In this document: piece by piece, positions 1 to 64,000 of the stretch
Position numbering within the stretch: the stretch's first letter is position 1
How the letters are laid out: the number at the start of each line of letters is the position of its first letter
Source of the DNA: a virus
Taxonomy: Duplodnaviria > Caudoviricetes
Strand: one strand, 5' to 3'
Virus record (IMG/VR): IMGVR_UViG_3300035180_001680
DNA length: 64,000 nucleotides
Made by a program: the position numbers and the translations under genes
Notes under the pieces: model-generated
The model's database searches: none
Seen by the model: only the letters and a program-made list of their open reading frames with translations
What the model was told of the DNA's origin: nothing

Positions 1-2
1 GA

Positions 3-866
3 GAAGTAGACGTAGAATTAGGTTATTCAGCGTCAGCTACTATTTCATTAAACGATGCAGCAGTACGTAGTTTATTCGGTATTTCAAGTGGTTCAATATC
101 ACTAGCAAATGGATATGGTAAATCACACAATCAAAGTGGTGTGATTAATATTACCATAGCTAGTAATATTAAGAATTATAATATCTTTACTAATAGAGGT
201 AGTAACTATATAGCTGGTAATTCCGTAATTACTTTAACAATCAATAGTGGTGTAGTGGTTGGATCTACTAGTAGAACTACCTATTCATTGGATACTGGTA
301 GTGGCTGGACCACTGGTGACACCATTTCTATTGTAAATAATGGATACATAGCTGGTGCTGGTGGTAATGGTGGTAGAGGTGGGTCGTCAAGCTTAGCTAC
401 TGGTGGTTCTGGTCTAGCCGGCGGACCTGGCATAAACCTCCAATGGCCTGTATCCATCACCAATGCTAATGGATATATTTATAGTGGCGGAGGAGGTGGT
501 GGAGGTGGTGGAGGCTCTAACTGTGGCGGTGGTGGAGGTGCTGGATCTATCGCTGGTGTAGGTGGACGTGGCTCCCATTACGGTGTTAATGGTGGTTTGG
601 TTAGCGGCGGTAGCTGCGGTACCGCCGGTGGCGCTACTGGTGGCGGAGTGCGTATAGGCCATGGCGGCGTGCTTGGACAAAATGGAGATAATGGGGGTGT
701 TTATGGGGGTGGGGGTGGTGGAGGTGGTGCTAGTGGTGGACATGGTGGTGGACATAGTGGTGGACATGGTGGAACTGGTGGAGGCCATGGCCTCGCTATC
801 CATACTAATGGTAAAGCAATTACTTGGGTATCTGGTAATACCCGAGTCTATGGTGGCATCACCTAA
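3..866 (+). CDS. 5'-truncated glycine-rich tail-fibre tip adhesin, T-even gp38-like polyglycine sandwich
   Basis: The frame is open from base 3 (EVDVELGYSASATISLNDAAVRSLFGISSGSISLANGYGKS), so the gene starts before the window. Gly-rich blocks (NNGYIAGAGGNGG, YSGGGGGGGG) and the C-terminus GGHGLAIHTNGKAITWVSGNTRVYGGIT follow the gp38 layout. Confidence 0.7.
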   Translation, partial: EVDVELGYSASATISLNDAAVRSLFGISSGSISLANGYGKSHNQSGVINITIASNIKNYNIFTNRGSNYIAGNSVITLTINSGVVVGSTSRTTYSLDTGSGWTTGDTISIVNNGYIAGAGGNGGRGGSSSLATGGSGLAGGPGINLQWPVSITNANGYIYSGGGGGGGGGGSNCGGGGGAGSIAGVGGRGSHYGVNGGLVSGGSCGTAGGATGGGVRIGHGGVLGQNGDNGGVYGGGGGGGGASGGHGGGHSGGHGGTGGGHGLAIHTNGKAITWVSGNTRVYGGIT

Positions 867-884
867 CTTTAATCTAAATTAATA

Positions 885-1679
885 ATGACCTATCTATTCC
901 TAGCGATTCCTAACTTTTGTGGCAGTACACTACTACATTCACTTCTAGAAACAGTACCACACATAACACCTTTAGTAAGTCCTGAGGAATTTAATGGTAA
1001 AAAGGATTTTGTTGAAGGAAATATCTGTGCACCAGGAGGTTATGTTAAATTAAACGGACCTCATTCAATTGAAGCGAATATGGAACATGTGTATTCTGAT
1101 CCAGCTAACTATAACTGGCCTTGGATTAAATCACGCTGGGAAGAGAATTGGGGAAATACAAACCCATATGCCACTATTAAAATGCAAAAGACACCAGCTG
1201 ATATATTTAGAATTAAATCTATGTTACCTCACTTTAATGATTTAAAATGGATACTATCAGTTCGAAATCCTTACCACTACGTAGAATCTATCTTCCGTAA
1301 AGCTACATTTCAAATGGATCCTATTCGACAATTAGATCAAATTTGTTACCACGTAACACGTACACTTGAGGTGCAAAGAGATAATATCGCACTCTTAGGT
1401 GATACTGCTTATGTGATGACTTATGAGGATTTTATTGCTAGACCGGAATACCATCGAGATCAAATGGCTCTATGGCTCCCTGAACTAAAGTATATTGATT
1501 TCTCATCAGAACTTTGGATAAAAGGACAAAAAGTCAAAGAGCTCAAAAATGATGCAGATGATAAGTTTAAGCGATTTATAGAATACTATCCAGATATCGT
1601 TAGTAGAATTAATGAGTTCTTTGAACCTAAGAAAGAAATCATTGAATATTGGGGCTATCAGTTATTATCGCCTAATTAA
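885..1679 (+). CDS. sulfotransferase-family (P-loop) protein
   Basis: 5'-PSB-like FLAIPNFCGSTLL, 3'-PB-like LSVRNPYHYVES and YEDF motif. Confidence 0.7.
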   Translation: MTYLFLAIPNFCGSTLLHSLLETVPHITPLVSPEEFNGKKDFVEGNICAPGGYVKLNGPHSIEANMEHVYSDPANYNWPWIKSRWEENWGNTNPYATIKMQKTPADIFRIKSMLPHFNDLKWILSVRNPYHYVESIFRKATFQMDPIRQLDQICYHVTRTLEVQRDNIALLGDTAYVMTYEDFIARPEYHRDQMALWLPELKYIDFSSELWIKGQKVKELKNDADDKFKRFIEYYPDIVSRINEFFEPKKEIIEYWGYQLLSPN

Positions 1680-1736
1680 TGTAGAGAATATCAGATATAG
1701 TATGTAATAATTTCAATTAACACGATAGGACTAATT

Positions 1737-1886
1737 ATGGAAGATAATACAGATAGCACCACTGAAGAAGTAGTGAGTAAAAAAAGATGTAGTAAGAATG
1801 GCTTCTTTTTTAATCCTAGCGTTATAATTTTATGGTTTAGCTATTGGATTAGCCAGAAGATAGTTGCCATTGCAAAGCAATTTTAA
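1737..1886 (+). CDS. possible 49-aa small protein with hydrophobic C-terminal half
   Basis: AGGA upstream of ATG 1737; MEDNTDSTTEEVVSKKRCSKNGFFFNPSVIILWFSYWISQKIVAIAKQF; below the ORF-track cutoff. Confidence 0.35.
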   Translation: MEDNTDSTTEEVVSKKRCSKNGFFFNPSVIILWFSYWISQKIVAIAKQF

Positions 1887-1953
1887 AATTATTTTGCAAT
1901 GGTTGTAAACTTTCTTTTGGAAAGATACTGAGACGTAGTCTAAAGTTGGTCAA

Positions 1954-2178
1954 ATGTTTGGATGGTACATAAATACGAAAACAATGGAAAAGAAAAAATT
2001 TAGAAAAGATCAAGTTCCTTGTGAATGGATTTCTGTACACAGCCACAATGAAAGTAAAATGGTAAACTCAAGACGGTGGTACAATGATGGTGAACGAAAT
2101 TATTATATATTGTCGTCTGATTCAAGAGTGCATCAAATGTGTTTAGTGAAAGGAAGATTGAAACAGCGTAAACTTTAG
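1954..2178 (+). pseudogene. C-terminal DNA-binding repeat remnant of a homing endonuclease
   Basis: Two W-x-N-(D/N)-G-type repeats (GWYINTKTMEKKKFRKDQVPCEW; RRWYNDGERNYYIL...LVKGR) with no nuclease domain upstream. Confidence 0.45.
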
Positions 2179-2185
2179 TCATTAA

Positions 2186-2442
2186 GGGTTTTGCGGACGC
2201 GGCTATCGTATGCCGCCGCCTCCACCAGGTGAAAAATGGTATTATTATTTTTATGGGGGCGACAGGATTCGACGTGGAATTATATAGGACGACTAGCGCT
2301 CGGCAAAGCAGAAGCCGTTAGTATTGAGGAGACTCAATTAAAGAAGCAAAGCATATAAATGCAAATGATTCATTCTACGGGGAAACTCGTTTAGCGGCTT
2401 GACCGTTAATGGGGTGCGAAACGCCTTATTACACAACGTTTC
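2186..2442 (+). ncRNA. ssrA: circularly permuted (two-piece) tmRNA
   Basis: The acceptor piece (T arm GCGGC/GCCGC, CGCCTCC-A-CCA ending 2227) precedes a 27-nt spacer and then the coding piece starting GGGGGCG-ACAGGATTCGAC at 2255. The acceptor stem has G3-U70; the tag ORF is at 2361-2402 and a terminator follows. Outer ends are approximate. Confidence 0.9.
2361..2402 (+). CDS. tmRNA proteolysis tag ANDSFYGETRLAA
   Basis: ATAAAT context before resume codon GCA; AND start, LAA end, TGA stop. Confidence 0.88.
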   Translation, partial: ANDSFYGETRLAA

Positions 2443-2470
2443 AAAAAGGGGGACTTCGGTCCCCTTTTTC
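2443..2470 (+). terminator. intrinsic terminator after tmRNA
   Basis: AAAAAGGGGGAC-TTCG-GTCCCCTTTTT hairpin with U tract. Confidence 0.85.
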
Positions 2471-2475
2471 TTTTC

Positions 2476-2505
2476 TTGACTTCTTTTGAAATTATCCTGT
2501 ATAAT
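2476..2505 (+). promoter_or_regulatory. sigma70-like promoter for the clpP-primase unit
   Basis: TTGACT-18 nt-TATAAT. Confidence 0.65.
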
Positions 2506-2538
2506 GAATACTTAATAACCACTCAAGGAATAAATAAG

Positions 2539-3231
2539 ATGAAAAAAATTATAAATCATTCAAGTAGAAATTCCGAACAAGATTTTGATGACCTCCCTTT
2601 ACAAAGCCCACCCGCATTCACGTTATACAGTCATACCCATCAAGCAACCGAATATTGGTTTTACATTAGTTCAACAATTAGAGAGCCTAGCGAATACACA
2701 GACATGATTCACACAATTCGTCATGCGGGAGCTGATGATATGGTGTTTATTTGTTTAAATACTCCGGGTGGAAGATTGGATACAGGCATTCAAATTGTCA
2801 ATGCTTTACGTTCATCAGATGCAACCATCGTAGCAGTATTAGAAGCTGAAGCATCGTCTATGGGAGCAATTATATTTCTTGCAGCAGACCAACATATTGT
2901 TCATGAAAACTGTCGAATGATGTTCCACGATTTTTCAGGTGGTGGTTCTTCAGGTGCAAAAGGGAACGAACAATTCAAAGAACTGACTGCTGCTATCCAA
3001 CTGTACAACAATCTTCTAAAGAATGTCTGTGTTCCTTTTTTAACTCCTGATGAAGTTAATCAAATTATTAAAGGTGAAGATTTTTGGATGGATTCTGATC
3101 AAATCAACAAACGTCTAAAAAATATAGCTAAAGCAAAAGAACTCGCAGATGCTCCTAAACCACCGAAGGTTAAGAAAACCAAGACAGTTGTGGAGTCAAA
3201 AGAAGCAGTTCTAGAAGCTACTACGGTATAG
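2539..3231 (+). CDS. clpP: ClpP-like serine protease
   Basis: LNTPGG, catalytic Ser in ASSMGA, His in MMFHD, Asp in EDFWM. Start moved to ATG 2539 after AAGGA. Confidence 0.85.
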   Translation: MKKIINHSSRNSEQDFDDLPLQSPPAFTLYSHTHQATEYWFYISSTIREPSEYTDMIHTIRHAGADDMVFICLNTPGGRLDTGIQIVNALRSSDATIVAVLEAEASSMGAIIFLAADQHIVHENCRMMFHDFSGGGSSGAKGNEQFKELTAAIQLYNNLLKNVCVPFLTPDEVNQIIKGEDFWMDSDQINKRLKNIAKAKELADAPKPPKVKKTKTVVESKEAVLEATTV

Positions 3232-3246
3232 GAATAGTTCTTCTCT

Positions 3247-4254
3247 ATGAACAGTGTTGAGAGTATAGTTAGGCAATATATCCCATTGCCCAGTAAAACC
3301 TCACCGAAAGGTTGGTATACTCTTCGCTGTCCCGTATGTAATGACCACAAATATAAAAAGCGTGGTGGGTGGAAGTTTGAAGATGTAAAAACTTCATACC
3401 ACTGCTTTAATTGTTCCATAGCAGCTACTTATGATGAAGAGACTGGGTTTTTATCTGATGATATGATAAAAGTTTTAGATTCATTTGGAGTTCCAGAAGA
3501 CGTTATAACAAAACTAAAGTTTGAGTTGTTTAAAAGGAAAAAGTTACAAAAAACTTCATCACCAACCAAAACAACATTTCAAGCAATTAACACGATACCT
3601 CTTCCAAAACATTTCTATAGAGTTATACAAGATGAGGATGATGTGTGGAGCCAAATTGCACAGGAATATCTTCTTACTCGTGGAATAGATATTGATGATT
3701 ATAAGTTTTATTTGTCCAAAGGTGGAACAAAATTGGAAAATATGTGGAAACACAGATTAATTATTCCAATATACAAAGACGACAGATTAGTTTTTTGGCA
3801 AGGCAGAGATTTAACAGATTCAATGAAAACAAAATATTTAAGTTCTGAAAGTGTATCAAAAGGTTCGGTAATTTACGGATTTGATCATTTGTTTTCGAAC
3901 ACCGAACAACCGTTATTTGTAGTAGAAGGGTTTTTTGATGCATTTCATATAGAAGGAGTTGCAGTATTTGGTAATGAAATGTCTACACATCAACTATCAC
4001 TTATAAATGCTTCTCCAAGAAAAAAAGTTGTAATTCCTGACAGGAAAGGTGACGGTGGATTGTTAGCACTTCAGGGAATTCAACATGGTTGGGGTGTTTG
4101 TGTTCTTCCTTTCGATGATTGTAAAGATGTTAACGATGCAATCGTAAAATATGGAAAGTTATTTGTAATGAAGACGTTAATGGAAAATGTTGTATATGGG
4201 TTTGAAGCAGAACTACGTGTGAGTTTGTTATGCGAAAGAAGTAAAAGGAAATGA
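3247..4254 (+). CDS. DNA primase (gp61-like)
   Basis: Zn finger CPVC...HCFNC; TOPRIM motifs VVEGFFDA, IPDRKGDG and KDVND. Confidence 0.9.
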   Translation: MNSVESIVRQYIPLPSKTSPKGWYTLRCPVCNDHKYKKRGGWKFEDVKTSYHCFNCSIAATYDEETGFLSDDMIKVLDSFGVPEDVITKLKFELFKRKKLQKTSSPTKTTFQAINTIPLPKHFYRVIQDEDDVWSQIAQEYLLTRGIDIDDYKFYLSKGGTKLENMWKHRLIIPIYKDDRLVFWQGRDLTDSMKTKYLSSESVSKGSVIYGFDHLFSNTEQPLFVVEGFFDAFHIEGVAVFGNEMSTHQLSLINASPRKKVVIPDRKGDGGLLALQGIQHGWGVCVLPFDDCKDVNDAIVKYGKLFVMKTLMENVVYGFEAELRVSLLCERSKRK

Positions 4255-4436
4255 TTACAGAAGATGAAAAAGCACACATGGATGAAGTGCTCAAACAAAT
4301 ACTCGACCGAATTCAAACGAAAGAGTATCAAGACATGGTCCGTGAACGAATTAAAAAAGAAAACGAAGAGTTTGAAAAGTGGGAAAAGATGCACAAACCC
4401 ACTTGGGAAGACATGCATAAAACATACGATATCTAA
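4251..4436 (+). CDS. hypothetical 61-aa charged protein
   Basis: ATGA overlap with the primase stop. Confidence 0.6.
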   Translation: MITEDEKAHMDEVLKQILDRIQTKEYQDMVRERIKKENEEFEKWEKMHKPTWEDMHKTYDI

Positions 4437-4447
4437 GGTAAAAATAA

Positions 4448-4631
4448 TTAAGACAACGAACTGAAGTTTAAAAGGTTTTGGATATAACAGATATCTTCAT
4501 CTGTTAAATTCAGACACTCGCTGTGTCCTCCAAAACGTTTTTTGAGTTTATATTGTTTACCGTTGAAGGTTTTTAATATTTCCTGTTTTTTACGAAGGCT
4601 TTATAAATTCTTCATGAGTTAAACGTTTCAT
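4448..4631 (-). pseudogene. internally deleted homing-endonuclease remnant
   Basis: MKRLTHEEFIK (typical endonuclease N-terminus) is joined out of frame to KKQEILKTFNGKQYKLKKRFGGHSECL...LS-stop (GIY-YIG/T5orf172-type C-terminus). Confidence 0.65.
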
Positions 4632-4660
4632 TTGATTTTTATTCTAATATATGATATAAT
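4632..4660 (+). promoter_or_regulatory. sigma70-like promoter for the topoisomerase operon
   Basis: TTGATT-17 nt-TATAAT with extended -10 TGn. Confidence 0.7.
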
Positions 4661-4690
4661 TATCATACTATGATTGTAACAGAAAAGTAA

Positions 4691-6577
4691 ATGGAAAAAA
4701 ATAAAACATATACCGAAAAAGATATTGTTGTACTCTCTGACAGAGAGCACGTAAGAATGAGATTACCAATCTATTTTGGTTCTATAGTTCCAACTACAGT
4801 TAGAATTCCAATTTTTGCAGAATCTCTCGTGTTAAGCGAATTTACCTTTATTCCTGCTGCATATAAGGCAGTTGGAGAAATTATAGATAATTGTATAGAT
4901 GAGTTTTCTCATTTGTTAATTAAAAATAAAGAATTGACTATCGTATCTGATACCAAAAACGGTTATTATAGTATAAAAGATAATGGGAGAGGTGTGCCAA
5001 TTGGAAAAATGGAAACTGGGCAACACACACCAGAAGTTGTGTTTGGGTCTTTGAGGTCTGGAAGAAATTTTAAGGATGAAAAAGTTACAGGAGTTATAGG
5101 ACAAAACGGGATTGGAGCCGCAGCGACAGCATATACTTCGACGTTATTTAAAATTGAAATCGTTCGTGATGGAAAAGAATATATTCAAGAATTTAGTAAT
5201 GGTGTTGAAATTATTCATCCCCCCACGATTAAAAAAACAAACAAACGAGAGACGGGAACAACGATTTCATTCAGTCTTGATCCAGAAGTGTATAAAGACG
5301 TCGAACTGCCTTCAGAGGTAATGCGAAATAGAGCGATTGAGGTGGCCTTCAATAATCCCAATACAACAGTTTTTTACAACAACGAAAAGTTTAATTTTAA
5401 AAATGGACTAGAGGATATTGTTAAGAAAATATCTAATGAATATTTCAGATTTGGGATAGAGGGATTTGAATTTTTTGTTATTCTGGATCAATATAAAGGA
5501 CAAGATGAACAAGTGTTTACTTGGGTTAATAGTTCTTTGTTGTATGATGGGGGAATGTGTAATACACAATTCGTAAATGCTTTTGTTGACGCAACAGTTG
5601 AACATTTACGAAAAGACGCAAAGAAGTTGGGTGCTGAAGTCACAAAGAATGACATTCGTCAAAATCTCCTGGTGTTAGGTTCTTTGAAAATTTCGGACCC
5701 AGTGTATGACAGTCAAAGCAAAACTCGTCTGATTGGACCAAATCTTCGTAAAGAATTGGACAATTTAATTTCAAGTGGGTGGTCTTTATTTTCAAAAAGA
5801 AATAAAGAGTGGTTATCTCTAGTTCTTGAGCGTGCCAATGAACGTCATCATACGAATGCGAACAAGAAAGCAAGCGAAGAATTTAAAAAGACGCTCAAGA
5901 AGAAAGTTCCAGGCTTGTTGGATGCTGTTGGACGTGAAAGAATGAAATGTAAATTGTTTATTACAGAAGGTCTATCAGCAGCGAGTAGTTTAGTGGAAGT
6001 GAGAGATCCTGGAACAATCGGAAGTTTTCCACTTGGTGGAAAGATTAACAACGTTTATGGTTCAACAGTTGCTCAAGTTTTACAAATGGGAAAATTGAAA
6101 GATTTGTTGGCTGCAATTGGATTGGTCCCAGGACAAAAAGTTTACAAACAAGAACTTCGATTTGGTAAAGGTGTTGTAATTGCGACTGACGCAGACCCGG
6201 ATGGTTCTGACATTATCACAACTCTCGTTTGTTTGTTTTATGAATTTTGGCCGGAGTTATTTGATCCAAAACAACCACCATATTTTTATAGATTGATTGC
6301 TCCTAACGTTTGTGCTGTTAAAGGAAACAAGCGAGTTCATTTTACAACTAAAAAAGATTACGAAAAACAAAGAGATAAGTATAAAGGTTGGACAATTAGT
6401 TACTTTAAAGGTTTAGGATCAATGGAAAAAGAAGATTGGGAGATGATAATAAACGATGAACGTTTTTATCTTCCAATTATAGGAGATTCAAATATGAAAG
6501 ATGTAATGAAATTATTATTCAGTGAAGATTCCCAAGCGAGAAAAGACTGGTTATCCACCAAAACAGAGGATATTTAA
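4691..6577 (+). CDS. type II DNA topoisomerase large subunit (gp39+gp60/GyrB-like)
   Basis: GHKL motifs EIIDNCIDE, DNGRGVP, GQNGIG; TOPRIM motifs TEGLSA, PLGGK, TDADPDG, YFKGLG. Confidence 0.95.
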   Translation: MEKNKTYTEKDIVVLSDREHVRMRLPIYFGSIVPTTVRIPIFAESLVLSEFTFIPAAYKAVGEIIDNCIDEFSHLLIKNKELTIVSDTKNGYYSIKDNGRGVPIGKMETGQHTPEVVFGSLRSGRNFKDEKVTGVIGQNGIGAAATAYTSTLFKIEIVRDGKEYIQEFSNGVEIIHPPTIKKTNKRETGTTISFSLDPEVYKDVELPSEVMRNRAIEVAFNNPNTTVFYNNEKFNFKNGLEDIVKKISNEYFRFGIEGFEFFVILDQYKGQDEQVFTWVNSSLLYDGGMCNTQFVNAFVDATVEHLRKDAKKLGAEVTKNDIRQNLLVLGSLKISDPVYDSQSKTRLIGPNLRKELDNLISSGWSLFSKRNKEWLSLVLERANERHHTNANKKASEEFKKTLKKKVPGLLDAVGRERMKCKLFITEGLSAASSLVEVRDPGTIGSFPLGGKINNVYGSTVAQVLQMGKLKDLLAAIGLVPGQKVYKQELRFGKGVVIATDADPDGSDIITTLVCLFYEFWPELFDPKQPPYFYRLIAPNVCAVKGNKRVHFTTKKDYEKQRDKYKGWTISYFKGLGSMEKEDWEMIINDERFYLPIIGDSNMKDVMKLLFSEDSQARKDWLSTKTEDI

Positions 6578-6578
6578 A

Positions 6579-6773
6579 ATGAGTGAACCATCGAAATCAG
6601 AATTACTTAAAGAACGGGCGTCTCAAATCGCTCAATCGTTTGAACAGATTAAAAAAAATCCTTTGAATTTAAATTTGGTGATGGCTCACATCGGCGTATT
6701 GTCGTTGACTTTAGATGAATTATTGAGAGATTATTCGTTAATGATTGAGAATACGGAAAATGAAAAAATTTGA
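6579..6773 (+). CDS. hypothetical protein
   Basis: ATG 6579 two bases after the topoisomerase stop, preceded by GAGGA. Confidence 0.6.
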   Translation: MSEPSKSELLKERASQIAQSFEQIKKNPLNLNLVMAHIGVLSLTLDELLRDYSLMIENTENEKI

Positions 6774-7404
6774 ACCACGGACTCATTTACTTGGGCAGTT
6801 AACTAAACAGGACGACACACTCCCGTTTAGTCCTATGGTTAAGAATATAAATCCATACAAAAACCATGAGTCTTTCATTAAGAATACAGAAATAAATCTT
6901 GATGAAGTGGACCCGCGCAAATTAAAATTTTGGAGTGATCCTCACTTCGGACATCAAAACATCATCAAGTATTGTGATCGTCCATTTAACACGGTTGCTG
7001 AAATGGATGTTCGTATGATTAATAATTACGTGAATGGTGTCAAGGAAGACGATATTGTTATTTGGGTTGGTGATGTTGCTATGAGAAACCCAACACGTAT
7101 CAACGATGATATATTATCATCGCTTCCAGGGTATAAAATCTTAATTATGGGAAACCACGATTTTGATTACCACAGCAAAATCCCAATTCGATACAATTTT
7201 GATGAAATCCATCTCATCAAGACTGTAAGAAATTTTGCAATATCTCACCACCCTTGGTGGGATATCCCTACTGGTTGGTTTCAGATTCATGGACACATTC
7301 ATAACAAAAAAACAGAAAACCCGAGACACATTAACGTGAGTGTGGAACATTTAAATTACACTCCAAAATCTTTCCAAGATATTTTAGACGAGAAGGGACT
7401 ATGA
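6760..7404 (+). CDS. calcineurin-like metallophosphoesterase
   Basis: SDPHFGH, VGDV, GNHD and HGHIH motifs. Confidence 0.9.
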   Translation: MKKFEPRTHLLGQLTKQDDTLPFSPMVKNINPYKNHESFIKNTEINLDEVDPRKLKFWSDPHFGHQNIIKYCDRPFNTVAEMDVRMINNYVNGVKEDDIVIWVGDVAMRNPTRINDDILSSLPGYKILIMGNHDFDYHSKIPIRYNFDEIHLIKTVRNFAISHHPWWDIPTGWFQIHGHIHNKKTENPRHINVSVEHLNYTPKSFQDILDEKGL

Positions 7405-7544
7405 AATCACAACTTATGTTAATACTATTGTCTTTGATAGGGATGATAGTAGTATTCCTTGCCTTTGCTGGTTGTAATCCTTTTGCATGTATGCTTATCG
7501 TTGGATCATTACCATATTTCAGTTACATGAGTACGTTATTATGA
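7401..7544 (+). CDS. 47-aa membrane microprotein
   Basis: MKSQLMLILLSLIGMIVVFLAFAGCNPFACMLIVGSLPYFSYMSTLL; ATGA overlaps with both neighbours. Confidence 0.7.
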   Translation: MKSQLMLILLSLIGMIVVFLAFAGCNPFACMLIVGSLPYFSYMSTLL

Positions 7545-8872
7545 TCACCCCAGCAAGTTCTGAATACATTAAAGATCAACGTAAACAATATTTTTTATAT
7601 ACAATTTCTGATAGAGCCATTCCTCATTTGTCTGATGGATTAAAAGCTAGTCAAAGACGGGGATTGTGGATAGGAAGAAATGGGGACAAGATGAAAACAT
7701 CGTCTCTTGCTGGTGCCACTATGCCTCTCCATCCACACTCGGAAATATCTGACGTGTTGAGTAATATGGCTGGGGTTTGGAGTAACAATATCCCATTGCT
7801 TACTGGGTATGGAGCTTTTGGAACCATGTTAGCTCCTGGAAGCTATGGTGCACCTCGGTATACAAGTGTTAAAGTATCGGAGTTTACAAAAGATGTTGTG
7901 TTTAGGGACATTGAAATAATTCCTATGCAACCCAATTACGATGACACTCTGGAAGAACCGTTATACTTTCTTCCTCTGGTTCCTATTGTTTTACTTAATC
8001 CTTCTTTTGGTATGACTGGAGGGTTTAAGTGTAATATCCTTCCTTTTGATTTAAAAGATATAATAAATGCTCAACTTTCTCATTTAAATAAAAAGACAGT
8101 TAATGAAGTTTTACCATTTTTTAAACCGATTGAATGCCGAGCTGTATCAAAAGTTGACGATGTTAAAACAAAAAACTCTCGCTATGTGTTTGAGGGTGAA
8201 TTTAAACAACTAAATTCATCAGAAATCCAAATAACTAAACTTCCATATGGTGTTGTTCATAAAAAATATGTAGAACATTTGGATAGTTTGGAAGAAGATT
8301 TCAAGATTGTTGGATATGATGATTTATCAAAAGACAAGATAGACATTATTGTAAAATTTGCACGCGGTTTTGTAAATAAAACAAGCAATGAAGATATGAT
8401 TAAACTGTTGCAGTTATACAATGCTGAAACAGAAATCATGAATGTAGTTTATTTTGATGGTGAAACAGTTTTAAATACTACCTTTGTTGATGTTATACAA
8501 AAGTTCACAGACTGGAGATTAGCATTTTACACCAAACGGTATCAACGTTTGGTAGATTTACTTGATATTGAAATTCAAAAATTTAGAGATGTGATCACAG
8601 CGATTGAAAAAAACGTTAATGGTGTTGCTACAAAAACAAAATCAAAAAGTGAACTGGAAGAATATCTTGAATATATTGGAATAGTTTATCTTGACTATAT
8701 ATCGTCACTTCCGGTATATCGTTTTACTGAAGATGAGAAACATAAAGTAGAACAAAAGTTACAAAGTGCTTTAGATCAAAGGGAAGAATATGTTAATTTG
8801 TTGACTTTCCCTGAAAAAAGAGTGAATGTTTACATAAACGAACTTAAAGAGGTATTAAAAAAATATGGATAA
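7541..8872 (+). CDS. type II topoisomerase medium subunit (gp52/GyrA-like)
   Basis: RAIPHLSDGLKASQRR, catalytic GAPRYT and EEPLYFLP; start at ATG 7541. Confidence 0.95.
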   Translation: MITPASSEYIKDQRKQYFLYTISDRAIPHLSDGLKASQRRGLWIGRNGDKMKTSSLAGATMPLHPHSEISDVLSNMAGVWSNNIPLLTGYGAFGTMLAPGSYGAPRYTSVKVSEFTKDVVFRDIEIIPMQPNYDDTLEEPLYFLPLVPIVLLNPSFGMTGGFKCNILPFDLKDIINAQLSHLNKKTVNEVLPFFKPIECRAVSKVDDVKTKNSRYVFEGEFKQLNSSEIQITKLPYGVVHKKYVEHLDSLEEDFKIVGYDDLSKDKIDIIVKFARGFVNKTSNEDMIKLLQLYNAETEIMNVVYFDGETVLNTTFVDVIQKFTDWRLAFYTKRYQRLVDLLDIEIQKFRDVITAIEKNVNGVATKTKSKSELEEYLEYIGIVYLDYISSLPVYRFTEDEKHKVEQKLQSALDQREEYVNLLTFPEKRVNVYINELKEVLKKYG

Positions 8873-9069
8873 GTCAATACAAGAAATGATTAATTTGTTC
8901 CGTGAAAATATTCCTAAATATCATAGCGGAAGAACTTGTTAATGTCCAACCCATGCCAAATAATATTGATTTTAAAGCGTTAGCTGAACATCCACTATGG
9001 GTATCATATTGTATTCGACACCGAATTGGTGTCACAAATGAGGCAAACGGAGAAACAAACGATGAATAA
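8865..9069 (+). pseudogene. frameshifted mini-gene with a major-capsid (Gol peptide)-like motif
   Basis: Removing one A of AAA 8916-8918 gives a single 67-aa ORF MDKSIQEMINLFRENIPNIIAEELVNVQPMPNNIDF...NDE that overlaps both flanking genes. Confidence 0.6.
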
Positions 9070-9454
9070 ATTTTTAATGATAGGACTAATCTCTGTGATA
9101 ACGGGATGTTCTGTAGTTGGTGCCAAGTATGATGCTAATGAATATTCTACATTCACTCGCATCGCAGCAGAAGCAATGGAGGCAAAACAAGTTTGTGGTA
9201 ATCAGGAGCAAGTTAGATATTACGCTTCACGACTTCGAGACGATTCTGCATTCGCTGTAATATATACAAAATATGAACCGTATAACGAAGAAACATTTCA
9301 AATGGCCACAGAAATCAAAAAAATGGTAGATGAACTTAATGTGTCCGTGGATAAGGGGAATATGCCCCAAACATTTTGTTCAATTAAACTTGATATCATT
9401 CAACAATCTGCAGAAACGGCGATGAGGTCTTCTACATCTAAAAGGAACCAATAA
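9062..9454 (+). CDS. predicted lipoprotein
   Basis: Signal MNKFLMIGLISVITG-C with a lipobox; GGAG upstream. Confidence 0.7.
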   Translation: MNKFLMIGLISVITGCSVVGAKYDANEYSTFTRIAAEAMEAKQVCGNQEQVRYYASRLRDDSAFAVIYTKYEPYNEETFQMATEIKKMVDELNVSVDKGNMPQTFCSIKLDIIQQSAETAMRSSTSKRNQ

Positions 9455-9456
9455 AC

Positions 9457-9690
9457 ATGAATATCAGCGACATACTTTCTTCAACAGACCAAACGGCTGT
9501 ATTTTTGGGTCAACAAGCCCAAAGAGCCAAAACAGCTCTCGATTCGGGTGCAATTACTCAAGCGGAGTATGATGAGTTAGTTGGTGATTTAACAGACTTA
9601 GAATGGATAGATTCATTAGCCAGAACTGTTGAAGAGAAGGCAAGGCTTTATCAAGTTGTTCAATTTTTAATCGGATTTTTGAAAAAATGA
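9457..9690 (+). CDS. hypothetical helical protein
   Basis: Tightly packed after the lipoprotein gene. Confidence 0.65.
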   Translation: MNISDILSSTDQTAVFLGQQAQRAKTALDSGAITQAEYDELVGDLTDLEWIDSLARTVEEKARLYQVVQFLIGFLKK

Positions 9691-10016
9691 CCGGACGAAT
9701 ACTTACTTGTGTATATTGTGGACACGAATATCCTCAAGACACTCCGGCATTTGGGAGTGATATATTAACTGAACACATCAAAGTATGTGAACAACACCCA
9801 CTCCGAAAAGCCGAACAACAAATCTCTGTGTTACGTTCTGCATTAGTTGGTTTACTGGGGGTTGATGGGAAAAATGATTTGATTCAAATGAAAACACACA
9901 TTCAGAACTTTCCTGACACTGAACCCAACAAAGCCGTTAGTCTTAATGCAATAAACGCATTATTGGACACCACAAATAAAAATCAAAGGACGAAAAATGA
10001 AAACATACAGCGATGA
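9687..10016 (+). CDS. Zn-finger-containing hypothetical protein
   Basis: CVYC...EHIKVCEQHP followed by a coiled segment. Confidence 0.65.
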   Translation: MTGRILTCVYCGHEYPQDTPAFGSDILTEHIKVCEQHPLRKAEQQISVLRSALVGLLGVDGKNDLIQMKTHIQNFPDTEPNKAVSLNAINALLDTTNKNQRTKNENIQR

Positions 10017-10182
10017 TATTATTACCCCTGACGCACACAAACAGTCAATGGAACAAGCCAGTGAACTTATTATTCAACAAACAACAAAACAAATTCAACC
10101 ATTAGCCAATTGGGTATACGCCAGTTTTGTTTTAAATCTTGTATTACTTATTACTTTCGTTTATTTGATTATTAAATTTTAA
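9997..10182 (+). CDS. small protein with C-terminal transmembrane helix
   Basis: WVYASFVLNLVLLITFVYLII hydrophobic tail. Confidence 0.6.
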   Translation: MKTYSDDIITPDAHKQSMEQASELIIQQTTKQIQPLANWVYASFVLNLVLLITFVYLIIKF

Positions 10183-10203
10183 TTTTGGAGAATATTTTTT
10201 AAA

Positions 10204-10440
10204 ATGAAACGCAACAACCATGAAGTTAATCGTTTAGTAAATTATGCAAAAAAAGCAACACCAGAAGAATTAATGGACGATTATGGGATTGAAATATTGG
10301 AAAATGGTAAAATTTATGATCCAGTAGAAGACATGACATTTAATAATTTGGCTGAATGGGCTGAAGATGTTGTTAGTTATGATATCGAAGATGATTATGA
10401 TATCAAAAAATCAAACAAATATGATGAAGAAGATTATTAA
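10204..10440 (+). CDS. acidic hypothetical protein
   Basis: GGAG upstream; D/E-rich sequence. Confidence 0.65.
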   Translation: MKRNNHEVNRLVNYAKKATPEELMDDYGIEILENGKIYDPVEDMTFNNLAEWAEDVVSYDIEDDYDIKKSNKYDEEDY

Positions 10441-10441
10441 A

Positions 10442-10741
10442 ATGAAAAATTCTCAACAATCAGATTTACTTCAAGTTTTAATGGATGCAGATGCATCCAT
10501 TAATAATTCTCTTGGTGATTATCGACGAACGAATGATGTAGACACACTAATCAAACAGACGAATGAAGTCCAGGCGTTTTTACTTGAACAAATTAAACAA
10601 CACAGAAAACCAGAACCGCCATTTTGTTATGGCTTAGATGATTGTTCAACTGCATCTCTCTCTGTGTGTTCCTGGAGAGATAGTTGTGGATCACCTGAAA
10701 GTTTACTTGTTTATATGGAACGAGAGAAACCAAAATCCTAA
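10442..10741 (+). CDS. hypothetical protein with C-terminal Cys cluster
   Basis: ATG 10442 next to the previous stop; PFCYGLDDCSTASLSVCSWRDSC. Confidence 0.55.
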   Translation: MKNSQQSDLLQVLMDADASINNSLGDYRRTNDVDTLIKQTNEVQAFLLEQIKQHRKPEPPFCYGLDDCSTASLSVCSWRDSCGSPESLLVYMEREKPKS

Positions 10742-10941
10742 TAATCTAAAAAAAATTCAATTTCTTTTTTGATTGTGTTCCATTTATCTTTAAGTAGTTG
10801 TTTATCTCCACTATATTCAATAACTTCAGTATTTTTTCCGTCGATTGAATCAAATGTTAATTTGTGGTAATGTTTATCTTCGTCTATAAAAAGAAATTTC
10901 AATTGAATAAATTCTTGCATATATTCCTTAATTATTAACAA
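10738..10941 (-). CDS. hypothetical protein
   Basis: ORF downstream of nrdJ on the same strand; start may be ATG 10920. Confidence 0.45.
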   Translation of the reverse strand: MLIIKEYMQEFIQLKFLFIDEDKHYHKLTFDSIDGKNTEVIEYSGDKQLLKDKWNTIKKEIEFFLDY

Positions 10942-11167
10942 ATTCTCGGTTAAGTAGATTATTTAGATAGATTTTATCATGTCTATCTAATTGACTTTCA
11001 AATGTGTCTAACATCTGTCGAGGACTCATACAATCGTCTTGTATTTGGTTGAGAGGAAACCGAAAGGACAGTTGGTTACACCAACAACTAGAACTCTGGG
11101 TGCAGTGTAACTGTTCTGGTTTTACCTGTAGTGCTTTCATTCTTAAAAACAATTTATCATCACACAT
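10928..11167 (-). CDS. small Cys-rich protein (CWC motif)
   Basis: HCTQSSSCWCNQL...DCMSP. Confidence 0.5.
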   Translation of the reverse strand: MCDDKLFLRMKALQVKPEQLHCTQSSSCWCNQLSFRFPLNQIQDDCMSPRQMLDTFESQLDRHDKIYLNNLLNREFVNN

Positions 11168-11237
11168 TGTATTTTCCTATTTCTTCATTTTATTTACTAA
11201 CAATTTATTTACTCTCACAACATCCACAGAAGTAAAA

Positions 11238-11274
11238 CAGCGGGGAATTTTGTATGGAAGAAAATTCCCCGCTG
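11238..11274 (-). terminator. terminator of nrdJ
   Basis: Perfect 14-bp inverted repeat CAGCGGGGAATTTT/AAAATTCCCCGCTG, followed by a T run on the minus strand. Confidence 0.75.
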
Positions 11275-11283
11275 AAGTTATGA

Positions 11284-13917
11284 TTACCCACAACGGCTAG
11301 ACCCGCAATTGTTGCAGCGTTTACATCCTTCACTGAAAATTATGTTAGTTCCGCCACAATTACTACATTTTTCTCCTTCAACTTTTTCTCCATCTTTGAT
11401 GTATGTTGATAAAAATTTACGAATTTGGAATAAAAATGAGCCAACATAAATGTCTTCAACGTGGTCAAGGACAGCTACGACATTTTTAATAAGTACACCG
11501 TGACGAAGGTTTAAACTAATTGCCCTGGCGATTTTGGTTGGATTGTTATCAATGTCCATTTTTTTCTGGGTATCTTCAATCCACTTACTTGGAATGCCTT
11601 TATCGGTTGCCAACTTTATTAAACGCTCAACAGCATCATGAGTTGTTACTGTTTTTTCATAATGGTTCGTGTGAACAAAGAACGCAATTGGACGAACTCC
11701 AGAATTATCAAGAATAGTAGTTAAATACCACTTCTTCCCATCAGCTTTGATCGTGCTCACCATTGCCGGTGCCTGATTTGGAACTTTAACATCTTCGAGG
11801 ATAATCTCTTCTTCCCCATTTAATGTTTCCTCTTTTGCAGATAACACAGTTGTCATTGTCCCGGAACGATATGTGGTAACACCTTTAACAACTCCACTAT
11901 TAAATGAGTCAAGGTAAATGTTTTGGAAATCTTCAAATGAGTAATCATTTGGAACATTCACTGTTTTAGACATAGCAGAGTCTACCCAACGAGCAAAACC
12001 TTTAAGGTCAGTAACGTGGTCATTCACGCCAAGATTTAGTGTTGTTACTGCCCAATCTGCACTTGGGTCCCATTCATTTCGTTCACTCAACCAACGAACT
12101 CCGTAGTCTTGACACAACACCTCTTTAGTCAATCCTCGGTTTTTGTCAATTTTGTAGACCGTTCCATTTGGACCAACTCCACGAAGAATCTCTTCATCGC
12201 CTTCCAGTGCACTTTTAAACATCTCTGTTTCGTGCCAAGCACCTTCATACCATTTAGGACACACATCAGCAATTTCTTCCGGCATTGTTCCAACAATAAC
12301 AGTTCTAATGTATTCAGGCATGAAAATTGGTTCTAAACCACCCGAAACCACGTTTGCAAGAATGCTTGTATTCCCTGTTGGTTGGATTGATAACAGGGAC
12401 GAATTTCTTATTCCTGTTGTTTGTAGTTTTTTCATATACTCCGCTGGTAAATTTAAACTTTGAATAAATGGACCTTTAGCATGAAGTTCAGGATTACAGT
12501 ATGTAAACATTCCTTTCTCTTCTGCTAAATCAATAGAGGACTTATATGCTTCTTTTGCAATTGTACTCATTATTTGTTCACGAAGTTCAGCTGCTTGTTC
12601 GCTTCCAAAACGAACTTTCAACATAAACAAAGCTGACCCCCAACCAAGAATTCCAATCCCAACCCTACGTTTGTTTTTCATGGAATCTGTGTATTCAGGA
12701 AGAGGGGCATTTGATAATGAACTCACATTATCCAGAAAACGATTTAAGTATTTTGTATATTTTGCAATCTTTTCAAGATCGAAACCAGTTCTGTCTTTGT
12801 TTATAAATTGAGTTAGATTGAGCGAACCCAAATTACAAACACCCCCCGGAGCTAGTGTCTGTTCTCCACAAGGGTTTGTGGCATATATTGTTTCAAGGTA
12901 ATTTAATGGACCAAAATAGTTTGCACGGTCTAAAAATAAAACTCCAGGCTCGGCACGATTGTATGTGCTTTCCATAATTAAATTCCACAACCAAGTAGCA
13001 GAAACAACTCTATGGGTTGTAGTTGGGTATCCTTTTGACTCCCAATCTTTAATATTGCCTTGCCACTCTTCCTTATATTTTGGGTGTTTAGTATCAGGAA
13101 AACGGAGGGACCACTGGTCCAATATTTCTTTTTCGTTTTCTAGTATAGAAATTTGTAAAGCTGAACTGGATGTTACATCTTTATTATCAAGAACCTGAAT
13201 TTCTTTATTTTTAAGATATTCAATATCTCGTTCGATTTCTAAAACCTTAACAACCTTTTCCATAAACTCATCTGTGCAGTTAACTGAAATGTTGAACTTT
13301 GTTAAACGCCCTGGCTGTTGTTTGGCTGTGATAAATTCAATAATATCAGGATGCCAAACGTCCATAACACCCATCATAGCACCTTTACGAATCTTTCCTT
13401 TGGCTTTTTTGTGTTCACTCTTTTTGCCAGAACCTGCTGTAATTACATCAGACGTTTTGTCATAAATTTCCATGTATTTTACAGCACCAGGAGATTCTAC
13501 ACCAATTCCTCCAATGAACGATCCTCTGGGACGAATGAAGGAAAAGTTTTGACCCCACCCACCTTCAGACTTGAGTGTTTGACATTGATTACTAACGTCT
13601 TTTAAAATTGCATCAAGAGAATCAATATCATAATTATCTCTGGGACTCACAAAACAATTCATTAATGTGGTTCCATTCCACTCTGTACCAGCGTTTGAAT
13701 AAATTCTCCCACCAGTAGTACATTTAAACCCAGACAACATATCGTAAAAATTATTTTCCCACAGGTCTTGTTTGTTCTGATCTTCAACGCTTGCTGCAGC
13801 TTTTGCAACTCTACGTATTGTGTCATTTATTGTTATATCATTATGGTCTTTATATGTTGTTCTCCACACTTCCTCGGAAAATGAATCTTCGAAAATGGTT
13901 CCTTGGTTGTCAATCAT
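11284..13917 (-). CDS. nrdJ: class II (adenosylcobalamin-dependent) ribonucleotide reductase
   Basis: GGRIYSNAG, LMNCFV, TNPCGEQ, IQPTG, SAMSKTVN, KGVTTYR; C-terminal CxxC...CxxC ribbon. Confidence 0.9.
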   Translation of the reverse strand: MIDNQGTIFEDSFSEEVWRTTYKDHNDITINDTIRRVAKAAASVEDQNKQDLWENNFYDMLSGFKCTTGGRIYSNAGTEWNGTTLMNCFVSPRDNYDIDSLDAILKDVSNQCQTLKSEGGWGQNFSFIRPRGSFIGGIGVESPGAVKYMEIYDKTSDVITAGSGKKSEHKKAKGKIRKGAMMGVMDVWHPDIIEFITAKQQPGRLTKFNISVNCTDEFMEKVVKVLEIERDIEYLKNKEIQVLDNKDVTSSSALQISILENEKEILDQWSLRFPDTKHPKYKEEWQGNIKDWESKGYPTTTHRVVSATWLWNLIMESTYNRAEPGVLFLDRANYFGPLNYLETIYATNPCGEQTLAPGGVCNLGSLNLTQFINKDRTGFDLEKIAKYTKYLNRFLDNVSSLSNAPLPEYTDSMKNKRRVGIGILGWGSALFMLKVRFGSEQAAELREQIMSTIAKEAYKSSIDLAEEKGMFTYCNPELHAKGPFIQSLNLPAEYMKKLQTTGIRNSSLLSIQPTGNTSILANVVSGGLEPIFMPEYIRTVIVGTMPEEIADVCPKWYEGAWHETEMFKSALEGDEEILRGVGPNGTVYKIDKNRGLTKEVLCQDYGVRWLSERNEWDPSADWAVTTLNLGVNDHVTDLKGFARWVDSAMSKTVNVPNDYSFEDFQNIYLDSFNSGVVKGVTTYRSGTMTTVLSAKEETLNGEEEIILEDVKVPNQAPAMVSTIKADGKKWYLTTILDNSGVRPIAFFVHTNHYEKTVTTHDAVERLIKLATDKGIPSKWIEDTQKKMDIDNNPTKIARAISLNLRHGVLIKNVVAVLDHVEDIYVGSFLFQIRKFLSTYIKDGEKVEGEKCSNCGGTNIIFSEGCKRCNNCGSSRCG

Positions 13918-13937
13918 TTACTGTTCTCCTGTTAAAA

Positions 13938-14351
13938 TTATTGTATTTGTTCAGTATATATTTCGTGTTTCTTGAGATAATCCATTCCCCGATTGTCGTT
14001 AGTTTTGGACGTCTCATTGTAAAAAACTTCTGTTACCCCCTCTTCGACAATCTTTTCAGCACAACGAATACATGGTTGTTTGGTGATGAACATAGATGAA
14101 CCTTTGGCTGTTCGGTGTTCTCGCTTGAGTTTTCTCAAAGCATTGTCTTCTGCATGTATTACATTTGGTTTAGTATTACCATCTTTATCTTCACAACAAT
14201 TGTCTTCACCTGCTTCAGTTCCATTATAACCAAACGATATGATCGAATCGTTTAAAACTATAACACAACCAACTTTTCTTTTTATACAGTGAGACAAGGA
14301 AGCATAAATGAATGCCACCTTCATGTGTGCTTTTTTGTATTTTTCTTTCAT
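13938..14351 (-). CDS. dCMP deaminase
   Basis: RKVGCVIV, GYNG, IHAEDNA and PCIRC Zn motifs. Confidence 0.92.
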   Translation of the reverse strand: MKEKYKKAHMKVAFIYASLSHCIKRKVGCVIVLNDSIISFGYNGTEAGEDNCCEDKDGNTKPNVIHAEDNALRKLKREHRTAKGSSMFITKQPCIRCAEKIVEEGVTEVFYNETSKTNDNRGMDYLKKHEIYTEQIQ

Positions 14352-14474
14352 AAGTGAGTTTTATTTATTGTTGTTTTTATTGTTTTTCTAACCTTTTGTT
14401 TAGAAAAAACTTTTTAGTTAATAGACATAATTATATTGTATTACATGAAATACCTCAACACCATAATTTATTTG

Positions 14475-14503
14475 TTGACTTTTTCTTTGAGTTATTTTAT
14501 CAT
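14475..14503 (+). promoter_or_regulatory. sigma70-like promoter
   Basis: TTGACT-17 nt-TATCAT. Confidence 0.6.
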
Positions 14504-14570
14504 GATCTTGTGGTGTTCACCACAAATGAGCCCCAGAAATGGGAATATTAACCTCACAAAGAGGTATTTT

Positions 14571-14867
14571 ATGGCAGAAAACCGTGAACGTGAAGTACGA
14601 GTGGTTAACGTCCACAAGACTGTTGATTACTTAAACCGTTCCTTTCAAGAAGCTTCTCGTGGTCTTCCATTAGCCCAGTTGGCTAGGTGGAAAGATCCAT
14701 CGGCAAGAGAATTGGAAGGAGAACGTCATTACAATTATCAAGTTGAAATGGCGTACTTTATCGACAACATCAAACGTGGGCCGAGTTACATGGTACCGAA
14801 GTTGATTTCGGACTGTAATAGGTTGATTGAAGATGTAAAAAGTGAAAAAGAACAAAAATCTACATAA
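14571..14867 (+). CDS. hypothetical protein
   Basis: GAGG RBS before ATG 14571 (MAENREREVRVV...). Confidence 0.7.
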   Translation: MAENREREVRVVNVHKTVDYLNRSFQEASRGLPLAQLARWKDPSARELEGERHYNYQVEMAYFIDNIKRGPSYMVPKLISDCNRLIEDVKSEKEQKST

Positions 14868-14886
14868 GTAAAATCATGTAGATAAT

Positions 14887-14916
14887 GAGGGATGTTCCCT
14901 TAAGGGGATATCCCTC
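14887..14916 (+). terminator. hairpin, probable terminator
   Basis: GAGGGATGTTCCC-TTAA-GGGGATATCCCTC 13-bp stem including G-U pairs. Confidence 0.55.
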
Positions 14917-14956
14917 TCTGTGTTTGTATTGTAAATATACAAAAACAATTTTGTAT

Positions 14957-15550
14957 ATGAAAATCCAAGAACTTTTCCAAGAACATAACAGCAAGTTATC
15001 AGCAGAACAAATAATGCTGTTATCTAATAATTGCAATCAATTTTTGTCTATGACAGATAAACCTCTGTTAAAAGGCTTTTTAAATCACACTGAAGATTTT
15101 GTAAAGATGAAGATTCGTTTTCACAAGCGACAGAGTGATTTGATAGATATTTTCAACGAAGCCTTTTTCGATAAATTCAACGTTTCAAATTTTCACCAAC
15201 GATCTATATTTGCAAACGGTGAACGTTCTTTTGTTAAAAACAAACTAACACAACCCTATTATGTTTTTCCAACAAACGAATTTAAATTTGCATATAGCAG
15301 AGAAATAAAAAATTCAAATTCCGAATACCAAAATACCTTCGAGTCTTTATTAGAGAAAATTGAGTTGAATGTAGACAATATAGCTGATATTGTTAAAGAC
15401 TTAATGATTTATTCGTACGTAGAGAACGAACTAGAACGGGGCATTGTTGAGGGTTGTGAAATAATAATATATAATATTCCATATTATTATGCTGTTAATG
15501 CGAACACATTTCCAAATTACAATGAATTATTACAACAAATAAAGAGATAG
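14957..15550 (+). CDS. putative head-packaged protein, possible degenerate ADP-ribosyltransferase-like fold
   Basis: MKIQELFQE leader; PLLKG...RSIFANG...PYYVFP...EIII pattern. Fold call is tentative. Confidence 0.45.
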   Translation: MKIQELFQEHNSKLSAEQIMLLSNNCNQFLSMTDKPLLKGFLNHTEDFVKMKIRFHKRQSDLIDIFNEAFFDKFNVSNFHQRSIFANGERSFVKNKLTQPYYVFPTNEFKFAYSREIKNSNSEYQNTFESLLEKIELNVDNIADIVKDLMIYSYVENELERGIVEGCEIIIYNIPYYYAVNANTFPNYNELLQQIKR

Positions 15551-15552
15551 AT

Positions 15553-15801
15553 ATGGAAACGAAAGAAAAAGAGGGAATCAATTTTGTGTATCACACCTTC
15601 GGGTCAGGAGAAACAATTAGAGCGATTATCCGTAAGTATAACCACAACGACATGTCAGAAGATATGCTAGTTAAATTTACAGAACGTTACAATGAAATAA
15701 ACGGGGGTGGTGTCCCTCATTTAGGACAACAAGTTAAAATTCCGTTATTTTTAGGTTTTGTAGGAATGAAACAACACAAACGTGGGTACGAAAATGATTG
15801 A
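15553..15801 (+). CDS. stand-alone LysM-like protein
   Basis: YHTFGSGETIRAIIRKY...EINGGGVPHLGQQVKIP. Confidence 0.65.
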   Translation: METKEKEGINFVYHTFGSGETIRAIIRKYNHNDMSEDMLVKFTERYNEINGGGVPHLGQQVKIPLFLGFVGMKQHKRGYEND

Positions 15802-16132
15802 TCTTTCCATGTTGTGGTTCTATCTTCAAACGATAACAACAAATCATAAAAAATTATTACAACTTATTGTTGGTTGTTCGTTTATATTTGGAACTACTAC
15901 TCTGTTAAGTCCACAAATTGCCGCACAGTCACCAATCCCTTGGTTATTATTTTTTTCAGGTAATGTGTTGTGGGCCCTTGAATCGTTGCTTCTTGGTTCT
16001 TATGCATACTTTTTTACAGGAACAATTTTCACACTCTATGATTTAATTTTGATTTATTCTCGTATTGTTGGAATAAATGAAATATCATGGAATACATCGT
16101 TCGTCAGTATGATGAACAACTATTTGTTATAG
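15794..16132 (+). CDS. small multi-pass membrane protein
   Basis: Three hydrophobic segments. Confidence 0.65.
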   Translation: MIDLSMLWFYLQTITTNHKKLLQLIVGCSFIFGTTTLLSPQIAAQSPIPWLLFFSGNVLWALESLLLGSYAYFFTGTIFTLYDLILIYSRIVGINEISWNTSFVSMMNNYLL

Positions 16133-16141
16133 GAGTTTTAC

Positions 16142-16426
16142 ATGTCAGTTAGAGGATTTAAATTAATAAACGGTGAAGAAGTTATAGGGGATGTCGATAG
16201 TCCAATAATAGATAATAAATATCATGTCAAGAATCCATATTGTGTTGTTCCACAACAAATGACAGATAGAGTGATTTTAAGTTTGGTTCCATGGACAATG
16301 AGTGGTGGTGAAAAAGCTACAATTGAACTTGAGCGTCATGCTGTTGCTGGTCACTTTAAAGTCTTGGACAGCGTTGAGCGGGAATATATAACTCAAACGA
16401 CTGGGATTCAATTAATAAAAGGATAA
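16142..16426 (+). CDS. Sm-like (LSm fold) protein
   Basis: FKLINGEEVIGDV...VKNP...LVPW...EYITQTTGIQL, typical of T4-like Sm-fold hypotheticals. Confidence 0.6.
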   Translation: MSVRGFKLINGEEVIGDVDSPIIDNKYHVKNPYCVVPQQMTDRVILSLVPWTMSGGEKATIELERHAVAGHFKVLDSVEREYITQTTGIQLIKG

Positions 16427-16430
16427 AACG

Positions 16431-17648
16431 ATGGCTGTTGTTTCTTACACTTGTGATACTTGCAAACGAGATATAGATGTTCCTCAAGTTATAGATGGGT
16501 TGGAAATTATGTCTCGTTGTATTATCACAAACGGGTGTAAAGGAAAATTAGTTCAAACAGGAATTAAGTCTTCTTACATCCAAGGAAAATTGCCAGCTCC
16601 AGATCCTACTGGACTTCAAGATTGGTTACCACGAAGAGTTTATTATAAGTTATATCAAACAGTTGCTTTACGTTTGTGGAAAGTAGTTCACAATCTTGGA
16701 ACGAATCCTTCCCTTCAAGTTCATATAAAACTACCAGATGGAACTCTGATTGAGACAACAGATTATACTGTTCAATATGTAGATCCTTTTGAAGTACATA
16801 TTACATTTACCGAATCAAGGACAGGAGTAGTTCAATGTTTTGCTCGTTCATCAGTTACAGACACTCAAAGAGAAACAATTTTAACTCAACAACCGTCCCA
16901 GATTCCTTTGGTAAATATAACAGGTGGGAAAGTTCTTTCTTTAGCAGTTCCACCAACGTTTGATTTATCTGGAATTAAGATTGGATTTATATCAGGTATT
17001 ACTGGACAATTAATATCTCTTTTTCCAATCACGTTCACCACTGACACTTCTCCACTATCTCCATGGTGGAAACAACAATCGGCAGGTGTGTTACTTAATA
17101 AAGTGTTCTTTGCTGGTAAATCGTGGAATGTTCAAACAACTCGTTTAGATGATGATATTAACGCAAATCCTCTTATCGTTGATGGTTCAACATTCTTTTT
17201 AACTAATACGAAATCGTTTCCCTTACTTGCAGCTGATACTTCTCAACAAACGTTTTTAGTATCTGGTTTTTTAGATATTACTCAGCTTCCAGCAAAAACA
17301 CTCAAGGTTGTTGGTTCAAAGGGGAACGATAAAGAATACCAAGTTATTAATTCAACTCAAACCGCAACTGGAGACACTATCATCAGTGTATCTCCATCTA
17401 TTGAAATTTCTGAAATTTTTGCTAGGAGAAGTAAAATTGTAGTTGATTATCCAATACAACCATCATCAGTATACGTTCTGCTCTCTGATGACCCATACAC
17501 AGCATATGACAAAGATACCACACATATAATTGATGCGTCAAAACTCTCTCTCAAGTCATCTCTCGTTGTTACCACACAAGTAAGTGGAATTCTGTTCGTG
17601 AGAAAGGACCAACAACAAGTCGTTTACCCTGCAATTATGGTCATGTAG
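16431..17648 (+). CDS. virion structural protein with N-terminal Cys motifs and one HNL beta-domain
   Basis: CDTC...C...C; YQTVALRLWKVVHNLGTNPSLQV matches the domain repeated at 45-50 kb. Confidence 0.6.
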   Translation: MAVVSYTCDTCKRDIDVPQVIDGLEIMSRCIITNGCKGKLVQTGIKSSYIQGKLPAPDPTGLQDWLPRRVYYKLYQTVALRLWKVVHNLGTNPSLQVHIKLPDGTLIETTDYTVQYVDPFEVHITFTESRTGVVQCFARSSVTDTQRETILTQQPSQIPLVNITGGKVLSLAVPPTFDLSGIKIGFISGITGQLISLFPITFTTDTSPLSPWWKQQSAGVLLNKVFFAGKSWNVQTTRLDDDINANPLIVDGSTFFLTNTKSFPLLAADTSQQTFLVSGFLDITQLPAKTLKVVGSKGNDKEYQVINSTQTATGDTIISVSPSIEISEIFARRSKIVVDYPIQPSSVYVLLSDDPYTAYDKDTTHIIDASKLSLKSSLVVTTQVSGILFVRKDQQQVVYPAIMVM

Positions 17649-17651
17649 TTG

Positions 17652-17680
17652 TTGAAGGTCAAGGTGTTGTAACGTATAAT
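17652..17680 (+). promoter_or_regulatory. sigma70-like promoter for the helicase
   Basis: TTGAAG-17 nt-TATAAT. Confidence 0.55.
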
Positions 17681-17703
17681 AAATAAATTATCAGAGAAGA
17701 TAT

Positions 17704-19053
17704 ATGGAAATAGAAAATGTAGCAAAGCAAAAATTATTAATTGAATATATGTTATCATCTGTGGATGTTTTTGGGTTATGTGAACCCATTATACATGCGA
17801 AATATTTTGACGTTACTCTGCAAAAAGCTCTCAATTTTATATTGATTTATTACAATCAATATAACTCAATTGCTTCCTTAGAACAAGTTGAAGCCGAATC
17901 AGGAACAAAATTTACCAAACATGAATTAACAACAGACCAAACCAGATATGCATTAACAGAAGTCGAAAGTTTTTGTAAAAAAGCTGCGATTAGACAAGCA
18001 ATCCTCGATTCCGTTGAATTATATAATAAAGGAGATTATGGAAAGATTGAATCCAACCTTCGAGATGCTATCACAACGTCTGTGTTTACCCAAGCTGGTG
18101 TTGGATTGTTCGAAGATAGAAAAGAACTACTTGAACGATTAAAACAACACCCAGCTCTCGCATCCGGATACACAGAATTTGATAATATCCTTGGTGGTGG
18201 TTTACGTCGTAAAGAATTGTTATTGTTTTCAGCAAATTCCGGCGGTGGTAAGTCAATTATGATGGCCAATTTTGGATTAAATTATCTCATTAATCATGGA
18301 CTTCGTGTTTTATATTTAAGTTTTGAACTCCCTGAAGAAATGATAGCAAAACGTTTCTTCAGTATGGTTACAAGTATTGAACAAACAGAGATAACTAACC
18401 GAGAGATTGAAATTGATCATATGATGGAACAAATCCGTCAAAACATTCAAAAACAAACAGGAGTTGAAACAGTTGATATTCACATCGAACGTTTACCTTC
18501 TGGAACTACCCCTAATAGAGTACGAGGGTTTTTACGAGAATATATACTACGTAGGGGATTTCCTCCCGATTTAATAATTCTCGACTATTTGGATTTGATG
18601 AACCCAAATGAAAAGGTATCAGCAGATAATGTACATGAGAAGGATAAACAAGTAACAGAGCAGGTGTGTGAGATTCTTGTTGATTATAATATGATTGGAA
18701 TATCAGCATCACAACAAAACCGTTCAGCGGTTACTACATCTGAATTGAATCATAGTCATATAGCAGGTGGTATTAGTAAAATTAATACAACAGATATATA
18801 CGCTTCTATAATATTTAATAATGTAATGAGAGCAGCAGGAGAAATTCATTTAGAATTCTTGAAAACTCGTTCAGCTGAAGGTGTTGGAAAGCGTGTAGAG
18901 TTGAAATGGGAAAGGAAGGCGTTACGGGTAGAAAATCCTCCAGGAATAAAACCCTTGACGTTTGTAGGTAAATCATCAGATAATAAATCTGGTGAAAAAA
19001 TAAATAATCTCGAACAACGAAGTTCAAGATTATCAGATTTAATTGACATTTAA
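17704..19053 (+). CDS. replicative DNA helicase (DnaB/gp41-like)
   Basis: Walker A SANSGGGKS, SFELPE, ILDYLD, SASQQNR and LKTR. Confidence 0.93.
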   Translation: MEIENVAKQKLLIEYMLSSVDVFGLCEPIIHAKYFDVTLQKALNFILIYYNQYNSIASLEQVEAESGTKFTKHELTTDQTRYALTEVESFCKKAAIRQAILDSVELYNKGDYGKIESNLRDAITTSVFTQAGVGLFEDRKELLERLKQHPALASGYTEFDNILGGGLRRKELLLFSANSGGGKSIMMANFGLNYLINHGLRVLYLSFELPEEMIAKRFFSMVTSIEQTEITNREIEIDHMMEQIRQNIQKQTGVETVDIHIERLPSGTTPNRVRGFLREYILRRGFPPDLIILDYLDLMNPNEKVSADNVHEKDKQVTEQVCEILVDYNMIGISASQQNRSAVTTSELNHSHIAGGISKINTTDIYASIIFNNVMRAAGEIHLEFLKTRSAEGVGKRVELKWERKALRVENPPGIKPLTFVGKSSDNKSGEKINNLEQRSSRLSDLIDI

Positions 19054-19066
19054 AAAGGAGAAAATT

Positions 19067-19342
19067 ATGACAATTGAAACATTAAACATGGACGGAAAAG
19101 AATTAAAGGTAGCAGATCTTTCACAAGAAGTTCAACGGCTTGTAGCTGTTTACGAAAAGGTTTTCGCAGAACGCGCCGACGTTGAAGTTAAGCATATTTC
19201 TTTGTCTGCTGCACTTCGCCAGCTTTCGACAGATATCACTGCCGCAATTCAGGCTTCACAGACTCCCGATGAAGTTACTCCAGAGATCACTACAGAAGCC
19301 CCAGTAGCTGATACACCCGTCGCTGATGGTGGAACTGTTTAA
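19067..19342 (+). CDS. hypothetical coiled-coil protein
   Basis: AAGGAG RBS; LNMDGKELKVADLSQE followed by a helix and acidic tail. Confidence 0.75.
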   Translation: MTIETLNMDGKELKVADLSQEVQRLVAVYEKVFAERADVEVKHISLSAALRQLSTDITAAIQASQTPDEVTPEITTEAPVADTPVADGGTV

Positions 19343-19351
19343 GGAGATTTT

Positions 19352-19657
19352 ATGATTCGTGCGTATGAACCTATCAAAATTAAGTATGAAAAAGACTCTG
19401 GAGAGGTATCTACACGGACAATAATTCCAACAACAACAGTTCCGCATAACATTCGGGCCGTTGATATTTCACAATTCAACGAGGATGAGCAAAATCGATT
19501 AATCGATTTGTTTAAACAATATCAAGAGTATGTTGATTCTGTATATGAAACAATGTTTTCGTTTTCAGATTGGGCAGAACATTCCACTGGGGTAGTTTTC
19601 GAAACTGAACTCCCTTGGCGAACATTCAAACACTCAAATACGACAGTCTTGGATTGA
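19352..19657 (+). CDS. small WYL/SH3-like domain protein
   Basis: IKIKYEKDSGEVSTRTIIP...WRTFK; AAGGAG RBS. Confidence 0.5.
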   Translation: MIRAYEPIKIKYEKDSGEVSTRTIIPTTTVPHNIRAVDISQFNEDEQNRLIDLFKQYQEYVDSVYETMFSFSDWAEHSTGVVFETELPWRTFKHSNTTVLD

Positions 19658-19667
19658 TTTTGTTTTG

Positions 19668-19702
19668 AAAGAAAGGGAGACTTTGTGTCTCCCTTTCTTT
19701 TT
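19668..19702 (+). terminator. intrinsic terminator
   Basis: AAAGAAAGGGAGAC-TTTGT-GTCTCCCTTTCTTT 14-bp stem. Confidence 0.85.
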
Positions 19703-19703
19703 G

Positions 19704-19711
19704 TATAAATA
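19704..19711 (+). promoter_or_regulatory. T4-type late promoter
   Basis: TATAAATA about 30 nt before ATG 19741. Confidence 0.75.
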
Positions 19712-19740
19712 CACCATAATACCCGAAAAAGGATTGGTAT

Positions 19741-20706
19741 ATGAAGCATATTCGTAAATTACTAAAAGAAACAGCTGCAGCTGGTGCAACAACAGCAGGA
19801 GGAATTGCTGGGGTGCGAGGTGTTCTTTTTTCAAAACCTATCAAGCGTCAGAAAGAAAAAAACATAAAGGTTCAACGAATTGTGTTTCATAATGATGCTC
19901 GTGGATTGAGAGAAAGTTTGTTGAATTCTTTTCTCAAAGAAACTGAAGAAGGACAATTCAAAACAATTGATGTTATTTCCAAACTAAACAACGCTCAAAG
20001 AGATTTTAACTTTGAAAAACACACAGTTGCGTTTGGTGTTGAAGATGACAACGGACAAACAGTAAAAGTTTACGTTCGTGCAAATCAAGCAGATCAATTT
20101 GAAAAAACCCTCTCTGAAATTCTTTATGACAAAAATGAAGATCCTCGAGAGGTTGCGGAGATATTGTTTAATTTAAAAGACAAATTTGAAATCGTTCACG
20201 TTGATTGGGGTGAGGTTGAAGAAGACGAAGAAGAAGTTCCAGCTCGAGGTGCTGAAGGAACAGATAATGGTGACCAATCACTATCACTTGATGATACAAC
20301 CGGGGGATCTCCTGGAATGAACGATAATTCTGGAGATCTTGACATGGGTGATGGAGATCAACCACCTGACGAATCTGAAGCAACATCGGTTTTAGATAAA
20401 GTTATTGCGATGTTAAAAGCTGACGCAGAAGCAAGAACAGCAGAAGCAAAAGCGAAAGAAGCAGAATATAATTCCAAAGAAGCAGAGTTTGCTGCAAAGA
20501 CTGCTGAAGCAAAGATTAAGGGTGAGGAAGAAATCCTCAATATGGAAGATTTTTTCAAAAAACAAAACGATGAAAAGAAAGAAGCACAAAAGTTAGCAAA
20601 ATTGGCTCGATATCGTCATGAAAAAGCTGCATCTGTTGACGACGATGAATATGATGATTATAAAAACGATGATTATAGTTATAATGATAGAGGAGCAACA
20701 TTATGA
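19741..20706 (+). CDS. acidic putative head/core protein
   Basis: Late promoter; MKHIRKLLKE leader, ATTAGGIAG motif, long acidic and coiled regions. Confidence 0.55.
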   Translation: MKHIRKLLKETAAAGATTAGGIAGVRGVLFSKPIKRQKEKNIKVQRIVFHNDARGLRESLLNSFLKETEEGQFKTIDVISKLNNAQRDFNFEKHTVAFGVEDDNGQTVKVYVRANQADQFEKTLSEILYDKNEDPREVAEILFNLKDKFEIVHVDWGEVEEDEEEVPARGAEGTDNGDQSLSLDDTTGGSPGMNDNSGDLDMGDGDQPPDESEATSVLDKVIAMLKADAEARTAEAKAKEAEYNSKEAEFAAKTAEAKIKGEEEILNMEDFFKKQNDEKKEAQKLAKLARYRHEKAASVDDDEYDDYKNDDYSYNDRGATL

Positions 20707-20969
20707 AAGTATCATTCTCTGATTTTATATTAAATGAGGATCTTGCTGCTGATGTGTTGAACCTACAACAACAAATTTCTGCTTTGCAAGCTAAAATGAA
20801 TCAATCATCGAAGCCACTCAACGATCAATTAATTCGTTTACAACAACAGTTAGCTCAAAAACAAAAACAGTTGAGTTCTCAAAGACGAACAGAGCCTCCT
20901 CAAGCACCTCAGCCGCCTCCTCAGCCTGGATCTCAACAACCAACTACACAGAATACACCAACCCAATGA
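20703..20969 (+). CDS. Q/P-rich coiled-coil protein, putative internal head protein
   Basis: MKVSFSDFILNE leader; ATGA overlaps on both sides. Confidence 0.55.
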   Translation: MKVSFSDFILNEDLAADVLNLQQQISALQAKMNQSSKPLNDQLIRLQQQLAQKQKQLSSQRRTEPPQAPQPPPQPGSQQPTTQNTPTQ

Positions 20970-21637
20970 GATTTAACCATGTGAACGTTCCTGTTTTCGA
21001 GGAAATGAAAACAAAGACGGTTGATGGGTTGCGGTGGTATAAAACTCCTGAAGGTGATTTGTATCCGTCTATTACGTCTGTTTTAGGAACAAAGGAAAAG
21101 CCACATCTTGAAAATTGGAAGAAGATGCTAGGTCCCGATAAAGCCAAGAAAGAAACTGATCGTTGTGCTGAACGAGGAACAGCAGTTCATTTAATAGCTG
21201 AAAAGTATTTAAATAACGAAGAAGATCCACTTAAGGGTCAGCCAAATGAATATGTTAAGCTGTTCAATCAGATAAGATTCGGGCTTAATAGGATAAACAA
21301 TATACGTGTTCAAGAAGTACCACTGTACAGTAAAGAATTTCAAGTTGCTGGTAGGGTTGATTGTATTGCGGAATTTGATAAAGTGTTGTCGGTTATTGAC
21401 TTTAAAACTTCAAACGGGAATAAGGATGAAAGTATGATTGAAGATTATTTTCTTCAAGAAACTTTTTATGCTCTTGCTTATTTGGAAAACTTTGGAGAAG
21501 AAATTTTACAAATTGTAACTATAATGGCTGTTGAAAAAGGTGCAGTTCCTCTTATATTTAAAAAGAATATTTTACCTTATGTGTCACCTCTCAAAAAACG
21601 TGTGAATGAATTTTATACCAACCGTGTAAAGAAATAA
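20966..21637 (+). CDS. PD-(D/E)XK exonuclease (RecB/Cas4-like family of T4-like phages)
   Basis: YPSITSVLG, RGTAVH, AGRVDC, IDFKTS and YFLQETFYA. Confidence 0.88.
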   Translation: MRFNHVNVPVFEEMKTKTVDGLRWYKTPEGDLYPSITSVLGTKEKPHLENWKKMLGPDKAKKETDRCAERGTAVHLIAEKYLNNEEDPLKGQPNEYVKLFNQIRFGLNRINNIRVQEVPLYSKEFQVAGRVDCIAEFDKVLSVIDFKTSNGNKDESMIEDYFLQETFYALAYLENFGEEILQIVTIMAVEKGAVPLIFKKNILPYVSPLKKRVNEFYTNRVKK

Positions 21638-21701
21638 AACCCTCCTTTGTTTTCTCTACAATGCAGGTTTAATAAATAACCTAAAGTCGGGGATTATTAC
21701 A

Positions 21702-22673
21702 ATGGATACGTTTACTTCAATCGAGCAATTAAATAAAGCATTTAAATCACACGAAATTTCAAAAATTCCAAGTGAAATAACAATTGGTGCAACAGCCTTT
21801 TCTTTTAGAGAAAGTTTAATTCCATCAAGCTTGATTGAATTAAACAATGGAAAGAAAATATTAGCACTTTACAACGAACACCCAAAATCCTCCGGACAAC
21901 GGTTGGTACTGGTTTGGTCTATGAAATCTGGACTTGTCATTTCTCCACTTCTCGTAAAACTTGTTGGTCATTTCAGGGGTGGTTCTGAAGAAAGTATTAT
22001 GAAGACAGAGTCCCAGCAAGCCAGTAAGAACGAAAAACCTGAAGAGCCAGTGATAGGTTCTCACATAGACGTTATATTGAATGGTTTTAATGATAATCAG
22101 ACCATTCGTGGAAAAGTAGACACTGGAGCAACAATAAACTCACTTCATGCTACAAATATTAAAATCCGAAAAGATCCATATGAACCAGAGCAAGAGATCG
22201 TTGATTTTGAATTTAACGGAAAACGATATTCGGTTGGTTTAGCTCAATACCAATCTGTACAATCAGCCGATGGAGGAATCAAATATCGTCCTGTTGTTCA
22301 GTTTACTGTTAAGTATGGAGAAAAGGTTGTTCCAGATGTAATGTTTAACCTGAATGATAGGGAAGATATGGAAGATAAATTATTAATCGGAATGAATTTA
22401 TTAAGTGGTATTGGTTATAAGATCGATCCGACATTAGAATCTATTGATTTGTCTGTTCCGGTTTCTGCTGAAGAATGGGAGTTAATATTGGAAGAGATAG
22501 AAGGTCTTGAAATAGATGAATCTGTTTGTGGAACAGAAGATAGTTTAACAGGAAAAACGTCTGATGTTCATGCATTGTATGAGTACTTGGTAAAACAAGA
22601 AGTCACGTTTTCGACGTTACTAGGACATGTTAAAATGGATACAATAAAAATTATGGAAAACCTGGAGTCATAA
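21702..22673 (+). CDS. retropepsin-like protease (RimK-associated putative ATP-dependent Zn-protease family)
   Basis: KVDTGATINSLHA, RPVV, FNLNDREDMEDKLLIGMN; AATAAATA late promoter at 21671. Confidence 0.75.
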   Translation: MDTFTSIEQLNKAFKSHEISKIPSEITIGATAFSFRESLIPSSLIELNNGKKILALYNEHPKSSGQRLVLVWSMKSGLVISPLLVKLVGHFRGGSEESIMKTESQQASKNEKPEEPVIGSHIDVILNGFNDNQTIRGKVDTGATINSLHATNIKIRKDPYEPEQEIVDFEFNGKRYSVGLAQYQSVQSADGGIKYRPVVQFTVKYGEKVVPDVMFNLNDREDMEDKLLIGMNLLSGIGYKIDPTLESIDLSVPVSAEEWELILEEIEGLEIDESVCGTEDSLTGKTSDVHALYEYLVKQEVTFSTLLGHVKMDTIKIMENLES

Positions 22674-22676
22674 TAT

Positions 22677-23297
22677 ATGGAAGTTAAATCACCTTTTCTT
22701 GTAATTCAAAATTTTGTTTCTCCTTTGTTGTGTGAACAAATTGTGAATGCTGTTGATTTTTTGATGCCAGAAACGAATAAAGAAGGAATTCCTCAAGTAA
22801 CAATTCGACAAAACGATGAAGCTCAAAAAATTCTTTTTAGTAGGTTTGAACAAATCATTCCCCAAATAGAACAACATTATGGTGTATCATATAGAGGAAC
22901 AGAACCAATATTAATAGAGTGGCTCACTGAAGGTGCTGAAGGTTCATTTACTTGTGAAAATAGTTCTCGTTTACACAATAAATGGGTTAAAACAAGAGAT
23001 CGTGACTTTTCTGCAATTTTATTTTTGTCGGATTATCAAGATAATATTCCCTTTGATGATGAGTTTGAAGTTTATGGGGGAAAACTTGAATTCCCTCAAT
23101 GGAATTTTGGTTTCAACCCCCAACGTGGAACATTGATAATTTATCCCAGTGATCCTCATTTTATAAACATATCAACTAAAATTTTAGTAGGGGATTTATT
23201 CCAGGCGCGATTTCACGTAGCCACCCAGGTCCCGTTTTTGTTTAATATAAAGGATTTTCCTGGTGATTATATATCGTGGTTTAGGGATATAACATAA
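22677..23297 (+). CDS. 2OG-Fe(II) oxygenase-fold protein, apparently lacking metal ligands
   Basis: NFVSPLLCEQI, RDFSAILFL, GGKLEF and GTLIIYPS are present; the HxD position reads TCEN. Confidence 0.7.
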   Translation: MEVKSPFLVIQNFVSPLLCEQIVNAVDFLMPETNKEGIPQVTIRQNDEAQKILFSRFEQIIPQIEQHYGVSYRGTEPILIEWLTEGAEGSFTCENSSRLHNKWVKTRDRDFSAILFLSDYQDNIPFDDEFEVYGGKLEFPQWNFGFNPQRGTLIIYPSDPHFINISTKILVGDLFQARFHVATQVPFLFNIKDFPGDYISWFRDIT

Positions 23298-23298
23298 T

Positions 23299-24684
23299 AT
23301 GTCTACTTCTTCTACTTTTAATAATCCAAATTATTCTGGGTTTACAGTAGGTACTGTTGTTGATACAAATGACCCTCAACAAACCGGAAGAGTTCGTGTA
23401 TTGGTTCCAAGTTATGGTGACAGACCTGATATGCCAACTGAAAATCTTCCGTGGGCTGTATGTGTTTCCCCTCTGGGTGGAACTGTTAATAATGAAAAAA
23501 TTAAAAGGGGAACTGAAGAAGCTTCTTCTAATGGTCCAGTTGCTTATGGGTTTTGGAATATTCCCAAGATTGGAACAACGGTGGTTGTTACGTGTATTGA
23601 TGGACATCCAATGTCAAGGTTGTGGATCGGAAGTTTACACACAGAACGTTTGAGTCACACACTCCCACACGGACGTTTCATATTTGGGGACGGAGAACCA
23701 GATGGGCCACTTGATTCATACGAACAACCAATTCAACCTTTATATGATAATCAAACAAACGCTTTTGGTTCAAGAACAGGGAACTATGAATGGAGAACAA
23801 GGGGTGCTGATTATTCTGTTTCAGCGACTTCTGGTGATTTCTATATAACAGATGGAATAAATTCAACACCTGATGACAAAGATCACAAGTTTACATCAGC
23901 TGATGGGAAAACAGTTAATATTAGACAGGGATATGGATTAAGTCAAATTGAACCAACATTAGCATCATCTACTACAAAAGAAAATTTTGACTCACAAGTG
24001 TATTCTTGGACATCACCTGGTTTCCATTCAATATCAATGGATGACAGGAAAGAAAATTGTAGAGTTAAAATCCGAACAACATCTGGCCACCAAATAATTT
24101 TGGATGACACAAATGAAAGAATTTATATTAATACAAGCAACGGAAACAGTTGGATAGAATTTGATGAAGATGGAAACATTGACGTATATTCAGCAACGAA
24201 AGTTAACGTTAGAACAGAAGGTGATATCAATTTTACGGCGAACAAATCAATTCGTATGTATGCTGACGAAGCAATTCATATGTTCACTAAACAAGTAAGA
24301 ATTCAAACGATAGAAGACTTGCATATAAAGGCTGGAACGTATGTTAAAGTTCATTCGGCTTCAGATATGAATTTACAGACAGACACAAATTTAAATATTA
24401 ATGTGGGAACTGAAGGAATGATTAAAACAGGTGGAACACTTCATTTGTTTGCTGGTGGGAACATATTAGGTAAAGGAAGTCAAGTTCATTTTAACGGTCC
24501 TCCACCTTCCGAGGCAGCAGTTGCTGGAGAGGAACCTGCCAAATGGACAAACAGGCTTCCATCTCATGAACCATATGCTCGAACAACAACAAAAACAGAT
24601 TACTCACATGAACCAAAATATTCATATGATGATCCCTCTATTGGTTCTGAAGATAAGACTCGAGGAAAGTATTGGAGAAGGTAA
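23299..24684 (+). CDS. baseplate hub/spike gp5-VgrG-like protein without lysozyme domain
   Basis: OB-fold GTVVDTNDPQQTGRVRV...LPWA; TTSGHQIILDD; beta-helix repeats. Confidence 0.88.
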   Translation: MSTSSTFNNPNYSGFTVGTVVDTNDPQQTGRVRVLVPSYGDRPDMPTENLPWAVCVSPLGGTVNNEKIKRGTEEASSNGPVAYGFWNIPKIGTTVVVTCIDGHPMSRLWIGSLHTERLSHTLPHGRFIFGDGEPDGPLDSYEQPIQPLYDNQTNAFGSRTGNYEWRTRGADYSVSATSGDFYITDGINSTPDDKDHKFTSADGKTVNIRQGYGLSQIEPTLASSTTKENFDSQVYSWTSPGFHSISMDDRKENCRVKIRTTSGHQIILDDTNERIYINTSNGNSWIEFDEDGNIDVYSATKVNVRTEGDINFTANKSIRMYADEAIHMFTKQVRIQTIEDLHIKAGTYVKVHSASDMNLQTDTNLNINVGTEGMIKTGGTLHLFAGGNILGKGSQVHFNGPPPSEAAVAGEEPAKWTNRLPSHEPYARTTTKTDYSHEPKYSYDDPSIGSEDKTRGKYWRR

Positions 24685-24711
24685 ATATATTACCAAACAC
24701 AAGGATTTGAT

Positions 24712-25140
24712 ATGGCTACGTATAAAGGGTTTTCAACTAAATTTTATGGAGTTTGTAATACAGTGGTGAATGCTGGTTCATCTATTGTATACCAATCTTC
24801 TCCTGATAGTGGACCAAATGTCAATTTTTCATTAAAAGACGTAAATTTGGTAAAACAAGATATTTTGAATAACATTTGTACGACCAAAGGGTCTAGAGTC
24901 ATGCAACCATCTCAAGGTACTATTATTCCTGATTTGTTATTTGAACCGCTGGATTCAACTTCCTTGGTTATTTTAGAAGATGAAATAACAAGAGTTATAA
25001 ATGCTGACCCAAGAGTTAGTTTACTGAATTTGTCAATAACCCCAAATTATGATTCAAATTCTGTAAGTGCTAACATCATGCTCCAGTTCATCCAACTTAA
25101 TATGGTTTCGGGGTTTGAACTCAATATTCAATTTGAATAA
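24712..25140 (+). CDS. baseplate wedge gp25-like
   Basis: DVNLVKQDILN, KGSRVMQPSQGT...LFEP and DPRV. Confidence 0.88.
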   Translation: MATYKGFSTKFYGVCNTVVNAGSSIVYQSSPDSGPNVNFSLKDVNLVKQDILNNICTTKGSRVMQPSQGTIIPDLLFEPLDSTSLVILEDEITRVINADPRVSLLNLSITPNYDSNSVSANIMLQFIQLNMVSGFELNIQFE

Positions 25141-26702
25141 TTGGGAGTGTAAATCCATACAGAATTTCCACAATCCCAGATTCTTTCATATCCATGGTTC
25201 TTCATATTTTCATATTCAGTGAGGTTAGGGTCGTATCGTTCCAACAAATTTGTTAATTTATGTTTTTGGAACTTGATTCGAGAGTATACTTGAAACAATC
25301 CCTTGGATTGATTAAAATAAAAATAATTTGGAGATGAATCGTGTGTTCGAACAAATCCCAGTTGATTGTATAAATTTCCAGTATTCCATCTTTTATCGGA
25401 ATAACTAACAATTGAAGCAGTTGGGTGCGATTTAACAAATGCTTTAAATAATTTAGAAGGTCCTCCTACTATTGTGGTAAAGAGTTTAGTACTATATCTA
25501 ATTAATTCAAACTGAGCAGATTTGGTATACCTGGTTTTCGAGAATGACATGCATGCAACAAGTTCTTTGTCGAAGAATAATCCTAAATTTACAGAAGAAC
25601 TCCTGCATCCTCCTTGAATATGAGTTTTTTCAAAAAAACTAAACCCTTCTTTAAAAGATATTTCTCGTAACTCACACTGCCTTCCATATATTCGTTGATT
25701 CTTTCCTAACAATGAACAGATTCTTGATTTTACTTTATCTGGGTGATTTATGAATTCATGTTCAAAAACATGGATTAGTCTAATACCTTGTTTTTCACAT
25801 TCTTTAGTTTTGTTTAAGTGATAATTAGGTTCTTTAAACTGTTCACTGTGCCAATATAAACCGTCACACTCAAACGCGAGTTTTAGTGAAGGAATATAAA
25901 TATCAAGTTCTTGTGGAGGAATGATATTTCTACTTTTTCCGCTAATTACCCCCAAAGATTCAACGTAATCTCTGATGTGTTGTTCGAAAGACGAGTTGTG
26001 TGTTTGGGTTGGAATTGAATGTTTGGCTAGTGTGTTTGATATGTGTGCCTGACTAACTCCTAATTCAGATGCAACTGAAAATGTAGATTTGTGTTTATCA
26101 TATAGTTCTTGGAGTATTTGTTTGTTTGATAATACACGTTTAGATTCTATGGAAATCGTTGATTTGTTAAAATTTATATCTCCATACCGCTCCAGCATTG
26201 TTTTTTCTTTTTTCTCACGAACAGTGTCATCCAGATATGCATACTCAACTCCTCTACGATTCAAGTTTGTTTGTTTTCGTTTTATATTTGAATCTGACAC
26301 ACAAAACGCACACGTTTGACTACAATATGTATTAAATGTTTTTTGTGTGGTTGTATTCCATTTTAAGTCATTTCCACAAAAACATTTGGGTGGTGTTGAT
26401 GTGTTATTTTTAATATAATACAATCTTTCTCTTAATGTACTATTGGGAGATAAAAAAGAAGTCGAATTTATTATTTGTTCCCACAATACCTGCATGTTTT
26501 TGTCTCGTGGAGATATTATTTTTCTTGTATCATCAACAATATCACACCATTTTATAATATCATCAATTGTTTTGATGTTGAGAAAAGATTTAACTCTTTT
26601 TGATAACGTGTTGGTGTATATGCTGTGTTCTGATGCTATCAAAGATATTGACTTGGAGGTATATAAAACTTCTGTTATAAGTTCTTCATAATTTATTTTC
26701 AT
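25128..26702 (-). mobile_element. free-standing homing-endonuclease-like gene 1 (Zn finger, HTH, Vsr/DUF559-like nuclease, C-terminal GNAT-like domain)
   Basis: CFC...YCSQTC; RKQTNLNRRGV repeats; ELDIYIP...FECDGLYWHS; C-terminal RIWDCG. Antisense insertion between gp25 and gp6 with its own TATAAATA at 26726-26733. Confidence 0.75.
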
Positions 26703-26808
26703 TTTTGCGTTCTTTTTGATATGTGTATTTATACCGAAAGAAAAGATTTTAACGCATTTCAACCTTTGTGTAACGAATGATAAATATAAAAAACATATGG
26801 ATAATAGA

Positions 26809-29800
26809 ATGAGTGGACGAATAATTTCAGCAGCAGAAAGTTGGGAAACAGTTTATAAAGCATTTCAAGATATAAACTTTACTGCATTTGATTACCAATC
26901 AATAAAAGAGAGTTTAATTGCTTATGTTCAATTATATTTTCCTGAAACATATAATGATTATATTGAAAGTTCGGAATTCATTGCTATTCTTGAATTATTT
27001 GCGTATGTTGGAGAATTAATAACATATCGTGTTGATATGAATTCACAAGAGAATTTTCTTCCTACTGCACAAAGAAAACAATCAATTTTACGCTTGGCAA
27101 AATTAATCTCTTATAAGGCTTCTCGGAATATACCTGCAAGAGGACTCGTAAAACTGACATCAATCTCTACAACTGAACCGATATATGATTCCAATGGAAC
27201 TAATTTATCAGGGACTAAAATAAATTGGAATGATACCTCAAATACGAATTGGAAAGATCAATTTTTGTTGGTTATGGATCATATTTTAACACAACCGTTT
27301 GGTAGTGTATTACCAGATGATCGAGTTCAAGTACAAGATGTATTATTTGAATTGTATACTCTCAATAACGTCCCAACACCAACTGGTGTGTTCCCATATT
27401 CCGTATCTGTTTCTGGAACATCATATCCTATGGAGTTGGTATCGTCGTCTTTAAACAGTGACGGTCCATACGAAAAGCGTCCAGAAATTAACATCCCAAA
27501 TACTCTATTGTATGGTTCAGACGGTCTGGGAGATGGTTCTTCGGGAACTGGTTTCTTTTTCTTCACTAAACAAGGAACTCTTCAATTAGTCCAAAATACT
27601 TTTGATGGAATTACCCCTAACCAAACTTTTGATATTAACAAAACTAATATAAACGAAACTGATGTTTGGATTAATAACGTTGATCCTGTAACACTTCAGA
27701 CAGTGACAGGGAACGAAATCTATACTCGAAATTCAGTTGAGGGGGAGTGGTTCCCCGTCGATTTAGCACAAGCCCAAAACATCATATACAATACCAACGT
27801 AATTCGAAATAAGTATGAAATCGAAACACTTGAAAATGATAACGTTAGAATTATTTTTGGAGATGGTGAATTTGCAGAAATTCCAAGTGGGTTGTTCCAT
27901 TTTTGGGTTAGAACCTCTGCAAACGAAAATGTAGTCATCCCCCAAAGTTCTATTAATAACGTTTCAACGAGTTTCACGTATGTTGACGTTAACGGAATTG
28001 TAAGAACTTGTACATTCACGTTTTCAGCAACGTCGACACTCCAAAATGCTGCTCAAACAGAAGACATTGAACATATTCGTAGAATGGCTCCATCTGTTTA
28101 TTACACACAAGATCGTATGGTCAATGGTCGGGACTATAACACGTTTATGCTTCAAGACCAAACGATATTAAAAATACGGTCATTCAATAGAACATTTGCT
28201 GGTGAATCAAATTATGTTAAGTACGTAGATTTCGTTGATCCTAGTGGAATGTATGACAATATTAAGATTTTTGGTGACGATTTAGCAGTTTATTTATCCG
28301 ATAACATATTATCACTTCCTCCGATAAGCCCTTCCCTGAATGCTGATGTTGTAATCCGTAATTATGTAGAACCGTTATTATCTAATCCAGGGTTGATGTT
28401 ATACAGAACAATGAAGGGTGATGGTATTGATGCAAAAGCTAGAACGTTTACAATAGATGAGTTTAATCTTATTTCTTCTGTTGATTATTCAAACTCTGAT
28501 GGTTATTTGTCATATGATCTTTCTTCACACTCTTGGATTTTGGGTTCAACTAATGATTGGTATATTAAAATTCAAAAAGGTGCAGATATTAACTCCTGGC
28601 TTGTGTCGTACAAAAGTGCTACAATGGTTGCTGAAAGTCCAACAACGAAGTTTTGGTTTAATAATGAAAATCAGGTTATAAATTACGATTCGTTAAATCC
28701 TGGAAATGATGTGTTAGTTTTATTGAAAGCGAATGAGAATAGGGACCGAACAGGAACGATGTTAAACAATACAAACTTAATCATTTTAGATTCTGTTTAT
28801 GTTGAAACAGGAACAGGGCCAACGACTGATATTGGTCTTCCAAACATTAACCAGTTTAGTGTAATCTATGCTGATAACAACGGTGATTTGTTTCCAGACT
28901 TTCCGAGTCCAACCTATGTTCCATTGAGTGATTTTATAAATCCAACTATACAGATAAATGGTGTTTTACCTTTCGCAGCGCTCGCAAGAGATATTAGTCC
29001 AAATTTACTCGGAAGTGATTTATTATATGATGCTGGAACTGTAAACAATTCAGGTAGTTCTTTAACTGTAAACGAATATGTTTATTTTACACGAGCTTCG
29101 TCGGATGATTACTGGACTATTCTTCCAACAAATTATCAAACAGTTGAGTTATTTTCTACTTTTGATGTTGTAGTTGATAATGGTGTTTATATGGACCCAT
29201 TAACTTTTGTTGAATACACGAGAAAAACTGGAAGAAATATGTTGAACTTTATGTGGATGCACAGAACTCCTAATAATCAGTTGGTAGACCCAGCTGCGAT
29301 GAATATAATTGATACGTACATCATTTCAAGAGGATATTATACAAGTATTCGTCGTTGGTTGGATGGGTATCTACAAAGCCAACCAACGGCCCCAACACCA
29401 TTTGATTTAAGAACGTCTTATGCATACTTGATCGACAATAGAATGATTTCAGATAGTATGATTCTCCATTCAGGAAATTTTAAAATTTTATTTGGTAAAC
29501 ATGCTCCTCAAAATCTACAAGCTGTAATAAAAGTAATTCGGTCTCCTCATTCCACGTTAACTGATAATCAAATAAAACTAAAAATTATTGGAACAGTTAA
29601 TACGTTCTTTGATATTTCTCAATGGGATTTTGGTGAAACGTTCTATTTTACGGAATTGGCTGCTGCCATTCATGCCGCATTACCAGTTGATATTGACTCT
29701 GTTGTATTGGTTCCTCTATATTCCACGAATTTCTTTGGAGATTTATTCCAGGTGAACGCGAAACAAGACGAGTTGTTTATTGCTGATGTGACTGTGAACG

Positions 29801-29856
29801 ATATTGAACTTATTAGCTCTATTAGCAGACTCACTATTAAGCAAGGAACAAACTAG
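26809..29856 (+). CDS. baseplate wedge gp6-like (baseplate J family)
   Basis: INFTAFDYQSIK, DYIESSEFIAILELFAY, IIFGDG, EDIEHIRRMAP...QDRMVNGRDY; start at 26797 or 26809. Confidence 0.88.
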   Translation: MSGRIISAAESWETVYKAFQDINFTAFDYQSIKESLIAYVQLYFPETYNDYIESSEFIAILELFAYVGELITYRVDMNSQENFLPTAQRKQSILRLAKLISYKASRNIPARGLVKLTSISTTEPIYDSNGTNLSGTKINWNDTSNTNWKDQFLLVMDHILTQPFGSVLPDDRVQVQDVLFELYTLNNVPTPTGVFPYSVSVSGTSYPMELVSSSLNSDGPYEKRPEINIPNTLLYGSDGLGDGSSGTGFFFFTKQGTLQLVQNTFDGITPNQTFDINKTNINETDVWINNVDPVTLQTVTGNEIYTRNSVEGEWFPVDLAQAQNIIYNTNVIRNKYEIETLENDNVRIIFGDGEFAEIPSGLFHFWVRTSANENVVIPQSSINNVSTSFTYVDVNGIVRTCTFTFSATSTLQNAAQTEDIEHIRRMAPSVYYTQDRMVNGRDYNTFMLQDQTILKIRSFNRTFAGESNYVKYVDFVDPSGMYDNIKIFGDDLAVYLSDNILSLPPISPSLNADVVIRNYVEPLLSNPGLMLYRTMKGDGIDAKARTFTIDEFNLISSVDYSNSDGYLSYDLSSHSWILGSTNDWYIKIQKGADINSWLVSYKSATMVAESPTTKFWFNNENQVINYDSLNPGNDVLVLLKANENRDRTGTMLNNTNLIILDSVYVETGTGPTTDIGLPNINQFSVIYADNNGDLFPDFPSPTYVPLSDFINPTIQINGVLPFAALARDISPNLLGSDLLYDAGTVNNSGSSLTVNEYVYFTRASSDDYWTILPTNYQTVELFSTFDVVVDNGVYMDPLTFVEYTRKTGRNMLNFMWMHRTPNNQLVDPAAMNIIDTYIISRGYYTSIRRWLDGYLQSQPTAPTPFDLRTSYAYLIDNRMISDSMILHSGNFKILFGKHAPQNLQAVIKVIRSPHSTLTDNQIKLKIIGTVNTFFDISQWDFGETFYFTELAAAIHAALPVDIDSVVLVPLYSTNFFGDLFQVNAKQDELFIADVTVNDIELISSISRLTIKQGTN

Positions 29857-29942
29857 TTACCTTTTTATAATGTTTCACTAAACTCCCTTTATAGTGTATA
29901 AATATGGATACAGAGGGAGAGTGTGTTGTGTTGAAACAAATA

Positions 29943-31559
29943 ATGAAATACCATATTGAAACAGGGGGAACAAAAAAATTAACATCTTTGTTAGAAAATA
30001 GACCATTGATACGACAAAGAATTTTAAGTGAAACTTCCTTTTTACCACCAAACTCCCCTCCTGCAGCAAGATTTTTTTGTTTTATCAATAACATTTCACA
30101 ACTCCCCTCCTGTAAAATTTGTGGAAGGCCAACAAAATGGGGACGATTATTTTCCTCCGGTTTTAACACTTACTGTAGCGTTTCTTGTAAAAACAAAGAC
30201 CCCATCCAACAACAGTTGTGTAAAGATGGGGTGATAGCCACATTCGGAGTATCAAATATTAGTAAGGTTCCTTCTATAATTCAAAAGAAACGAGACAATT
30301 CAGTGTTACTCTATGGAGTGTCCAACCCAAACCAATTAGACAGCATAAAGTCTAAAGCGATAAACACAAACTTGCAAAGATATGGTGTTATTCATCCCAT
30401 GTTATTACCAAAGTTTCAACAAAAAGTAAGAAGAACAAACGTTGAACGGTATGGGGTGGATTATATACAACAGGAAGAAAATTTCAAACAAAAAACAAAA
30501 GCGACAAATTTACAAAAATTTTCTCGGGAACATCCTACACAAACACATATTACAGAAGACGCACTAAACAAATTAAATGATCCAGAATGGTTATTTCACC
30601 AACACGTTGAACTTAAACAACCTTTAACACAAATCGCGGAAAGGGTTGGAGTTAATGATACCACAGTGGGGAGATATTTAACAAAATTTGGAATAGAAAC
30701 GAAACACTTTCGTGAGTCTGTTGGACAAAACCAAATATCCCAATTTTTAATTAGTAATGGATTGAAGGTCGAGACGAATGTTAGAAATATTATTGCTCCA
30801 CTGGAATTAGACATATATTTACCCGAGTATAAAATTGCAATAGAATATTGTGGATTGTATTGGCATAGTGAGCAACTTGGAAAAAATTCAACATACCACT
30901 ATAACAAGTATAAATTGTGTTTGGATAAAAACATTCGTCTTTTTACAATATACGAGGATGAATGGTTCACAAAACAAACCACAATACAAGATATGTTGTT
31001 ACATAATCTAAATCGATCCACAAAATCGAGAGTGTTTGCAAGAAAATTATCTATTAAAATGGTTGGAGTGAACGAAAAGAAGAGGTTTTTTGAGCAATAT
31101 CATTTACAGGGGGATGGTCCTGGAAGTATAAATATTGGACTGTTTGAAGACAATTCTTTGGTCGCATGTATATCTGTGATACAAAACAAAGGTGGGGTGC
31201 TGTTGATTAATAGGTATGCAACATCGAAGATTGTTGTTGGGGGATTTTCACGGTTACTGTCTGCTCTGAAAAAACAATACGAGTGGAATGTTATTGAAAC
31301 ATTCGCTGATTTGCGGTATAGTCAAGGACAGTTATATTTGTCTGTTGGGTTTAAAAATGTGAAACAACTAAAACCAGACTATTATTATATAAAAAATAAT
31401 ATACGATATCATAAATTTAATTTTAGACGAAAATATCTGCCACTTCGGTTAGACAATTTTGATTCTTCTTTAAGTGAAAAACAGAACTGTGATGCTGATG
31501 GAATTCTTCGATTGTGGGATTGTGGAAAAATCAAATTCCAAACTTTTAAAAATTGGTAA
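29943..31559 (+). mobile_element. homing-endonuclease-like gene 2 (same family)
   Basis: CKIC...YCSVSC; TNLQRYGV repeats; ELDIYLPEYKIAIEYCGLYWHS; RLWDCG; TATAAATA at 29897. Confidence 0.75.
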
Positions 31560-31605
31560 TATAAATTACTATAACCCTCCCAGTTTTTCTGAAAACATAA
31601 TGCAC

Positions 31606-31613
31606 TATAAATA
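31606..31613 (+). promoter_or_regulatory. T4-type late promoter
   Basis: TATAAATA before ATG 31645. Confidence 0.75.
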
Positions 31614-31644
31614 ACCTAAACAGTTGTTATTTTTGGTGTGGTAT

Positions 31645-34600
31645 ATGACAGATAATTCAGATTACAAAAAACCAAGGACTAACCTTGTAGAGCTTTTACC
31701 AGACACGTTTAGAACAGACGTTAATAATTCATTTTTAGAAAATGGCCCAAATCGTTATTTAACGAAGTCCGAGTTAACACCTACGTTTGGAACTATTGGA
31801 AAAAAATCAACACGTTATAGTAAAAGCACAAGAATACCTGAACCATCTGTTCAACGTCAGGCCTACCAACTTCAACCACTTTTAAACTCAACGATCGCAA
31901 CTGTTAATTATCTATCTTCTTATGCTGACATTTTAACAAAAGCTTCTGATTTGGGAGTTGATCCAGAACGTTTACCGTTGTGGGGGAACACAACACAGTT
32001 TAATTTTGCACCACCTGTTGATTTTGATAAACTTGTTAATTGGGGAAAATATTATTGGTATGATCCTGCCGGTTCAGCACCTCAATATATAACAATAAAA
32101 AACACTTGCGCGAGTGCTGTGGCTCGGGTTAATGTTTTAACATCGAGTATAGCAAGCTATATTGCTGGAGGACCGGCACCAGGAGTATCTCAATCAGAAT
32201 TTGACACCACTGTTGCTCAAATGCAATCCGAACTCTCACGGCTTCAAATTATTAGAGATTGCGCTTGTTATAATGGAAGGGTTGGTTGGGATATGACACA
32301 GTGGGATGACAATTCTCTCAATTGGTGGCACATAAATGAATTTACTGCAGAACCACCTACTGGTCCTATAAATACAGCACCATCATCTCCTCCACTATAT
32401 TCATTGTGGTTTGATACTGATGCCAAGCAATTTAAACGATGGATGGGAAGTAGTTGGGTTAGTTATGATAATATATCTGAACTTACTGTTGGTTCTACTG
32501 TTTATACTTTTAACCCATTTTTTTGGTATGATATTAACGACGTTGATAAAATTAACGACTCAGATCCGATTGGAACGCCACCCCGTCCAAAACTAAGAGC
32601 ATGGGATGGAGAAAAATGGGTTCTCTTTGCTCCTTCTGATTTATCTTCGGGAATTTTTCCATGGGACTCTGTTGAATCTTCTCTCTGTGTAACCCAAACA
32701 GATGATTGGTCTGCCCAAAATAAGTGGTACCACCAAGCGGATGTTCCAAATATTTCATTGGCAATTAGAGCAACAATGCCAATTATTGAGTATAATCCGA
32801 ATATTGAATTAAACCAGTGGTCATATACAAAATATAAATGGTCGTACAGAGGAAGTTATCTACAAGATTGGATAAGCGTAGATAGTGAACCAACACTTTA
32901 TGAAATGGGTATAAAATTTAAAGTTTTAGGTATATCGACTTCTACAATATCAAACCCTGGAACAATTACTGTTGATGGTGATCATAGAAGTATGCTTCAA
33001 CCTGGGAACAAAATCCACGTCAATGAAGTACCTTCCTCTGTATTCACATTAACGATATATCAAGCAGATACGACTCACGGTCCAGGTAGTGATGGTTATG
33101 ATCCTGAAACAAACACTACTAAATTTTTAGTAGTAGAAGATACAGCACAAGTCATATTGGGATTAACAACTGATACAACAGTCGATTTTGTTCTTACCAC
33201 AACGAGTCTTGGTGACACTTGGGTAAGTTTCTTCTCACAATGGGCTTTAACAGAAACACCAACTCCGGTTCCTGTGAATCTTCAAACCCGTCCAACAGTA
33301 ATTCCTCAATTGTCATTTGGACCTTTACCTACTGCTGGATATAACACTTTTGTACTCCCTGATCTTTTCTTGGTTGGTAGAGATACTATTCGTGTTTATG
33401 TTGACGGAAAACGTCAATACGGAACGTATATTGAAGGATGGAGTACAAACATCCCCGGGGAGTACATTTCTGGGAACTTTACTGGGGCCAACGATCCATC
33501 GTATTCCAATATTGCTGAAACGGCAGTCGTTTCGTCTACTGGACATTCATATCCTGGAACACACGGGAATACAATTCAGTTCTTTGATCCTGTTTCTCAA
33601 TTTTCAAATGTATCGATAGAAACAATTCCAGCGGCACTGAGCGATCAATATCTATCTGAGATAGAAGTAAGAACTTCTACAGATGCAAATTTTTATACAA
33701 CAAACTTTAGTTCAATTTTTACAACTCTAATTAAATATCGTCTTGTTGAACAAATCAAAACCGAACAAACACAATATCCATTATTTGATATTTTTAATGT
33801 TGATGGAACAACAACCTATACAGCCAACAATATCTTTGGGTTTCAGGAAGGATCAACATATTCTGTGGATCCTAGAGTTGGTCGAAGAATTGCGGTCACC
33901 AATAATGGAAAAGAATTTGGTTTTGAACAACAATTACTTAATACTGACACAGGTGCAATAACTTGTTATAAAGATTCTTGGGCTATTGAAACTTCAAACC
34001 CCGCTGGGCTTCAAAGTATTTGGAGACGTGGAATTCCTGAATCAGATTCTCAATATGTTCCAAAACAAAGAAATGAGTATCAATTAGCTTATGGAGATTC
34101 ATATGTTGATTCTAATGGAGTAAAACGGATTGCTGGAATTGATACACCTTTGGGTCCAACAGATTGGGAAATTCCAAGTCAGATGATGTTTAACATTCAT
34201 CATGAAAACCGAAAGGTTGTGTTATTTTCAGAGATATATACTCACTTTACGTCTATTATTAATGCTCAAACCCCTCCTGTTGAGTTTAGTTCTGCAACTT
34301 CTGATTTTTATAGATTGTTAAATATACCAAACTTTGGTGTTGGTGGGACTATAAAAGAATTTAATGATAGTTATGACACATTCTTATCTGCAATGTTTCA
34401 AACGTCAACGAATCCAAGAGCTATTATTGATTTTGCTCGTTCTCGATATGATTACAATCTAACACTTCTACAAGAATACTTTTTACAGAATGCCATTTTG
34501 TTACTTACAAATATGAGCGATCCTTTCTATCAGGATATTAATAAAGCTATTTCTGATTACGTTATAACATTGTTTGAACAGAATGAATTCCTCGATAATT

Positions 34601-37600
34601 CATTTGGTGATTCAACTACACACAACACGTTAACAGGACTTGGTATTAAAAATTGGATAACAACTCTTCCATATTTAAAACTATCACGTCCAGTTGTTCC
34701 AGCAATATTATTTGATGTAGATTTGGGAATTAAACAGGTTCTTCATCATGATGGACATATTTCCAATATCTCTGTTCCGTCGTCAACATCAAAATCGATT
34801 TATACGAAACTGTTACAGTCAACAAACGGAGTTCAAGGTCCAATAACAACGCGCCCTGTTTGGCCGACGGTACAAAAAGGACAATATTGGATGGACACGG
34901 GTGGGGTGTTGTACAGATTTAATGTTATTAGTACATCTGGTGGAGCACCTTCGATTTTTAATCCAGTAGGAACATATTGGTTAGATGGAACAAGTGGACT
35001 TTTATATGTTAGAACGAACTCAGTACCACTTGGCTGGGAGATCGTTAAAGACAAAAATGGCCATATAACTCCAGGATATATTGAACCAGCTTGGAAACCA
35101 ATTGTATTGGAAGAAATTATAGCGAATGTGATTTATCAAGCTGAACTTAAATTATATGAAGCTGTTCCAGATTTTGATTCCACAGTGTTTGATTTTTCAA
35201 CACTACTATCATCAACATCTGAACAAGATGTATTCGTTACATATTTAAAAGAACAATACTTTGATTATATTCAACAGACTAACAGTAATCCATCTGTTAA
35301 CAATTTTGATATAAGCAATCCGTTTACATGGAACTATAACTCTATTTCTCCGAGTTATATTCCAGCTGTTAAAGTCGGTTCACCAACTATATGGGATGCG
35401 AGCTACCAAGGAATATATGAGAAAAACTTTGGAACGCAGTATCCACATCTTTTGCCTTGGAAATTACAAGGATATTATAACAAACCAACTTGGTGGGATA
35501 GTCAATACAAAGACACCTCTGGTCTCCGCCGTTGGACGAATTCGATGTGGAATAATATTAAAAATGGAATAATTCCCGTTGGAGCTTTACTTCCGGACAA
35601 CATCACAGTTGGAACTGGGTTAGTCGAATCTCCTACACAAGCACCGGTATACAATTTTATGTGTGTTGACACATCAACCGATACATTGCTTGCTCCATAT
35701 GTTCAAGGGAATACTAACACTTTCCTTAATAGTGTTAGTATTATCAACCAATATATCCCATCATTCTCTGACCCATTCTCTTTTGGTCAACAGGGTGTTA
35801 CGGAATATACCTGGAGAAATTCTTCTTATTTCCTATATGGATTGTTACATATTGCATTTAGAATGCAACCCGTGAGATTCCTACATGATGTGTTTGGACC
35901 AACATTTATCAACGTTGCTGGATTGCAAATTGATAACAGAACTAAAAAGGTTTACTCACACAAAGACGCAATATTCCACGGAGATTTGAATTCCGCTGAT
36001 CAGAATATTGTATTAAACGGATTAAATCAGTGGTATGTAAACTTTATTAGATTCAACAATCTTGATATAAACACTTCTGATTTTAAAGAGAAATGGATTA
36101 ATTGGAATGCAAACTTAACATACCAAACTGGCTCTTTTATTAATTCCAAATCTTTGGATGTTGCTGCAGATTATTTTTCTATTATACCTCAAGATTATCA
36201 AGTTCTTATTAAGAAAACTCCTGATATGAAAAATTTCTGGGTAGATGCTTTATTAGTAACGACAGAATCTGTAGGAACGGATTGGACTTTAAATCATAAC
36301 AACAAAGTTCCAAAATACTATGGTTCAGATTGGGTGTTTAGGTTGAGTACACCATCACCAATTGGACACACGATTAATTATTATGGTATTAAGAGTTATC
36401 CGTGTTCGTTTAATACAATTAACGACGTTGGTTCCACTATTGGTGCTATTGTGCTTCCATGGGCAAACGTTGCTGGAACACCAATCCCAGGAGAAGATAT
36501 TCTTTATGTTCAAGACGATACGTTGACATGGTTTACTGGTTCACCAGTTCAGGTAACTTCGGCAGAACTTTATCCAACTCCTCTTGCACCAAACACAACA
36601 TATTACATTATAAAAGTTGCTGATAACCAATTCAAACTTGCATCTTCGTATAATAACGCTGTTAATGGAATTTCAATTGATATAACCAGTCCTGGTTCAG
36701 CGGTATACATTGAAGAGTTAGTTGGAACATTTGTTGCTTTAGACGGAACACAAACATCAAATATATGGAAACACATTGCACTCGACAAGAGAACAACGAA
36801 TACAAGTCTTGTTCCAATGTATGTTACTGGAGTCCAATCGGTTATCAATTTAATTGATGGGTATTCAAATTGGTTAATGGACCAAGGGTGGGCTTTCAAT
36901 GAACCAGAAGCAGTAGAAGTTGATATCCAAACTGGAAAAATTTTGAATTGGCAAACAGAAATTGAACGTTTAATTGGAAGAATTTATTCTGGTTTAGGTT
37001 TGGTTACTATTCAAGGCAACCCAACGTCACCAGGTAGTATTTCAGTATTAGGTAATTTGATTCAAGGGGTGGGTTACTCGTCAGGAAAATATATTAATAT
37101 TCAAACTGAAACCATTACCGGAACAGGTTCAGGGGCAACTGTTAATATTGTGGTACAAGACAATAAGGTATTTTCTGTAAATATTAACAAAATTGGAATG
37201 CAGTATAATACGGGTGATACTATCTCTGTCCTTGGAGCTAACTTTGGAGGTGGAGACGATATAATACTTACAGTACTAAACGTTTTCCCAGTGTCGCTCA
37301 ATCAACCAATTTCAGGAGAAGTCTTACATGAAGTTAATCCTTTCAGAAACAATATATGGTTTAAAACACCACGAGGAATAATATCGAATATATATTCACA
37401 ATCTTATTCAGATGTTCGTGTTGATTCCACAGTATATGATCAGTTTGGAGATACTCTTCCAAGTTCATCTGTTTTCATATTTCGAGAAGACACGAAGAGT
37501 CGTATCAGAGAATGCTTTCTTTGTGGAAGTGTGTATTCGCAGTCAGGGGCGGTAAATTCAAACCAAGATGCAGCTATTAATCCGTATACCACTCCTCATT

Positions 37601-40341
37601 TAGGTGGTGCACACTTGTTCCTGGATGGGTATGAACATGCAATTGTTTTTAATGATTATACAACCGATGGTTTCTTAATATTTGATCCATTTATCGGATT
37701 GAGTACAAGTAAATTCACTCTTGCCTTTGAAAAAGGTGCTGCTTATACGTTTAGACCAAACATAGGTGGTTATTTCTTAAATGGTGAACAAACAGTTCAA
37801 AACATTGAAAATACTGTTGACAATATGCAATTGTATTATGATACGTTTAAAGTAAATGAAACTGCTGACTTTCTTGATTACGCTCGTGCTGCTTTAGGAT
37901 ACGAATCACCAGATTACCTTGACAATATCGGTATTAATTCAAAATCTAAATTTATATTTTGGAGAGGTATGATTCACAACAAAGGATCAATTAACGCAGT
38001 TAAAGCTTTTATTAATGCAAGATTGTTTGTTGACGCAAAAATCGACGATTTTTGGGCTTACAAAGTTGGTGAGTTTGGAAATCTAACAAGAAAATATTTT
38101 AATGACATTAACATTGAACCTGAAGATATTAAGAAAAATGAATTAAGGTTAGAATTCGCTTCTTCAAATATCGATCCAACCTTCATAACGATTACACCAA
38201 CAGATGATGTTCGTTGGGAATATTTTCCTGATCAGCGTTCTACGATAAATCCAACATTAGATTTTTATTTTAGTGCTGGTGTGATTGGTGTTATTACTGG
38301 AACATGCAATGGAAGTCCTGTTGACGTAATACTACCAAACAATGATGGTTATCAAGTTGTGAAATTTGATCCAGTTACAAAAATCTCTTCTGTTTTGGTA
38401 AGTGGCGTTTCTCAACTTAACAACAACCATATTACTATTACAAGTTCTGATAACTTTAATTATTCTGTTTATGTGTTTTCTGTTTCAAAACAAAAACACA
38501 ATCCAGCAAAGTTAATAGATAAACAATCCAAGGATGTGATATCGTCTATTATGATTTGGCATCCAGCTGTTGGATTCCATTATCAAGTTCCTATAAGTTT
38601 AATCGATATACAACGTGATAATGATCCAGCAACGTATAACAATACCATTTCATCTGGATTAACAGGAACTATGTATTATCAAGAAGAATTTGTTCCAAGA
38701 ACAAATTGGAATTCACAGGAAGTTGGAAAGATTTGGTTGCGAACTAGCTCATTTGGATATACACCATACTATGATCCAATAGTTTATCCTAACGTTAGTG
38801 ATAGAATTACAAACTGGGGCAAACCTACAGATTGGAGTTCTTTTGATGTCTTACAATGGACTGAATCTCCTGTAACTCCTGAAAATTGGGACGCGTATGT
38901 AATATCACAAGCATCTAATACAGAATTAGACCAGTATTCATTACCTTCTGGAACTCCGATGAAAGTAATTTATAGACGTGTCAATATTAACACAGATTCT
39001 ACTTTACCACCAACTTATTCAGATTATCAAAGAATAGACACAAATCCAAGAATTCAGGTTTTATATGATACTATTAGTAGTGTTTCAGTATTCCCAGTTC
39101 AATTTTTAGAACAAATTGATTTAAGGTTGGATCATAACATTGATAATGGTCAAGTTGTAAACGTTTATGTTAATGGAATATTAAAAACGACCACACACAC
39201 AACTTCTATAATAAGTACGATTTTAAATGAACCACCAACGAATCCTATGGACAAAGATTCGTATAAGGTTGGAACAATTCCGACTGGAGATTGGACACCA
39301 TTCGCAATTGGTGATATCGTTCAGTGGAATGAAACAACCTCGAGTTGGGATGTGTTAACCACTGGTGCTGAGTTTGATGCTCTTTCCAGTGTGGGTGCTT
39401 ATGTTACTTTTGATCCAACAACATTAAACGTTGGTGACACGATTACATTTGAATATCCTTTATTTAATGTTGATGTTTCAACTCTTCCGAACACGATGAT
39501 TGAATATACTTTATTTACACCATACACCAGTGTTAATACAATAGACAATCAAGGAAACATAGTAGACACAAAGTATTACTTCTGGGTTATGAATAAGAAC
39601 GTTAGACCAACGGCAACCACACTTTCATTATCTGAAATTAAATCCTTGTTGAAAGTTCCGTCAGTACCATATATGTTTATGTTGGGTATTGATGGAACAC
39701 TCCAACGTTTCAATAGTGTTGTAATCAGAGGAATTTCAAGATTTATTTCACAAAACGACAGATTTAAAGTTCGTTTCCAAACAGACGCATCTCTCCGTGA
39801 TGATAGTGATATTTCTTCCAGTCTAACAAAGAAAAATGTTCATACACAATGGGAATTGTTTAGACAAGAACAGAACGTTGTAATATCCAGAACGTTGTGG
39901 AATAAATTAACAGAGTCTGTCGTAGGATATAAGTTACATGACGATAATACTCCTGTTCCATCTTTGGATAGGGTTTTATATGATCAATTAAATGGTAGTG
40001 CAACGAGAATTGGTATGGGAGAAGGTCAAAGTTTTGTAGATAAAGATTTGGCTCTAAATACAATTATTAATGAAATTGAAAATCCAAATTATGATTTATC
40101 TCCTATTGACAAATCAGCATTTCTCGATACATACAGTTTCGATACACCAGAGAATATTTTGACTGCTATGGATTACATTTATAACACTTTTGCATACTCT
40201 GATACCAATAGAATATTTTTCTCATGTCTCCACGATGCAATGTCACTAAAAAGTGAATATGGAGACATATTTAAAACTTCAGCCATTGCGTTGCATGGAA
40301 TAAAAATATTAGAAACTTCAAAAGAGGCAATGAATGGCTAA
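31645..40341 (+). CDS. very large baseplate wedge/structural protein (~2900 aa)
   Basis: Late promoter, position after gp6, FNFAPPVDFDKLVNW and WRGMIHNKGS motifs, internal fibre-like modules. Confidence 0.75.
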   Translation: MTDNSDYKKPRTNLVELLPDTFRTDVNNSFLENGPNRYLTKSELTPTFGTIGKKSTRYSKSTRIPEPSVQRQAYQLQPLLNSTIATVNYLSSYADILTKASDLGVDPERLPLWGNTTQFNFAPPVDFDKLVNWGKYYWYDPAGSAPQYITIKNTCASAVARVNVLTSSIASYIAGGPAPGVSQSEFDTTVAQMQSELSRLQIIRDCACYNGRVGWDMTQWDDNSLNWWHINEFTAEPPTGPINTAPSSPPLYSLWFDTDAKQFKRWMGSSWVSYDNISELTVGSTVYTFNPFFWYDINDVDKINDSDPIGTPPRPKLRAWDGEKWVLFAPSDLSSGIFPWDSVESSLCVTQTDDWSAQNKWYHQADVPNISLAIRATMPIIEYNPNIELNQWSYTKYKWSYRGSYLQDWISVDSEPTLYEMGIKFKVLGISTSTISNPGTITVDGDHRSMLQPGNKIHVNEVPSSVFTLTIYQADTTHGPGSDGYDPETNTTKFLVVEDTAQVILGLTTDTTVDFVLTTTSLGDTWVSFFSQWALTETPTPVPVNLQTRPTVIPQLSFGPLPTAGYNTFVLPDLFLVGRDTIRVYVDGKRQYGTYIEGWSTNIPGEYISGNFTGANDPSYSNIAETAVVSSTGHSYPGTHGNTIQFFDPVSQFSNVSIETIPAALSDQYLSEIEVRTSTDANFYTTNFSSIFTTLIKYRLVEQIKTEQTQYPLFDIFNVDGTTTYTANNIFGFQEGSTYSVDPRVGRRIAVTNNGKEFGFEQQLLNTDTGAITCYKDSWAIETSNPAGLQSIWRRGIPESDSQYVPKQRNEYQLAYGDSYVDSNGVKRIAGIDTPLGPTDWEIPSQMMFNIHHENRKVVLFSEIYTHFTSIINAQTPPVEFSSATSDFYRLLNIPNFGVGGTIKEFNDSYDTFLSAMFQTSTNPRAIIDFARSRYDYNLTLLQEYFLQNAILLLTNMSDPFYQDINKAISDYVITLFEQNEFLDNSFGDSTTHNTLTGLGIKNWITTLPYLKLSRPVVPAILFDVDLGIKQVLHHDGHISNISVPSSTSKSIYTKLLQSTNGVQGPITTRPVWPTVQKGQYWMDTGGVLYRFNVISTSGGAPSIFNPVGTYWLDGTSGLLYVRTNSVPLGWEIVKDKNGHITPGYIEPAWKPIVLEEIIANVIYQAELKLYEAVPDFDSTVFDFSTLLSSTSEQDVFVTYLKEQYFDYIQQTNSNPSVNNFDISNPFTWNYNSISPSYIPAVKVGSPTIWDASYQGIYEKNFGTQYPHLLPWKLQGYYNKPTWWDSQYKDTSGLRRWTNSMWNNIKNGIIPVGALLPDNITVGTGLVESPTQAPVYNFMCVDTSTDTLLAPYVQGNTNTFLNSVSIINQYIPSFSDPFSFGQQGVTEYTWRNSSYFLYGLLHIAFRMQPVRFLHDVFGPTFINVAGLQIDNRTKKVYSHKDAIFHGDLNSADQNIVLNGLNQWYVNFIRFNNLDINTSDFKEKWINWNANLTYQTGSFINSKSLDVAADYFSIIPQDYQVLIKKTPDMKNFWVDALLVTTESVGTDWTLNHNNKVPKYYGSDWVFRLSTPSPIGHTINYYGIKSYPCSFNTINDVGSTIGAIVLPWANVAGTPIPGEDILYVQDDTLTWFTGSPVQVTSAELYPTPLAPNTTYYIIKVADNQFKLASSYNNAVNGISIDITSPGSAVYIEELVGTFVALDGTQTSNIWKHIALDKRTTNTSLVPMYVTGVQSVINLIDGYSNWLMDQGWAFNEPEAVEVDIQTGKILNWQTEIERLIGRIYSGLGLVTIQGNPTSPGSISVLGNLIQGVGYSSGKYINIQTETITGTGSGATVNIVVQDNKVFSVNINKIGMQYNTGDTISVLGANFGGGDDIILTVLNVFPVSLNQPISGEVLHEVNPFRNNIWFKTPRGIISNIYSQSYSDVRVDSTVYDQFGDTLPSSSVFIFREDTKSRIRECFLCGSVYSQSGAVNSNQDAAINPYTTPHLGGAHLFLDGYEHAIVFNDYTTDGFLIFDPFIGLSTSKFTLAFEKGAAYTFRPNIGGYFLNGEQTVQNIENTVDNMQLYYDTFKVNETADFLDYARAALGYESPDYLDNIGINSKSKFIFWRGMIHNKGSINAVKAFINARLFVDAKIDDFWAYKVGEFGNLTRKYFNDINIEPEDIKKNELRLEFASSNIDPTFITITPTDDVRWEYFPDQRSTINPTLDFYFSAGVIGVITGTCNGSPVDVILPNNDGYQVVKFDPVTKISSVLVSGVSQLNNNHITITSSDNFNYSVYVFSVSKQKHNPAKLIDKQSKDVISSIMIWHPAVGFHYQVPISLIDIQRDNDPATYNNTISSGLTGTMYYQEEFVPRTNWNSQEVGKIWLRTSSFGYTPYYDPIVYPNVSDRITNWGKPTDWSSFDVLQWTESPVTPENWDAYVISQASNTELDQYSLPSGTPMKVIYRRVNINTDSTLPPTYSDYQRIDTNPRIQVLYDTISSVSVFPVQFLEQIDLRLDHNIDNGQVVNVYVNGILKTTTHTTSIISTILNEPPTNPMDKDSYKVGTIPTGDWTPFAIGDIVQWNETTSSWDVLTTGAEFDALSSVGAYVTFDPTTLNVGDTITFEYPLFNVDVSTLPNTMIEYTLFTPYTSVNTIDNQGNIVDTKYYFWVMNKNVRPTATTLSLSEIKSLLKVPSVPYMFMLGIDGTLQRFNSVVIRGISRFISQNDRFKVRFQTDASLRDDSDISSSLTKKNVHTQWELFRQEQNVVISRTLWNKLTESVVGYKLHDDNTPVPSLDRVLYDQLNGSATRIGMGEGQSFVDKDLALNTIINEIENPNYDLSPIDKSAFLDTYSFDTPENILTAMDYIYNTFAYSDTNRIFFSCLHDAMSLKSEYGDIFKTSAIALHGIKILETSKEAMNG

Positions 40342-42688
40342 CACTATCAGTAATCTTGATCCGATCCTCGCTCTTGTAAATTTTACACAAGATATTAAAC
40401 CATTCCATTCGAAACTTATTGAAGTTTTAGTCGAATACGTTTATTCTGAAAACATTAAAGTTTCTGTAACAGAACTGTTTGATATGAAAATTGACTCTGT
40501 ATACGATTTTAGTAATGTTGGGTGTATGGAAGGTTATGGAACTCAACCCTGGGGTGAAACGTATGTTCGGAAACTAAATTCTACAGTTGATATGAATCAG
40601 TGTTCTTTTGAACCAATTAATGAGCGCCCGGGGACATTGATAACAAGTTCTGGACAATCTATTTGTGTAATTAATATTGAATATCCTAACATTTTATATG
40701 TGGCTGGTGATCAAACATCTACCTTTCCCATTGGAACTAAATTTACAATTGCAAATACTTTTTCCAATGACGGAGAGTGGAGAGTAATAGAAATTCCTGT
40801 TACAACAACACAACCTCAACGAAACGAAAATCATATTTTAACCGAAATTCCTGTTACAAAATTAATTGTTGAATGTATCTCGGATAAAATAACTCTCCGA
40901 CTGTTTGCAGCATATTCTACGGATAGTGCTATCGGTGCTTCTCCGGTAAACCTTCGTTCTATGAAGAATGTTATGTATGTTACAGGTGATGTGTCCCAAT
41001 ATTTTTCAGTCGGAAATTCTTTTACAATTACTAACTCAAATAATCATCACAACGGTTCTTGGTTAATTAATAAAATATGTAATGATATAACCTTTTCAGA
41101 ATTAACAGTTCAACACGTAACTGATACCACAGCGGATGGTATAATTTATTCAAGTGTAATTCCAGATCCAACAGTCCACTGGGCAACCGGGACATTGTGG
41201 TATGCTCCTACACCAAATGAATTATCTGAATGGGATGGTAGTAATTGGATCTTGGTTACTCCACCAGTTGTAGCAAACACCCCTCCTGTATCCCCTGTAA
41301 TTGGAGAATACTGGTATAAAACGTCATCACAAACATTATTCCAATATTCTGTTAATTCTGTATGGATTACAATTGATAGTCAATATTTTGTATTAAGTGA
41401 AACCGTTCCAGTTAATGATCTTGATCCAATGTATAATCATCCTATTATTGATCCACTTTCACCGACATTTAACATAATAAACGTAGAATCTTTAACTCAA
41501 CCATTAATTCCATTCGTCGAAGGTTTCAATGGGAACACTGGGTGTTCGGTTGCGTCTACAGTGTTTGATTCATCTTTTCCAAGTGCAACATTTTCTGTTG
41601 CTGGACAACAGACGGCGAGTTTTAGTGTCGGTTCAACATTTATAATTAAAGATTCAACTGGAAACGATGGTGTGTGGAATGTTAGTTCTGTTCAATATAA
41701 ATTATTAACGAACACAACTGAAGTTACTGCACTTTTTGCCCAAATTTCTACAGTTGTTGATGCAACAAACGGGAATCCTTCAGAATTGTTTATGACTTGG
41801 GATCCGATATATGGATATGGTGTTGCTGGTTTAGATCTTAATATTCCGTTGATTAGTGGAGATGTTGAAATATTAAACGTTTCCAATTTTGATCTCCCAA
41901 ATGTTTGTTCGCGGATTCCATCAACGACAGCATTAACAAAAATCAAAGAAACCGTTGATTTTGAAATTGGATTCCCAACTCAATCTGTTCCTGTAGATAT
42001 TGTTTCGGTTACACTTCCTGTTGGTGAAAATCCTGGAACATTCGTGGTTGTTGATCCTTCTGGGCCAAACGACTTAACTCATTATTTCGTTCCAGGTTCT
42101 ATATTTATTATTGAAGGTTCTGGAAACAATGATGGAGAATGGACTGTTGCTCAATCAACATATGATCCAATTTCTACTCAAACTACTATTGTTCCCGTGG
42201 AGCCACTTCCTGGAATTCCTTCGCGTATAGAAGGGCAACCTCAAGAAATAGTATTACCGTATGGACAAATTGTGGAAGAGGTTGCTGTTTTCTCTGAAAG
42301 AATAAATGTAGATATAGACGAGAATGTAAATCCTGCTGGTTGGGGATACATGTATTATTCAGCACCAACAACTCCAATTATTGGAATTGATATAATCAAC
42401 AATACGGTTACTGTAAAAGGTGATTTAAGAAGAATGTTCAGTGTTGGTTCACAAGTTACTATTCAACAATCGGTTAATGATATTGGAGCTTGGAACTGGG
42501 TTGTAACTAACATTCAAGTGGATACTGTTAACTATGCATATACAACAATCACTCTTTCTGGTGGAACATTAATATCAACTTTACAAATGGGGACACTTTC
42601 TGGACAACCAACTTGGTTATCAGGACGTGGGTGGGGTCAAGGGTGGTCTTCGGAATTGGATCCTTGGTTAGTTGTTACGACTACGTAA
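40334..42688 (+). CDS. baseplate-associated structural protein with five internal beta-domain repeats
   Basis: KPFHSKLIEV N-terminus; repeated V-x-GD...F-x-VG-x-x-F-x-I...NDG-x-W units. Confidence 0.65.
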   Translation: MANTISNLDPILALVNFTQDIKPFHSKLIEVLVEYVYSENIKVSVTELFDMKIDSVYDFSNVGCMEGYGTQPWGETYVRKLNSTVDMNQCSFEPINERPGTLITSSGQSICVINIEYPNILYVAGDQTSTFPIGTKFTIANTFSNDGEWRVIEIPVTTTQPQRNENHILTEIPVTKLIVECISDKITLRLFAAYSTDSAIGASPVNLRSMKNVMYVTGDVSQYFSVGNSFTITNSNNHHNGSWLINKICNDITFSELTVQHVTDTTADGIIYSSVIPDPTVHWATGTLWYAPTPNELSEWDGSNWILVTPPVVANTPPVSPVIGEYWYKTSSQTLFQYSVNSVWITIDSQYFVLSETVPVNDLDPMYNHPIIDPLSPTFNIINVESLTQPLIPFVEGFNGNTGCSVASTVFDSSFPSATFSVAGQQTASFSVGSTFIIKDSTGNDGVWNVSSVQYKLLTNTTEVTALFAQISTVVDATNGNPSELFMTWDPIYGYGVAGLDLNIPLISGDVEILNVSNFDLPNVCSRIPSTTALTKIKETVDFEIGFPTQSVPVDIVSVTLPVGENPGTFVVVDPSGPNDLTHYFVPGSIFIIEGSGNNDGEWTVAQSTYDPISTQTTIVPVEPLPGIPSRIEGQPQEIVLPYGQIVEEVAVFSERINVDIDENVNPAGWGYMYYSAPTTPIIGIDIINNTVTVKGDLRRMFSVGSQVTIQQSVNDIGAWNWVVTNIQVDTVNYAYTTITLSGGTLISTLQMGTLSGQPTWLSGRGWGQGWSSELDPWLVVTTT

Positions 42689-42760
42689 ACGGGGAACAAA
42701 ACCCCTCCTAAATAAATATAAACATAACAATATAAATATTAATAATAAAAAGGAAAAACT

Positions 42761-43729
42761 ATGTATGTGCCTTTCAGACAAGGATTAGTTCGTTTGCAGG
42801 TTGATAGTAATTCAAACCCTGCGGCATTACAAAAAGTAAGTGGTGGACAATTTATCAATCTTGTAGTATCTCCCACTCCCACTATCATAAATTTTGCCTT
42901 TAATGATACAGATTATTTGTTTGAAGAAACAGTAACAGTGACACATGCATGGGGTCCTTTCACAGGTTCTAACGATCAATGGTTATATTGGGACATTGAT
43001 CCCGTAACTGCAGTTAGAACATTTGGATATACTTCACACGAACCGAAATACCTTTATTCAGCACCTACAAATCCTGCTACAAATCAACACTGGTTTGACT
43101 TGACAAACACATTAATGAATTACTGGAATGGATCCAGGTGGGTTCCTTGTATCCGGTGTTTTGCTGCAAAATATGATAATAGTTCAGTAATCATTCCATA
43201 CCTTCCAGGTTCACAAGCAGGTATAAATGTTGGAGTAAACTCTGGATTTATTTTGTTTGATGATGACGAAAAACCGATAAAAAAGTGGCAACGTGATAAT
43301 AAGGGTCAATACCTAACGACAGAATCACCAATCATCTCACATCTTTCGAGAGTTTCAAATGTTGTGTTGGAAGGTGCAACCGATTTATGCATTGCGAAAG
43401 AAGCAATTCCCCAGTGGTCTGTTGTTGCTTACCAAGATTATAACACTCTTGTTTTAGCATCTTACTTGGATCAAACCAAACCAGCGGCTGGGATTGTAAA
43501 GTGGAATATGAATATTGGTGATCAAGGAATAATTCATTCTGGCGGATATATAACAAACAATAATTGGAATTGGACGGTTCCAGCCTCTACTCCTTTATTT
43601 GTTGGAGCATCAGGACAAATTACAACTGTTGTTCCTCAAACAGGTTCAATACAACGAATAGGGATGGTGGTTGATTCTGATACAATTTATGTTAGTATCG
43701 AAGAACAAGTCATTCTTGATCAATCATAA
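42761..43729 (+). CDS. virion structural protein
   Basis: Late promoters at 42711 and 42731; HWFD/YWNG fibre-type motifs; C-terminal LFVGASGQI...QRIG. Confidence 0.6.
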   Translation: MYVPFRQGLVRLQVDSNSNPAALQKVSGGQFINLVVSPTPTIINFAFNDTDYLFEETVTVTHAWGPFTGSNDQWLYWDIDPVTAVRTFGYTSHEPKYLYSAPTNPATNQHWFDLTNTLMNYWNGSRWVPCIRCFAAKYDNSSVIIPYLPGSQAGINVGVNSGFILFDDDEKPIKKWQRDNKGQYLTTESPIISHLSRVSNVVLEGATDLCIAKEAIPQWSVVAYQDYNTLVLASYLDQTKPAAGIVKWNMNIGDQGIIHSGGYITNNNWNWTVPASTPLFVGASGQITTVVPQTGSIQRIGMVVDSDTIYVSIEEQVILDQS

Positions 43730-43742
43730 GGAGGAATTATAG

Positions 43743-45038
43743 ATGTCTAATTTGGTTCCATTATATATTGACAAGGACACAGGTAAGTGGGTTGCAAAAA
43801 GTAATCCGAGTAGTGGAGGTGGAAGTAGTGGAGGTGTTGATCCACTTGTGTGGACTGAAAACAACAACTTACGAACATTAACAGGGTTTATCGATAAAGG
43901 TGTGTTACAGTTAGTTCGGTCTGCGAGTTTTAATCCGAATAATTTACTAGAATTAGTTCTTGCAACTTTTTCACCGACACTGTCGGCTTCACCACTTCCA
44001 TCAACCTCACTTAATTGGGACGTTCCTGCTAATGGTTTTAATATTTCAGTTGCTAATCCGCCGGATTTTACAACAGAATATATTAGTTCTGTTAGAAGTA
44101 TTACAGCTACAACAGGTTCAATAAGTCCTTTGGAAAATTTTACAGCTGGGTCTATGCTCCCAACACCAAGCGGTGGAATAAGCTGGACACAACAATTTAC
44201 AACTCCACCATCTGGGTATATTCGTCCTATTTCTACTACAATTAACGGAGGCAGTGTTAACGGAGTTATTAGTTTTAATTACTCAACAGGTTCCGGAGAG
44301 CTACCGTTTACAGATAACGCTGCCCAAGTAAACATTACATGGGTAACACCAACCTTAACACTGTTGTTGGGAAATTTAACCGGTCAAACATTCTTATCAT
44401 CATATACTTCTACTCCATATACAATTACTGTTTCAGGTATAAATAATGTTGCTGCTGTATGTTCTAGTTCTGTTACTCCTGTTGGAGGAAATGTTAACAA
44501 TCCAACATCCAACGGAACGTTTACATTTACAGTTCCAATCACCAAAGACAACATTAGTATAACAAGAACTTTAACTTGTTTAACAACGTTTACAAGACCT
44601 GTATCAGTTACTGGGACATCCTATACAGCTCAACTGTCGTCGTCGGCATCTATTTTATCTGCAGCATTCACGTATCCATCTCTTTATTTGTGGACAGCAT
44701 CTGTTGCAGTTGTTCCAACAGTTAGTAATATCGTTAATGGAACAGGCTTCGCTGCTGGAGTAACACAGTTGGGAGATCAAGTAAAAGCACTTTCTGGGTA
44801 TATCATGAATAATGCAGTTGTTCCTCAAGCATTCTGGTTTGCAGTCAAAACTTCGGCAACTCAACCAACAACGTTTAAAACTGGTGCTTCACCATCATTA
44901 TTATCAGATGTCTCCGTTACAACAGGAAATTCTGTATCGTTACAACCAACCCCGCTACCTTCTGGTTATGTTCCTGTTAGCTACAATTTATATGGAATTA
45001 TTCTACAGCCTGGTAATACATATGTGAGTATATCATGA
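43743..45038 (+). CDS. S/T-rich structural protein
   Basis: AAGGAGG RBS; beta-rich composition within the late operon. Confidence 0.6.
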   Translation: MSNLVPLYIDKDTGKWVAKSNPSSGGGSSGGVDPLVWTENNNLRTLTGFIDKGVLQLVRSASFNPNNLLELVLATFSPTLSASPLPSTSLNWDVPANGFNISVANPPDFTTEYISSVRSITATTGSISPLENFTAGSMLPTPSGGISWTQQFTTPPSGYIRPISTTINGGSVNGVISFNYSTGSGELPFTDNAAQVNITWVTPTLTLLLGNLTGQTFLSSYTSTPYTITVSGINNVAAVCSSSVTPVGGNVNNPTSNGTFTFTVPITKDNISITRTLTCLTTFTRPVSVTGTSYTAQLSSSASILSAAFTYPSLYLWTASVAVVPTVSNIVNGTGFAAGVTQLGDQVKALSGYIMNNAVVPQAFWFAVKTSATQPTTFKTGASPSLLSDVSVTTGNSVSLQPTPLPSGYVPVSYNLYGIILQPGNTYVSIS

Positions 45039-45601
45039 GTGGAAATTATAACGGACTAACCAAAAATACATGGCCTGGAACTTGGGCACCAAACTCCAAT
45101 GCTCCTATTGCAATTGATACTGACCTTCGTGGAACTTTGCAAAGTATTTCAGGAACTGTTGGAGATTATTTAACAAACATTTCAGGTCAACGTTTAACAG
45201 AAGGTATGTTAGTATATCTTCAAAATGGATATACAGCTGGATCTTTTGTTCGCTCTGGAGATACGTATTATAAATATGTCAGTCAGACTGGAGAAGTAAG
45301 AGATTTCGCTACTGGTGCTTTACCAAATAGTGAAATTAATTGGATAGAAACAAATTTAGGAAGTGGTCAAATTATTTCCTTTCCAGCGTTTGGGTATGTT
45401 CATACACAAATATCTTCTGTGAACCAATGGGTAATTCAACACAATCAAAATACTACATCATTAATTTGTCAAATATACACAACAGCCAGGGAACACATCT
45501 TTCCTGACTCAACCATAATTGATGACGCAAACCAAATTACTGTAACATTTACAACCCCAATGAGTGGTTTCGCCCATTTAATATTGTTCAAACCAGCATA
45601 A
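45035..45601 (+). CDS. structural protein with C-terminal HNL domain
   Basis: YVHTQISSVNQWVIQHNQN...ITVTF. Confidence 0.6.
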   Translation: MSGNYNGLTKNTWPGTWAPNSNAPIAIDTDLRGTLQSISGTVGDYLTNISGQRLTEGMLVYLQNGYTAGSFVRSGDTYYKYVSQTGEVRDFATGALPNSEINWIETNLGSGQIISFPAFGYVHTQISSVNQWVIQHNQNTTSLICQIYTTAREHIFPDSTIIDDANQITVTFTTPMSGFAHLILFKPA

Positions 45602-45622
45602 ATAACATAAAAGGATATTAGA

Positions 45623-45862
45623 ATGCAATATAAAACGAGTGATATAGTTTTGGCTGCTTGCTTAAAAATTAATAGTTATGAACTTGATACTATTACAGTT
45701 GAAACTAATGGAAAAGGAACGTTTGTTTTTAATAACGTCAGTGATGATTTTTTACAAAATTTTGATTTTGGAAAGATTTTAGTTGAACCAATCACATTCA
45801 ACAATACAATTAAACAATTAACGACATCAGTGCGTAGATTAAATAAGAGTTCCACAGAATAA
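45623..45862 (+). CDS. small conserved phage protein (DUF5659-like)
   Basis: YKTSDIVLAACL...FVF; CATAAATA at 45597. Confidence 0.55.
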   Translation: MQYKTSDIVLAACLKINSYELDTITVETNGKGTFVFNNVSDDFLQNFDFGKILVEPITFNNTIKQLTTSVRRLNKSSTE

Positions 45863-45991
45863 CGTAGGGAATCAACGAAGTTTTTGAATGTAACTTTATA
45901 ACCATAAATATAAACATGATAGAAATATCTTTTGGTATGTTTTTGCAAAAACACACAGGTTTAAACAACAAAAAATTTTCAGGAGAATAAA

Positions 45992-48838
45992 ATGCAAGTT
46001 AATGGTAATTTAAAATTTTCTACACTAGGCGCTGGTGAACTTCAGAATGCAGTGATGGAACGGGTATCCGATTTGACCTCTTTGGCGGCAACAACAGCGG
46101 GTCGTATTGCTTTCCAAACAGGTGCTGGAACGACATATCCTGGAATTGGTTATTACTACGCTGATGGTGCAGCTTGGGTGCGCTTAGCAACAGGTGGAAA
46201 CGCCACAGCTCTTCAAACAGAAGTTGATAACATTGAGACTGCTGTTGGTTTAAAAGCTGACGGAACGTTTAATGCTGGCTCATATACAGGTGCATGGTAT
46301 ATTACGGCGCCAGCTTCTGTTGCAGATGCAATTATGCAATTGGACGCAGCAATTAATTCTGCTAATGAGTTGTCAGAATTGTTAGACGTTAACACAGGTT
46401 TACACAATGCTAATGCAACGAATGGACAATTCCTTCAATATCAAGCCATTGATCCATATGATCCATATGGAACCGGTGATGCAAAGTGGCATAATCATAC
46501 ATTAGTTCTTGCTGATGTAACCGATGTTACAACAACAGCAACAGAAGTTAATCAACTTTATTCTGCTGGTGCAGTAAATGCAGACTTCGTTAAGCTTCAT
46601 GCAATTACAGAAACAGCTGCTAACATCAATGGTTTTGATGCACGTATTACAAACAACGAAGGTGATGTTCTAAATCTAGAAACATTCACAGGTATGACTG
46701 ACGGTTCAGCTGCTCATAGCTATTCTTCAACAACAATTGTTGGTTCGACTGACAGTCTTCAAGTTGCTATCGGTAAGTTGGATGCAGCCACAGGTGCAGT
46801 TGCTACAGGCGGTACCGGAATTCTTGCTTCTAATGGTACAACAATTTCCTATCGTACATTAACAGCTCCTACAGCTGGTATTACAGTCACAAACGGGAAT
46901 GGTGCTTCTGGTAACCCAACACTTGCTCTTGCGAATGACTTGGCTGCTTATGAAGGTTTGACAACAACTGGTTATGTCGTCCGTACGGGTAATGGTACAG
47001 CAACAACACGTTCACTCGCAGTTAATTCTGGTCAGTTAGTTATTACTGGTGATGCTTCTGGTGTTACTACAGATACAACATTTGGTCTTGCAACTGTTAC
47101 AGATTCAGGTTCAGGTACATTCTTGAAGTTAGCTACAGACACATTTGGTCGTGTAACAGGAACTACAGCAGTTGTTACTGCAGACATTACAGCTCTTGTT
47201 GATGCAACTTATGTTAACGTTGCTGGTGACACAATGACTGGTAATTTGGTCATGTCCTCTGGTACATATATCACTCTTCCAGATGCCCCAACAGCAAACA
47301 CACAAGCAGCTAACAAGGCATATGTTGATTCAGCAGTTAATGGTCTTTCATGGAAGCCTGCAGTTGTAGTTGCAACCACAGGAAATGTAACAATTACTGC
47401 TCCTGGTGCCGCGATTGATGGTATTACTCTTACAGCGGGTGACCGTGTATTGGTAAAAGATCAAACAACTGCTTCCGAAAATGGTATCTATGTGTTCAAT
47501 GGTGCAGCTACAGCAATGACTCGTGCAGCAGATATGAATACAGCAGCAGAATTTGATGGATCAGCTACATTCGTTCAGCAAGGTACAGTCAACGAAGGTA
47601 CAGGTTGGACAGAAACAGCTACAGTTACTACAGTTGGAACCGACAGTGTTGCATTCAGCCAGTTCTCTGGTGGTCAAGCATTCGTTTGGGGTACAGGTTT
47701 GGCTAACACTGGTAACACAGTTTACATTAACATGGGTGCTGGTATTGTTCAATTACCTACTGATGAAGTTGGTGTTGACGTTGTATCTGGTAAGGCTGTT
47801 CAGCTTACAAGTACAGCTACAGGTGGTCAGTTAACATTCGTTCTTGATTCAGGTTCTGGAATGGAACAGTCTGCTACAGGCTTGAAGATCAGTGCTGCTG
47901 GTGTTACAAATGCAATGTTAGCACATCCTTCATTCACAATTAACGGTGATACAGCTACCGATACATTAGTTCTTGGTGATACGTTACAAATCAAGGGTGA
48001 CTCCGTACAAGGTATCGCTTCTGATGTTGTTGAATCCCCAGCAGGAACTTCTACATTCACAATCACAGCTGCTAATGCTTCTTCTTCACAGAAGGGTGTT
48101 GCTAAGTTTGATGCAACTGAATTTACAGTAACTTCTGGTAGTGTTGTTCTTGGAACAATTGGTAACAGTAAGCTTGCAAACAGTTCCATCACAATGGCTG
48201 CTGATACAGGTACTGCTGATCCAGTCGCTCTTGGTGAAACATTCTCAGTATTAGGAACTTCAGGTCAAGGTATCACAACTGCAGTTACAGCTAACACAAT
48301 CACAATCAATGCTTCTGATGCTTCTTCTTCACAGAAGGGTGTTGCTAGTTTCGGTACAGACTTCACAGTTACAACCGGTGCAGTTGCGTTATCACACAAC
48401 ACCATTACAGTTGCTGGTGATACAGGTTCTAGTACAGTAGCTCTTGGTGCAACATTGACGATTGCTGGTAGTTCAACAGTTACTACAACTGAAAGCGCTG
48501 GAACAGTTACTGTTTCTGTGAACACAGCAGGTATTAACCTTGGTGATTTGCATGATGTTGGCACAGCTCCTGCAACAGCTTCTGGAACAGCTCTTATTGC
48601 TGATGGTACTGCATGGCAAGCACAGAAGATTTATCACCAAGGAACAGTTGGAACAGCTGCTACATCATGGACGATCACACACAATATTGGTCAGAAATAT
48701 GTTGTTGTTACAATCGTTGATAATTTAGATGAAGTTATTATTCCACAAAGCATCACATTTACAGATGCAAACACAGTTACAGTTACTTTTAACACAGCTG
48801 TCGCTGGAACCTGTATTGTTATGGGTGTTAAGGGTTAA
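45992..48838 (+). CDS. abundant fibre-like virion protein (948 aa)
   Basis: CATAAATA at 45903; strong ACA/GGT/GCT codon bias; YVNVAGDTMTG, AANKAYVD, two ASSSQKGVA fibre repeats; C-terminal HNI domain. Confidence 0.75.
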   Translation: MQVNGNLKFSTLGAGELQNAVMERVSDLTSLAATTAGRIAFQTGAGTTYPGIGYYYADGAAWVRLATGGNATALQTEVDNIETAVGLKADGTFNAGSYTGAWYITAPASVADAIMQLDAAINSANELSELLDVNTGLHNANATNGQFLQYQAIDPYDPYGTGDAKWHNHTLVLADVTDVTTTATEVNQLYSAGAVNADFVKLHAITETAANINGFDARITNNEGDVLNLETFTGMTDGSAAHSYSSTTIVGSTDSLQVAIGKLDAATGAVATGGTGILASNGTTISYRTLTAPTAGITVTNGNGASGNPTLALANDLAAYEGLTTTGYVVRTGNGTATTRSLAVNSGQLVITGDASGVTTDTTFGLATVTDSGSGTFLKLATDTFGRVTGTTAVVTADITALVDATYVNVAGDTMTGNLVMSSGTYITLPDAPTANTQAANKAYVDSAVNGLSWKPAVVVATTGNVTITAPGAAIDGITLTAGDRVLVKDQTTASENGIYVFNGAATAMTRAADMNTAAEFDGSATFVQQGTVNEGTGWTETATVTTVGTDSVAFSQFSGGQAFVWGTGLANTGNTVYINMGAGIVQLPTDEVGVDVVSGKAVQLTSTATGGQLTFVLDSGSGMEQSATGLKISAAGVTNAMLAHPSFTINGDTATDTLVLGDTLQIKGDSVQGIASDVVESPAGTSTFTITAANASSSQKGVAKFDATEFTVTSGSVVLGTIGNSKLANSSITMAADTGTADPVALGETFSVLGTSGQGITTAVTANTITINASDASSSQKGVASFGTDFTVTTGAVALSHNTITVAGDTGSSTVALGATLTIAGSSTVTTTESAGTVTVSVNTAGINLGDLHDVGTAPATASGTALIADGTAWQAQKIYHQGTVGTAATSWTITHNIGQKYVVVTIVDNLDEVIIPQSITFTDANTVTVTFNTAVAGTCIVMGVKG

Positions 48839-48853
48839 TTTTAAAACTCTTAC

Positions 48854-48880
48854 AAAAAAGCCTCTTCGGAGGCTTTTTTT
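48854..48880 (+). terminator. intrinsic terminator
   Basis: AAAAAAGCCTC-TTCG-GAGGCTTTTTTT. Confidence 0.9.
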
Positions 48881-48932
48881 GTTTCTCCTAAATCATAAAT
48901 ACTACTATGACACAAACTACGGAGAATAAAAA

Positions 48933-49343
48933 ATGAAATCTTATGGAGATATTGACCTTAACAACAACCAAATGCAGCGCATGGCTCTTCAAGAAGAAGC
49001 AAATCTCCCAAACCCCCCCGTAGTTGGTAGAATTGCTTACACAGGAAAGAGAGTTTGGATTTGTGCTGAAATTACTCTTGGAGTTCCAGCTTGGATTCCT
49101 TTAACAGGAACAACAAATACATATACGCATGATCAAACTACTGCTTCCTCATCTTGGACTGTCGTTCACAATCTGAATGCAGGTAGTCCATTAGTTCAGG
49201 TTTATGATAATACAGGAAACATGTTAATTCCTAATTCGGTTGTCCCAATTAACAATAATAGTCTTACGATAACCTTTGGAACTAGTATTACAGGTCGTGC
49301 AGTTGTTATGTTTGGTGATACCACAGTTTATCCAACAGTTTAA
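48933..49343 (+). CDS. structural protein (shared N-module plus one HNL domain)
   Basis: MKSYGDIDLNNNQ...; YTHDQTTASSSWTVVHNLN; CATAAATA at 48894. Confidence 0.7.
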   Translation: MKSYGDIDLNNNQMQRMALQEEANLPNPPVVGRIAYTGKRVWICAEITLGVPAWIPLTGTTNTYTHDQTTASSSWTVVHNLNAGSPLVQVYDNTGNMLIPNSVVPINNNSLTITFGTSITGRAVVMFGDTTVYPTV

Positions 49344-49359
49344 TTTAAGGAGGCATGTT

Positions 49360-49995
49360 GTGAAATTTTATGGTGACTTAAATTTAAACGATAACCAAGC
49401 TCAACAAATGGCTTTGCAAGTTGAAGCAGATTTTCCCTTAACACCTGTTGTAGGAAGAATTACCTTTAAAGGTAAACGAGTTTGGATTTGTATTCAGGCT
49501 GGTGTAAACACTATTTGGGTTCCATTAGGACCAAAACATGACACATTTGTGTTAACACAGTCTACGCCAAGCACTTCTTGGACAATTCAACACAATTTCA
49601 ACACAACAACTGCAATAACAACAACTCCAATATATCCTCTTGTTCAAATATTTGATGATACGAACAATCAAATTATTCCAGATGCAATACATTATGTGGA
49701 CGATTCCTCTATTATGGTTACATTCAATACAGCTGCATCGGGAACTGCTGTTTGTATGTATGGAGATGATAATTTGTATGGAGGTTTAATTACTCCACAA
49801 TATGCATACGAATATACACAATCAACACCATCAGCCACTTGGGTTGTTCGTCATTGGTTAGGTTATGTTCCTAATGTTCGTGTATTCAATGGTACTGGAG
49901 AAGAAATTCAACCTTATTCCATTAAAGTTGATGATGCTTTTCAGGTCACAATAACATTTACCAGTGCAATTACTGGTGTTGCTAAACTGGTTTAA
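49360..49995 (+). CDS. structural protein (shared N-module plus two HNL domains)
   Basis: AAGGAGG then GTG 49360; WTIQHNFN and WVVRHWLG domains. Confidence 0.7.
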   Translation: MKFYGDLNLNDNQAQQMALQVEADFPLTPVVGRITFKGKRVWICIQAGVNTIWVPLGPKHDTFVLTQSTPSTSWTIQHNFNTTTAITTTPIYPLVQIFDDTNNQIIPDAIHYVDDSSIMVTFNTAASGTAVCMYGDDNLYGGLITPQYAYEYTQSTPSATWVVRHWLGYVPNVRVFNGTGEEIQPYSIKVDDAFQVTITFTSAITGVAKLV

Positions 49996-50006
49996 TGGAG
50001 AAAATC

Positions 50007-50234
50007 ATGGGAATGAAAACAATTTCAAATAAGTTTTATTTTGAACAATCTACAGCATCAACAACTTGGACAATTACACATAATCTTCAAACGAATATGC
50101 CTTGTGTAGATTTTTGGGTTATGGATGGAGGAACATATACAAAGATTATGCCTTCATCAATGATTGTTTCTAATGCTAATACGTTAGTTGCCACATTTTC
50201 GTCAGCACAAGCTGGTCGTGCTACAGTAGTTTAA
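50007..50234 (+). CDS. single HNL-domain protein
   Basis: FEQSTASTTWTITHNLQ; GGAG before ATG 50007. Confidence 0.7.
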   Translation: MGMKTISNKFYFEQSTASTTWTITHNLQTNMPCVDFWVMDGGTYTKIMPSSMIVSNANTLVATFSSAQAGRATVV

Positions 50235-50244
50235 GGAGAAACTC

Positions 50245-50457
50245 ATGGCTCAATATAATCACATTCAATCAACGAGTTCGTCTTCTTGGACAATTGCTCA
50301 TAACTTAGGAACAAACGCTGAAGTTATAGACGTGTATGTTGTCAATTCTGGAAATCTGGAGAAAATCCTCCCATTAAGTGTTCAACATACAGACATTAAC
50401 ACAATAACAGTCACATTTACTACAGGATTTACAGGAAATGTAAGGGTTGTTGGTTAA
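50245..50457 (+). CDS. single HNL-domain protein
   Basis: YNHIQSTSSSSWTIAHNLG; AAGGAG RBS. Confidence 0.75.
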   Translation: MAQYNHIQSTSSSSWTIAHNLGTNAEVIDVYVVNSGNLEKILPLSVQHTDINTITVTFTTGFTGNVRVVG

Positions 50458-50491
50458 AGTATAAATAGATAAAATTAATTGGAGAAAACAA

Positions 50492-51094
50492 ATGAAATTA
50501 CGTGGAACACTTGAAAATAAAAAATATAGTACCTTAACAGAATGGGAAGACGATGAAGATGATTTGTCCCCATCCGAAAAAGCACTGGTTGCAAAGGCAG
50601 ATAAAGATTTATCTAAACGTGGTGTTAAGGTTAAAGATTTTGACCCTGATAAAGTTGTTGGGAATAAAAGTTCAAAAGACGAAGACGATGATGAGGCACC
50701 AAGTGGTAAATCAACACCAAAGCCCGCAAATAAAACAGCCAAATCAACAGAACATAACGGTGGTGAAGCTTCTACAAAGTCACGCGGAGAAAAGGTTGCA
50801 CAAGCTCGTAAATTTCTACAAGACCATCCAAATGCAACCAGAAAAGAGTTTACCGTGTTCGTTGCAAATCATGGAGTTTCTCCTGCCTACGCAAATACGA
50901 TGTTCTACTTGATGAAAAACAAACTTCGAGAAGTGTTTTATATTATGAATGATAACGGAGAAGTTTTAGCAGAAGGTGATGAATGGACCGTATTTGAAGA
51001 TTATGGAAAACGTTTGCAGATGTTTAAGAGTGAATGGACTGCGAAAAGCAAAACTCTTAAAAAGGGTGGAAAAGTTAAACAGTTTAAACTTTAA
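50492..51094 (+). CDS. putative internal head protein with basic/acidic N-region and HTH-like core
   Basis: TATAAATA at 50460; leader ending ...STLTE; HPNATRKEF...GVSPAYANTMFY. Confidence 0.55.
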   Translation: MKLRGTLENKKYSTLTEWEDDEDDLSPSEKALVAKADKDLSKRGVKVKDFDPDKVVGNKSSKDEDDDEAPSGKSTPKPANKTAKSTEHNGGEASTKSRGEKVAQARKFLQDHPNATRKEFTVFVANHGVSPAYANTMFYLMKNKLREVFYIMNDNGEVLAEGDEWTVFEDYGKRLQMFKSEWTAKSKTLKKGGKVKQFKL

Positions 51095-51118
51095 AATTCT
51101 CAAGGGAAGGGAAGATTT

Positions 51119-51144
51119 GGGGGCGAAGAAATTCGCCCCTTTTT
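51119..51144 (+). terminator. intrinsic terminator
   Basis: GGGGCGAA-GAAA-TTCGCCCC-TTTTT. Confidence 0.85.
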
Positions 51145-51200
51145 ATGTTTAACTCTATTTTAATTGAATCATAAATACTTTCACTATTATCTTGTAACCA

Positions 51201-52721
51201 ATGTTAAAAAGTATTTTAAAACAAAATGGTATTCTAACTGAAAAAGGAATTTCTAATAATTATAAAAGAATATTAGTTAAACATCCTTCGATTGAACAAC
51301 AAATAATTGATTTTACTAAATTTCTTGATATAGAAGATTATTTACCTTCTATGAAAGAACGGTTATTGTGTATTTTCAAAGACATAACTTCGGTTCCTAG
51401 ATGTCCACAATGTGGGAAGATTTCATCATTTGTTCAATCTTCGTATAGAACTTTTTGTTCCTCAATATGTGCTCAATCCAATATTCAAACAAGAAATAAA
51501 CACAAACAAACTATGTTAAAAACATATGGTGTGGAATATGGGGGACAAACAGATGAACAAAAACAAAAAAGAAAAAATACTTGTTTGTTTCGTTACGGAG
51601 TTGATCATCATTGGAAAAATTCATCCATTCAACAAAAACGCATCAATACATTTGCTTCAAATTATGGAGTAATAAACCCTCAACAACAATACTTTAGTGA
51701 TGAAACTTTGTCGTTGTTAAATGATATAAATTGGTTGACGCATGAACACCATGTTTTACAAAAATCGTGTGCAGAAATATCCAACAATCTACAAGTAAAT
51801 CCTACCACAGTTTCGAATTACTTACACAAGTACAATATTCCTATTAAACATTTTAATACATCACTTGCTCAACGAGAAATTGGTTCATTTCTTCAAAATT
51901 TCACCTCCGTGGAACTCAACAATAGAACAATCTTAACTTCTGGTAAAGAAATTGATGTTTTTTTACCAGATTATAATATTGCTATAGAATATTGTGGATT
52001 GTATTGGCATAGTGATTATTTTGAACGTAACACCAAAAATTCACATTTAAATAAATTAAACGAATTGTTACTTAAAGACATTAGATTAATAACAATTTTT
52101 GAAGATGAGTGGACACTAAAACAGGATATAGTAAAATTGAAATTGCTTGCGATATTAGGAAAAGACCCTCGTAAACGGGTATTTGCTAGACAAACATATA
52201 TATCTAATGTTTCAACACAAGAAAAACAAATATTTTTTGAAAATACTCATATTCAAGGTAATGGTCCAAGTTCTATTAATATTGGTTTGTATGATACACA
52301 CGAACTAGTTGCTTGTATGGGATTAATCAAACAAAAAAATAATAGATATATAATTAATAGATATTCTACTTCTGCACAAGTTGTGGGAGGTTTTAGTAAA
52401 CTACTAACATATTTTATTAAAAACTATAATCCCACGCAACTTGTATCTTTTGCTGACAGAAGATGGGGAGAAGGGAATTTGTATCACAAAACTGGTTTTA
52501 GTTTGGAGTATATCATTACTCCTGATTATCATTATGTTGTTAATCACAAACGAATACACAAATTTAATTTTAGACACAACAATCTTAAAAAAATTCTTAC
52601 TAAGTATGATGAACACTCGAGTGAAGTTGTTAACTGTAAAAATAATGGAATTTTTAGAATATGGGATTGTGGGTTAATAAAGTTCACCATAAATACAGCA
52701 CAACGTGGAGAAACACAATGA
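51201..52721 (+). mobile_element. homing-endonuclease-like gene 3 (same family)
   Basis: CPQC...FCSSIC; KQTMLKTYGV; EIDVFLPDYNIAIEYCGLYWHS; RIWDCG; CATAAATA at 51170. Confidence 0.75.
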
Positions 52722-53809
52722 ATTTTAATAATAAAGACTTCCTTCCTGTTAGTGTAAAAGGACATGTACGCATTACAGACGATTTAAATAATGTCTTATT
52801 AGATAAGACAAACGCTATACACCCTGAAAATATGGCACGTGTTTTTGCACGAGCACTCTCAAATGAAAATAATTTTTACATTTATCGTATGGCATTTGGT
52901 AATGGTGGAACAATCGTTGATGCTGCATACACGATTACATACAAAACACCAAATGACGGACAAGCGCCAGACACAGCAGGGTGGAAATCATCTCTCTATA
53001 ACGAGACATACAGTGAGATTGTCGATGACTCATCTGCTTTGGATGACACGGGACCTGGAGCATCTCCCATAAATGATGTTGCAAAAAATTCTGTTGTTAG
53101 TTCAGAGAGTGGATTAATTTCATCTGTTACAGTTTCTGTTACACTAAATCCATTTGAGCCTGCTGGACAATCTACTACTGATATTCTTCCACCTTCCGAA
53201 TCTACAGGGGATGCATTTGTTTTTGATGAAATCGGGTTATATACAACAGGAGCACCACACAACGCAACTCTTGGTTATCAGGAAGTGAATGTAAGTAACA
53301 AACTAGATACTGATTCTTCGGGTTTGGCTGTTAATACAAATTATACATTTACTATTTCCGTCGATGGTGGAACAGCACAGGTTATAACAATTGACACAGG
53401 TATAGGTAGTGGTGCAGGTGGTGATATTTTATTTAGTGATTTAACAAATATCATTAACTCCGTGTTAGTTGGTGCAACTGTTGCTATATCTAATGCATCT
53501 GGGACTGTGAACACCTTTGGAAATCTTCGCTTTGTATCTAATTCAAGTGGTAGCACTTCATCTATTAACATCACGACGCCCTCAACGATTCCATCTAATT
53601 GGTTGTTTTCTAATTTGACAGGTTTTGGGGGGAGCGTGAGTCCTGCTGTTGCTGGTCAAGATCAAGGTTTTCAAAATGATCCAACCAATCCTGCTTTGGA
53701 GGGTGAACGATTATTAACACATTTAATTTTCAGTCCCGTGAGAAAGAGTGCCAATAGAACATTGACTATTAAGTACGTTTTATCGATTCAGGTAGCACGA
53801 AGTACATAA
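52718..53809 (+). CDS. tail/baseplate structural protein
   Basis: CATAAATA at 52688, GGAG RBS, ATG 52718; KGHVRI...MAFGNGG...FDEIGLY...LLTHLIFSPVRKSANR. Confidence 0.65.
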   Translation: MNFNNKDFLPVSVKGHVRITDDLNNVLLDKTNAIHPENMARVFARALSNENNFYIYRMAFGNGGTIVDAAYTITYKTPNDGQAPDTAGWKSSLYNETYSEIVDDSSALDDTGPGASPINDVAKNSVVSSESGLISSVTVSVTLNPFEPAGQSTTDILPPSESTGDAFVFDEIGLYTTGAPHNATLGYQEVNVSNKLDTDSSGLAVNTNYTFTISVDGGTAQVITIDTGIGSGAGGDILFSDLTNIINSVLVGATVAISNASGTVNTFGNLRFVSNSSGSTSSINITTPSTIPSNWLFSNLTGFGGSVSPAVAGQDQGFQNDPTNPALEGERLLTHLIFSPVRKSANRTLTIKYVLSIQVARST

Positions 53810-53820
53810 TTCTTCTGAAA

Positions 53821-53851
53821 AAATAAAAGGCCCCTTTGGGGCCTTTTATTT
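53821..53851. terminator. bidirectional terminator
   Basis: AAATAAAAGGCCCC-TTT-GGGGCCTTTTATTT between convergent genes. Confidence 0.9.
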
Positions 53852-53865
53852 TGTGTGGCTTCATA

Positions 53866-54321
53866 TTATCTTGTTCGACCTCGAGCAGGTGCTTTAGCAG
53901 TTTCAACAGCGGCTTGTAATTGACTTGAATCTGTCATTGGTGCCATTGGTTCTGATTGGTTGTTTGCAAACGTGGTTTGGTTTGAATATGGGCCTTGTGC
54001 TTGAACAGGTGTTCCGTATTGTCCACTTCCAAATGGTAGAACTTGTCCTGATGGAGTTCTAACTTTAACAAGTTGGTTAAAATACGTCAAAGCATTAACG
54101 CCGTTACCAAGTGTGATTTGAGACATCAAATCCCAGAGTTCGTAAAGTTCAGCATTACGGTTACGAAGAATCTTCAATAACCGTTGTTTATCAACCATAT
54201 CAAGTGGTTTAATTGGGAAAAACCAAACATGACCATCATTCGAACGTTTCATGATTGCACATTCAGTTAAAATTCCACCTTCCAATTCCAGCCATTCAAT
54301 GTTTCTATATTTTCCTTGCAT
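53866..54321 (-). CDS. conserved hypothetical phage protein
   Basis: AAGGAG before ATG 54321; globular N-terminal part with a low-complexity tail. Confidence 0.75.
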   Translation of the reverse strand: MQGKYRNIEWLELEGGILTECAIMKRSNDGHVWFFPIKPLDMVDKQRLLKILRNRNAELYELWDLMSQITLGNGVNALTYFNQLVKVRTPSGQVLPFGSGQYGTPVQAQGPYSNQTTFANNQSEPMAPMTDSSQLQAAVETAKAPARGRTR

Positions 54322-54395
54322 TTGTTTCTCCTTAAATGTGTTATGCATATGCATGACAAATATTTACACTAAGAAAAAAAGAAGGAACCAATCGT

Positions 54396-55883
54396 TTATG
54401 GTTTCCAAGTCCACACATCATTGCCACAATCCCATATACGATCATAACCACTATTGATCATATTATTCCATTCAGTTTTAAGTGGATCGAATAAATCCAA
54501 TTTTTCACTCAATTTGTGTTTCTGAAATACGTTCCTTGAGTATAGTTGATATGGATTGTTTCTGTGAAAATACCAATAATTGGGTGAACTTGTGTGGGAT
54601 AATGTAAACCCCAAATTTAAATATACTCCTCCTGTGTTATATCGTTTATCGCTATAGGATATTACAGACGTGGGAGATTTTTCTAAAATGAAGTGTTTAA
54701 ATAATTTAGATGCACCCCCCACAACAGTGGTGTTAAGTTTTGAAGCAAATCGGATTAATTCGTACTCTTCTTTTCCATATCGCGGTTTTCCAAAAGTCAT
54801 AACACTTACTAATTTATTTTCAAACGTAAGACCTATGTTATAAGAACTACCAACATCACCTTGAATATGATACGCATTCATAAAATTTCTTCTTTCTGAA
54901 AAATTAACATTTACGATATTACATTTTCGGGCGTATATTTTTTCAGTATTTTTATTTAATAATGATAAAATTCTCGATTTTACAATATCTTTTTTATTAA
55001 TCCACTCAACGTCTATAATGTGAATTAATCTAATACCATGTAAATTTAACATATTTGTTTTGGATATATGATATGTTCTGTTTTTTCCATTCAATTCACT
55101 ATGCCAGTATACTCCATCAATTTCTATAGCAATTGAGTATTCTGGAAGATAAACATCTACTTCTGGTCCAAACTTTTTTACTCTCGTTTGTACTTCGATT
55201 CCAAGTGAAGCAATAAAATCGCAAACTTCACGTTCTGGTTGAGATTGGAAATGTTGTTGAACGGCGATATCAAACAAATTGAATCGTTTTTGGATTAATG
55301 ACGGACTTACGTTAAGTTCTGTTGCAATCTGAATTAAGGATTTATTTTTATTCTCTTCAGTTAACCAACCTGGGTCATCAATTTTGTGTAAAATGTCTTT
55401 AATTTTAAATGTGTTTGGATAAAGACCATCTCGTAATAAATTATTTTTTTCTATTTGATCATTCTTGTGTTTATCTGATCCCAAGTAGCTTGATGTTCCG
55501 TATCTTTCAACCATTGTAGATTGAATCTGGTGCTGAATAGATGGAACTTTTGCTGGGATTTTTTCCCCATATTTATCTTCCATTTTTTGGTAATATTTTT
55601 CTCTTATTTCAGGAACTTTTTGAACACACGAGCGACAATATGTTGCATAGTGTTTTTTGCCTTGACTAAATTGAATTAAGTTAGAACAATACCCACACGT
55701 TGGAGATTCACTTATATTATGTAATATGCAATAAAGTCGTTCATATGTTGAAACGTGTTCAGGTAAAAATTTTGTTAATTCTCTGATTCGGTTAAATAAA
55801 AATTCATGTTTGTTTATAATTTTATTATACGACGGAGATATAGTTAATTTACCATTCCGTTGTATAAAAAGGTTATATTCCAT
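54396..55883 (-). mobile_element. homing-endonuclease-like gene 4 (same family)
   Basis: CGYC...YCRSC; TMVERYGT; EVDVYLPEYSIAIEIDGVYWHS; RIWDCG. Confidence 0.75.
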
Positions 55884-55973
55884 TAATTGTGATTTCACTA
55901 TATTTCATTCAACCGTTTTGTATATTATATACGAAAACCAACAAAAAGTGTATAGAAATTTACGTATAGAAAT

Positions 55974-56783
55974 TTACGTGATTGTGATTCTATTCAGCGC
56001 AGCAATCGCAGTTGGACTTATTTGGTCTTTGTTGATTGTTTGATTGTGTATATCCTGAACACAAGGATTTGTGGTATTCAAAGAACTTAAAAAATGAAAA
56101 TTTAAAAGATCTTTCATTGCCTTTCCGAGTTCTGCTGTTTCTTTTTGAACTAATGTTGTGAAGTCTCCAATTGCTTTTTTTACAGCTGTTACTATATCAC
56201 TAACAGCACTACCTATTTTTGTTGTAAAATCTGACAAACCTTGAAGAAATGATTTGACAACAGGGTTTCCGACAACATCTTTAGCTAAATCTTTTATTGA
56301 GTTATAAATCTTTCCTGTAAATGCAGAAATATCATCAAATACACTCTGGAATGCTGATTTTATACTTGTTAAAGCATCTCCGATAACTGAAGAAATCTTT
56401 TTTATGGTTCCAAAAATATCATCAAACAAACTTGGGCAACCAGAAGAGTTTGTTGTTGGTCCTGGTTGGGTGGGTTCAGCTTGGCTTATTATATTTCTAA
56501 CAGCAGATACTGATTGTGTCAATGCAAGCTCTTGGGGCATTTTATCTATCTTCCCGGGAGAACCATTTGAACCAAGGAAATGATTTGATACGATAGTATC
56601 AAAATTATCAAAAGCACTAACGGTTGGGTGTGGTAAACCCAAATAATCATGAATATCAAGTAGAGAAGTTTTTTCATCCAATAACACATTTCGTCCTTCT
56701 GCTGAAGGATCTTTATATAAACTTCCAATTGTTCCCACTGGTTGTTGACCAGCAGCTAATAAACCTGTAACTGTATCAATCAT
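55974..56783 (-). CDS. helical hypothetical protein downstream of the PAAR gene
   Basis: GGAG before ATG 56783; amphipathic helical middle region. Confidence 0.65.
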   Translation of the reverse strand: MIDTVTGLLAAGQQPVGTIGSLYKDPSAEGRNVLLDEKTSLLDIHDYLGLPHPTVSAFDNFDTIVSNHFLGSNGSPGKIDKMPQELALTQSVSAVRNIISQAEPTQPGPTTNSSGCPSLFDDIFGTIKKISSVIGDALTSIKSAFQSVFDDISAFTGKIYNSIKDLAKDVVGNPVVKSFLQGLSDFTTKIGSAVSDIVTAVKKAIGDFTTLVQKETAELGKAMKDLLNFHFLSSLNTTNPCVQDIHNQTINKDQISPTAIAALNRITIT

Positions 56784-56793
56784 TTTATCTCCA

Positions 56794-57093
56794 TTATAAA
56801 TTATCAAACACGTCTGGGGAACCTGTTACAACTGAATATGGTCCACAGTTAGAACCTGTGTCTCCAATTCTATGTGCTGGCTGATTTTCAAGAAATACAT
56901 CTGGAGAACCTGTAAAAGCAGTAGTCATGTGTCCACAACTGGAAATCCCTAGTGTTCCAACAATACAAGAAATTTGACCATTTGCAAATGTTGAATTGGC
57001 TCCAGTTACGAACGTAGTAACATATGTAACTGGAGAATCATGACAAGGACACACTCCAATTCCTATGTCTCCTACTCTTGTTTGTGCTGGCAT
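56794..57093 (-). CDS. PAAR-like spike tip protein (T4 gp5.4-like)
   Basis: TRVGD...TGANSTFANG...CGH...GSPDVFLENQPAHRIGD. Confidence 0.88.
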   Translation of the reverse strand: MPAQTRVGDIGIGVCPCHDSPVTYVTTFVTGANSTFANGQISCIVGTLGISSCGHMTTAFTGSPDVFLENQPAHRIGDTGSNCGPYSVVTGSPDVFDNL

Positions 57094-57142
57094 TTTTTAC
57101 CTTTTTAATAAATACGTATATACAATATTTATGAGAGATAAT

Positions 57143-57592
57143 ATGGTAACGACATTTATATCCACACTGGGTGAAATTGCAACTGTGATTGGTAATTTTT
57201 TTACTTTTATAGCTACAAGTCTTCCTTTTTCTACAGCATCGTGGTTCGTAATTTCAATCATGGGTTTCTTTGTTTGGTTATTTGTTAAAGCAGACAAAAA
57301 TCCAAATAGTCCCATTCGGTGGGAACAATTAATAGTAGACAGCGCCACAAGCAAAACATCTCCATATAAGATGGGATACTTAATTGGTGTAATCATATCA
57401 ACGTGGGTAATTATAACATTTGCAGATAAAGGACATCTAGAAGTTGATGTATTGGGTGTTTACTTGACATATCTCGTCGGTGGTGCAGGTTTTAATGAGT
57501 GGTTGAAACACGGAAAAATTCCAAACCGAGACGATGATTCATCTGATTCGGGTGGAACTAAAGCTCCACCACCCCCAAAAGATGGGACTTAA
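57143..57592 (+). CDS. membrane protein, holin-like
   Basis: About three hydrophobic segments; own AATAAATA late promoter at 57107; charged C-terminal tail. Confidence 0.5.
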   Translation: MVTTFISTLGEIATVIGNFFTFIATSLPFSTASWFVISIMGFFVWLFVKADKNPNSPIRWEQLIVDSATSKTSPYKMGYLIGVIISTWVIITFADKGHLEVDVLGVYLTYLVGGAGFNEWLKHGKIPNRDDDSSDSGGTKAPPPPKDGT

Positions 57593-58509
57593 CCCATTAA
57601 TAGTGGAACAAATAAGTCCAGCTGACTTACAACTTTTTTGAGTTGATATTTTCCAAGGAATTTAATGAAATGGAAATGAGAATATTTGCCTGGATTGTTA
57701 ATTTCATGTTCAATAACTTCAAAAATTTTCCTACGAATACAAGCTGGTTGGTTTGTTAAACTCATCAATAATTGATTTTCTTCAAACAAATCCCCAACTA
57801 CCATCGTTCTGTTATTTTGATCTGTCCATGTTTCTTTCATCATATTTAAACGTTTATATGGGTCTGTGTATGTTTCTTTGATTCGTGTTTTGCGAATCCT
57901 TGGATATGCAGACTGAACATTATCACCAATATCTCCACGAAGACACTTGGTATACATAAAGTAATCAACATCATTATCCCATTCTTCAAGAGTTCTATTT
58001 TTTCCAGTTGCTGGATCAATTAATTGAACGTTAGGATACTTCAGTAACTGAATCATGTCTTTATCTGCTGATAGAATGATAACTGTATCTTGGTCAGAAT
58101 ATATTTCCGCAACACCTGCGATTAAATCATCTGCTTCCAACATATCACCTGCTAAACACACAATTCCGGTATGTTCTCTCATTAATGTTTCAAAATCACT
58201 AATAAACGTTAAGAAAATTTCATAACGTTTTCTTTCACTTGGAGTCATATTTTGACGACGTTGACCCTTATATAATTTTTGGGAATAACAATCCTCAGAC
58301 TTTGTGTAGTATTTTCTCCAATTATCACGATCAAAAACAAAAATGGTTTTTGTTGGCTTATATAATTTATGATATTTGTTGAGTGTAGTCAATGATGAAT
58401 GATATGCAAGTGCTGCAAGTGTTTCACTATCTTCGCGGGCGTTTACATAAAAAGTTTTATGTAGTATATTTGACATATCAACGCAGAGGAAAGTTTCTGA
58501 ATTATTCAT
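57589..58509 (-). CDS. rnh: T4 RNase H-like 5'-3' exonuclease (FEN family)
   Basis: VDMSN, FVFD, LEADDLIA, SADKDMIQL and LRGDIGDNV. Confidence 0.9.
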   Translation of the reverse strand: MNNSETFLCVDMSNILHKTFYVNAREDSETLAALAYHSSLTTLNKYHKLYKPTKTIFVFDRDNWRKYYTKSEDCYSQKLYKGQRRQNMTPSERKRYEIFLTFISDFETLMREHTGIVCLAGDMLEADDLIAGVAEIYSDQDTVIILSADKDMIQLLKYPNVQLIDPATGKNRTLEEWDNDVDYFMYTKCLRGDIGDNVQSAYPRIRKTRIKETYTDPYKRLNMMKETWTDQNNRTMVVGDLFEENQLLMSLTNQPACIRRKIFEVIEHEINNPGKYSHFHFIKFLGKYQLKKVVSQLDLFVPLLMG

Positions 58510-58771
58510 ATTTTGAAGTTTGTGTATCGTTCATATTTTCCATTACATGCTTATACATATGTGCAACCCATTTTTGAACAATGGTTTCATCATCCACACC
58601 TGAATATCCATTGTTTTTTAAATAAGTAACAAAAGCATCATTCCAATCCAATTCTATTTTAATCCCTTTTGCATCAACGTGATCACCAACAACCTGAACC
58701 CAAGGTTCGTTGCTGTCTTTTTTATTATCTTCGTTGGATTGATTATTCTTCTTTTTGAATAGGCCAAACAT
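58502..58771 (-). CDS. conserved hypothetical protein
   Basis: EPWVQV...ELDWNDAF...GYSGVDDETIVQKW; GAGGA RBS. Confidence 0.75.
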   Translation of the reverse strand: MFGLFKKKNNQSNEDNKKDSNEPWVQVVGDHVDAKGIKIELDWNDAFVTYLKNNGYSGVDDETIVQKWVAHMYKHVMENMNDTQTSKYE

Positions 58772-59090
58772 GGATTGAATCCTCTTTAAAAATTAATTCG
58801 TTTACAACATCAATTTGTTTTTGAAAACTAATTTGATAATTTCTGTCACTTTGTGTGATAATCACATCATATTTAGGAATGGTTTGTCCAGGGTAAACAA
58901 TATCAAACAGGGGTGATGCAATAAGATATTTTATGTTATCGATTCCAAGGATTGAGTTCTCAACACCAATAACTATACCATAACTTAATACTCTTTGAAT
59001 TAGTTCCGGATTATTCCTCACATTATGCCATGCAACCATGACTATACCTATACGATCTTCTGTTACAAAATTAGATGGCTGGGAAGACAT
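58743..59090 (-). CDS. hypothetical protein
   Basis: AGGAG RBS; packed between neighbouring genes. Confidence 0.55.
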   Translation of the reverse strand: MSSQPSNFVTEDRIGIVMVAWHNVRNNPELIQRVLSYGIVIGVENSILGIDNIKYLIASPLFDIVYPGQTIPKYDVIITQSDRNYQISFQKQIDVVNELIFKEDSIHVWPIQKEE

Positions 59091-59781
59091 ATACATCAAC
59101 TCCTAAAATACGAACTTTCATTATACCACTCAAATTTAATTCGACAGTCTGTTCGGGGTCTTGTTTAAACAATGCAATAAGTGTTTTAACAGGATAACGA
59201 TGAACAAACATTACATCTTCGCGTTCTTCTATCGAAATAGCTTGGGCTGAAAAATCATGCGAAAATACATCATTGTTGGTGTCAACTAATTCAAAGCGCA
59301 TTCCGTCTGCGTTACTAATAAGCGTTAAGTGTTCAACACCCATCGCACTTTGTGCTTTAACTAGTGTTTCCACGGCATCTTGATTTATCGAAAACTGATA
59401 AATCATAGGATTTTTAACATTTTTTGGAGATTTGAATATTGTTGCGTTTGCACAACGATAATCAACTTTAAGATTTTTAGCTTTGAATGTTAATTGTGTA
59501 ACCTGATTTGTCCCATCTTTTGTAGAAATTTCACCTTCTATGGAGACATCTGGACGACCATCGACTAAAGCGTATCGTGATGAAAACAAATCAAGTCGCC
59601 CAAGACCCATTCCATCAAATGGAAATTCAGGAACATCGTCTTTATGTAGAATAAACACTGTTTTGTTTTCATCTAAACCACGAACAAGGTCTTTCTCAAA
59701 AACTGCTGAATCAATTCCTGCTATTTTTGCTACTTTGATTACATTCCGAATATAATCTATTATTGATTTGTTAATCTTCAT
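59071..59781 (-). CDS. DNA polymerase sliding clamp (gp45-like)
   Basis: Size, beta-rich acidic composition, LKVDYRCA motif and position near rnh; start at ATG 59781. Confidence 0.65.
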   Translation of the reverse strand: MKINKSIIDYIRNVIKVAKIAGIDSAVFEKDLVRGLDENKTVFILHKDDVPEFPFDGMGLGRLDLFSSRYALVDGRPDVSIEGEISTKDGTNQVTQLTFKAKNLKVDYRCANATIFKSPKNVKNPMIYQFSINQDAVETLVKAQSAMGVEHLTLISNADGMRFELVDTNNDVFSHDFSAQAISIEEREDVMFVHRYPVKTLIALFKQDPEQTVELNLSGIMKVRILGVDVYVFPAI

Positions 59782-60085
59782 ATTGCACATCCAGTATGTG
59801 TTGTTCGCTTTGAGTGTATACATATTGATCTAAATTCATAATAAATCTCATAGCCATTGCTGCTGTTTGAATTGCCTCACTTCGAATTTCTTCCAGGCTC
59901 GTTTTGTGGGGTTCATGTGAATACTGAAGAACAGCTTTATTCAATTCTCCGTATTCTTCACCTAAAACAGCAAGAGCATGAAGTGGGTCTGTAGGCCAAT
60001 TTGGAAATTTCGCTTTTGCTTTTTTGAGTTCAAGAACAATGTTATAAATCGCGTCTGATAGTGAATAGTCTGGTACCAATGACAT
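59771..60085 (-). CDS. MazG-like all-alpha NTP pyrophosphatase
   Basis: AVLGEEYGELNKAV...EIRSEAIQTAAM. Confidence 0.75.
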   Translation of the reverse strand: MSLVPDYSLSDAIYNIVLELKKAKAKFPNWPTDPLHALAVLGEEYGELNKAVLQYSHEPHKTSLEEIRSEAIQTAAMAMRFIMNLDQYVYTQSEQHILDVQYED

Positions 60086-60225
60086 AGTGCGTCCTTTGTT
60101 ATAATTATTATTGTTTATTATTCTAATAATTATACACCGAGAAGATAAAGAAAAACAACATTTTAATGTTCAATTGACTACTTTCTTATTGTTGCTACAC
60201 CAGAAACATTTTCCAGTGTGCAGTT

Positions 60226-60768
60226 TCATTTCGAAAGTCCTTTAATAAATTCGTTGTATGGTTTAGCCCGTTCTGTATCTTTTGCAATAGCAGGTTCTGC
60301 TTCAGGCCATCTTCCCTTGATGATATAACGAGCATACCAATAAGCCCACCGTGGATCTTTTGTAATAACATGTTCTGCTTTAGGAAATCTTCCTTTGATG
60401 ACATCACGAGCATACCAATAAGCCCAACGTGGATCTTTTGCAATAGCAGGTTCTCCTTCAGGCCATCTTCCTTCAATGACATCACGAGCATACAAAAAAG
60501 CCCATTCTGGATCTTTTGCAATAGCAGGTTCTCCTTCAGGCCACTTTCCCTTGATGACATCACGATCATAACTATAAGCCCACTGTGGATCTGTTGCAAC
60601 AACAGATTCTGCTTCTTTTTTCTGTTGTGCGTTTAATTTTCCACTTTTTAGTGCCTCATATGCCATCTGTGGAGTAGCCATGTGCTTTTTATCAAACCCA
60701 TGCAATTTTTCTGGGTTTGAATGATATTTGTATAAATCCATTGCTTCAAACAAGTCGCGTAATTTCAT
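60226..60768 (-). CDS. 26-aa repeat protein, copy A (4 repeats)
   Basis: 62-aa N-module + 4x26 + 14-aa cap = 180 aa. Confidence 0.9.
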   Translation of the reverse strand: MKLRDLFEAMDLYKYHSNPEKLHGFDKKHMATPQMAYEALKSGKLNAQQKKEAESVVATDPQWAYSYDRDVIKGKWPEGEPAIAKDPEWAFLYARDVIEGRWPEGEPAIAKDPRWAYWYARDVIKGRFPKAEHVITKDPRWAYWYARYIIKGRWPEAEPAIAKDTERAKPYNEFIKGLSK

Positions 60769-61385
60769 TTCGAAAGTCCTTTGATGAATTCGTTGTAATT
60801 TTTAGCCCACTTTGGATCTTTTGCAATAGCAGGTTCTCCTTCAGGCCATCTTTCTTTGATGACATCACGAGCATACCCATAAGCCCACTTTGGATCTTTT
60901 GCAATGACAGATTCTGCTTCAGGCCATCTTCCTTTGATGACATCACGAGCATACCCATAAGCCAACTCTGGATCTTTTGCAATAGCAGGTTCTCCTTTAG
61001 GAAACCTTCCTTTGATGACCTCACGAGCATACCAATAAGCCAAACGTGGATCTTTTGCAACAGTAGGTTCTGCTTCAGGAAATCTTTCCTTGATGACATC
61101 ACGAGCATAAATATAAGCCAAACGTGGATCTTTTGCAATGACAGATTCTCCTTTAGGCCATCTTCCCTTGATGACATCATGAGCATACTCATAAGCCCAC
61201 TTTGTGTCTGTTGCAACAACAGATTCTGCTTCTTTCTTTTGTTGTGCATTCAGTTTTCCACTCTCCAGTGCCTCATATGCCATCTCAGGCGTAGCCATGT
61301 GCTTTTTATCAAACCCATGCAATTTTTCTGGGTTTGAATGATATTTGTATAAATCCATTGCTTCGAGTAAGTCACGTAGTTTCAT
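60765..61385 (-). CDS. 26-aa repeat protein, copy B (5 repeats)
   Basis: 62 + 5x26 + 14 = 206 aa; ATGA overlap. Confidence 0.9.
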   Translation of the reverse strand: MKLRDLLEAMDLYKYHSNPEKLHGFDKKHMATPEMAYEALESGKLNAQQKKEAESVVATDTKWAYEYAHDVIKGRWPKGESVIAKDPRLAYIYARDVIKERFPEAEPTVAKDPRLAYWYAREVIKGRFPKGEPAIAKDPELAYGYARDVIKGRWPEAESVIAKDPKWAYGYARDVIKERWPEGEPAIAKDPKWAKNYNEFIKGLSK

Positions 61386-62080
61386 TTCGAAAGTCCTTTG
61401 ATGTCTTGTTTATACCGTTTAGCATATGTTGGATCTTTTGCAATAGCAGGTTCTTATTCAGGCCATCTTCCTTTGATGACAGAACGAGCATAATTATAAG
61501 TCCAACGTGGGTCTTTTGCAATAGCAGGTTCTGCTTCAGGCCATCTTCCTTTGACGGCATCACGAGCATACAAAAAAGCCCATTCTGGATCTTTTGCAAT
61601 AGCAGGTTCTCCTTTAGGAAATCTTTCTTTGATAACATTACTAGCATACCAATAAGCCCACCGTGGATCTTTTGCAATAGCAGGTTCTCCTTCAAACCAT
61701 CTTCCTTTGATGACATCACGAGCATACAAAAAAGCCCATTCTGGGTCTTTTGCAATAGCAGGTTCTGCTTCAGACCATCTTCCTTTGATGACATCACGAG
61801 CATACAAAAAAGCCCATTCTGGGTCTTTTGCAATAGCAGGTTCTGCTTCAGACCATCTTCCTTTGATGACATTACGAGCATAACTATAAGCCCACTGTGG
61901 ATCTGTTGCAACAACAGACTCTGCTTCTTTTTTCTGTTGTGTGTTTAATTTTCCACCTTTTAATGCAAAAAAAGCCATCTCAGGAGTAGCCATGTGTTTT
62001 TTATCAAACCCATGCAATTTTTCTGGATTCGAGTGATATTTGTATAAATCCATTGCTTCAAACAAGTCGCGTAATTTCAT
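61382..62080 (-). pseudogene. 26-aa repeat protein, copy C (6 repeats) with in-frame TAA
   Basis: TAA at 61454-61456 replaces the G/A codon of WPE(G/A)EP. The frame continues 23 codons to KGLSK-TGA, which overlaps the ATG of copy B. Confidence 0.85.
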
Positions 62081-62775
62081 TTCGAAAGTCCTTTGATGTC
62101 TTGTTTATACCGTTTAGCATATGTCGGATCTTTTGCAATAACAGGTTCTGCTTCAGGAAATCTTCCTTTGATGACATTACGAGCATAATACGAAGCCCAC
62201 TGTGGATCTTTTGCAATAACAGATTCTGCTTCAGGAAATCTTCCTTTGATGACATTACGAGCATACCAATAAGCATACTGTGGATCTTTTGCAATAGCAG
62301 GTTCTCCTTCAGGCCATCTTCCTTTGATGGCACCACGAGCATACTCATAAGCCCATTCTGGATGTTTTGCAATAGCAGGTTCTCCTTCAGGCCATCTTCC
62401 TTTAATGACATCATGAGTATACCAATAAGCATACTCTGGATGTTTTGCAATAGCAGGTTCTCCTTCAGGCCATCTTCCTTTAGTGACATCATGAGTATAC
62501 CAATAAGCATACTTTGGATCTTTTGCAATAGCAGGTTCTCCTTCAGGCCATCTTCCTTTGATGGCATCACGAGCGTACTCATAAGCCCACCGTGGATCTG
62601 TTGCAACAACAGACTCTGCTTCTTTTTTCTGTTGTGCGTTTAATTTTCCACCTTTTAATGATTCAAAAGCCATCTCAGGCGTAGCCATGTGCTTTTTATC
62701 ATATCCATGCAATTTCTCTGGATTTGAGTGGTATTTGTATAAGTCCATTGCTTCGAATAAGTCACGTAATTTCAT
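62077..62775 (-). CDS. 26-aa repeat protein, copy D (6 repeats)
   Basis: 62 + 6x26 + 14 = 232 aa. Confidence 0.9.
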   Translation of the reverse strand: MKLRDLFEAMDLYKYHSNPEKLHGYDKKHMATPEMAFESLKGGKLNAQQKKEAESVVATDPRWAYEYARDAIKGRWPEGEPAIAKDPKYAYWYTHDVTKGRWPEGEPAIAKHPEYAYWYTHDVIKGRWPEGEPAIAKHPEWAYEYARGAIKGRWPEGEPAIAKDPQYAYWYARNVIKGRFPEAESVIAKDPQWASYYARNVIKGRFPEAEPVIAKDPTYAKRYKQDIKGLSK

Positions 62776-63314
62776 TTTGAAAGTCCTTTAATAAATTCGT
62801 TGTATGGTTTAGCCCACTCTGGATGTTTTGCAATAACAGGTTCTGCTTCAGGAAATCTTTCTTTGATGACATCACGAGCATACCCATAAGCCCACTCTGG
62901 ATCTTTTGCAATAACAGATTCTGCTTCAGGAAATCTTCCTTTGATGACATTACGAGCATACTCATAAGCCCAATCTGCTTTTTTTGCAATAGCAGGTTCT
63001 CCTTCAGGCCATCTTCCTTTGATGACATAACGAGCATACAAACAAGCCCAACGTGTATCTTTTGCAATGACAGATTCTCCTTTAGGAAATCTTTCTTTGA
63101 TGACATTACGAGCATACAAACAAGCCCATCTTGGATCTGTTGCAACAACAGACTCTGCTTCTTTTTTCTGTTGTGCGTTTAATTTTTCACCTTTTAATGC
63201 TTCAAAAGCCATCTCAGGCGTAGCCATGTGCTTTTTATCATATCCATGTAACTTCTCTGGATTTGAATGATATTTATATAAATCCATTGCTTCGAACAGA
63301 TCACGTAATTTCAT
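62772..63314 (-). CDS. 26-aa repeat protein, copy E (4 repeats)
   Basis: 180 aa, same architecture. Confidence 0.9.
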   Translation of the reverse strand: MKLRDLFEAMDLYKYHSNPEKLHGYDKKHMATPEMAFEALKGEKLNAQQKKEAESVVATDPRWACLYARNVIKERFPKGESVIAKDTRWACLYARYVIKGRWPEGEPAIAKKADWAYEYARNVIKGRFPEAESVIAKDPEWAYGYARDVIKERFPEAEPVIAKHPEWAKPYNEFIKGLSK

Positions 63315-63931
63315 TTCGAAAGTCCTTTAACAAATTCTTTGTATTTTTTAGCCCATTCTGGATCTTTTGCAATAACAGGTTCTGCTTCAGGAAATCTTCT
63401 TTTAATGACATCACGAGCATACCCATAAGCCCACTGTGGATCTTTTGCAATAGCAGGTTCTCCTTTAGGAAATCTTCTTTCGATGACTTGTTGAGCATAC
63501 ACATAAGCCCAATCTGCTTTTTTTGCAATAGCAGGTTCTCCTTTAGGAAATCTTTCCTTGATGACATTACGAGCATACAAACAAGCCCACTTTGGATCTT
63601 TTGCAATAGCAGGTTCTCCTTCAGGCCATCTTCCTTTAGTGACATCATGAGTATACCAATAAGCATACTCTGGATCTTTTGCAATAGCAGGTTCTGCTTC
63701 AGGAAATCTTCCTTTGATGATATCATCAGCATAATTATAAGCCCAACGTGGATCTTTTGCAATAACAGACTCTGCTTCTTTTTTCTGTTGTGCGTTTAAT
63801 TTTCCACTCTTTAGTGCTTCAAAAGCCATCTCAGGAGTAGCCATGTGTTTTTTATCATATCCATGTAACTTCTCTGGATTTGAGTGGTATTTGTATAAAT
63901 CCATTGCTTCGAATAAGTCACGTAATTTCAT
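63311..63931 (-). CDS. 26-aa repeat protein, copy F (5 repeats)
   Basis: 206 aa, same architecture. Confidence 0.9.
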   Translation of the reverse strand: MKLRDLFEAMDLYKYHSNPEKLHGYDKKHMATPEMAFEALKSGKLNAQQKKEAESVIAKDPRWAYNYADDIIKGRFPEAEPAIAKDPEYAYWYTHDVTKGRWPEGEPAIAKDPKWACLYARNVIKERFPKGEPAIAKKADWAYVYAQQVIERRFPKGEPAIAKDPQWAYGYARDVIKRRFPEAEPVIAKDPEWAKKYKEFVKGLSK

Positions 63932-64000
63932 TTTGAAAGTCCTTTGATGAATTCGTTGTATGGCTTAGCCCATTCTGGAACTTTTGCAATAACAGGTTCT
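63928..64000 (-). CDS. 26-aa repeat protein, copy G (3' end only)
   Basis: EPVIAKVPEWAKPYNEFIKGLSK-TGA overlapping the ATG of copy F; truncated by the window edge. Confidence 0.85.
   Translation of the reverse strand, partial: EPVIAKVPEWAKPYNEFIKGLSK

Follow-up and report, generated by a model that had tools for sequence, protein, structure and literature searches.

A circularly permuted tmRNA gene of a T4-like phage with a tRNA-like domain that arrived alongside a Seg-like homing endonuclease gene

A permuted ssrA gene upstream of a ClpP-like gene

The DNA analysed here, referred to as the window, is a stretch of 64,000 nucleotides from an IMG/VR virus record and represents a T4-like phage fragment, with PHROG matches to topoisomerase II subunits, primase, ribonucleotide reductase and tail-fibre proteins. 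When the whole 64-kb window was searched with Rfam, a match to RF04321 (tmRNA_permuted) was obtained at positions 2164-2402 with a score of 93.4 bits, which is far above chance (E = 9e-17; gathering score 47 bits) and covers the model over its full length (positions 1-213). Based on its sequence, we assign the region 2164-2470 to an ssrA gene of this phage in the circularly permuted, two-piece tmRNA form (Table 1). An earlier note on this DNA had proposed such a gene and a check with the Rfam two-piece tmRNA models, which it passes with RF04321, and the layout given there is borne out: the acceptor 3' strand and its CCA end precede the acceptor 5' strand, from which they are separated by a 27-nt spacer, GGGGGCG and CGCCTCC form seven acceptor pairs including G3-U70, next to a discriminator A, and a terminator follows without a CCA downstream of it. 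Helix P2 is likewise essentially the one proposed; in the CM alignment 2165-2195 is paired with 2273-2300, and within it UUUUGCG (2189-2195) pairs with CGUGGAA (2273-2279). The tag reads as suggested, with an alanine resume codon and an ...AA end in the frame 2361-2399 (GCA...GCU), followed by the stop codon, and ARAGORN calls the identical tag ANDSFYGETRLAA in the sibling L003.

Table 1. Features of the permuted tmRNA gene and its surroundings in the window
Feature	Position	Strand	Basis or details
Promoter-like site TTGCCA, 17 nt, AATTAT	1864-1892	+	Consensus scan 9/12; predicted function
Relic: first 24 nt (P2 5' strand) of the original canonical acceptor piece	1901-1924	+	Aligns with L003 3586-3609
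Replacement cassette, 416 bp	1925-2340	+	In place of 191 bp, L003 3610-3800
Truncated Seg-like GIY-YIG homing endonuclease, C-terminal 79 codons	1939-2178	+	P0003 homology
Acceptor piece: P2 5' strand, T-arm, acceptor 3' strand, discriminator A, CCA	2164-2227	+	RF04321 alignment, sequence
T-arm	2199-2216	+	Sequence; stem GCGGC/GCCGC, 8-nt loop UAUCGUAU closed by C-G
Acceptor 3' strand CGCCTCC	2217-2223	+	Sequence
Discriminator A	2224	+	Sequence
CCA	2225-2227	+	Sequence
Intervening AT-rich segment, 27 nt	2228-2254	+	Loop between acceptor strands in RF04321 alignment
Coding piece	2255-2470	+	RF04321; RF01850
Acceptor 5' strand GGGGGCG	2255-2261	+	Sequence
D-region GGAUUCGAC	within 2255-2470	+	RF04321
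P2 3' strand	2273-2300	+	RF04321
Hairpin	2301-2317	+	RF04321; followed by extra hairpin, tag frame, 3' hairpins
Tag reading frame ANDSFYGETRLAA and stop TGA	2361-2402	+	Sequence; TGA at 2400-2402
Intrinsic terminator of the tmRNA transcript	2444-2469	+	11-pair stem and T-run; matches terminal hairpin of beta_tmRNA model
Sigma-70-like promoter, strong	2476-2505	+	11/12 consensus positions
ClpP-like protease gene	2539 (ATG)-3231	+	Pfam CLP_protease 42.5 bits; phrog_1827 E = 1e-50

The check with ARAGORN that had also been suggested came out negative, with no tRNA or tmRNA called in the window, in agreement with the remark in the same note that standard annotation pipelines often miss such genes. 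The betaproteobacterial model RF01850 aligns end to end with positions 2144-2471 and covers both 3' hairpins, but its score of 55.7 bits lies below the gathering score of 84 bits, because the tRNA-like domain has been replaced (see below). Folding of the single strand 2160-2345 recovered the T-arm and the acceptor stem, with a z-score of -1.2 against shuffled sequences, which is not significant. A pairing between TTGAAAC (2158-2164) and GTTTCAA (2438-2444) was considered and dropped, as a local hairpin at 2418-2442 fits the beta model instead. The order of tmRNA gene and ClpP-like gene is also found in L003, L004, L005 and the contig that encodes protein P0003. A search of the 85-kb record, ~25% complete by estimate, gave no SmpB gene (PF01668), and no RNA run containing the stretch was found.

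By sequence, the gene has everything that a two-piece tmRNA requires. By the known two-piece pathway, cuts at 2227/2228 and 2254/2255 would separate the precursor into a coding piece and an acceptor piece with a CCA end, with removal of the spacer 2228-2254. The acceptor stem and helix P2 would hold the two pieces together, alanine would be charged via G3-U70, and the tag would be added to stalled nascent chains, by which the phage may rescue ribosomes.

Mosaic structure and the nuclease cassette

Comparison of the window with L003 by blastn revealed a mosaic. Upstream, positions 1-1696 are 93% identical and positions 1807-1924 match L003 3492-3609 with 95.8% identity; downstream, positions 2341-7227 are 98.7% identical; and within 1925-2340 there is no similarity to L003, whose own segment 3610-3800 carries a canonical beta-type tRNA-like domain. 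The site is therefore polymorphic for the presence or absence of the cassette, which L003 lacks, between flanks of 93-98.7% identity, and it shows co-conversion of flanking markers. L003 3586, to which the first letter of the relic aligns, is the start of the tmRNA_permuted match of L003, and by its sequence the relic cannot pair with the P2 3' strand now present in the window. In both L003 and L004 the T-loop is canonical, and their genes exceed the RF01850 gathering score of 84 bits, at 120.2 and 138.3 bits, respectively. The comparison shows that the tag half and the terminator, from ~2341 onwards, belong to the resident lineage, the relatives of which have a canonical beta-type tmRNA gene directly 5' of the ClpP-like gene. 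It also shows that the tRNA-like domain and P2 (2164-2340) arrived with a free-standing Seg-like GIY-YIG gene, which lies immediately upstream and overlaps them, and that this cassette displaced the old domain, leaving the 24-nt relic behind. The outer P2 pairs are AGCG/CGCU in the window and GGUUG/CAACU in L003 and have thus changed on both strands; the tRNA-like domain therefore arrived as a self-consistent unit. No close donor of the domain was found in the data searched, the best relatives being L046 and L066 with 74% identity over 144 nt, and an exact 20-mer from the 5' acceptor strand and D region occurs in IMG/VR only in L002, an unrelated standard tmRNA gene of high GC content.

The upstream end of the mosaic also bears on transcription. 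The promoter-like site sits in the L003-like block, directly 5' of the position of the L003 tmRNA gene, and transcription from it, as the promoter of the original gene, would begin near 1899, just before the relic. No promoter was found directly 5' of 2164, and a single precursor transcribed from near 1864-1892 would therefore give the acceptor piece a leader of ~265 nt, which it would carry or must lose.

The nuclease is present as a remnant. Starting from an internal ATG, its ORF (1954-2178, 74 codons) ends in a stop codon that overlaps the start of the tmRNA gene. On its own, the 74-aa ORF matched neither a Pfam nor a PHROG family with the threshold relaxed to E = 10, gave no useful match by tblastn against isolate phages, had only itself as a hit in a length-limited protein search, and showed no relative by peptide patterns in IMG/VR or the JGI metagenomes. 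Its identity became apparent when the query was padded with the read-through upstream frame, which made longer proteins candidates. The remnant is 84% identical to residues 166-244 (79 residues) of P0003, an intact 244-aa protein with a GIY-YIG domain (PF01541, 28.8 bits, cut-off 22.6) on a syntenic contig, in which the nuclease gene is followed by a 352-nt gap, the ClpP-like gene and a gene in the place of the primase. Only the counterpart of these residues remains in the window, and the GIY-YIG catalytic domain is absent from its ORF. In what is left, the C-terminal DNA-binding region, the remnant also aligns with the C-terminus of a SegE-like nuclease encoded upstream of the L012 tmRNA gene. 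A jackhmmer search placed it in one group with the L012, L031, L050 and L062 nucleases, and T4-like phages contain relatives of the enzyme with the annotation Seg-like homing endonuclease.

Public metagenomes contain more than one form of the locus. In run X2, a contig with a depth of ~189 joins position 1924 to 2345 via 196 other letters and represents a cassette-free allele, and a 468-nt contig with a depth of 14.7 matches window positions 1907-2374 exactly. In run X3, a contig with the window allele is longer by 562 letters, inserted between 1936 and 1937. This length would be accounted for by 495 letters (codons 1-165 of a P0003-like protein) plus 67, and the homology of the window to P0003 starts at 1939; the 562 extra bases fit an intact nuclease gene. 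A later 562-bp deletion probably took the catalytic domain of the nuclease and left the 74-codon ORF. Overall, at least three runs, from different studies, contain the window allele.

The T-loop and its association with nuclease genes

The T-loop motif GGUUCRANYCC is nearly invariant in tRNAs and bacterial tmRNAs. The T-arm of the window has a 5-bp stem, but its 8-nt UAUCGUAU loop is non-canonical and departs from this motif (7-nt UUCRANY loop, G53-C61). Both the loop and the mosaic origin of the gene had been overlooked in the earlier note. We found the UAUCGUAU loop in ~58 IMG/VR contigs, with eight covarying stem types and perfect pairing in 60 of 61 cases, and it is seen in permuted as well as standard tmRNA genes of very different phages. 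Among 185,579 bacterial and archaeal species genomes it gave two matches, both in short MAG contigs, and none in an assured bacterial chromosome. Of the permuted genes of this type, 20 are distinct; each of them has an acceptor stem that pairs 7/7 with G3-U70, and 12 encode AN... tags ending in AA. The covarying stem types and the intact acceptor stems indicate that the T-loop variant is still under selection. ARAGORN also misses other UAUCGUAU-type genes, and counts of phage tmRNAs that are based on this program are therefore underestimates. A blastn search of 50,697 isolate phage records with two UAUCGUAU-type genes, L030 and L034, gave no match.

The relatives of the nuclease are frequently found beside tmRNA genes. 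Each of the best IMG/VR relatives L075-L081, L083, L092 and L104 adjoins a permuted tmRNA gene, which Rfam confirmed at the gathering threshold in nine of these ten loci; the contig of L083 ends inside the gene. L082, also among the top nuclease matches, adjoins tRNA genes instead, and in Caulobacter phage Cr30 a related nuclease is not adjacent to a tmRNA gene. In L012, L031, L050 and L062 the nuclease lies 30-71 nt upstream of the T-arm. In six of the eight tmRNA genes that were found via the nuclease the T-loop is non-canonical, with at least five kinds represented, compared to 2/70 in a sample of phage permuted tmRNAs chosen blind to the T-loop, in which 68/70 are canonical (Fisher p = 3e-6, for loci that are not phylogenetically independent). 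No window-type nuclease was found upstream of any of 57 genes in the T-loop-blind sample. Beside most of the UAUCGUAU-type genes no nuclease was recognised, and the nuclease-adjacent L075 and L080 have canonical T-loops, which means that the idea of an immunity to cutting is based on a statistical association.

A precedent is provided by phage T4 SegB, a free-standing GIY-YIG homing endonuclease encoded in a tRNA gene cluster, which needs GGTTCRANTCC, the DNA of the T-psi-C stem-loop, and the homing of which carries flanking RNA genes along (PMC2330249). By analogy with this action on tRNA genes, the target of the nuclease described here is probably the DNA of the conserved T-psi-C stem-loop in cassette-free tmRNA genes, and the predicted cut lies in or near the canonical T-arm DNA of L003-type loci (GGTTCGACTCC region). 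The incoming odd T-loop would then be a cut-resistant allele that travels with the nuclease, and the RNA appears to tolerate it.

Interpretation and comparison with known systems

Taken together, we consider it likely that the gene is a permuted phage ssrA, the tRNA-like domain of which was swapped in with a Seg-like nuclease cassette and bears an odd T-loop that would resist cutting. As the loop departs from a near-invariant motif, a loss of function is possible for the window copy, and one might suppose that the cassette brought a defective domain and that the copy is no longer a tmRNA gene but a hitch-hiker or scar within a decaying chimera. The lack of GGUUCRANYCC and the rejection by ARAGORN would be consistent with this, as would the CM score of 93 bits compared to 124 bits for L003, the long 5' leader with its relic and broken ORF, and the minority of the window allele in run X2 (depth 14.7 versus ~189). 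We nevertheless regard such decay as quite improbable: the UAUCGUAU loop has been kept in ~58 viral contigs with perfectly covarying stems, the G3-U70 acceptor stems are intact in 20/20 distinct permuted genes with 12 tags ending in AA, all other elements of the window gene are intact with P2 compensated on both strands, and the allele recurs in runs from different studies. A further possibility is that the loop is an adaptation at the RNA level, which evades a host nuclease or modification enzyme or suits a phage-specific partner, and that the neighbouring nuclease is incidental. The identical 8-nt loop in permuted and standard genes of very different phages, most of which have no recognised nuclease next to them, speaks for this reading. 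On the other hand, next to the nuclease the T-loop takes at least six different non-canonical forms, with no single optimum, a diversity for which escape from DNA recognition is a better fit than a single RNA function, and SegB provides a precedent for T-psi-C DNA as a target. We therefore think it unlikely that RNA-level adaptation is the explanation, and note that it and nuclease immunity are not mutually exclusive.

The earlier note had offered two origins, capture from a host or an independent permutation. That a permuted ssrA was taken straight from a rhizobial-like alphaproteobacterial host, or that a standard gene became permuted independently in the phage, is very unlikely. The RLAA end of the tag had pointed towards rhizobia, and phages of Rhizobium, Sinorhizobium and Agrobacterium are among the topoisomerase relatives at 33-35% identity. 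RLAA-type tags, however, recur in the phage tmRNAs L004, L034 and L061, and the canonical genes of the relatives L003 and L004 score as beta type, with 120-138 bits for RF01850. This is also the best older model for the window, L003 and L004 in clan competition, and with the best match per clan shown, no match to the alphaproteobacterial RF01849 is listed for any of the three, two lower-scoring overlapping matches of the same clan, names not given, having been dropped for the window. In addition, the T-loop type is essentially absent from the 185,579 bacterial and archaeal species genomes, the window domain groups only with phage genes, and a cassette linked to a phage nuclease supplied the tRNA-like half in exchange for a resident domain. 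This half was thus neither taken straight from a host nor permuted independently.

Phage two-piece tmRNAs have already been published as a class, of which the window gene is a further member. Reports of them cover 53 phage isolates as well as many contigs of marine phages (PMC9004378), with OM43 phage Melnitz, pelagimyophages and T4-like cyanophages among the carriers (Buchholz et al. 2022, PMC9004378). The window gene shares with these the permuted ssrA with the tRNA-like 3' half first, a spacer that is predicted here to be excised, an AN...AA tag, a T4-like myophage context and a score above the RF04321 threshold. In contrast to the phages from marine water, the window comes from sediment or microbial mat, has no Rfam match to the glutamine riboswitch, has its tmRNA gene 5' of a ClpP-like gene rather than of a late-transcription coactivator gene, and belongs to a lineage with a canonical form of beta rather than alpha type; its non-canonical T-loop and swapped-in tRNA-like half also set it apart. 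Similarly, the architecture agrees with that of the betaproteobacterial two-piece tmRNA (Rfam RF01850; Sharkady and Williams 2004, as given in PMC9004378), including the two 3' hairpins, and the siblings L003 and L004 pass this model, whereas the window gene is viral, has a tag longer than the model consensus and stays below the threshold.

With T4 SegB, the nuclease shares the Seg-type GIY-YIG family, a position adjoining genes for tRNA-shaped RNAs and flanking RNA genes that are carried along by homing. Here, however, the partner is a tmRNA gene, which is overlapped by the nuclease ORF, the co-transferred RNA domain has an altered T-loop, and the enzyme is truncated in the window. Intron-form tmRNA genes, in which group I introns with homing endonucleases occupy the T-psi-C loop (PMC11915505), likewise show how mobile elements that carry a nuclease take advantage of the T-loop region, which is conserved in ssrA. 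In the window, in contrast, Rfam gave no Intron_gpI match, the nuclease is free-standing, and the RNA sequence was changed rather than restored by splicing.

Beyond this single locus, we tentatively propose, as an idea that may well turn out otherwise, that a Seg-like GIY-YIG family specialised on phage tmRNA genes targets the T-psi-C stem-loop DNA, that its homing replaces whole tRNA-like domains, and that it pushed the T-loop into six or more non-canonical forms, most often UAUCGUAU, that still support trans-translation. The phage two-piece tmRNA by itself is part of the literature, to which the window adds a lineage from sediment or microbial mat. It also points to a viral class of T-loops that occurs widely among uncultured phages, that bacterial genomes almost entirely lack and that ARAGORN does not recognise. 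Three stages, without the cassette, with an intact nuclease and with a truncated one, are still found side by side in natural samples, and nature thereby offers a clean experiment in the rebuilding of an RNA gene by homing endonucleases. If the proposal is true, tmRNA could function without the near-universal T-loop sequence, and an arms race involving a selfish gene would be reshaping a structured RNA.

The two-piece tmRNA gene and its phage

The earlier note had read a permuted gene for tmRNA, the ribosome-rescue RNA, in this DNA, and the gene was confirmed with the Rfam model tmRNA_permuted (RF04321), which matches positions 2164-2402 end to end (93.4 bits, gathering score 47; E = 9e-17 for the whole window) and is the sole Rfam family above threshold within the 64 kb. 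All features that had been listed for it, the T-arm, ACCA end, spacer, G3-U70 pair, tag and terminator, are present when 1900-2700 is read (see the table). ARAGORN, the other program proposed, reported no gene in the window because the T-arm of the gene is non-canonical.

Features of the window's tmRNA gene and blastn blocks shared with the sibling contig L003
Feature	Window	L003	Description
T-arm	2199-2216		sequence reading of 1900-2700
Acceptor 3' strand	2217-2223		CGCCTCC; sequence reading
Discriminator A	2224		sequence reading
CCA	2225-2227		sequence reading
AT-rich spacer	2228-2254		27 nt; sequence reading
Acceptor 5' strand	2255-2261		GGGGGCG; 7 pairs with 3' strand, G3 opposite U70
D-region motif			GGAUUCGAC; present, sequence reading
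Tag frame GCA...GCU	2361-2399		encodes ANDSFYGETRLAA, then TGA
Terminator	2444-2469
Shared block	1-1696	1803-3492	93% identity
Shared block	1807-1924	3492-3609	96% identity
Exchanged block	1925-2340	3610-3800	no similarity
Shared block	2341-7227	3801-8690	98.7% identity

The window corresponds to the minus strand of an IMG/VR virus record of 84,887 bp, which has an estimated completeness of 25%. GC content is about 35%. Its neighbouring genes include T4-like replication genes (both topoisomerase II subunits, primase and class I ribonucleotide reductase) and code for a tail-fibre-like protein. As these neighbours are T4-like and the topoisomerase is only about 34% identical to that of the closest isolate phages, the DNA belongs to a phage from a lineage without cultured relatives. 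The stretch is present in public metagenome runs from sediment, microbial mats and lakes. Positions 885-1679, which lie 5' of the tmRNA locus, code for a protein of the sulfotransferase family (35.9 bits with Pfam Sulfotransfer_3), which is unusual in a phage.

Mosaic origin, truncated nuclease gene and segregating alleles

The tmRNA gene of the window is a mosaic, it is accompanied by a truncated nuclease gene, and its alleles segregate in public metagenomes. Relatives were found using the downstream ClpP-like protein (2539-3231) as query, which is 100%, 66% and 64% identical in the viral contigs L003, L004 and L005, respectively, and in all three a permuted tmRNA gene lies immediately 5' of the ClpP-like gene. 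The T-loops of L003 and L004 are canonical, and ARAGORN detects both genes, with tags ANDSFYGETRLAA and ...ANDSYYGETRLAA, respectively. With the betaproteobacterial model RF01850 (cut-off 84) they score 120 and 138 bits, whereas the window reaches only 55.7 bits. The pattern of blastn blocks indicates that 416 bp in the window stand in place of the 191 bp of L003 that correspond to the tRNA-like domain. A relic of the original acceptor piece, the first 24 nt of the L003-type sequence, is retained at 1901-1924. The incoming domain contains both strands of its P2, which pair with each other (5' strand 2164-2195, 3' strand 2273-2300), and the outermost P2 pairs are AGCG/CGCU in the window versus GGUUG/CAACU in L003, with both strands changed. 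The new tRNA-like domain thus came as a unit.

The 74-codon ORF at 1954-2178 has no family match by itself. Its homologous region is the last 70 residues of a SegE-like protein (GIY-YIG plus NUMOD3), which is encoded at the same position, directly 5' of a permuted tmRNA gene, on the viral contig L012. When the protein search was repeated with the upstream frame read through, which made longer proteins eligible as candidates, we found an intact 244-aa relative, P0003 (84% identity over 79 residues), with an N-terminal GIY-YIG domain (28.8 bits, cut-off 22.6). Its 2,613-nt contig is syntenic with the window and carries the nuclease gene, a 352-nt gap, the ClpP-like gene and a partial gene in the place of the primase gene. 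In isolate phages of the T4-like kind, relatives carry the annotation of Seg-like homing endonucleases.

Alleles were read by aligning public contigs to window 1500-2800. Run X2, from a study other than the window's likely source, contains a cassette-free allele leading from 1924 to 2345 via 196 other letters (depth about 189), together with a contig of 468 nt that agrees with window 1907-2374 at every position (depth 14.7). In run X3, the window allele is longer by 562 letters, which lie between 1936 and 1937. The homology to P0003 starts at window 1939, that is residue 166, and 562 nt equal 165 codons plus 67 nt; by this arithmetic, the X3 allele is consistent with a complete nuclease gene, and the window allele is a deletion derivative of the X3 form. 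A further X2 contig (depth 4.2) agrees with the window as far as 1936 and then runs into different sequence resembling a canonical T-arm (GGGTTCGACTCCC...), which hints at another allele or a recombinant at the 1936 junction.

Two other differences were seen in this region. The 111 bp at 1696-1806, just 5' of the tmRNA promoter, are missing in L003 and in the major X2 allele (joint 1695 to 1807, depth 168) and form a second indel polymorphism, within which a 49-codon ORF (1737-1886) begins. L004 carries a 312-aa ORF (2926-3864) with repeated DUF723/treble-clef zinc-finger modules between tmRNA and ClpP-like gene, absent at that position in the other relatives; its C-terminus resembles a Vsr-like endonuclease by eye, and the ORF may encode a further mobile nuclease at this hotspot.

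By analogy with the established two-piece tmRNA pathway, transcription would begin at the old promoter (near 1864-1892), which matches the consensus only weakly, and run through the relic and the broken ORF, giving a leader of about 265 nt ahead of the acceptor piece. RNase P would cut before G2255 and the 3' end would be trimmed to the CCA at 2227, after which the two pieces would pair via the acceptor stem and P2, and the RNA would be charged with alanine and tag stalled chains. A 9-bp inverted repeat (CATTGCAAA ... TTTGCAATG; 1868-1901), common to L003, lies over the presumed promoter. Directly after the tmRNA terminator follows the region of the ClpP-like protease gene (2476-3231; Pfam CLP_protease, phrog_1827), which is served by a strong, near-consensus promoter of its own (11/12 matches). 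The order of tmRNA and ClpP-like gene is syntenic in five contigs (the window, L003, L004, L005 and that of P0003), and this arrangement invites the idea that the two might form a tag-and-degrade pair.

A variant T-loop in viral tmRNA genes

The motif GGUUCRANYCC is near-universal in T-arms. In contrast, the window T-arm, GCGGC-UAUCGUAU-GCCGC, has an 8-nt loop and a C-G closing pair. The exact 18-mer was found in six other viral tmRNA genes, two standard and four permuted, including both alpha-like and beta-like forms, and none of the six was detected by ARAGORN. With three stem pairs left free, the pattern occurs in 58 IMG/VR contigs; 60 of 61 matches have perfectly complementary stems, which fall into eight covarying types and are in every case followed by NNNNTCC-A-CCA or -CTA. 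The same pattern gave only two tmRNA-like matches in 185,579 bacterial and archaeal species, searched with one genome per species, and both come from short MAG contigs (4.6 and 7.2 kb) that may well be of phage origin. The acceptor stems of 20 distinct permuted genes with a UAUCGUAU-type loop pair 7/7 with G3-U70, and 12 of the 20 encode AN... tags ending in AA (e.g. ANDSAYALAA, ANDETWALAA and ANDAYFGEERLAA). In their other features, genes with the variant loop therefore look as if tmRNA function were under selection.

Several related observations were made. A subgroup of the UAUCGUAU-type genes (L015, L042, L028, L035, L039 and others) ends in ACTA rather than ACCA, and the tags of L015 and L042 are short, atypical and do not end in AA (ANVVESWSK and ANVVKSRSK); their function may differ. 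The region 799-1698 of L008 (near copy L010) includes a standard one-piece phage tmRNA with exactly the T-arm of the window; 75 nt past its CCA end begins a gene for an HNH_3 homing endonuclease. The tmRNA domain closest to that of the window (74% over 144 nt) is found in phage L046, whose large tRNA cluster contains a group I intron (5544-5735; RF00028, 69 bits). Another non-canonical T-loop, CGUGGUGU / AGUGGUGU, is also recurrent: it is present in L005 (about 3655-3872), a relative of the window phage with no ARAGORN tmRNA call, and in the nuclease-adjacent tmRNA of L092 (2257-2530).

Nuclease-adjacent tmRNA genes and their T-loops

A profile of five tmRNA-adjacent nucleases, A3, has 344 IMG/VR relatives. 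Its best matches (L075-L081, L083, L092 and L104) all adjoin a permuted tmRNA gene on the T-arm side, which was confirmed at the Rfam gathering threshold for 9 of the 10 loci, the L083 contig ending inside the gene; L082, also a top match, adjoins tRNA genes instead. Non-canonical T-loops are present in L077 (UGCAAGU), L079, L081 and L076 (6-nt UUCGAA), L083 (GGCAGAG), L104 (GGCAGUA) and L092 (AGUGGUGU, like that of L005). In a control sample of phage permuted tmRNAs, drawn by a pattern blind to the T-arm, 68 of 70 loops are canonical, and an A3-type nuclease was found upstream of none of the 57 genes with enough upstream sequence. Non-canonical loops were compared as 6/8 nuclease-adjacent versus 2/70 control genes (Fisher's exact p = 3e-6, which is indicative only because the loci are not independent lineages).

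The GIY-YIG nuclease SegB from the tRNA cluster of T4 requires GGTTCRANTCC, the DNA of the T-psi-C stem-loop, and drives inheritance of the flanking tRNA genes (PMC2330249). By analogy, we infer that canonical T-arm DNA in cassette-free alleles may be the target of tmRNA-associated nucleases and that altered T-loops may be resistant alleles travelling with these nucleases. Two observations count against this: most UAUCGUAU genes have no recognised nuclease adjoining them, and L075 (UUCGAAC) and L080 (UUCGACU) are nuclease-adjacent and yet have canonical T-loops.

Buchholz et al. (2022; PMC9004378) described a two-piece tmRNA in the OM43 phage Melnitz and counted 53 in a set of 18,146 genomes of isolate phages; a tmRNA database paper from 2025 (PMC11915505) contains 79 sequences from phages and gives an explanation of the merged model RF04321. 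The window tmRNA itself therefore adds to a known kind, and the reading in the earlier note holds for the gene and in part for its interpretation. What is new here is that the tRNA-like domain was replaced by one arriving with a nuclease gene, and that its T-loop belongs to a class restricted to viruses.

Follow-up and report, generated by a model that had tools for sequence, protein, structure and literature searches.

Positions 8865-9069 of the window, by which we mean the whole 64,000-nucleotide stretch of viral DNA analyzed here, probably hold a pseudogene of a conserved family of mini-proteins that are encoded among early genes and carry the Gol segment of the T4 capsid protein gp23; from this resemblance we infer mimicry of the capsid segment. 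The copy in the window is a pseudogene only, and its value is that of a lead to the family. Judged from the sequences collected, this family of capsid-motif mini-proteins is widespread and was found described in no paper; a literature search for a mimic or decoy of a capsid motif found none described. The Gol peptide, the protease Lit and EF-Tu make up the exclusion system of prophage e14, in which Lit cuts EF-Tu at Gly59-Ile60, and few triggers of bacterial immunity are as common as capsid proteins in general. A 29-residue peptide of the Gol region binds domains II-III of EF-Tu and licenses cleavage of EF-Tu by Lit; furthermore, no part of gp23 is more highly conserved than the Gol segment (PMC3014915). 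Lit and CapRel sense capsid proteins via short motifs, and EF-Tu is also found in a complex of Avs7 with the capsid protein (bioRxiv 10.64898/2026.01.04.697583).

The IMG/VR virus record to which the window belongs is 84.9 kb long and has an estimated completeness of 25%, which implies a large phage. Upstream of the mini-gene, a primase, the large subunit of topoisomerase II, a phosphoesterase and the medium subunit of topoisomerase II are encoded; small co-directional ORFs follow 3' of the gp52-like medium subunit gene, and a ribonucleotide reductase gene is located nearby on the opposite strand. This early-type gene string agrees with the original prediction, which had placed the mini-gene with early genes. 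A Gp23-family gene is present on the window's own contig. The following features were assigned:

7487-8872, plus strand: upstream gene for the medium subunit of topoisomerase II (gp52-like), from the ORF, PF00521 on identical products, and homologues.
8846-8852, plus strand: possible Shine-Dalgarno sequence AAAGAGG, 12 nt 5' of the mini-gene ATG, read off the sequence.
8865-8942, plus strand: ORF of the mini-gene as present in the window, 25 aa, MDKSIQEMINLFRENIPKYHSGRTC, from the ORF list.
8886-8955, plus strand: capsid (Gol-like) module, residues 8-30, MINLFRENIPNIIAEELVNVQPM, interrupted by the extra A, from Pfam, alignment, HMM, hhalign and PDB.
8916-8918, plus strand: AAA run with one extra A, causing a frameshift at codon 18; AA in sibling strains, from DNA alignment A1.
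8917-9069, plus strand: native codons 18-67 and stop codon, now in the +1 frame, from the ORFs and family alignment A7.
8989-9024, plus strand: family-specific tail motif of subtype i, HPLWVSYCIRHR, from the family alignment.
8998-9000, plus strand: TGG (W45), which is TGA in the sibling strains L007, L008 and L009 and in run X4, from the DNA alignment.
9062-9454, plus strand: downstream lipoprotein gene (MNKFLMIGLISVITGC...) with its own GGAG 7 nt 5' of the ATG, from the ORF and 61 homologous loci.

The mini-gene, with its ATG at 8865-8867, overlaps the end of the gp52-like gene, with its TAA stop at 8870-8872, within ATGGATAA. As present in the window, its ORF consists of native codons 1-17 followed by eight out-of-frame codons and a TAA at 8940-8942. 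When CCTA is read as one step, the 67-aa protein P0002 is obtained, which contains EMINLFRENIPNIIAEELVNVQPM; the stop codon of the +1 frame (TAA, 9067-9069) overlaps the lipoprotein gene that begins with ATG at 9062. The 67-aa joined ORF overlapping both neighbours had been predicted, and the ORFs and the translation of P0002 reproduced it exact to the base. The start of the mini-gene more likely depends on coupling to gp52 termination than on the Shine-Dalgarno sequence; in a sister lineage (L005) the GAGG is absent and the ATGGATAA overlap is kept. A scan for promoters and terminators found neither between gp52 and the mini-gene, and the same scan together with Rfam revealed nothing notable around the mini-gene.

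The T4 Gol sequence given in the original prediction turned out to be right against NC_000866, in which residues 94-117 of gp23 read VMGMVRRAIPNLIAFDICGVQPM. Residues 8-30 of the mini-protein lie on this same stretch without gaps and with 10 of 23 residues identical, confirming the gap-free alignment proposed for the pattern R..IPN.IA.....VQPM. The alignment score was 54 as compared to 27.2 ± 4.1 for shuffled sequences, none of 2000 shuffles reached 54, and a complete 366-kb relative (G004) has a capsid protein that scored 55 against the module. Gp23 was the sole Pfam match of the joined protein, a hit below the cut-off with an E-value of 0.011 (PF07068, 15.6 bits with a gathering threshold of 24.4, profile positions 7-31 of 376); the separate halves were not matched. 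Six-frame comparison of P0003, the 44-aa product of sibling strains, with the whole T4 and G004 genomes returned the capsid Gol segment alone, with E-values of 0.022 and 0.023. A capsid HMM was run against all 2,287 six-frame ORFs of the contig; apart from the contig's own Gp23-family ORF, it matched the mini-gene best.

Profiles built from the mini-genes led to the same segment. Two mini-gene lineages aligned by hhalign with a capsid N-terminal alignment gave a probability of 93% and an E-value of 3e-7. A subtype profile searched against the whole PDB matched T4 gp23 residues 95-118 only, and the HMM of the family, searched against 26,920 six-frame ORFs, retrieved only members and the Gol segment of ~80 capsid proteins. 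Similarity to gp23 had been expected to appear in profile searches, and it did so in Pfam, hhalign, PDB and family HMM comparisons. By sequence correspondence the N-terminal module coincides with the Gol peptide (gp23 residues ~93-121), of which it is a specific copy. The relation to capsid proteins is limited to this one segment, and the mini-protein is not a capsid protein itself.

An exhaustive profile search of 1.84e9 proteins identified 35 representatives of 53-139 aa at E ≤ 1e-3, and a second search, in a set of 5.8e9 proteins, identified 68 proteins encoded on contigs of up to 244 kb. A search for intact orthologues, as proposed originally, thus yielded more than 100 small ORFs (35 + 68 proteins), none of them inside the window's clade; broken copies are under-counted in protein databases, and the rate of intactness of the family elsewhere is therefore uncertain. 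The consensus IRK..P..IAEE.VSVQPM.NIDF.ALA.HPLW.SYC.RH takes in the tail of the window sequence. R13, P17, A21, V27, Q28 and P29 are nearly invariant; these are the positions invariant in capsid proteins, and all of them are found in the window. The N-terminal family pattern (I/L)RK..P..IAEE.V.VQPM is represented in the window by FRENIPNIIAEELVNVQPM, and the subtype-i tail pattern NID(F/L/W)..(L/I)A..PLW.S(Y/F)..RH by NIDFKALAEHPLWVSYCIRH in the +1 frame. PF07068 (Gp23) was matched by 29 of the 35 members (best E-value 2e-9). In every member the capsid module takes up the N-terminal 25-30 residues and is followed by a tail specific to the family, and the phages that carry the family have T4-type (Gp23) capsids.

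At least two types of tail occur in the family, namely that of the window and a larger one that ends with KS.EEL.AEGY.PVS.LGLMW(I/V)KK. The tail PLWVSYCIRH of the window is conserved as well: (H/S)PLW.S(Y/F)(C/V).RH is kept in P0005-8, 10, 11, 14-18, 25, 31 and 34, and W45 is retained in 14 of 18 subtype-i members as counted from alignment A7. Members are closer to one another than to the capsid motif of their own phage, which argues for an old, separately evolving family and not for repeated recent copying. Starting from a single sequence, a word-indexed protein search retrieved the 44-aa allele alone and nothing in its "longer" mode, and the ESM Atlas gave no usable match for P0003. AlphaFold predicted helices only, with a pLDDT of 70-77, both for P0003 alone and for P0005 with the family alignment.

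Members of the family were located 3' of gp52, gene 56, NrdH-like, exonuclease, CTP-transferase-like and ligase-region genes. Every context examined was a string of early or nucleotide-metabolism genes and never the head module, and in about half of the contexts the start of the member overlaps the upstream stop codon. The window shows the same setting, a co-directional early/nucleotide-metabolism string in a phage with a Gp23-type capsid. Members also occur in two cultured phages: in Agrobacterium phage Atu_ph04 an unannotated ORF after an NrdH-like gene scored 52 bits, and in Acinetobacter phage Acj61 the member ORF overlaps the end of gene 56 and has its annotated start past the motif. Gp23-type capsid genes are present in both phages, and their membership opens the family to ordinary genetics.

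Within the window's phage clade no intact copy of the mini-gene was found; three different lesions and one absence were observed, and the gene has been lost several times independently. In strains that lack the extra A, codon 45 is TGA and not TGG, and the 44-aa product P0003 is encoded. In the sister lineage L005, the gp52 of which is 66% identical, codon 29 (Q of VQPM) is replaced by TAA, identically in all four aligned contigs from four samples; the mini-gene of this lineage has TAA at three in-frame positions and no longer contains the tail motif. In a third lineage (L004) the mini-gene is missing, and gp52 and the lipoprotein gene are separated by only 25 nt; since the three lineages are about equidistant, the gene may either have been lost there or never have been present. 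This pattern of three lesions and one absence could reflect relaxed selection or, equally, selection acting against a gene that is costly. When viral contigs were scanned for additional alleles, only known contigs came up, no mini-gene was found adjoining 80 distant gp52 loci or 61 lipoprotein loci, and DNA and protein searches of the window locus against 50,697 phage records gave nothing useful.

A native product of 44-48 aa, with the TGA allele as the intact form, had been considered because window and L005 show no similarity past codon 44; it was dropped because family members share the PLW.SYC.RH tail. Reassignment of a stop codon (TGA to W or TAA to Q) was rejected as well, as TGA ends 24 of 72 long ORFs and TAA ends gp52. 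Hence, with a tail conserved past codon 45 and TGA acting as a normal stop, the TGA allele is also a lesion, and the 67-aa reading is the native form of the gene. Identity between window and L005 by codon position was 0.56, 0.72 and 0.37 in the mini-gene and 0.58, 0.70 and 0.44 in the lipoprotein gene next to it, with synonymous divergence being saturated. This agreement of the patterns shows that the mini-gene evolved as a coding sequence for most of its history. Furthermore, window-type strains showed zero non-synonymous changes in codons 1-44, as compared to 5-7 in neighbouring small genes.

An inactivating mutation, a programmed +1 shift and an assembly error had all been offered in the original prediction as origins of the extra A; the first was borne out and the other two were not. 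Examination of 8916-8918, as had been recommended, located the extra A in the window, in the IMG/VR contig L003 and in the Logan contigs of runs X1, X2 and X3 from three studies, the X2 contig having a depth of 216; run X1 is possibly the source of the window DNA and would then not be independent support. It was absent, with one base fewer at 8916, from contigs L007-9 and run X4; all run alleles were read from assembled contigs, so that a minor intact allele could go unseen. The allele without the extra A lies on a separate haplotype that is ~1.5% divergent, with 11 other differences in 900 bases, and strains with and without the extra A are therefore distinct. Across ~3.4 kb of strain comparison the extra A was the sole indel in a coding region. 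A single-base indel within an A run is a frequent type of sequencing or assembly error, and the data are contigs; however, recurrence of the same base in the window, L003 and three runs, a run of just three A's, and linkage of the other allele to a different haplotype leave very little probability that the phage actually holds an intact gene. A programmed +1 ribosomal frameshift at CCU AAA U would still yield 67 aa from the allele with the extra A, which is abundant and stable across the three runs, and both frames cross the site without a stop. Known +1 sites need a slippery P-site codon together with a rare or stop codon in the A site, and a run of three A's is too short for transcriptional slippage. 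The A-site AAA is a common codon here, no Shine-Dalgarno-like stimulator precedes the site, and no shift is seen in the sibling strains, in the sister lineage or in any other member (35 + 68), which makes programmed frameshifting very improbable too. The extra A is a real inactivating mutation: while the family is defined by single uninterrupted ORFs of 50-110 aa, the window copy is left with 25 aa and is a frameshift pseudogene.

The lesions in the clade could also mean that the mini-gene is evolutionary debris, a functionless leftover of a capsid gene undergoing neutral decay; a clade without an intact copy, the three separate lesions with one absence, and the three TAA codons and missing tail motif of the sister lineage all agree with this. 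It is nevertheless quite improbable in view of the more than 100 intact small ORFs that combine the capsid module with a non-capsid tail, of key residues that are nearly invariant at 30-55% overall identity, of the coding-type conservation by codon position across saturated synonymous divergence, and of the window-type strains in which codons 1-44 are free of non-synonymous change. A role in head assembly is a different matter: a free N-arm segment could bind scaffold, portal or capsid subunits and thereby affect timing or poison the heads of a competitor. In the T4 prohead the N-terminus of gp23 up to ~L105 is disordered and thought to contact the scaffolding core, and Met98 contacts the portal whisker (PMC9546572); moreover, the family retains those motif residues that do not vary among capsid proteins. 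This explanation is doubtful, since all examined members lie in early or nucleotide-metabolism strings and none in a head module, and since members are not closest to the capsid motif of their own phage.

Mimicry is the reading we prefer. A free Gol-like segment that is present in the cell ahead of the capsid protein would take up whatever molecule normally recognizes the capsid segment; candidates for this molecule would be EF-Tu, to which the T4 segment is known to bind, or a host sensor with Lit-like recognition of the motif. By analogy with T4, the mini-protein may bind EF-Tu, may activate or inhibit Lit and may act as a decoy. The repeated natural knock-outs would then mean that in its present hosts the phage can do without the gene or pays a cost for it. 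A stronger form, in which the mimic preloads EF-Tu or a Lit- or CapRel-like sensor and thereby blunts or prematurely trips capsid-sensing abortive infection, and in which knock-outs and absence are the footprint of an arms race where the mimic is a liability if the sensor is activated, seems unlikely. If mimicry is true, an early-encoded, free-standing copy of a sensed motif would represent a type of phage counter-measure, or of trigger, that is new, and it would give direct access to the long-standing question of why EF-Tu is bound by the Gol segment. Near-identical strains with different natural knock-outs are ready-made comparisons in this respect.

VQPM is preceded by S, N or D in mini-proteins, as opposed to the invariant G of capsid proteins. 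As a counterpoint to mimicry, this exchange and the mutual closeness of the members could mean that the motif serves a family-specific role that has nothing to do with the ligand of the capsid segment. It was also noted that, with no intact copy in the window's clade, the gene may do nothing there.

The isolated 29-residue T4 peptide is active (PMC3014915). The T4 Gol segment lies inside a late capsid gene; the mini-gene, in contrast, stands by itself in an early-type region, its product has an additional conserved tail (NIDF.ALA.HPLW.SYC.RH), and the window copy is broken. To our knowledge, the phage protein DSAD1 is not a sequence copy of its trigger; the resemblance of the mini-protein is a literally copied motif. 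The proposed logic is the same as that of DSAD1, an inhibitor in competition with a structural-protein trigger for the defence sensor DSR2, in which a phage protein occupies the site of a structural-protein trigger (PMC11087589).

Two existing protein clusters overlap with the family. The end of phrog_12830 was matched by 24 of the 35 members, its positions 93-128 corresponding to T4 gp23 residues 94-126; this cluster (128 positions, "major head protein") is a family of N-terminal capsid fragments and not of the mini-protein. phrog_21284 (62 positions, "hydrolase") was matched by 10 of the 35 members with a best E-value of 3.4e-7 and probably already clusters some members from cultured phages. 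It was considered as a capsid family and rejected, as the T4 and G004 capsid proteins did not match it, and its "hydrolase" label found no support here. Neither of the two clusters points to a function. In databases, members are labelled either "hypothetical" or with the unsupported terms "hydrolase" (phrog_21284) and "RNA polymerase subunit F" (JGI).

The contig containing the window (G000:C1) also encodes a larger protein related to the T4-type major capsid protein.

G000:C1, about 83.4-84.4 kb (1468-2538 of locus L001), - strand of the locus: 356-aa ORF of the Gp23 family

The window starts approximately 5 kb downstream of this ORF, in which the Gol motif is degenerate (KQVLDKMALKELVGVQPIQDP) and whose neighbors are non-structural genes. 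Its product shares only about 25-30% identity with known capsid proteins. It could be the true capsid protein of the phage or a paralogue. On L259, a contig with another member of the mini-protein family, a 385-aa Gp23-family gene is flanked by genes for a dUTPase and an exonuclease.

Two members of the mini-protein family were located in cultured phages.

Acinetobacter phage Acj61, L256 2510-2857: Acj61p048, hypothetical protein
Agrobacterium phage Atu_ph04, L257 2237-2683: family member MKFDTELISKIRKSSPSVIAEEIVSVQPV...GLLWIKD

The capsid motif of Acj61p048 is located upstream of the annotated start codon; it would be included by use of an alternative upstream ATG, which overlaps the end of gene 56. 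The Atu_ph04 member lacks any annotation. Names assigned to members of the family in databases are "hydrolase" (phrog_21284) and, for P0066, P0068, P0069, P0074, and P0078, "DNA-directed RNA polymerase subunit F" (JGI); both labels look spurious and are unsupported by the sequences. P0022, a small protein of 139 aa obtained from the representative search, contains the capsid motif twice, as LLPLIRNVLPNIIAHDICGVQPMTG and LIPYDTVGVQPMPGPISEIMTMRYSYG, and its second copy extends further into capsid-like sequence.

Two further genes of interest lie downstream of the mini-gene.

9062-9454: phage lipoprotein gene, lipobox ITGC
9687-10016: orf109, small protein of 109 aa

Homologues of the lipoprotein were found on 61 IMG/VR contigs, all with a signal peptide and a conserved C-terminal AETAM..KR.Q; a search of PHROGs revealed no match. 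Codon 100 of orf109, CAA in the window, is TAA in the sibling strain L007, where the product has 99 instead of 109 aa; the gene string that includes the mini-gene thereby shows a further natural truncation polymorphism.

Near the end of the window, six ORFs of 180-232 aa are arranged head-to-tail (60226-63931, - strand).

60226-60768, - strand: ORF
60765-61385, - strand: ORF
61454-62080, - strand: ORF
62077-62775, - strand: ORF
62772-63314, - strand: ORF
63311-63931, - strand: ORF

Their starts and stops overlap, long mirror ORFs lie opposite on the + strand, and the string has the appearance of a tandem paralogue array.

Follow-up and report, generated by a model that had tools for sequence, protein, structure and literature searches.

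Four open reading frames of 500-551 aa are present in the 64,000-nucleotide stretch of DNA analysed here (the window), which belongs to an 84.9-kb IMG/VR fragment of an uncultured jumbo myovirus with a CheckV completeness of about 25%. ORF calling and alignment indicate that all four frames are intact and share one architecture, in which a four-Cys zinc finger is followed by 23-aa KxTxxxRYG repeats (DUF7487), a helix-turn-helix (HTH), a Vsr/EDxHD-type nuclease and a C-terminal GNAT domain (Table 1). The initial annotation had described these ORFs as paralogs of common design, and they are real: in a profile search all four matched PHROG 3339 ("homing endonuclease") with E-values from 8e-105 to 6e-120, far beyond chance. 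Likewise, every motif that it had listed is found in the alignment, namely the four Cys, ExD...ExxGxYWH, ELxRY/F, VVGGxSKL, SYxDxRW, GxxY, GF and RIWDCG. The starts given there for copies 1, 2 and 4 (26702, 29943 and 55883) are in-frame internal ATGs, as plausible as the longer starts.

Table 1. Coordinates of the four genes, their predicted domains and the genes flanking insertion sites 1 and 2 (residue numbers refer to each protein).
Feature	Coordinates	Strand	Details
gp25-like baseplate wedge gene	24712..25140	+	left flank of insertion site 1
Copy 1, probable Hef-type homing endonuclease gene	25128..26762	-	544 aa from TTG, 524 aa from ATG at 26702; phrog_3339 E 6e-120
Copy 1, Mom-like GNAT domain	25143..25697	-	H381, R422, S436, D456, R458, Y465; PF25680 E 0.023
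Copy 1, nuclease domain, Vsr/EDxHD-type	25698..26000	-	E285, D287, E298, H305
Baseplate wedge gene	26716..29856	+	phrog_10646; between insertion sites 1 and 2
Copy 2, probable Hef-type homing endonuclease gene	29904..31559	+	551 aa, alternative ATG at 29943; five 23-aa repeats; phrog_3339 E 6e-116
Copy 2, nuclease domain	30708..31022	+	E301, D303, E314, H321
Copy 2, Mom-like GNAT domain	31026..31550	+	H400, R437, S449, D469, R471, Y478
2905-aa virion structural protein gene	31624..40341	+	right flank of insertion site 2
Copy 3, probable Hef-type homing endonuclease gene	51201..52721	+	506 aa; phrog_3339 E 8e-105
Copy 3, nuclease domain	51852..52169	+	E250, D252, E263, H270
Copy 3, Mom-like GNAT domain	52173..52697	+	H350, R387, S399, D419, R421, Y428
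Copy 4, probable Hef-type homing endonuclease gene (modelled copy)	54396..55898	-	500 aa from GTG, ATG at 55883; phrog_3339 E 4e-115
Copy 4, Mom-like GNAT domain	54399..54944	-	H344, R383, S397, D417, R419, Y426; helical insertion 455-482; phrog_1384 E 7e-6
Copy 4, nuclease domain	54945..55253	-	E246, D248, E259, H266; I-Bth0305I (3r3p) match
Copy 4, four-Cys zinc finger	55623..55703	-	C68, C71, C88, C91; weak YacG-like matches

All four genes lie between other genes, as had been noted, but the further claim that three of them sit in the structural block holds for copies 1 and 2, which are within the baseplate module, whereas copies 3 and 4 are flanked by genes with no functional match. In about 16 distant relative loci the hub, gp25-like, wedge and giant-protein genes are adjacent, with no Hef-like gene between them, and at those junctions the window contains inserts of 1.6 kb and 1.8 kb that hold copies 1 and 2, the former separating the gp25-like gene from the wedge gene in opposite orientation and the latter lying between the wedge gene and the gene for the 2905-aa virion protein. 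Copies 1 and 2 are demonstrable insertions into a conserved gene order, and the initial view of selfish mobile nuclease genes is supported. For sites 3 and 4 no relatives were found for comparison except a near-identical contig, and the sole close relative (96-99% aa identity) has the same four copies in the same places. Scans of viral and metagenome sequences yielded no closely related allele free of the homing endonuclease gene (HEG), only near-identical HEG-bearing contigs or relatives with at most 50% aa identity, and megablast of the neighbouring 8.7-kb gene against known phages gave no match. No tRNA genes were found in the window, and scanning the surroundings of copies 1 and 2 for promoters and terminators gave results no better than those from shuffled sequences.

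Matches obtained by tblastn are annotated as "Hef-like homing endonuclease" in Acinetobacter, Klebsiella and Bacillus phages; matches in further phages, among them those of Campylobacter and Dickeya, carry the annotation homing endonuclease. Judging from an identity among them of only 17-52% per domain, the four paralogs are old, and the family tree divides them among three lineages, with copy 3 as sister to copy 2; copy 4 shares 55% identity with its nearest foreign protein, more than with any paralog. A 530-aa relative with 40% identity over the nuclease and GNAT domains lies between nrdA and nrdB of a T4-like phage, a site that we take to be the position reported for hef of phage U5 by Sandegren et al. 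(2005). When the GNAT domain was used alone as query, 12,888 cluster representatives were retrieved at E<=1e-10, and at 156 of the 159 places where it occurs in viral loci it is immediately preceded, in frame, by the nuclease; this domain is a fixed part of the Hef-type gene. A search for stand-alone GNAT genes, covering short proteins (of which 191 were found as possible candidates) and the 159 viral-locus occurrences, gave no evidence of autonomous function. The stand-alone GNAT that could be traced to a long contig (L024) proved to be the 3' part of a Hef-like gene that an insert of 1.25 kb interrupts, and a search of this split gene for a group I intron gave none.

The repeats of the N-terminal region have a period of 23 aa and number about 2 to 5 per protein, varying among the four, and they are matched by the Pfam family DUF7487 with E-values of 1e-5 to 4e-17. 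The four Cys of the zinc finger are invariant across all four copies in the alignment, HTH families were matched at sub-threshold Pfam scores in three copies, and in the AlphaFold (AF2) model of copy 4 this region is made up of helical repeats plus an HTH, modelled for the most part at pLDDT values over 85. The nuclease had been called Vsr-like, in agreement with the match between the profile of copy 4 and the catalytic domain of I-Bth0305I (3r3p; E 5e-7) and with the fold match between the AF2 model of this copy and the same structure (TMt 0.81-0.82, rmsd 2.3-2.6). D248 of copy 4 aligns with D196 of I-Bth0305I and H266 with H213; furthermore all 124 relatives retain D248, E259, H266, H277 and K280 (copy 4 numbering), as do all four copies at the corresponding positions. 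Hef-type enzymes were assigned to the EDxHD family by Taylor et al. 2011.

For the C-terminal domain a GNAT fold related to Mom of phage Mu had been proposed, partly on the basis of a Mom segment, SFADER..G.VY.A.NF, which is correct. With the AF2 model of copy 4 (pLDDT 92.7) as query, the top Foldseek match is Mu Mom (8bv8; E 5.5e-6), and in VIA Mom gives a Z of 13.5 with an rmsd of 2.6 over 140 aligned residues, one of the longest of the listed alignments, although it ties by Z-score with generic GNATs, many of which score 12.5-14.1. Profile-profile alignment by hhalign of the Hef profile against a 30-sequence Mom profile gave an E-value of 5e-5 with a probability of only 67%, and a weak match (E 0.017) against the single Mu Mom sequence. 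All four copies are under the gathering score of the Pfam Mom family (PF25680), only copy 1 matching it, at 14.8 bits against a cut-off of 27.1; among relatives PF25680 is the sole GNAT-type Pfam family matched (14 of 53, best E 1.3e-10). The GNAT of copy 4 also matches phrog_1384 (E 7e-6), and its model places helices 455-482 between strands 448-454 and 485-489. As judged from sequence and model, the C-terminal domain belongs to the Mom lineage of GNATs, Mom being its nearest relative both by sequence and in Foldseek, as initially suggested.

Mom is a Gly-tRNA(Gly)-dependent adenine N6 modifier, in which the roles of H58, R111, S124, D149, R151 and Y159 have been described (PMC13219725). The hhalign register pairs these residues with H344, R383, S397, D417, R419 and Y426 of copy 4, and equivalents of all six are present in all four copies, so that the pocket of the Mom-like domain is probably a working one in each of them. 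Across 124 relatives the equivalents of H58, R111 and Y159 are kept in 100%, and those of S124, D149 and R151 in 83%, 94% and 89%, respectively, all six positions being far above the mean column identity of 30%. Substitutions at the equivalents of S124 (21 relatives), D149 (7) or R151 (14) occur in 37 of the 124 relatives (~30%), all with intact nucleases, and represent at least 26 independent changes on the family tree; the T4-like nrdA-nrdB relative, for example, has N at the D149 position. The strictly invariant residues of the GNAT domain are H344, Q346, R383, Y426, R487, W489 and C491 (copy 4 numbering), and copy 4 carries in addition a basic motif, R455-F458-Q-K-H-K.

Based on these comparisons, we consider that the four ORFs are, with a probability of about 85%, free-standing Hef-type homing endonuclease genes of the Hef branch of the EDxHD/Vsr-like PD-(D/E)xK family, located between genes of a jumbo myovirus. 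In such a system a long DNA site would be recognised jointly by the zinc finger, the HTH and the 23-aa repeats and, in a co-infecting genome devoid of the gene, cut by the Vsr-like domain; recombinational repair of the cut genome would then bring in a copy of the Hef-type gene together with its flanks. Hef of phage U5 is the sole Hef-like enzyme for which the literature, through secondary citations, supports site-specific cutting close to the gene's own locus together with gene conversion in mixed infection, and it reportedly also cuts the DNA of its own phage (Sandegren et al. 2005). That the four copies are instead decaying or domesticated remnants, no longer mobile nucleases, seems very improbable: the closest relative contig does have the same four copies in the same places at 99% identity, with no presence/absence polymorphism seen, but in the window the four frames are intact, the key residues of nuclease and GNAT and the four Cys are kept, and real decay looks otherwise, as in the split relative of contig L024.

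Within the Hef-type reading, the part played by the GNAT domain is divided among several hypotheses. It may, with less than even probability in our estimate, acylate or aminoacylate DNA close to where the enzyme is bound; the narrower version, in which it would be an active DNA modifier, possibly aminoacyl-tRNA-dependent, that marks adenines at or near the element's own target, is rather unlikely in our estimate. If the latter were true, the element-bearing genome would acquire site-specific immunity, or repair would be biased, and a homing endonuclease with a chemical antidote built in would exist in thousands of phage genes. A different use of the same chemistry is cut-and-protect by a single chain, in which the Mom-like domain would modify adenines of its own phage and the nuclease destroy unmodified DNA of host or competitor, the genes being weapons akin to single-polypeptide (Type IIG-like) restriction-modification enzymes rather than, or besides, homing elements. 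Such a role was already predicted (Iyer et al. 2021, PMC7824862), and it is consistent with the retention of the six Mom active-site equivalents in four copies that share only 17-52% identity, with the conservation of these positions far above the column mean, with a helical insertion that in the model appears to correspond in position to the essential HTH-like insertion of Mom, and with a nuclease-GNAT fusion that is almost never broken. Nevertheless, an antidote is expected to be conserved no less strictly than the poison, and the variation of the S, D and R positions, including the N of the nrdA-nrdB copy, next to a nuclease core that is intact in all relatives argues against obligatory self-protection. 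Long modular DNA-reading regions and intergenic insertion suit rare-cutting homing enzymes and not genome-wide restriction. The cleavage of its own phage's DNA that is attributed to Hef points in the same direction, and we regard cut-and-protect as doubtful.

Alternatively, the GNAT domain could be non-catalytic and only clamp DNA, flip bases as a Mom-derived reader, or dimerise the enzyme, pairing two nucleases for a double-strand break, a possibility that we entertain with less than even confidence. Mom dimerises tightly and its DNA cleft is positively charged (PMC13219725), and I-Bth0305I, which is without such a domain, requires dimerisation for activity (Taylor et al. 2011); moreover, positions essential in Mom are repeatedly substituted where the nuclease is intact, and the seven invariant residues together with the basic motif could serve binding. 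On the other hand, equivalents of S, D and R are found in 83-94% of relatives and in the four copies, which is beyond the needs of a scaffold, and the Mom dimer residue W48 aligns in the hhalign register with S334 and is not kept. Some other role altogether accounts for what remains of our expectation.

The assignment of these genes accounts for approximately 6 kb of a jumbo-phage fragment and for two breaks in a conserved baseplate gene order. The Hef-type homing endonuclease is a very common selfish phage gene, and the window adds four examples with the complete Mom-type residue set and no new kind of system; the novelty implied by the initial annotation does not stand, as the architecture is standard for the Hef-like family and both the Mom-REase fusion and the cut-and-protect idea are published (PMC7824862). 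The wider question is the role of the Mom-like domain in a very large family of selfish nucleases, which is now testable, the chemistry and the essential residues of Mom being known (PMC13219725).

Among known systems, the closest are Hef of phage U5 and Hef-like enzymes such as F-LimIII, VII, VIII and X of Dickeya phage LIMEstone1 and the genes of Acj9 and CP220, with others in Acinetobacter, Klebsiella, Vibrio and Campylobacter phages. The window genes resemble them in belonging to PHROG families 3339 and 559, in the nuclease and C-terminal core (30-52% identity by tblastn), in standing free between genes and in often occurring in several copies per genome; they differ in that their sequences are new (the nearest foreign protein being that of copy 4 mentioned above), in the number of 23-aa repeats and in an uncultured host phage. 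The EDxHD prototype I-Bth0305I (3R3P) has a homologous catalytic domain (32% identity) that, as in the window proteins, is preceded by N-terminal DNA-binding modules including an HTH, but it is intron-encoded, has 266 aa with the nuclease at its end, and contains neither a GNAT domain nor a zinc finger. Mu Mom (PF25680; 8BV8) has in common with the window proteins the GNAT fold, apparently (from the model of copy 4) the helical insertion before the last strand, the six active-site equivalents and the segments ELxR and SxxDxR..G.VY...F, whereas identity is only ~15-18%, the window proteins are under the Pfam cut-off, W48 is not kept in them, and Mom stands alone while the window domain is fused to a nuclease. 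In addition, the loop preceding the Ser in the window GNAT, VVGGxS, is nearer to the classical CoA-binding GNAT motif than that of Mom, and the donor could therefore differ from that of Mom. A literature search found no paper explicitly naming a link between Hef or homing endonucleases and the Mom GNAT. Mom-REase fusions in jumbo phages, together with the cut-and-protect prediction, were described by Iyer, Anantharaman, Krishnan, Burroughs and Aravind in 2021 (PMC7824862), and the window genes share with them the pairing of domains, the jumbo-phage setting and that hypothesis. In that work, in which the name Hef is absent as far as searched, the fusions are treated as restriction-like conflict systems, whereas the copies in the window are here assigned to the Hef-type homing family, and synteny gives evidence that copies 1 and 2 were inserted.

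The four ORFs (copies 1-4, numbered by window position) are new members of a known and very common kind of gene, and the window reveals no new mechanism. Each of them hit PHROG 3339, 'homing endonuclease' (E 8e-105 to 6e-120), as well as PHROG 559. Relatives were found by tblastn in 416 records of known phages, many annotated as 'Hef-like homing endonuclease'; a single Campylobacter phage genome can have as many as 12 such places, and one 462-kb uncultured phage has 9. The ORFs exist as described in the initial annotation, whose shorter coordinates correspond to internal ATGs in the same frames; the motifs listed there are all common to the four copies, which align end to end, and the proposed paralogy is old, with 17-52% identity depending on the domain. 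The 84.9-kb virus record, about 25% complete according to CheckV, carries only these four copies.

Locations of the Hef-type copies and of the other genes discussed (window coordinates unless prefixed; L023, Escherichia phage vB_EcoM_G8; L024, IMGVR_UViG_3300045921_000730)
Feature	Location	Strand	Remark
Copy 1	25128-26762	-	intact ORF
Copy 2	29904-31559	+	intact ORF
Copy 3	51201-52721	+	intact ORF
Copy 4	54396-55898	-	intact ORF
2905-aa virion structural protein gene	31624-40341	+	directly 3' of baseplate wedge gene
~60-aa module gene	45035-45601		
~60-aa module gene	45992-48838		module at C-terminus
~60-aa module gene	48933-49343		
~60-aa module gene	49276-49995		module occurs twice
Six-gene array	60226-63931	-	head-to-tail paralogs
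Relative between nrdA and nrdB	L023:2218-3810		530 aa
Split Hef-like gene	L024:1731-4639		1.25-kb insert inside nuclease domain
ORF in the L024 insert	L024:2706-3959		417 aa

Pfam matches in the copies comprise DUF7487 (the 23-aa KxTxxxRYG repeats), HTH families below threshold, and REase_MTES_1575 or Vsr in the nuclease. The family profile matched the catalytic domain of I-Bth0305I (3r3p, E 5e-7), of which D196 and H213 align with D248 and H266 of copy 4. In an AlphaFold model of copy 4, built from a 53-sequence alignment (mean pLDDT 92.7), the nuclease part gave a TMt of 0.81-0.82 against 3r3p in Foldseek, and the top Foldseek match of the model was the Mom protein of Mu (8bv8, E 5.5e-6), with generic GNATs ranking next. 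Many GNATs likewise scored Z 12.5-14.1 in VIA-align, Mom itself reaching Z 13.5 over 140 residues, among the longest alignments listed. Given these matches to the model, we regard a GNAT fold as certain for the predicted C-domain.

The GNAT fusion is widespread: the domain alone matched 16,748 cluster representatives at a threshold of E<=1e-3, and 12,888 when this was tightened to E<=1e-10. Among the best 150 matches it nearly always forms the C-terminal end of a protein of 340-880 aa, and the nuclease lies in frame directly upstream in 156 of the 159 occurrences with upstream room (136 viral loci). Short 'stand-alone' GNAT matches occur; one such case, a 212-aa protein in L024, was traced and rejected, being the downstream piece of a Hef-like gene split by an insert. 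The ORF in this insert had no Pfam or PHROG match and no match to an Rfam group I intron, and the 244-kb contig carries at least four further Hef-like copies.

More distant relatives provide about 16 loci, some of them the same contig present in two collections, in which the order hub, gp25-like, wedge and giant protein is unbroken, with gaps ranging from small overlaps to 540 bp, no Hef-like gene between these genes, and a wedge protein 27-50% identical to that of the window. The window has a 1.6-kb insert at the gp25-like/wedge junction, containing copy 1 on the opposite strand, and a 1.8-kb insert at the wedge/giant junction, containing copy 2. The giant protein is itself conserved in patches (21-41% identity) in all relatives keeping the hub, gp25-like and wedge order. 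The only close relatives are contigs at 96-99% amino acid identity, one of which (72.7 kb) has all four copies; since they carry the copies at the same sites, no empty site was found at high identity, and for sites 3 and 4 no further relatives were found beyond these contigs. In the family tree copy 2 is the sister of copy 3, and copy 1 and copy 4 each cluster with proteins from other genomes, suggesting that the genes were acquired several times or were duplicated very long ago.

Two further gene groups were observed in the window. Four neighbouring genes share a ~60-aa module (phrog_21918 / 24148; 29-46% identity); one PHROG label notwithstanding, it is probably a repeated virion-protein domain and not an HNH nuclease. 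The members of the six-gene array (180-232 aa, 62-78% identical pairwise) differ in length through insertions of about 26 or 52 aa; no Pfam family scored above its cut-off for them, and PHROG assigned them no function.

The initial annotation had proposed a mobile element that pairs a nuclease with a Mom-like GNAT domain modifying or sensing DNA, and that may protect itself in the manner of a one-gene restriction-modification unit. This interpretation is partly supported. The likeness to Mom holds, but the idea is already published: Iyer et al. 2021 predicted that momylation shields the phage's DNA and that the nuclease is directed at other DNA (PMC7824862). Our literature search found no paper naming 'Hef' and 'Mom' together. 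Beyond the GNAT fold, the specific relationship to Mom rests on sequence, namely a profile-profile comparison with 30 Mom homologues (E 5e-5, probability 67%), phrog_1384 'Mom-like' against copy 4 (E 7e-6), and PF25680, the sole GNAT-type Pfam family matched, which was hit by 14 of the 53 relatives (E 1.3e-10 at best). Mom moves glycine from Gly-tRNA(Gly) onto adenine N6, and its pocket comprises H58, Y59, R111, S124, D149, R151 and Y159, of which R111, S124 and R151 are essential, activity being greatly reduced by D149A (2026 Mom paper, PMC13219725). In the hhalign register six of these correspond to H344, R383, S397, D417, R419 and Y426 of copy 4, whereas Y59 is replaced by I345; the six residues, those of the nuclease and the four Cys are kept in all four window copies.

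Across 124 family members, a sample whose 120 relatives are the best matches to copy 4 and not a random draw, all five core residues of the nuclease (D, E, H, H and K) are invariant, as are three GNAT residues (H, the first R and Y), while substitutions occur at Ser in 21 members (mostly to Gly), at Asp in 7 and at the second Arg in 14, affecting 37 proteins. At least 26 changes are needed to explain these substitutions on a FastTree phylogeny of the nuclease and GNAT regions, which is poorly resolved (support below 80% on 47 of 121 inner branches). Even so, variation at these GNAT positions beside an intact nuclease is the opposite of the pattern expected for an antidote fused to a poison.

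Among free-standing homing endonucleases, the Hef-like enzymes form a recognised class (LIMEstone paper; T4 mobile-DNA review), placed in the EDxHD, Vsr-like family by Taylor et al. 2011. In the T4-like coliphage vB_EcoM_G8 a relative that shares 40% identity with copy 4 over the nuclease and C-domain lies exactly between nrdA and nrdB. This site is reportedly also that of U5 hef (Sandegren et al. 2005). The four window copies, with all Mom-type residues intact, are good candidates for bench testing; the vB_EcoM_G8 copy has Asn at the position of Mom D149 (SYGNRRW instead of SYSDKRY), which suggests that the best-studied Hef type may be without Mom-like chemistry.

Follow-up and report, generated by a model that had tools for sequence, protein, structure and literature searches.

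Metagenomes from sediment and mats yielded an uncultured T4-like giant phage in which we identified a head-to-tail array of 27 paralogous genes that together hold 156 units of 26 amino acids, with 4 to 11 units per gene. The reading that best explains the whole, which we hold tentatively and at somewhat less than an even chance, is that the array constitutes a recombining repertoire of binders, probably packaged into the head via a capsid-targeting-like L-x-E leader. The array lies on the minus strand and spans 18,296 bp (contig positions 359 to 18654), equal to 21.6% of an 84,887-bp record that is approximately 25% complete. The window, i.e., the 64,000-nt stretch of DNA originally analyzed, covers only the distal end, with the final six and a quarter genes. 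The original prediction had described at least seven coupled paralogues leaving the right edge of the window, and the rest of the array was indeed recovered in the full record. T4-like genes in the record encode topoisomerase II subunits, RNase H, a gp41-like helicase, a clamp, a baseplate wedge, and a Gp23-family protein, the gene for the last being the sole head-module gene present. The array is co-oriented with the clamp and RNase H genes, which in T4 are early/middle genes, a point against a packaged repertoire. TATAAATA, a T4-type late-promoter motif, precedes structural genes of this phage; the record ends 358 nt upstream of the array, and the array's own promoter lies off the record. 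Within the array, neither sigma-70-like promoters nor terminators were in excess over shuffled expectation.

All genes follow a common plan: a 9-amino-acid leader (MKLRDLFEA), a conserved N-module, 4 to 11 helix-turn-helix units bearing the motif R-W/F-P-E-x-E-P, and a cap. Protein length equals the 62-amino-acid N-module (leader included) plus n × 26 amino acids plus a 14-amino-acid cap ending in KGLSK or KGISK. This architecture had been proposed from the window, where all its parts are present in genes of 4, 5, or 6 units and where Tandem Repeats Finder detected the 78-bp period. On the minus strand of the window, the cap-encoding 3′ end of gene 21 occupies the last 73 nt (63928 to 64000; full gene at contig positions 14332 to 14952, 206 amino acids). 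Gene 22 (63311 to 63931; 206 amino acids, 5 units) comprises leader codons at 63905 to 63931, the N-module at 63746 to 63931, five 78-bp units at 63356 to 63745, and the cap with the stop codon at 63311 to 63355. It is followed by gene 23 (62772 to 63314; 180 amino acids, 4 units), gene 24 (62077 to 62775; 232 amino acids, 6 units), gene 25 (61382 to 62080; 6 units), gene 26 (60765 to 61385; 206 amino acids, 5 units), which has the leader variant MKLRDLLEA, and the last gene, gene 27 (60226 to 60768; 180 amino acids, 4 units). A vestigial 28th start (60170 to 60229), with an ATGA overlap and the residues MKLH, continues into unrelated sequence, stops after 19 codons, and marks the array boundary.

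The pattern AAAGGA-N8-ATGA recurs at 26/26 junctions over the whole array, in agreement with the Shine-Dalgarno sequence and ATGA overlaps noted earlier in the window, and the genes are translationally coupled in an operon-like manner. Twenty-five of the 27 reading frames are intact; one carries a 2-bp frameshift and another, gene 25, an in-frame TAA at 61454 to 61456 that had been overlooked, removes the final 23 codons, and breaks coupling to the next gene. Since position 61456 is C in contigs of two other samples (runs X2 and X3), giving GAA on the coding strand, the gene 25 stop is strain specific. Gene 23 contains TATAAATA at 63271 to 63278 on the minus strand, a candidate only, which arises from a synonymous TAC-to-TAT change in the D-L-Y-K-Y codons and is the sole instance among the 27 copies; the motif was created in the same fashion once in a related array, L011. 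Logan contigs from four DNA runs fragment to 70- to 135-nt pieces within the array, and the sequencing runs listed as containing the sequence included none of RNA.

We modeled the gene 22 protein with AF2, and the alpha-solenoid that had been proposed was returned with a mean pLDDT of 92.2 and a pTM of 0.82, each unit consisting of two helices, of 12 and then 7 residues, joined by a turn. Short helix-turn-helix units stacked as a solenoid are also characteristic of LRV- or HEAT-like alpha-alpha solenoids, alphaRep, DARPin, and designed helical repeats, and these classes gave the best, though weak, fold matches of the model. Designed repeat binders likewise combine a constant framework with variable positions on one helix face. 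Unlike LRV/HEAT repeats, the unit found here forms a family of its own; neither LRV (PF01816) nor HEAT was detected by profile search at E values up to 1, and the structural likeness to them is weak. Pfam, PHROGs, and NCBIfam contained no genuine family for the array proteins, a sequence-profile search of the PDB gave no match, Foldseek against the PDB gave only E values above 0.1, and the best Z score of a wide VIA-align search of the PDB (6.5) does not stand out from helical-repeat noise. The earlier statement that no described system matches these genes therefore stands with respect to these databases. Searches of GenBank phage records, by tblastn with two family members (50,697 records) and by megablast with the region, gave no match, and exact look-ups found none of the array proteins on record. 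The unnamed family is widespread, with >800 metagenomic relatives.

We then compared diversity in the constant and repeated parts. The N-module has a piS of 0.395 and a piN of 0.050 (piN/piS, 0.13), whereas the repeats have a piS of 0.127 and a piN of 0.190 (piN/piS, 1.49), a ratio that would be inflated if their low synonymous diversity reflects concerted evolution. In the leader, residues 1 to 6 and 8 to 10 have a piN of 0, with synonymous variation in six of these codons. Purifying selection, strict in the leader, keeps both of these parts constant. Hypervariability is confined to unit positions 26, 1, 3, 4, 7, and 8, an identical set in this array, L011, L021, and L017/L018, and in the model these six positions are predicted to sit on the outer face of each unit's long helix. 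The recurrence of the same six positions in four arrays, together with the contrast in piN/piS, gives the signs expected of the amplified family under diversifying selection that had been postulated. All units analyzed (143/143) are unique at the DNA level; units only 1 to 3 nt apart occur in nonadjacent genes, the mean unit distance is the same within genes as between genes, and almost every combination of the N-module dimorphic sites, whose synonymous dimorphisms are saturated, is present. These patterns show reshuffling of units and N-module segments among genes by homologous recombination. A diversity-generating retroelement was rejected as a source of the variation, as consensus A positions were the least variable (0.054, versus 0.225 for G), and no reverse transcriptase was found among the ORFs scanned.

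Because no gene pair exceeds 89% nucleotide identity and N-module piS is 0.40, the copies are old rather than fresh duplicates. Related contigs show that strains differ both in how many genes they carry and in how many units a gene holds. L012 shares a 98.9%-identical flank, yet it carries a 12-gene array whose genes are only 77 to 94.5% identical to any gene of the 27-gene array, and P0001 corresponds to gene 13 less exactly one unit. Copy-number variation in relatives, which the original prediction had proposed to look for, was thus found, whereas the identical content across isolates that would have spoken against that prediction was not. Its term "accordion" holds for the differences in gene and unit number but not for near-identical recent copies, which are absent.

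The leader can be compared with the capsid-targeting sequence (CTS) of T4, MKTYQEFIAE (10.1101/2021.01.19.427310). In T4, gp21 cleaves after L/I-X-E, and diverse internal proteins have nothing but the CTS conserved in common (PMC9026906, PMC3012670). These internal proteins are packaged and injected and form a diverse set of anti-restriction factors that is host specific (PMC3012670, PMC9026906). L-x-E stands at residues 6 to 8 in 27/27 array copies (L-F-E in 23, L-L-E in 4), compared with a background of 6/75 other ORFs with L/I-x-E in the first 12 residues. A late protein of the array-bearing phage begins MKHIRKLLKE|TAAAG, which resembles the putative gp23 cleavage junction in relatives. Leaders of a similar kind also occur on unrelated PcfJ-like proteins of relatives (MKLHE, MKLSLLFES, or MKLFEVF). 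On the other hand, the leaders differ, MKLRDLFEA having only 4/10 residues in common with the T4 sequence (M1, K2, F7, and A9), and a leader is lacking in 21/32 family members that bear the N-module and in the late array of L021. Similar starts are found on Acb1 homologues as well (MKLSEL or MRLINLFER), which are not known to be packaged; N-termini of this type may be generic. The case for a capsid-targeting-like role of the leader and for head packaging of the array proteins is accordingly circumstantial. Like the internal proteins IPI, IPII, and IPIII of T4 and the T-even internal-protein loci, the array provides several diverse proteins with one short leader ending in L/I-x-E in a T4-type phage. 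It differs in that the protein bodies are homologous modular repeats instead of unrelated folds, and in that 27 genes are coupled in a single array, whereas the T4 genes are few and scattered.

The family genes of T4-like relatives, usually no more than approximately 8 in number, follow late promoters and neighbor head genes. In L017, the order is portal, S77 protease, gp22, gp23, endonuclease, family gene, TATAAATA, PcfJ-like gene, and two family genes, such that Peptidase_S77, gp22, and gp23 adjoin family genes; in L021, gp22, gp23, and TATAAATA are followed by 4 + 3 family genes. A PcfJ-like protein is encoded next to the family in relatives, or the two are fused, and in the array-bearing phage the first array gene begins 9 nt downstream of such a gene ("GTKWCT"). 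The PcfJ-like domain is fused to array-type 26-amino-acid repeats in AFDB A0A5C7J2L6, L016, and phrog_28193 and, among Atlas structure neighbors, to Ank, LRR, LRV, DUF4116, or WG repeats. Compared with such fusions of large phages, the upstream gene belongs to the same family, with N-termini of the MKLFE/MKLSLLFES type, but the repeat part has been split off and multiplied 27-fold. In phage PA5oct, a homologue of the partner (EST35_0205) carries the annotation "structural protein, ESI-MS/MS" (PMC7318152); no resemblance to the repeat family was found for PA5oct gp205.

The name PcfJ-like is a lead only. It derives from an Atlas feature score of 0.90 to clusters with PcfJ in 17 to 33% of members and from Foldseek E values of 0.02 to 0.09 to PcfJ-like entries; the PF14284 profile did not match 8 members of the partner family at E values up to 1. 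Against PDB folds, the partner gave no Z score above 5.8, with unconvincing GNAT-like rows, and matches to designed-PPR sequences were rejected as summed low-complexity matches. No entry of the viral and metagenome collections matched an exact 30-mer from the upstream gene. One may speculate on Cys-His-Asp catalysis from C166 and D214, both invariant, and a mostly conserved His. Complex prediction for the L017 PcfJ-like/family pair gave a weak score of 0.32, versus 0.01 for the best control, with runs sharing at least 55% of contacts and a partner pLDDT of at least 85. The mark used for this score was reached by 58/80 solved complexes and 2/110 mismatched pairs, and with scores of 0.60 or less it was reached by just 7 of those 80 solved complexes and by both passing mismatches.

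Under the packaged-repertoire model, the array proteins would be made late, as in relatives, and MKLRDLFE|A would act like the T4 capsid-targeting sequence, loading them into the prohead, where a gp21-type protease would cut the leader after Glu8. The proteins would then enter the next host along with the DNA. The constant N-module would dock onto a common partner, for which the best candidate is the PcfJ-like protein, covalently fused to such repeats in other phages and known in PA5oct as a virion component. The variable face, differing in specificity from one protein to the next, would engage polymorphic host targets, e.g., defense proteins; an anti-defense role is pure inference. In a more specific version, which we regard as unlikely, one PcfJ-like effector and 27 interchangeable adaptors would be loaded jointly into the head via a common leader and injected along with the DNA, the matching adaptor recruiting the effector, and recombination of 78-bp units would continually make new specificities. 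The host target in this version would be the host's variant of a defense (or other) protein.

The most serious rival, which we nonetheless consider somewhat unlikely, keeps the adaptors but not the packaging: the 27 solenoids would be interchangeable specificity subunits of the upstream PcfJ-like protein acting in the cytoplasm of the infected cell, a split form of the PcfJ-like/repeat fusions, with a leader that would serve simply as a conserved initial helix or in translation initiation. The fusions and gene adjacency, the weak complex score set against its control, the absence of the leader from most family members, and the leader-like N-termini of Acb1 homologues all agree with it. It accounts less well for the late promoters and head-module position in L017 and L021, for the virion location of the PA5oct homologue, and for a leader without nonsynonymous variation at residues 1 to 6 and 8 to 10 whose L-x-E is kept in all 27 copies. 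Those same late promoters and the proximity to gp22/gp23 could instead indicate head assembly or internal structural proteins (e.g., core, DNA-condensing, or decoration), with multiplicity serving dosage and variation arising from relaxed constraint plus concerted evolution; the low synonymous diversity of the units fits such homogenization. Dosage, however, favors identical copies, whereas no pair here exceeds 89% identity and every unit analyzed differs. Variation is moreover limited to the same six helix positions across four arrays, and array content differs behind near-identical flanks. We give a structural role only a small chance.

Selfish or neutral tandem amplification without present function is very improbable. 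Unequal crossing-over readily expands tandem repeats, and 2 of the 27 genes are broken, but the stop in one of these is strain specific, and the remaining 25 frames are intact across 18 kb. Further against it are an N-module piN/piS of 0.13 with saturated synonymous dimorphisms, retention of the Shine-Dalgarno sequence and ATGA at every junction, and the hundreds of metagenomic relatives. The lowest probability of all falls to helix-turn-helix DNA-binding regulators, as which some relatives are automatically annotated: PF13693 (HTH_35) reaches a summed 26.8 bits in one paralogue and is tagged in precomputed annotations of some homologues. No single stretch passes the gathering score alone, matches span only 17 to 29 of 75 profile positions (33 to 49 or 21 to 49) and recur once per unit, and AF2 predicts a solenoid rather than a winged helix.

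Multigene families and accordions are familiar from large viruses, including the poxvirus ankyrin families, the MGF of ASFV, and the K3L accordions of poxviruses. Phage examples are the amplification of the T4 tifA region (10.1101/2022.04.14.488369) and, in Bacillus phage G, the growth of a zinc-ribbon family to approximately 35 copies (PMC7824862). These expansions resemble the array in lineage-specific tandem growth, in copy number that varies between strains, and in a presumed service in host-virus conflict. Unlike them, the array consists of old copies that are all different, exchanges 78-bp units between genes, and forms one translationally coupled operon. No phage array of solenoid binders was described in the literature we searched, and even on a minimal reading the present array is among the largest tandem paralogue arrays found for a phage. 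If the packaged-repertoire model is correct, about a fifth of the recovered record would be a recombining library of small binders on one scaffold, a new phage answer to host diversity in which breadth comes from a multigene repertoire rather than from one evolving gene or a retroelement. The effector-adaptor version, if true, would amount, on the viral side, to modular recognition of the VLR or TALE kind. Designed repeat binders have in this scaffold a natural analogue, which could be of practical interest given its 26-amino-acid unit, its six variable positions, and its confidently predicted fold. The packaged repertoire would also provide a function for the unnamed family, with its hundreds of members in metagenomes, and for the PcfJ-like virion proteins of jumbo phages.

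The window is the reverse of positions 14880 to 78879 of G000, an 84,887-bp IMG/VR-type virus record with an estimated completeness of 25%, and the array lies on the minus strand. In the window, ORF listing gave six complete genes plus a seventh that is cut by the edge, and Tandem Repeats Finder gave a 78-bp period. When the whole record was searched with one paralogue, the array extended 14.5 kb further than the window, and parsing of the record placed 27 genes at contig positions 359 to 18654 (18,296 bp). Recovery of the rest of the array thus bore out, and enlarged, the original prediction of at least seven coupled paralogues. Gene length follows 62 + 26n + 14 residues, where n is 4 to 11 and the units total 156. 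Of the 27 genes, 25 are intact, including one that lacks a single codon in frame. A 2-bp frameshift affects one gene beyond the window, and in the window gene at 61382-62080 a TAA interrupts the frame at 61454-61456; since contigs of two other samples have GAA at this codon, the stop is a strain-specific lesion. All 26 junctions consist of AAAGGA, 8 nt, and ATGA, and a vestigial ATGA-MKLH start is left beyond the last gene. The upstream edge of the record is 358 nt from the array, and no room for a promoter is left between gene 1 and the gene that precedes it. At the other end, a weak AT-rich hairpin, a T-run, and TATAAT at 60086-60170 (minus strand), between the array and the next gene, suggest that the downstream MazG-like, clamp, and RNase H genes constitute a transcription unit of their own.

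By its sequence, the record is a T4-like myovirus. It has a GC content of ~36% and encodes topoisomerase II large and medium subunits, RNase H, a gp41-like helicase, a clamp, ribonucleotide reductase, baseplate wedge and gp5-like proteins, a Gp23-family protein, and Acb1; the sequence occurs in runs of sediment and microbial-mat metagenomes. Structural genes are preceded by TATAAATA motifs 25 to 40 nt upstream. This motif also precedes a single 2,898-aa late ORF at 31645-40341 (plus strand; motif at 31606), between baseplate wedge and fibre-like genes, and two orphan late genes on the plus strand. One of these, at 50492-51094 (motif at 50460-50467), encodes 200 aa with no Pfam or PHROGs family; an acidic, Lys-rich stretch comes after its MKLRGTLEN start. 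The other, at 19741-20706 (motif at 19704-19711), encodes 321 aa with an acidic middle; MKHIRKLLKE is followed by TAAAGATTAGGIAG, like a gp23/gp24-type propeptide junction, and its ETASAGASSAGGIAS motif recurs in the PA5oct structural protein EST35_0203. Its product is a candidate processed head-internal protein. Four homing-endonuclease-like paralogues (phrog_3339/phrog_559) of ~500 aa each, at 25128-26702 (minus), 29904-31559 (plus), 51201-52721 (plus), and 54396-55883 (minus), are interspersed with structural and replication genes; in the related locus L017, a fifth relative follows gp23.

Two JGI contigs, L011 and L012, share their exact first base with the record, and their upstream gene is 98.9% identical to that of the record. 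Behind it lie 12 array genes, compared with 27 in the record, of other lengths (180, 154, 232, 206, and so on), whose best matches in the record (77 to 94.5% identity) are no better than those between paralogues (84 to 89%). The context downstream of this array also differs. Moreover, P0001, a protein of a very near genome, is gene 13 minus exactly one unit, in register. A different array behind a nearly identical gene, together with this one-unit loss, indicates an old family in which gene and unit number are still changing. The predicted "accordion" therefore stands as to variation between strains but not as a fresh expansion. The shared start base of the record and the independent L012 falls inside the PcfJ-like gene (contig position 1, 14.9 kb past window position 64000); thus, the sequence upstream is probably repeated or polymorphic in the genome, breaking assemblies.

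Across 27 copies, the N-module had a piS of 0.395 and a piN of 0.050 (piN/piS, 0.13), versus 0.127 and 0.190 for 143 unit copies, whose ratio of 1.49 is suggestive of positive selection rather than proof, because concerted evolution may lower synonymous diversity. The amplified, diversifying family originally proposed agrees with these values. Leader residues 1 to 6 and 8 to 10 are invariant, with synonymous variation in six of those codons. Synonymous sites of the N-module carry two states at intermediate frequency, combined in almost every possible way, which points to old alleles shuffled through short-tract recombination. All 143 units are distinct at the DNA level; pairs 1 to 3 nt apart sit in distant genes (e.g., gene 1 unit 3 and gene 6 unit 7), and mean unit distance is the same within and between genes (13.3 and 13.8 of 78 nt). 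Mutagenesis by a DGR was rejected, since consensus adenines are the least variable bases. Unit entropy is highest at positions 4, 26, 8, 7, 1, and 3, whose spacing corresponds to a single face of the long helix; positions 2, 5, 6, 9, 10, 13, 18, and 21 to 23 are near-fixed. The same variable positions recur in three other arrays (L011, L021, and L017/L018), with piN/piS pooled over the six positions of 1.53, 1.25, 0.76, and 2.29 in the four arrays.

AlphaFold2, given an alignment of paralogues and outside homologues, modelled the array protein with a mean pLDDT of 92.2 and a pTM of 0.82; the first six residues fell below a pLDDT of 50. In each predicted unit, a 4-residue turn connects a 12-residue helix to a 7-residue helix, so the alpha-solenoid reading holds at the level of structure prediction. 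Foldseek against PDB gave only E > 0.1, VIA-align over 48,161 chains gave Z ≤ 6.5 (to HEAT, PPR, Pumilio, Sel1, and designed repeats), and sequence search of PDB gave no match. HTH_35 was rejected, its score being a sum of per-unit fragments that each cover 17 to 29 of 75 profile positions.

A word-seeded HMMER search found 835 relatives at E ≤ 0.001, nearly all unnamed metagenomic proteins; the Atlas clusters are Uroviricota. Tandem copies are fewer elsewhere: two to three in L013 and L014, five in L018, three in L017, and seven in L021. In L017, portal, a small acidic protein, a Peptidase_S77 prohead protease, gp22, gp23, and a homing endonuclease are followed on the same strand by one family gene, then TATAAATA, the gene of a 252-aa protein, and a further pair of family genes. 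The T4-type portal gene of L017 (1-2505) contains an intein (weak Intein_splicing match inside Portal_T4). In L021, gp22 and gp23 precede a gene in the opposite orientation, TATAAATA, and four family genes; GATAAATA, a coiled-coil protein, and the other three family genes come next, with three small genes between them and gp13. Family or partner genes of L014, L016, and L019 are preceded by CATAAATA or GATAAATA. These neighbours and motifs indicate that, in these relatives, this is a late, head-region family.

The 252-aa protein of L017 is homologous to the truncated gene directly upstream of the array, which encodes the PcfJ-like partner. Its conserved "GTKWCT" domain is fused to 26-aa array repeats in L016, and phrog_28193 matches domain and repeats alike. 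The AlphaFold cluster A0A5C7J2L6 matches the partner model over residues 9 to 276 (E, 5.8e-11) and the array model over residues 328 to 533 (E, 7.5e-10; TM, 0.75; 34% identity). Among Atlas structure neighbours, the domain is joined to Ank, LRR, LRV, DUF4116, or WG repeats, and in L019 a partner gene is ATGA-coupled to a gene for an N-module-motif protein. Together, these comparisons link the domain to the repeats. Atlas feature neighbours are clusters partly tagged PcfJ, but the PF14284 profile did not match the domain. In L019, a 360-kb phage contig (positions 10729-13263 and 18487-19155), a stretch without genes that translates like a tRNA array comes after the PcfJ-like gene, with release-factor-like genes (PCRF, RF-1) in the vicinity. 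Complex prediction for the L017 pair scored 0.32 (best control, 0.01), with contact agreement of at least 55% and partner pLDDT of at least 85. Of 80 solved complexes, 58 attain this score, as do 2 of 110 mismatches, and scores of 0.60 or under include only 7 of the 80 and both passing mismatches; the model thus weakly supports a complex.

The T4 capsid-targeting sequence (CTS) is MKTYQEFIAE (10.1101/2021.01.19.427310); it is the sole conserved part of otherwise diverse injected anti-restriction proteins, and gp21 cleaves after L/I-X-E (PMC9026906, PMC3012670). All 27 array copies have L-F-E or L-L-E at leader residues 6 to 8, followed by Ala. The extension is missing in most family members and begins exactly at their start: among 32 stored proteins with the N-module motif, 21 start directly at M-x-(N/D)-L-Y-x-x-H, 4 have a 5-residue MKL(H/S/F)E extension, and 3 have the 9-residue leader. 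Partner proteins of relatives begin MKLHE, MKLSLLFES, or MKLFEVF, and the MKHIRKLLKE/TAAAG start of the 19741-20706 protein is similar both to the putative gp23 cleavage junction in L017 and L021 and to a PA5oct virion protein. These features favour a CTS-like role, against which stand the occurrence of L/I-x-E near the N-terminus in 8% of other ORFs, a late array in L021 without the leader, and Acb1 homologues that begin MKLSEL or MRLINLFER. The record's Acb1 homologue (anti-CBASS; PF23474; E, 8.7e-35) lies outside the window at contig 82813-83334, minus strand (L023:4014-4535); its Pfam match, from residue 15 on, is preceded by 14 aa that begin MRLINLFER and resemble the array leader. The PspYZU05 and PX29 homologues have the N-termini MKLSEL and MMLSFSEFTE.

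The only cultured partner relatives found are in PA5oct-type Pseudomonas jumbo phages. EST35_0205 of PA5oct, which begins MKLFEVF, is annotated "structural protein, ESI-MS/MS"; the PA5oct study linked 93 products to the virion by this method (PMC7318152). In agreement with the original prediction, the literature searched described no system of this kind, and the array proteins matched no family in Pfam, PHROGs, or NCBIfam. Among published concepts, T-even internal-protein loci and the multigene repeat families found in large viruses come closest. The leader, the late head-region neighbours in relatives, and the virion homologue of the partner make it plausible that the array proteins are packaged in the phage head.
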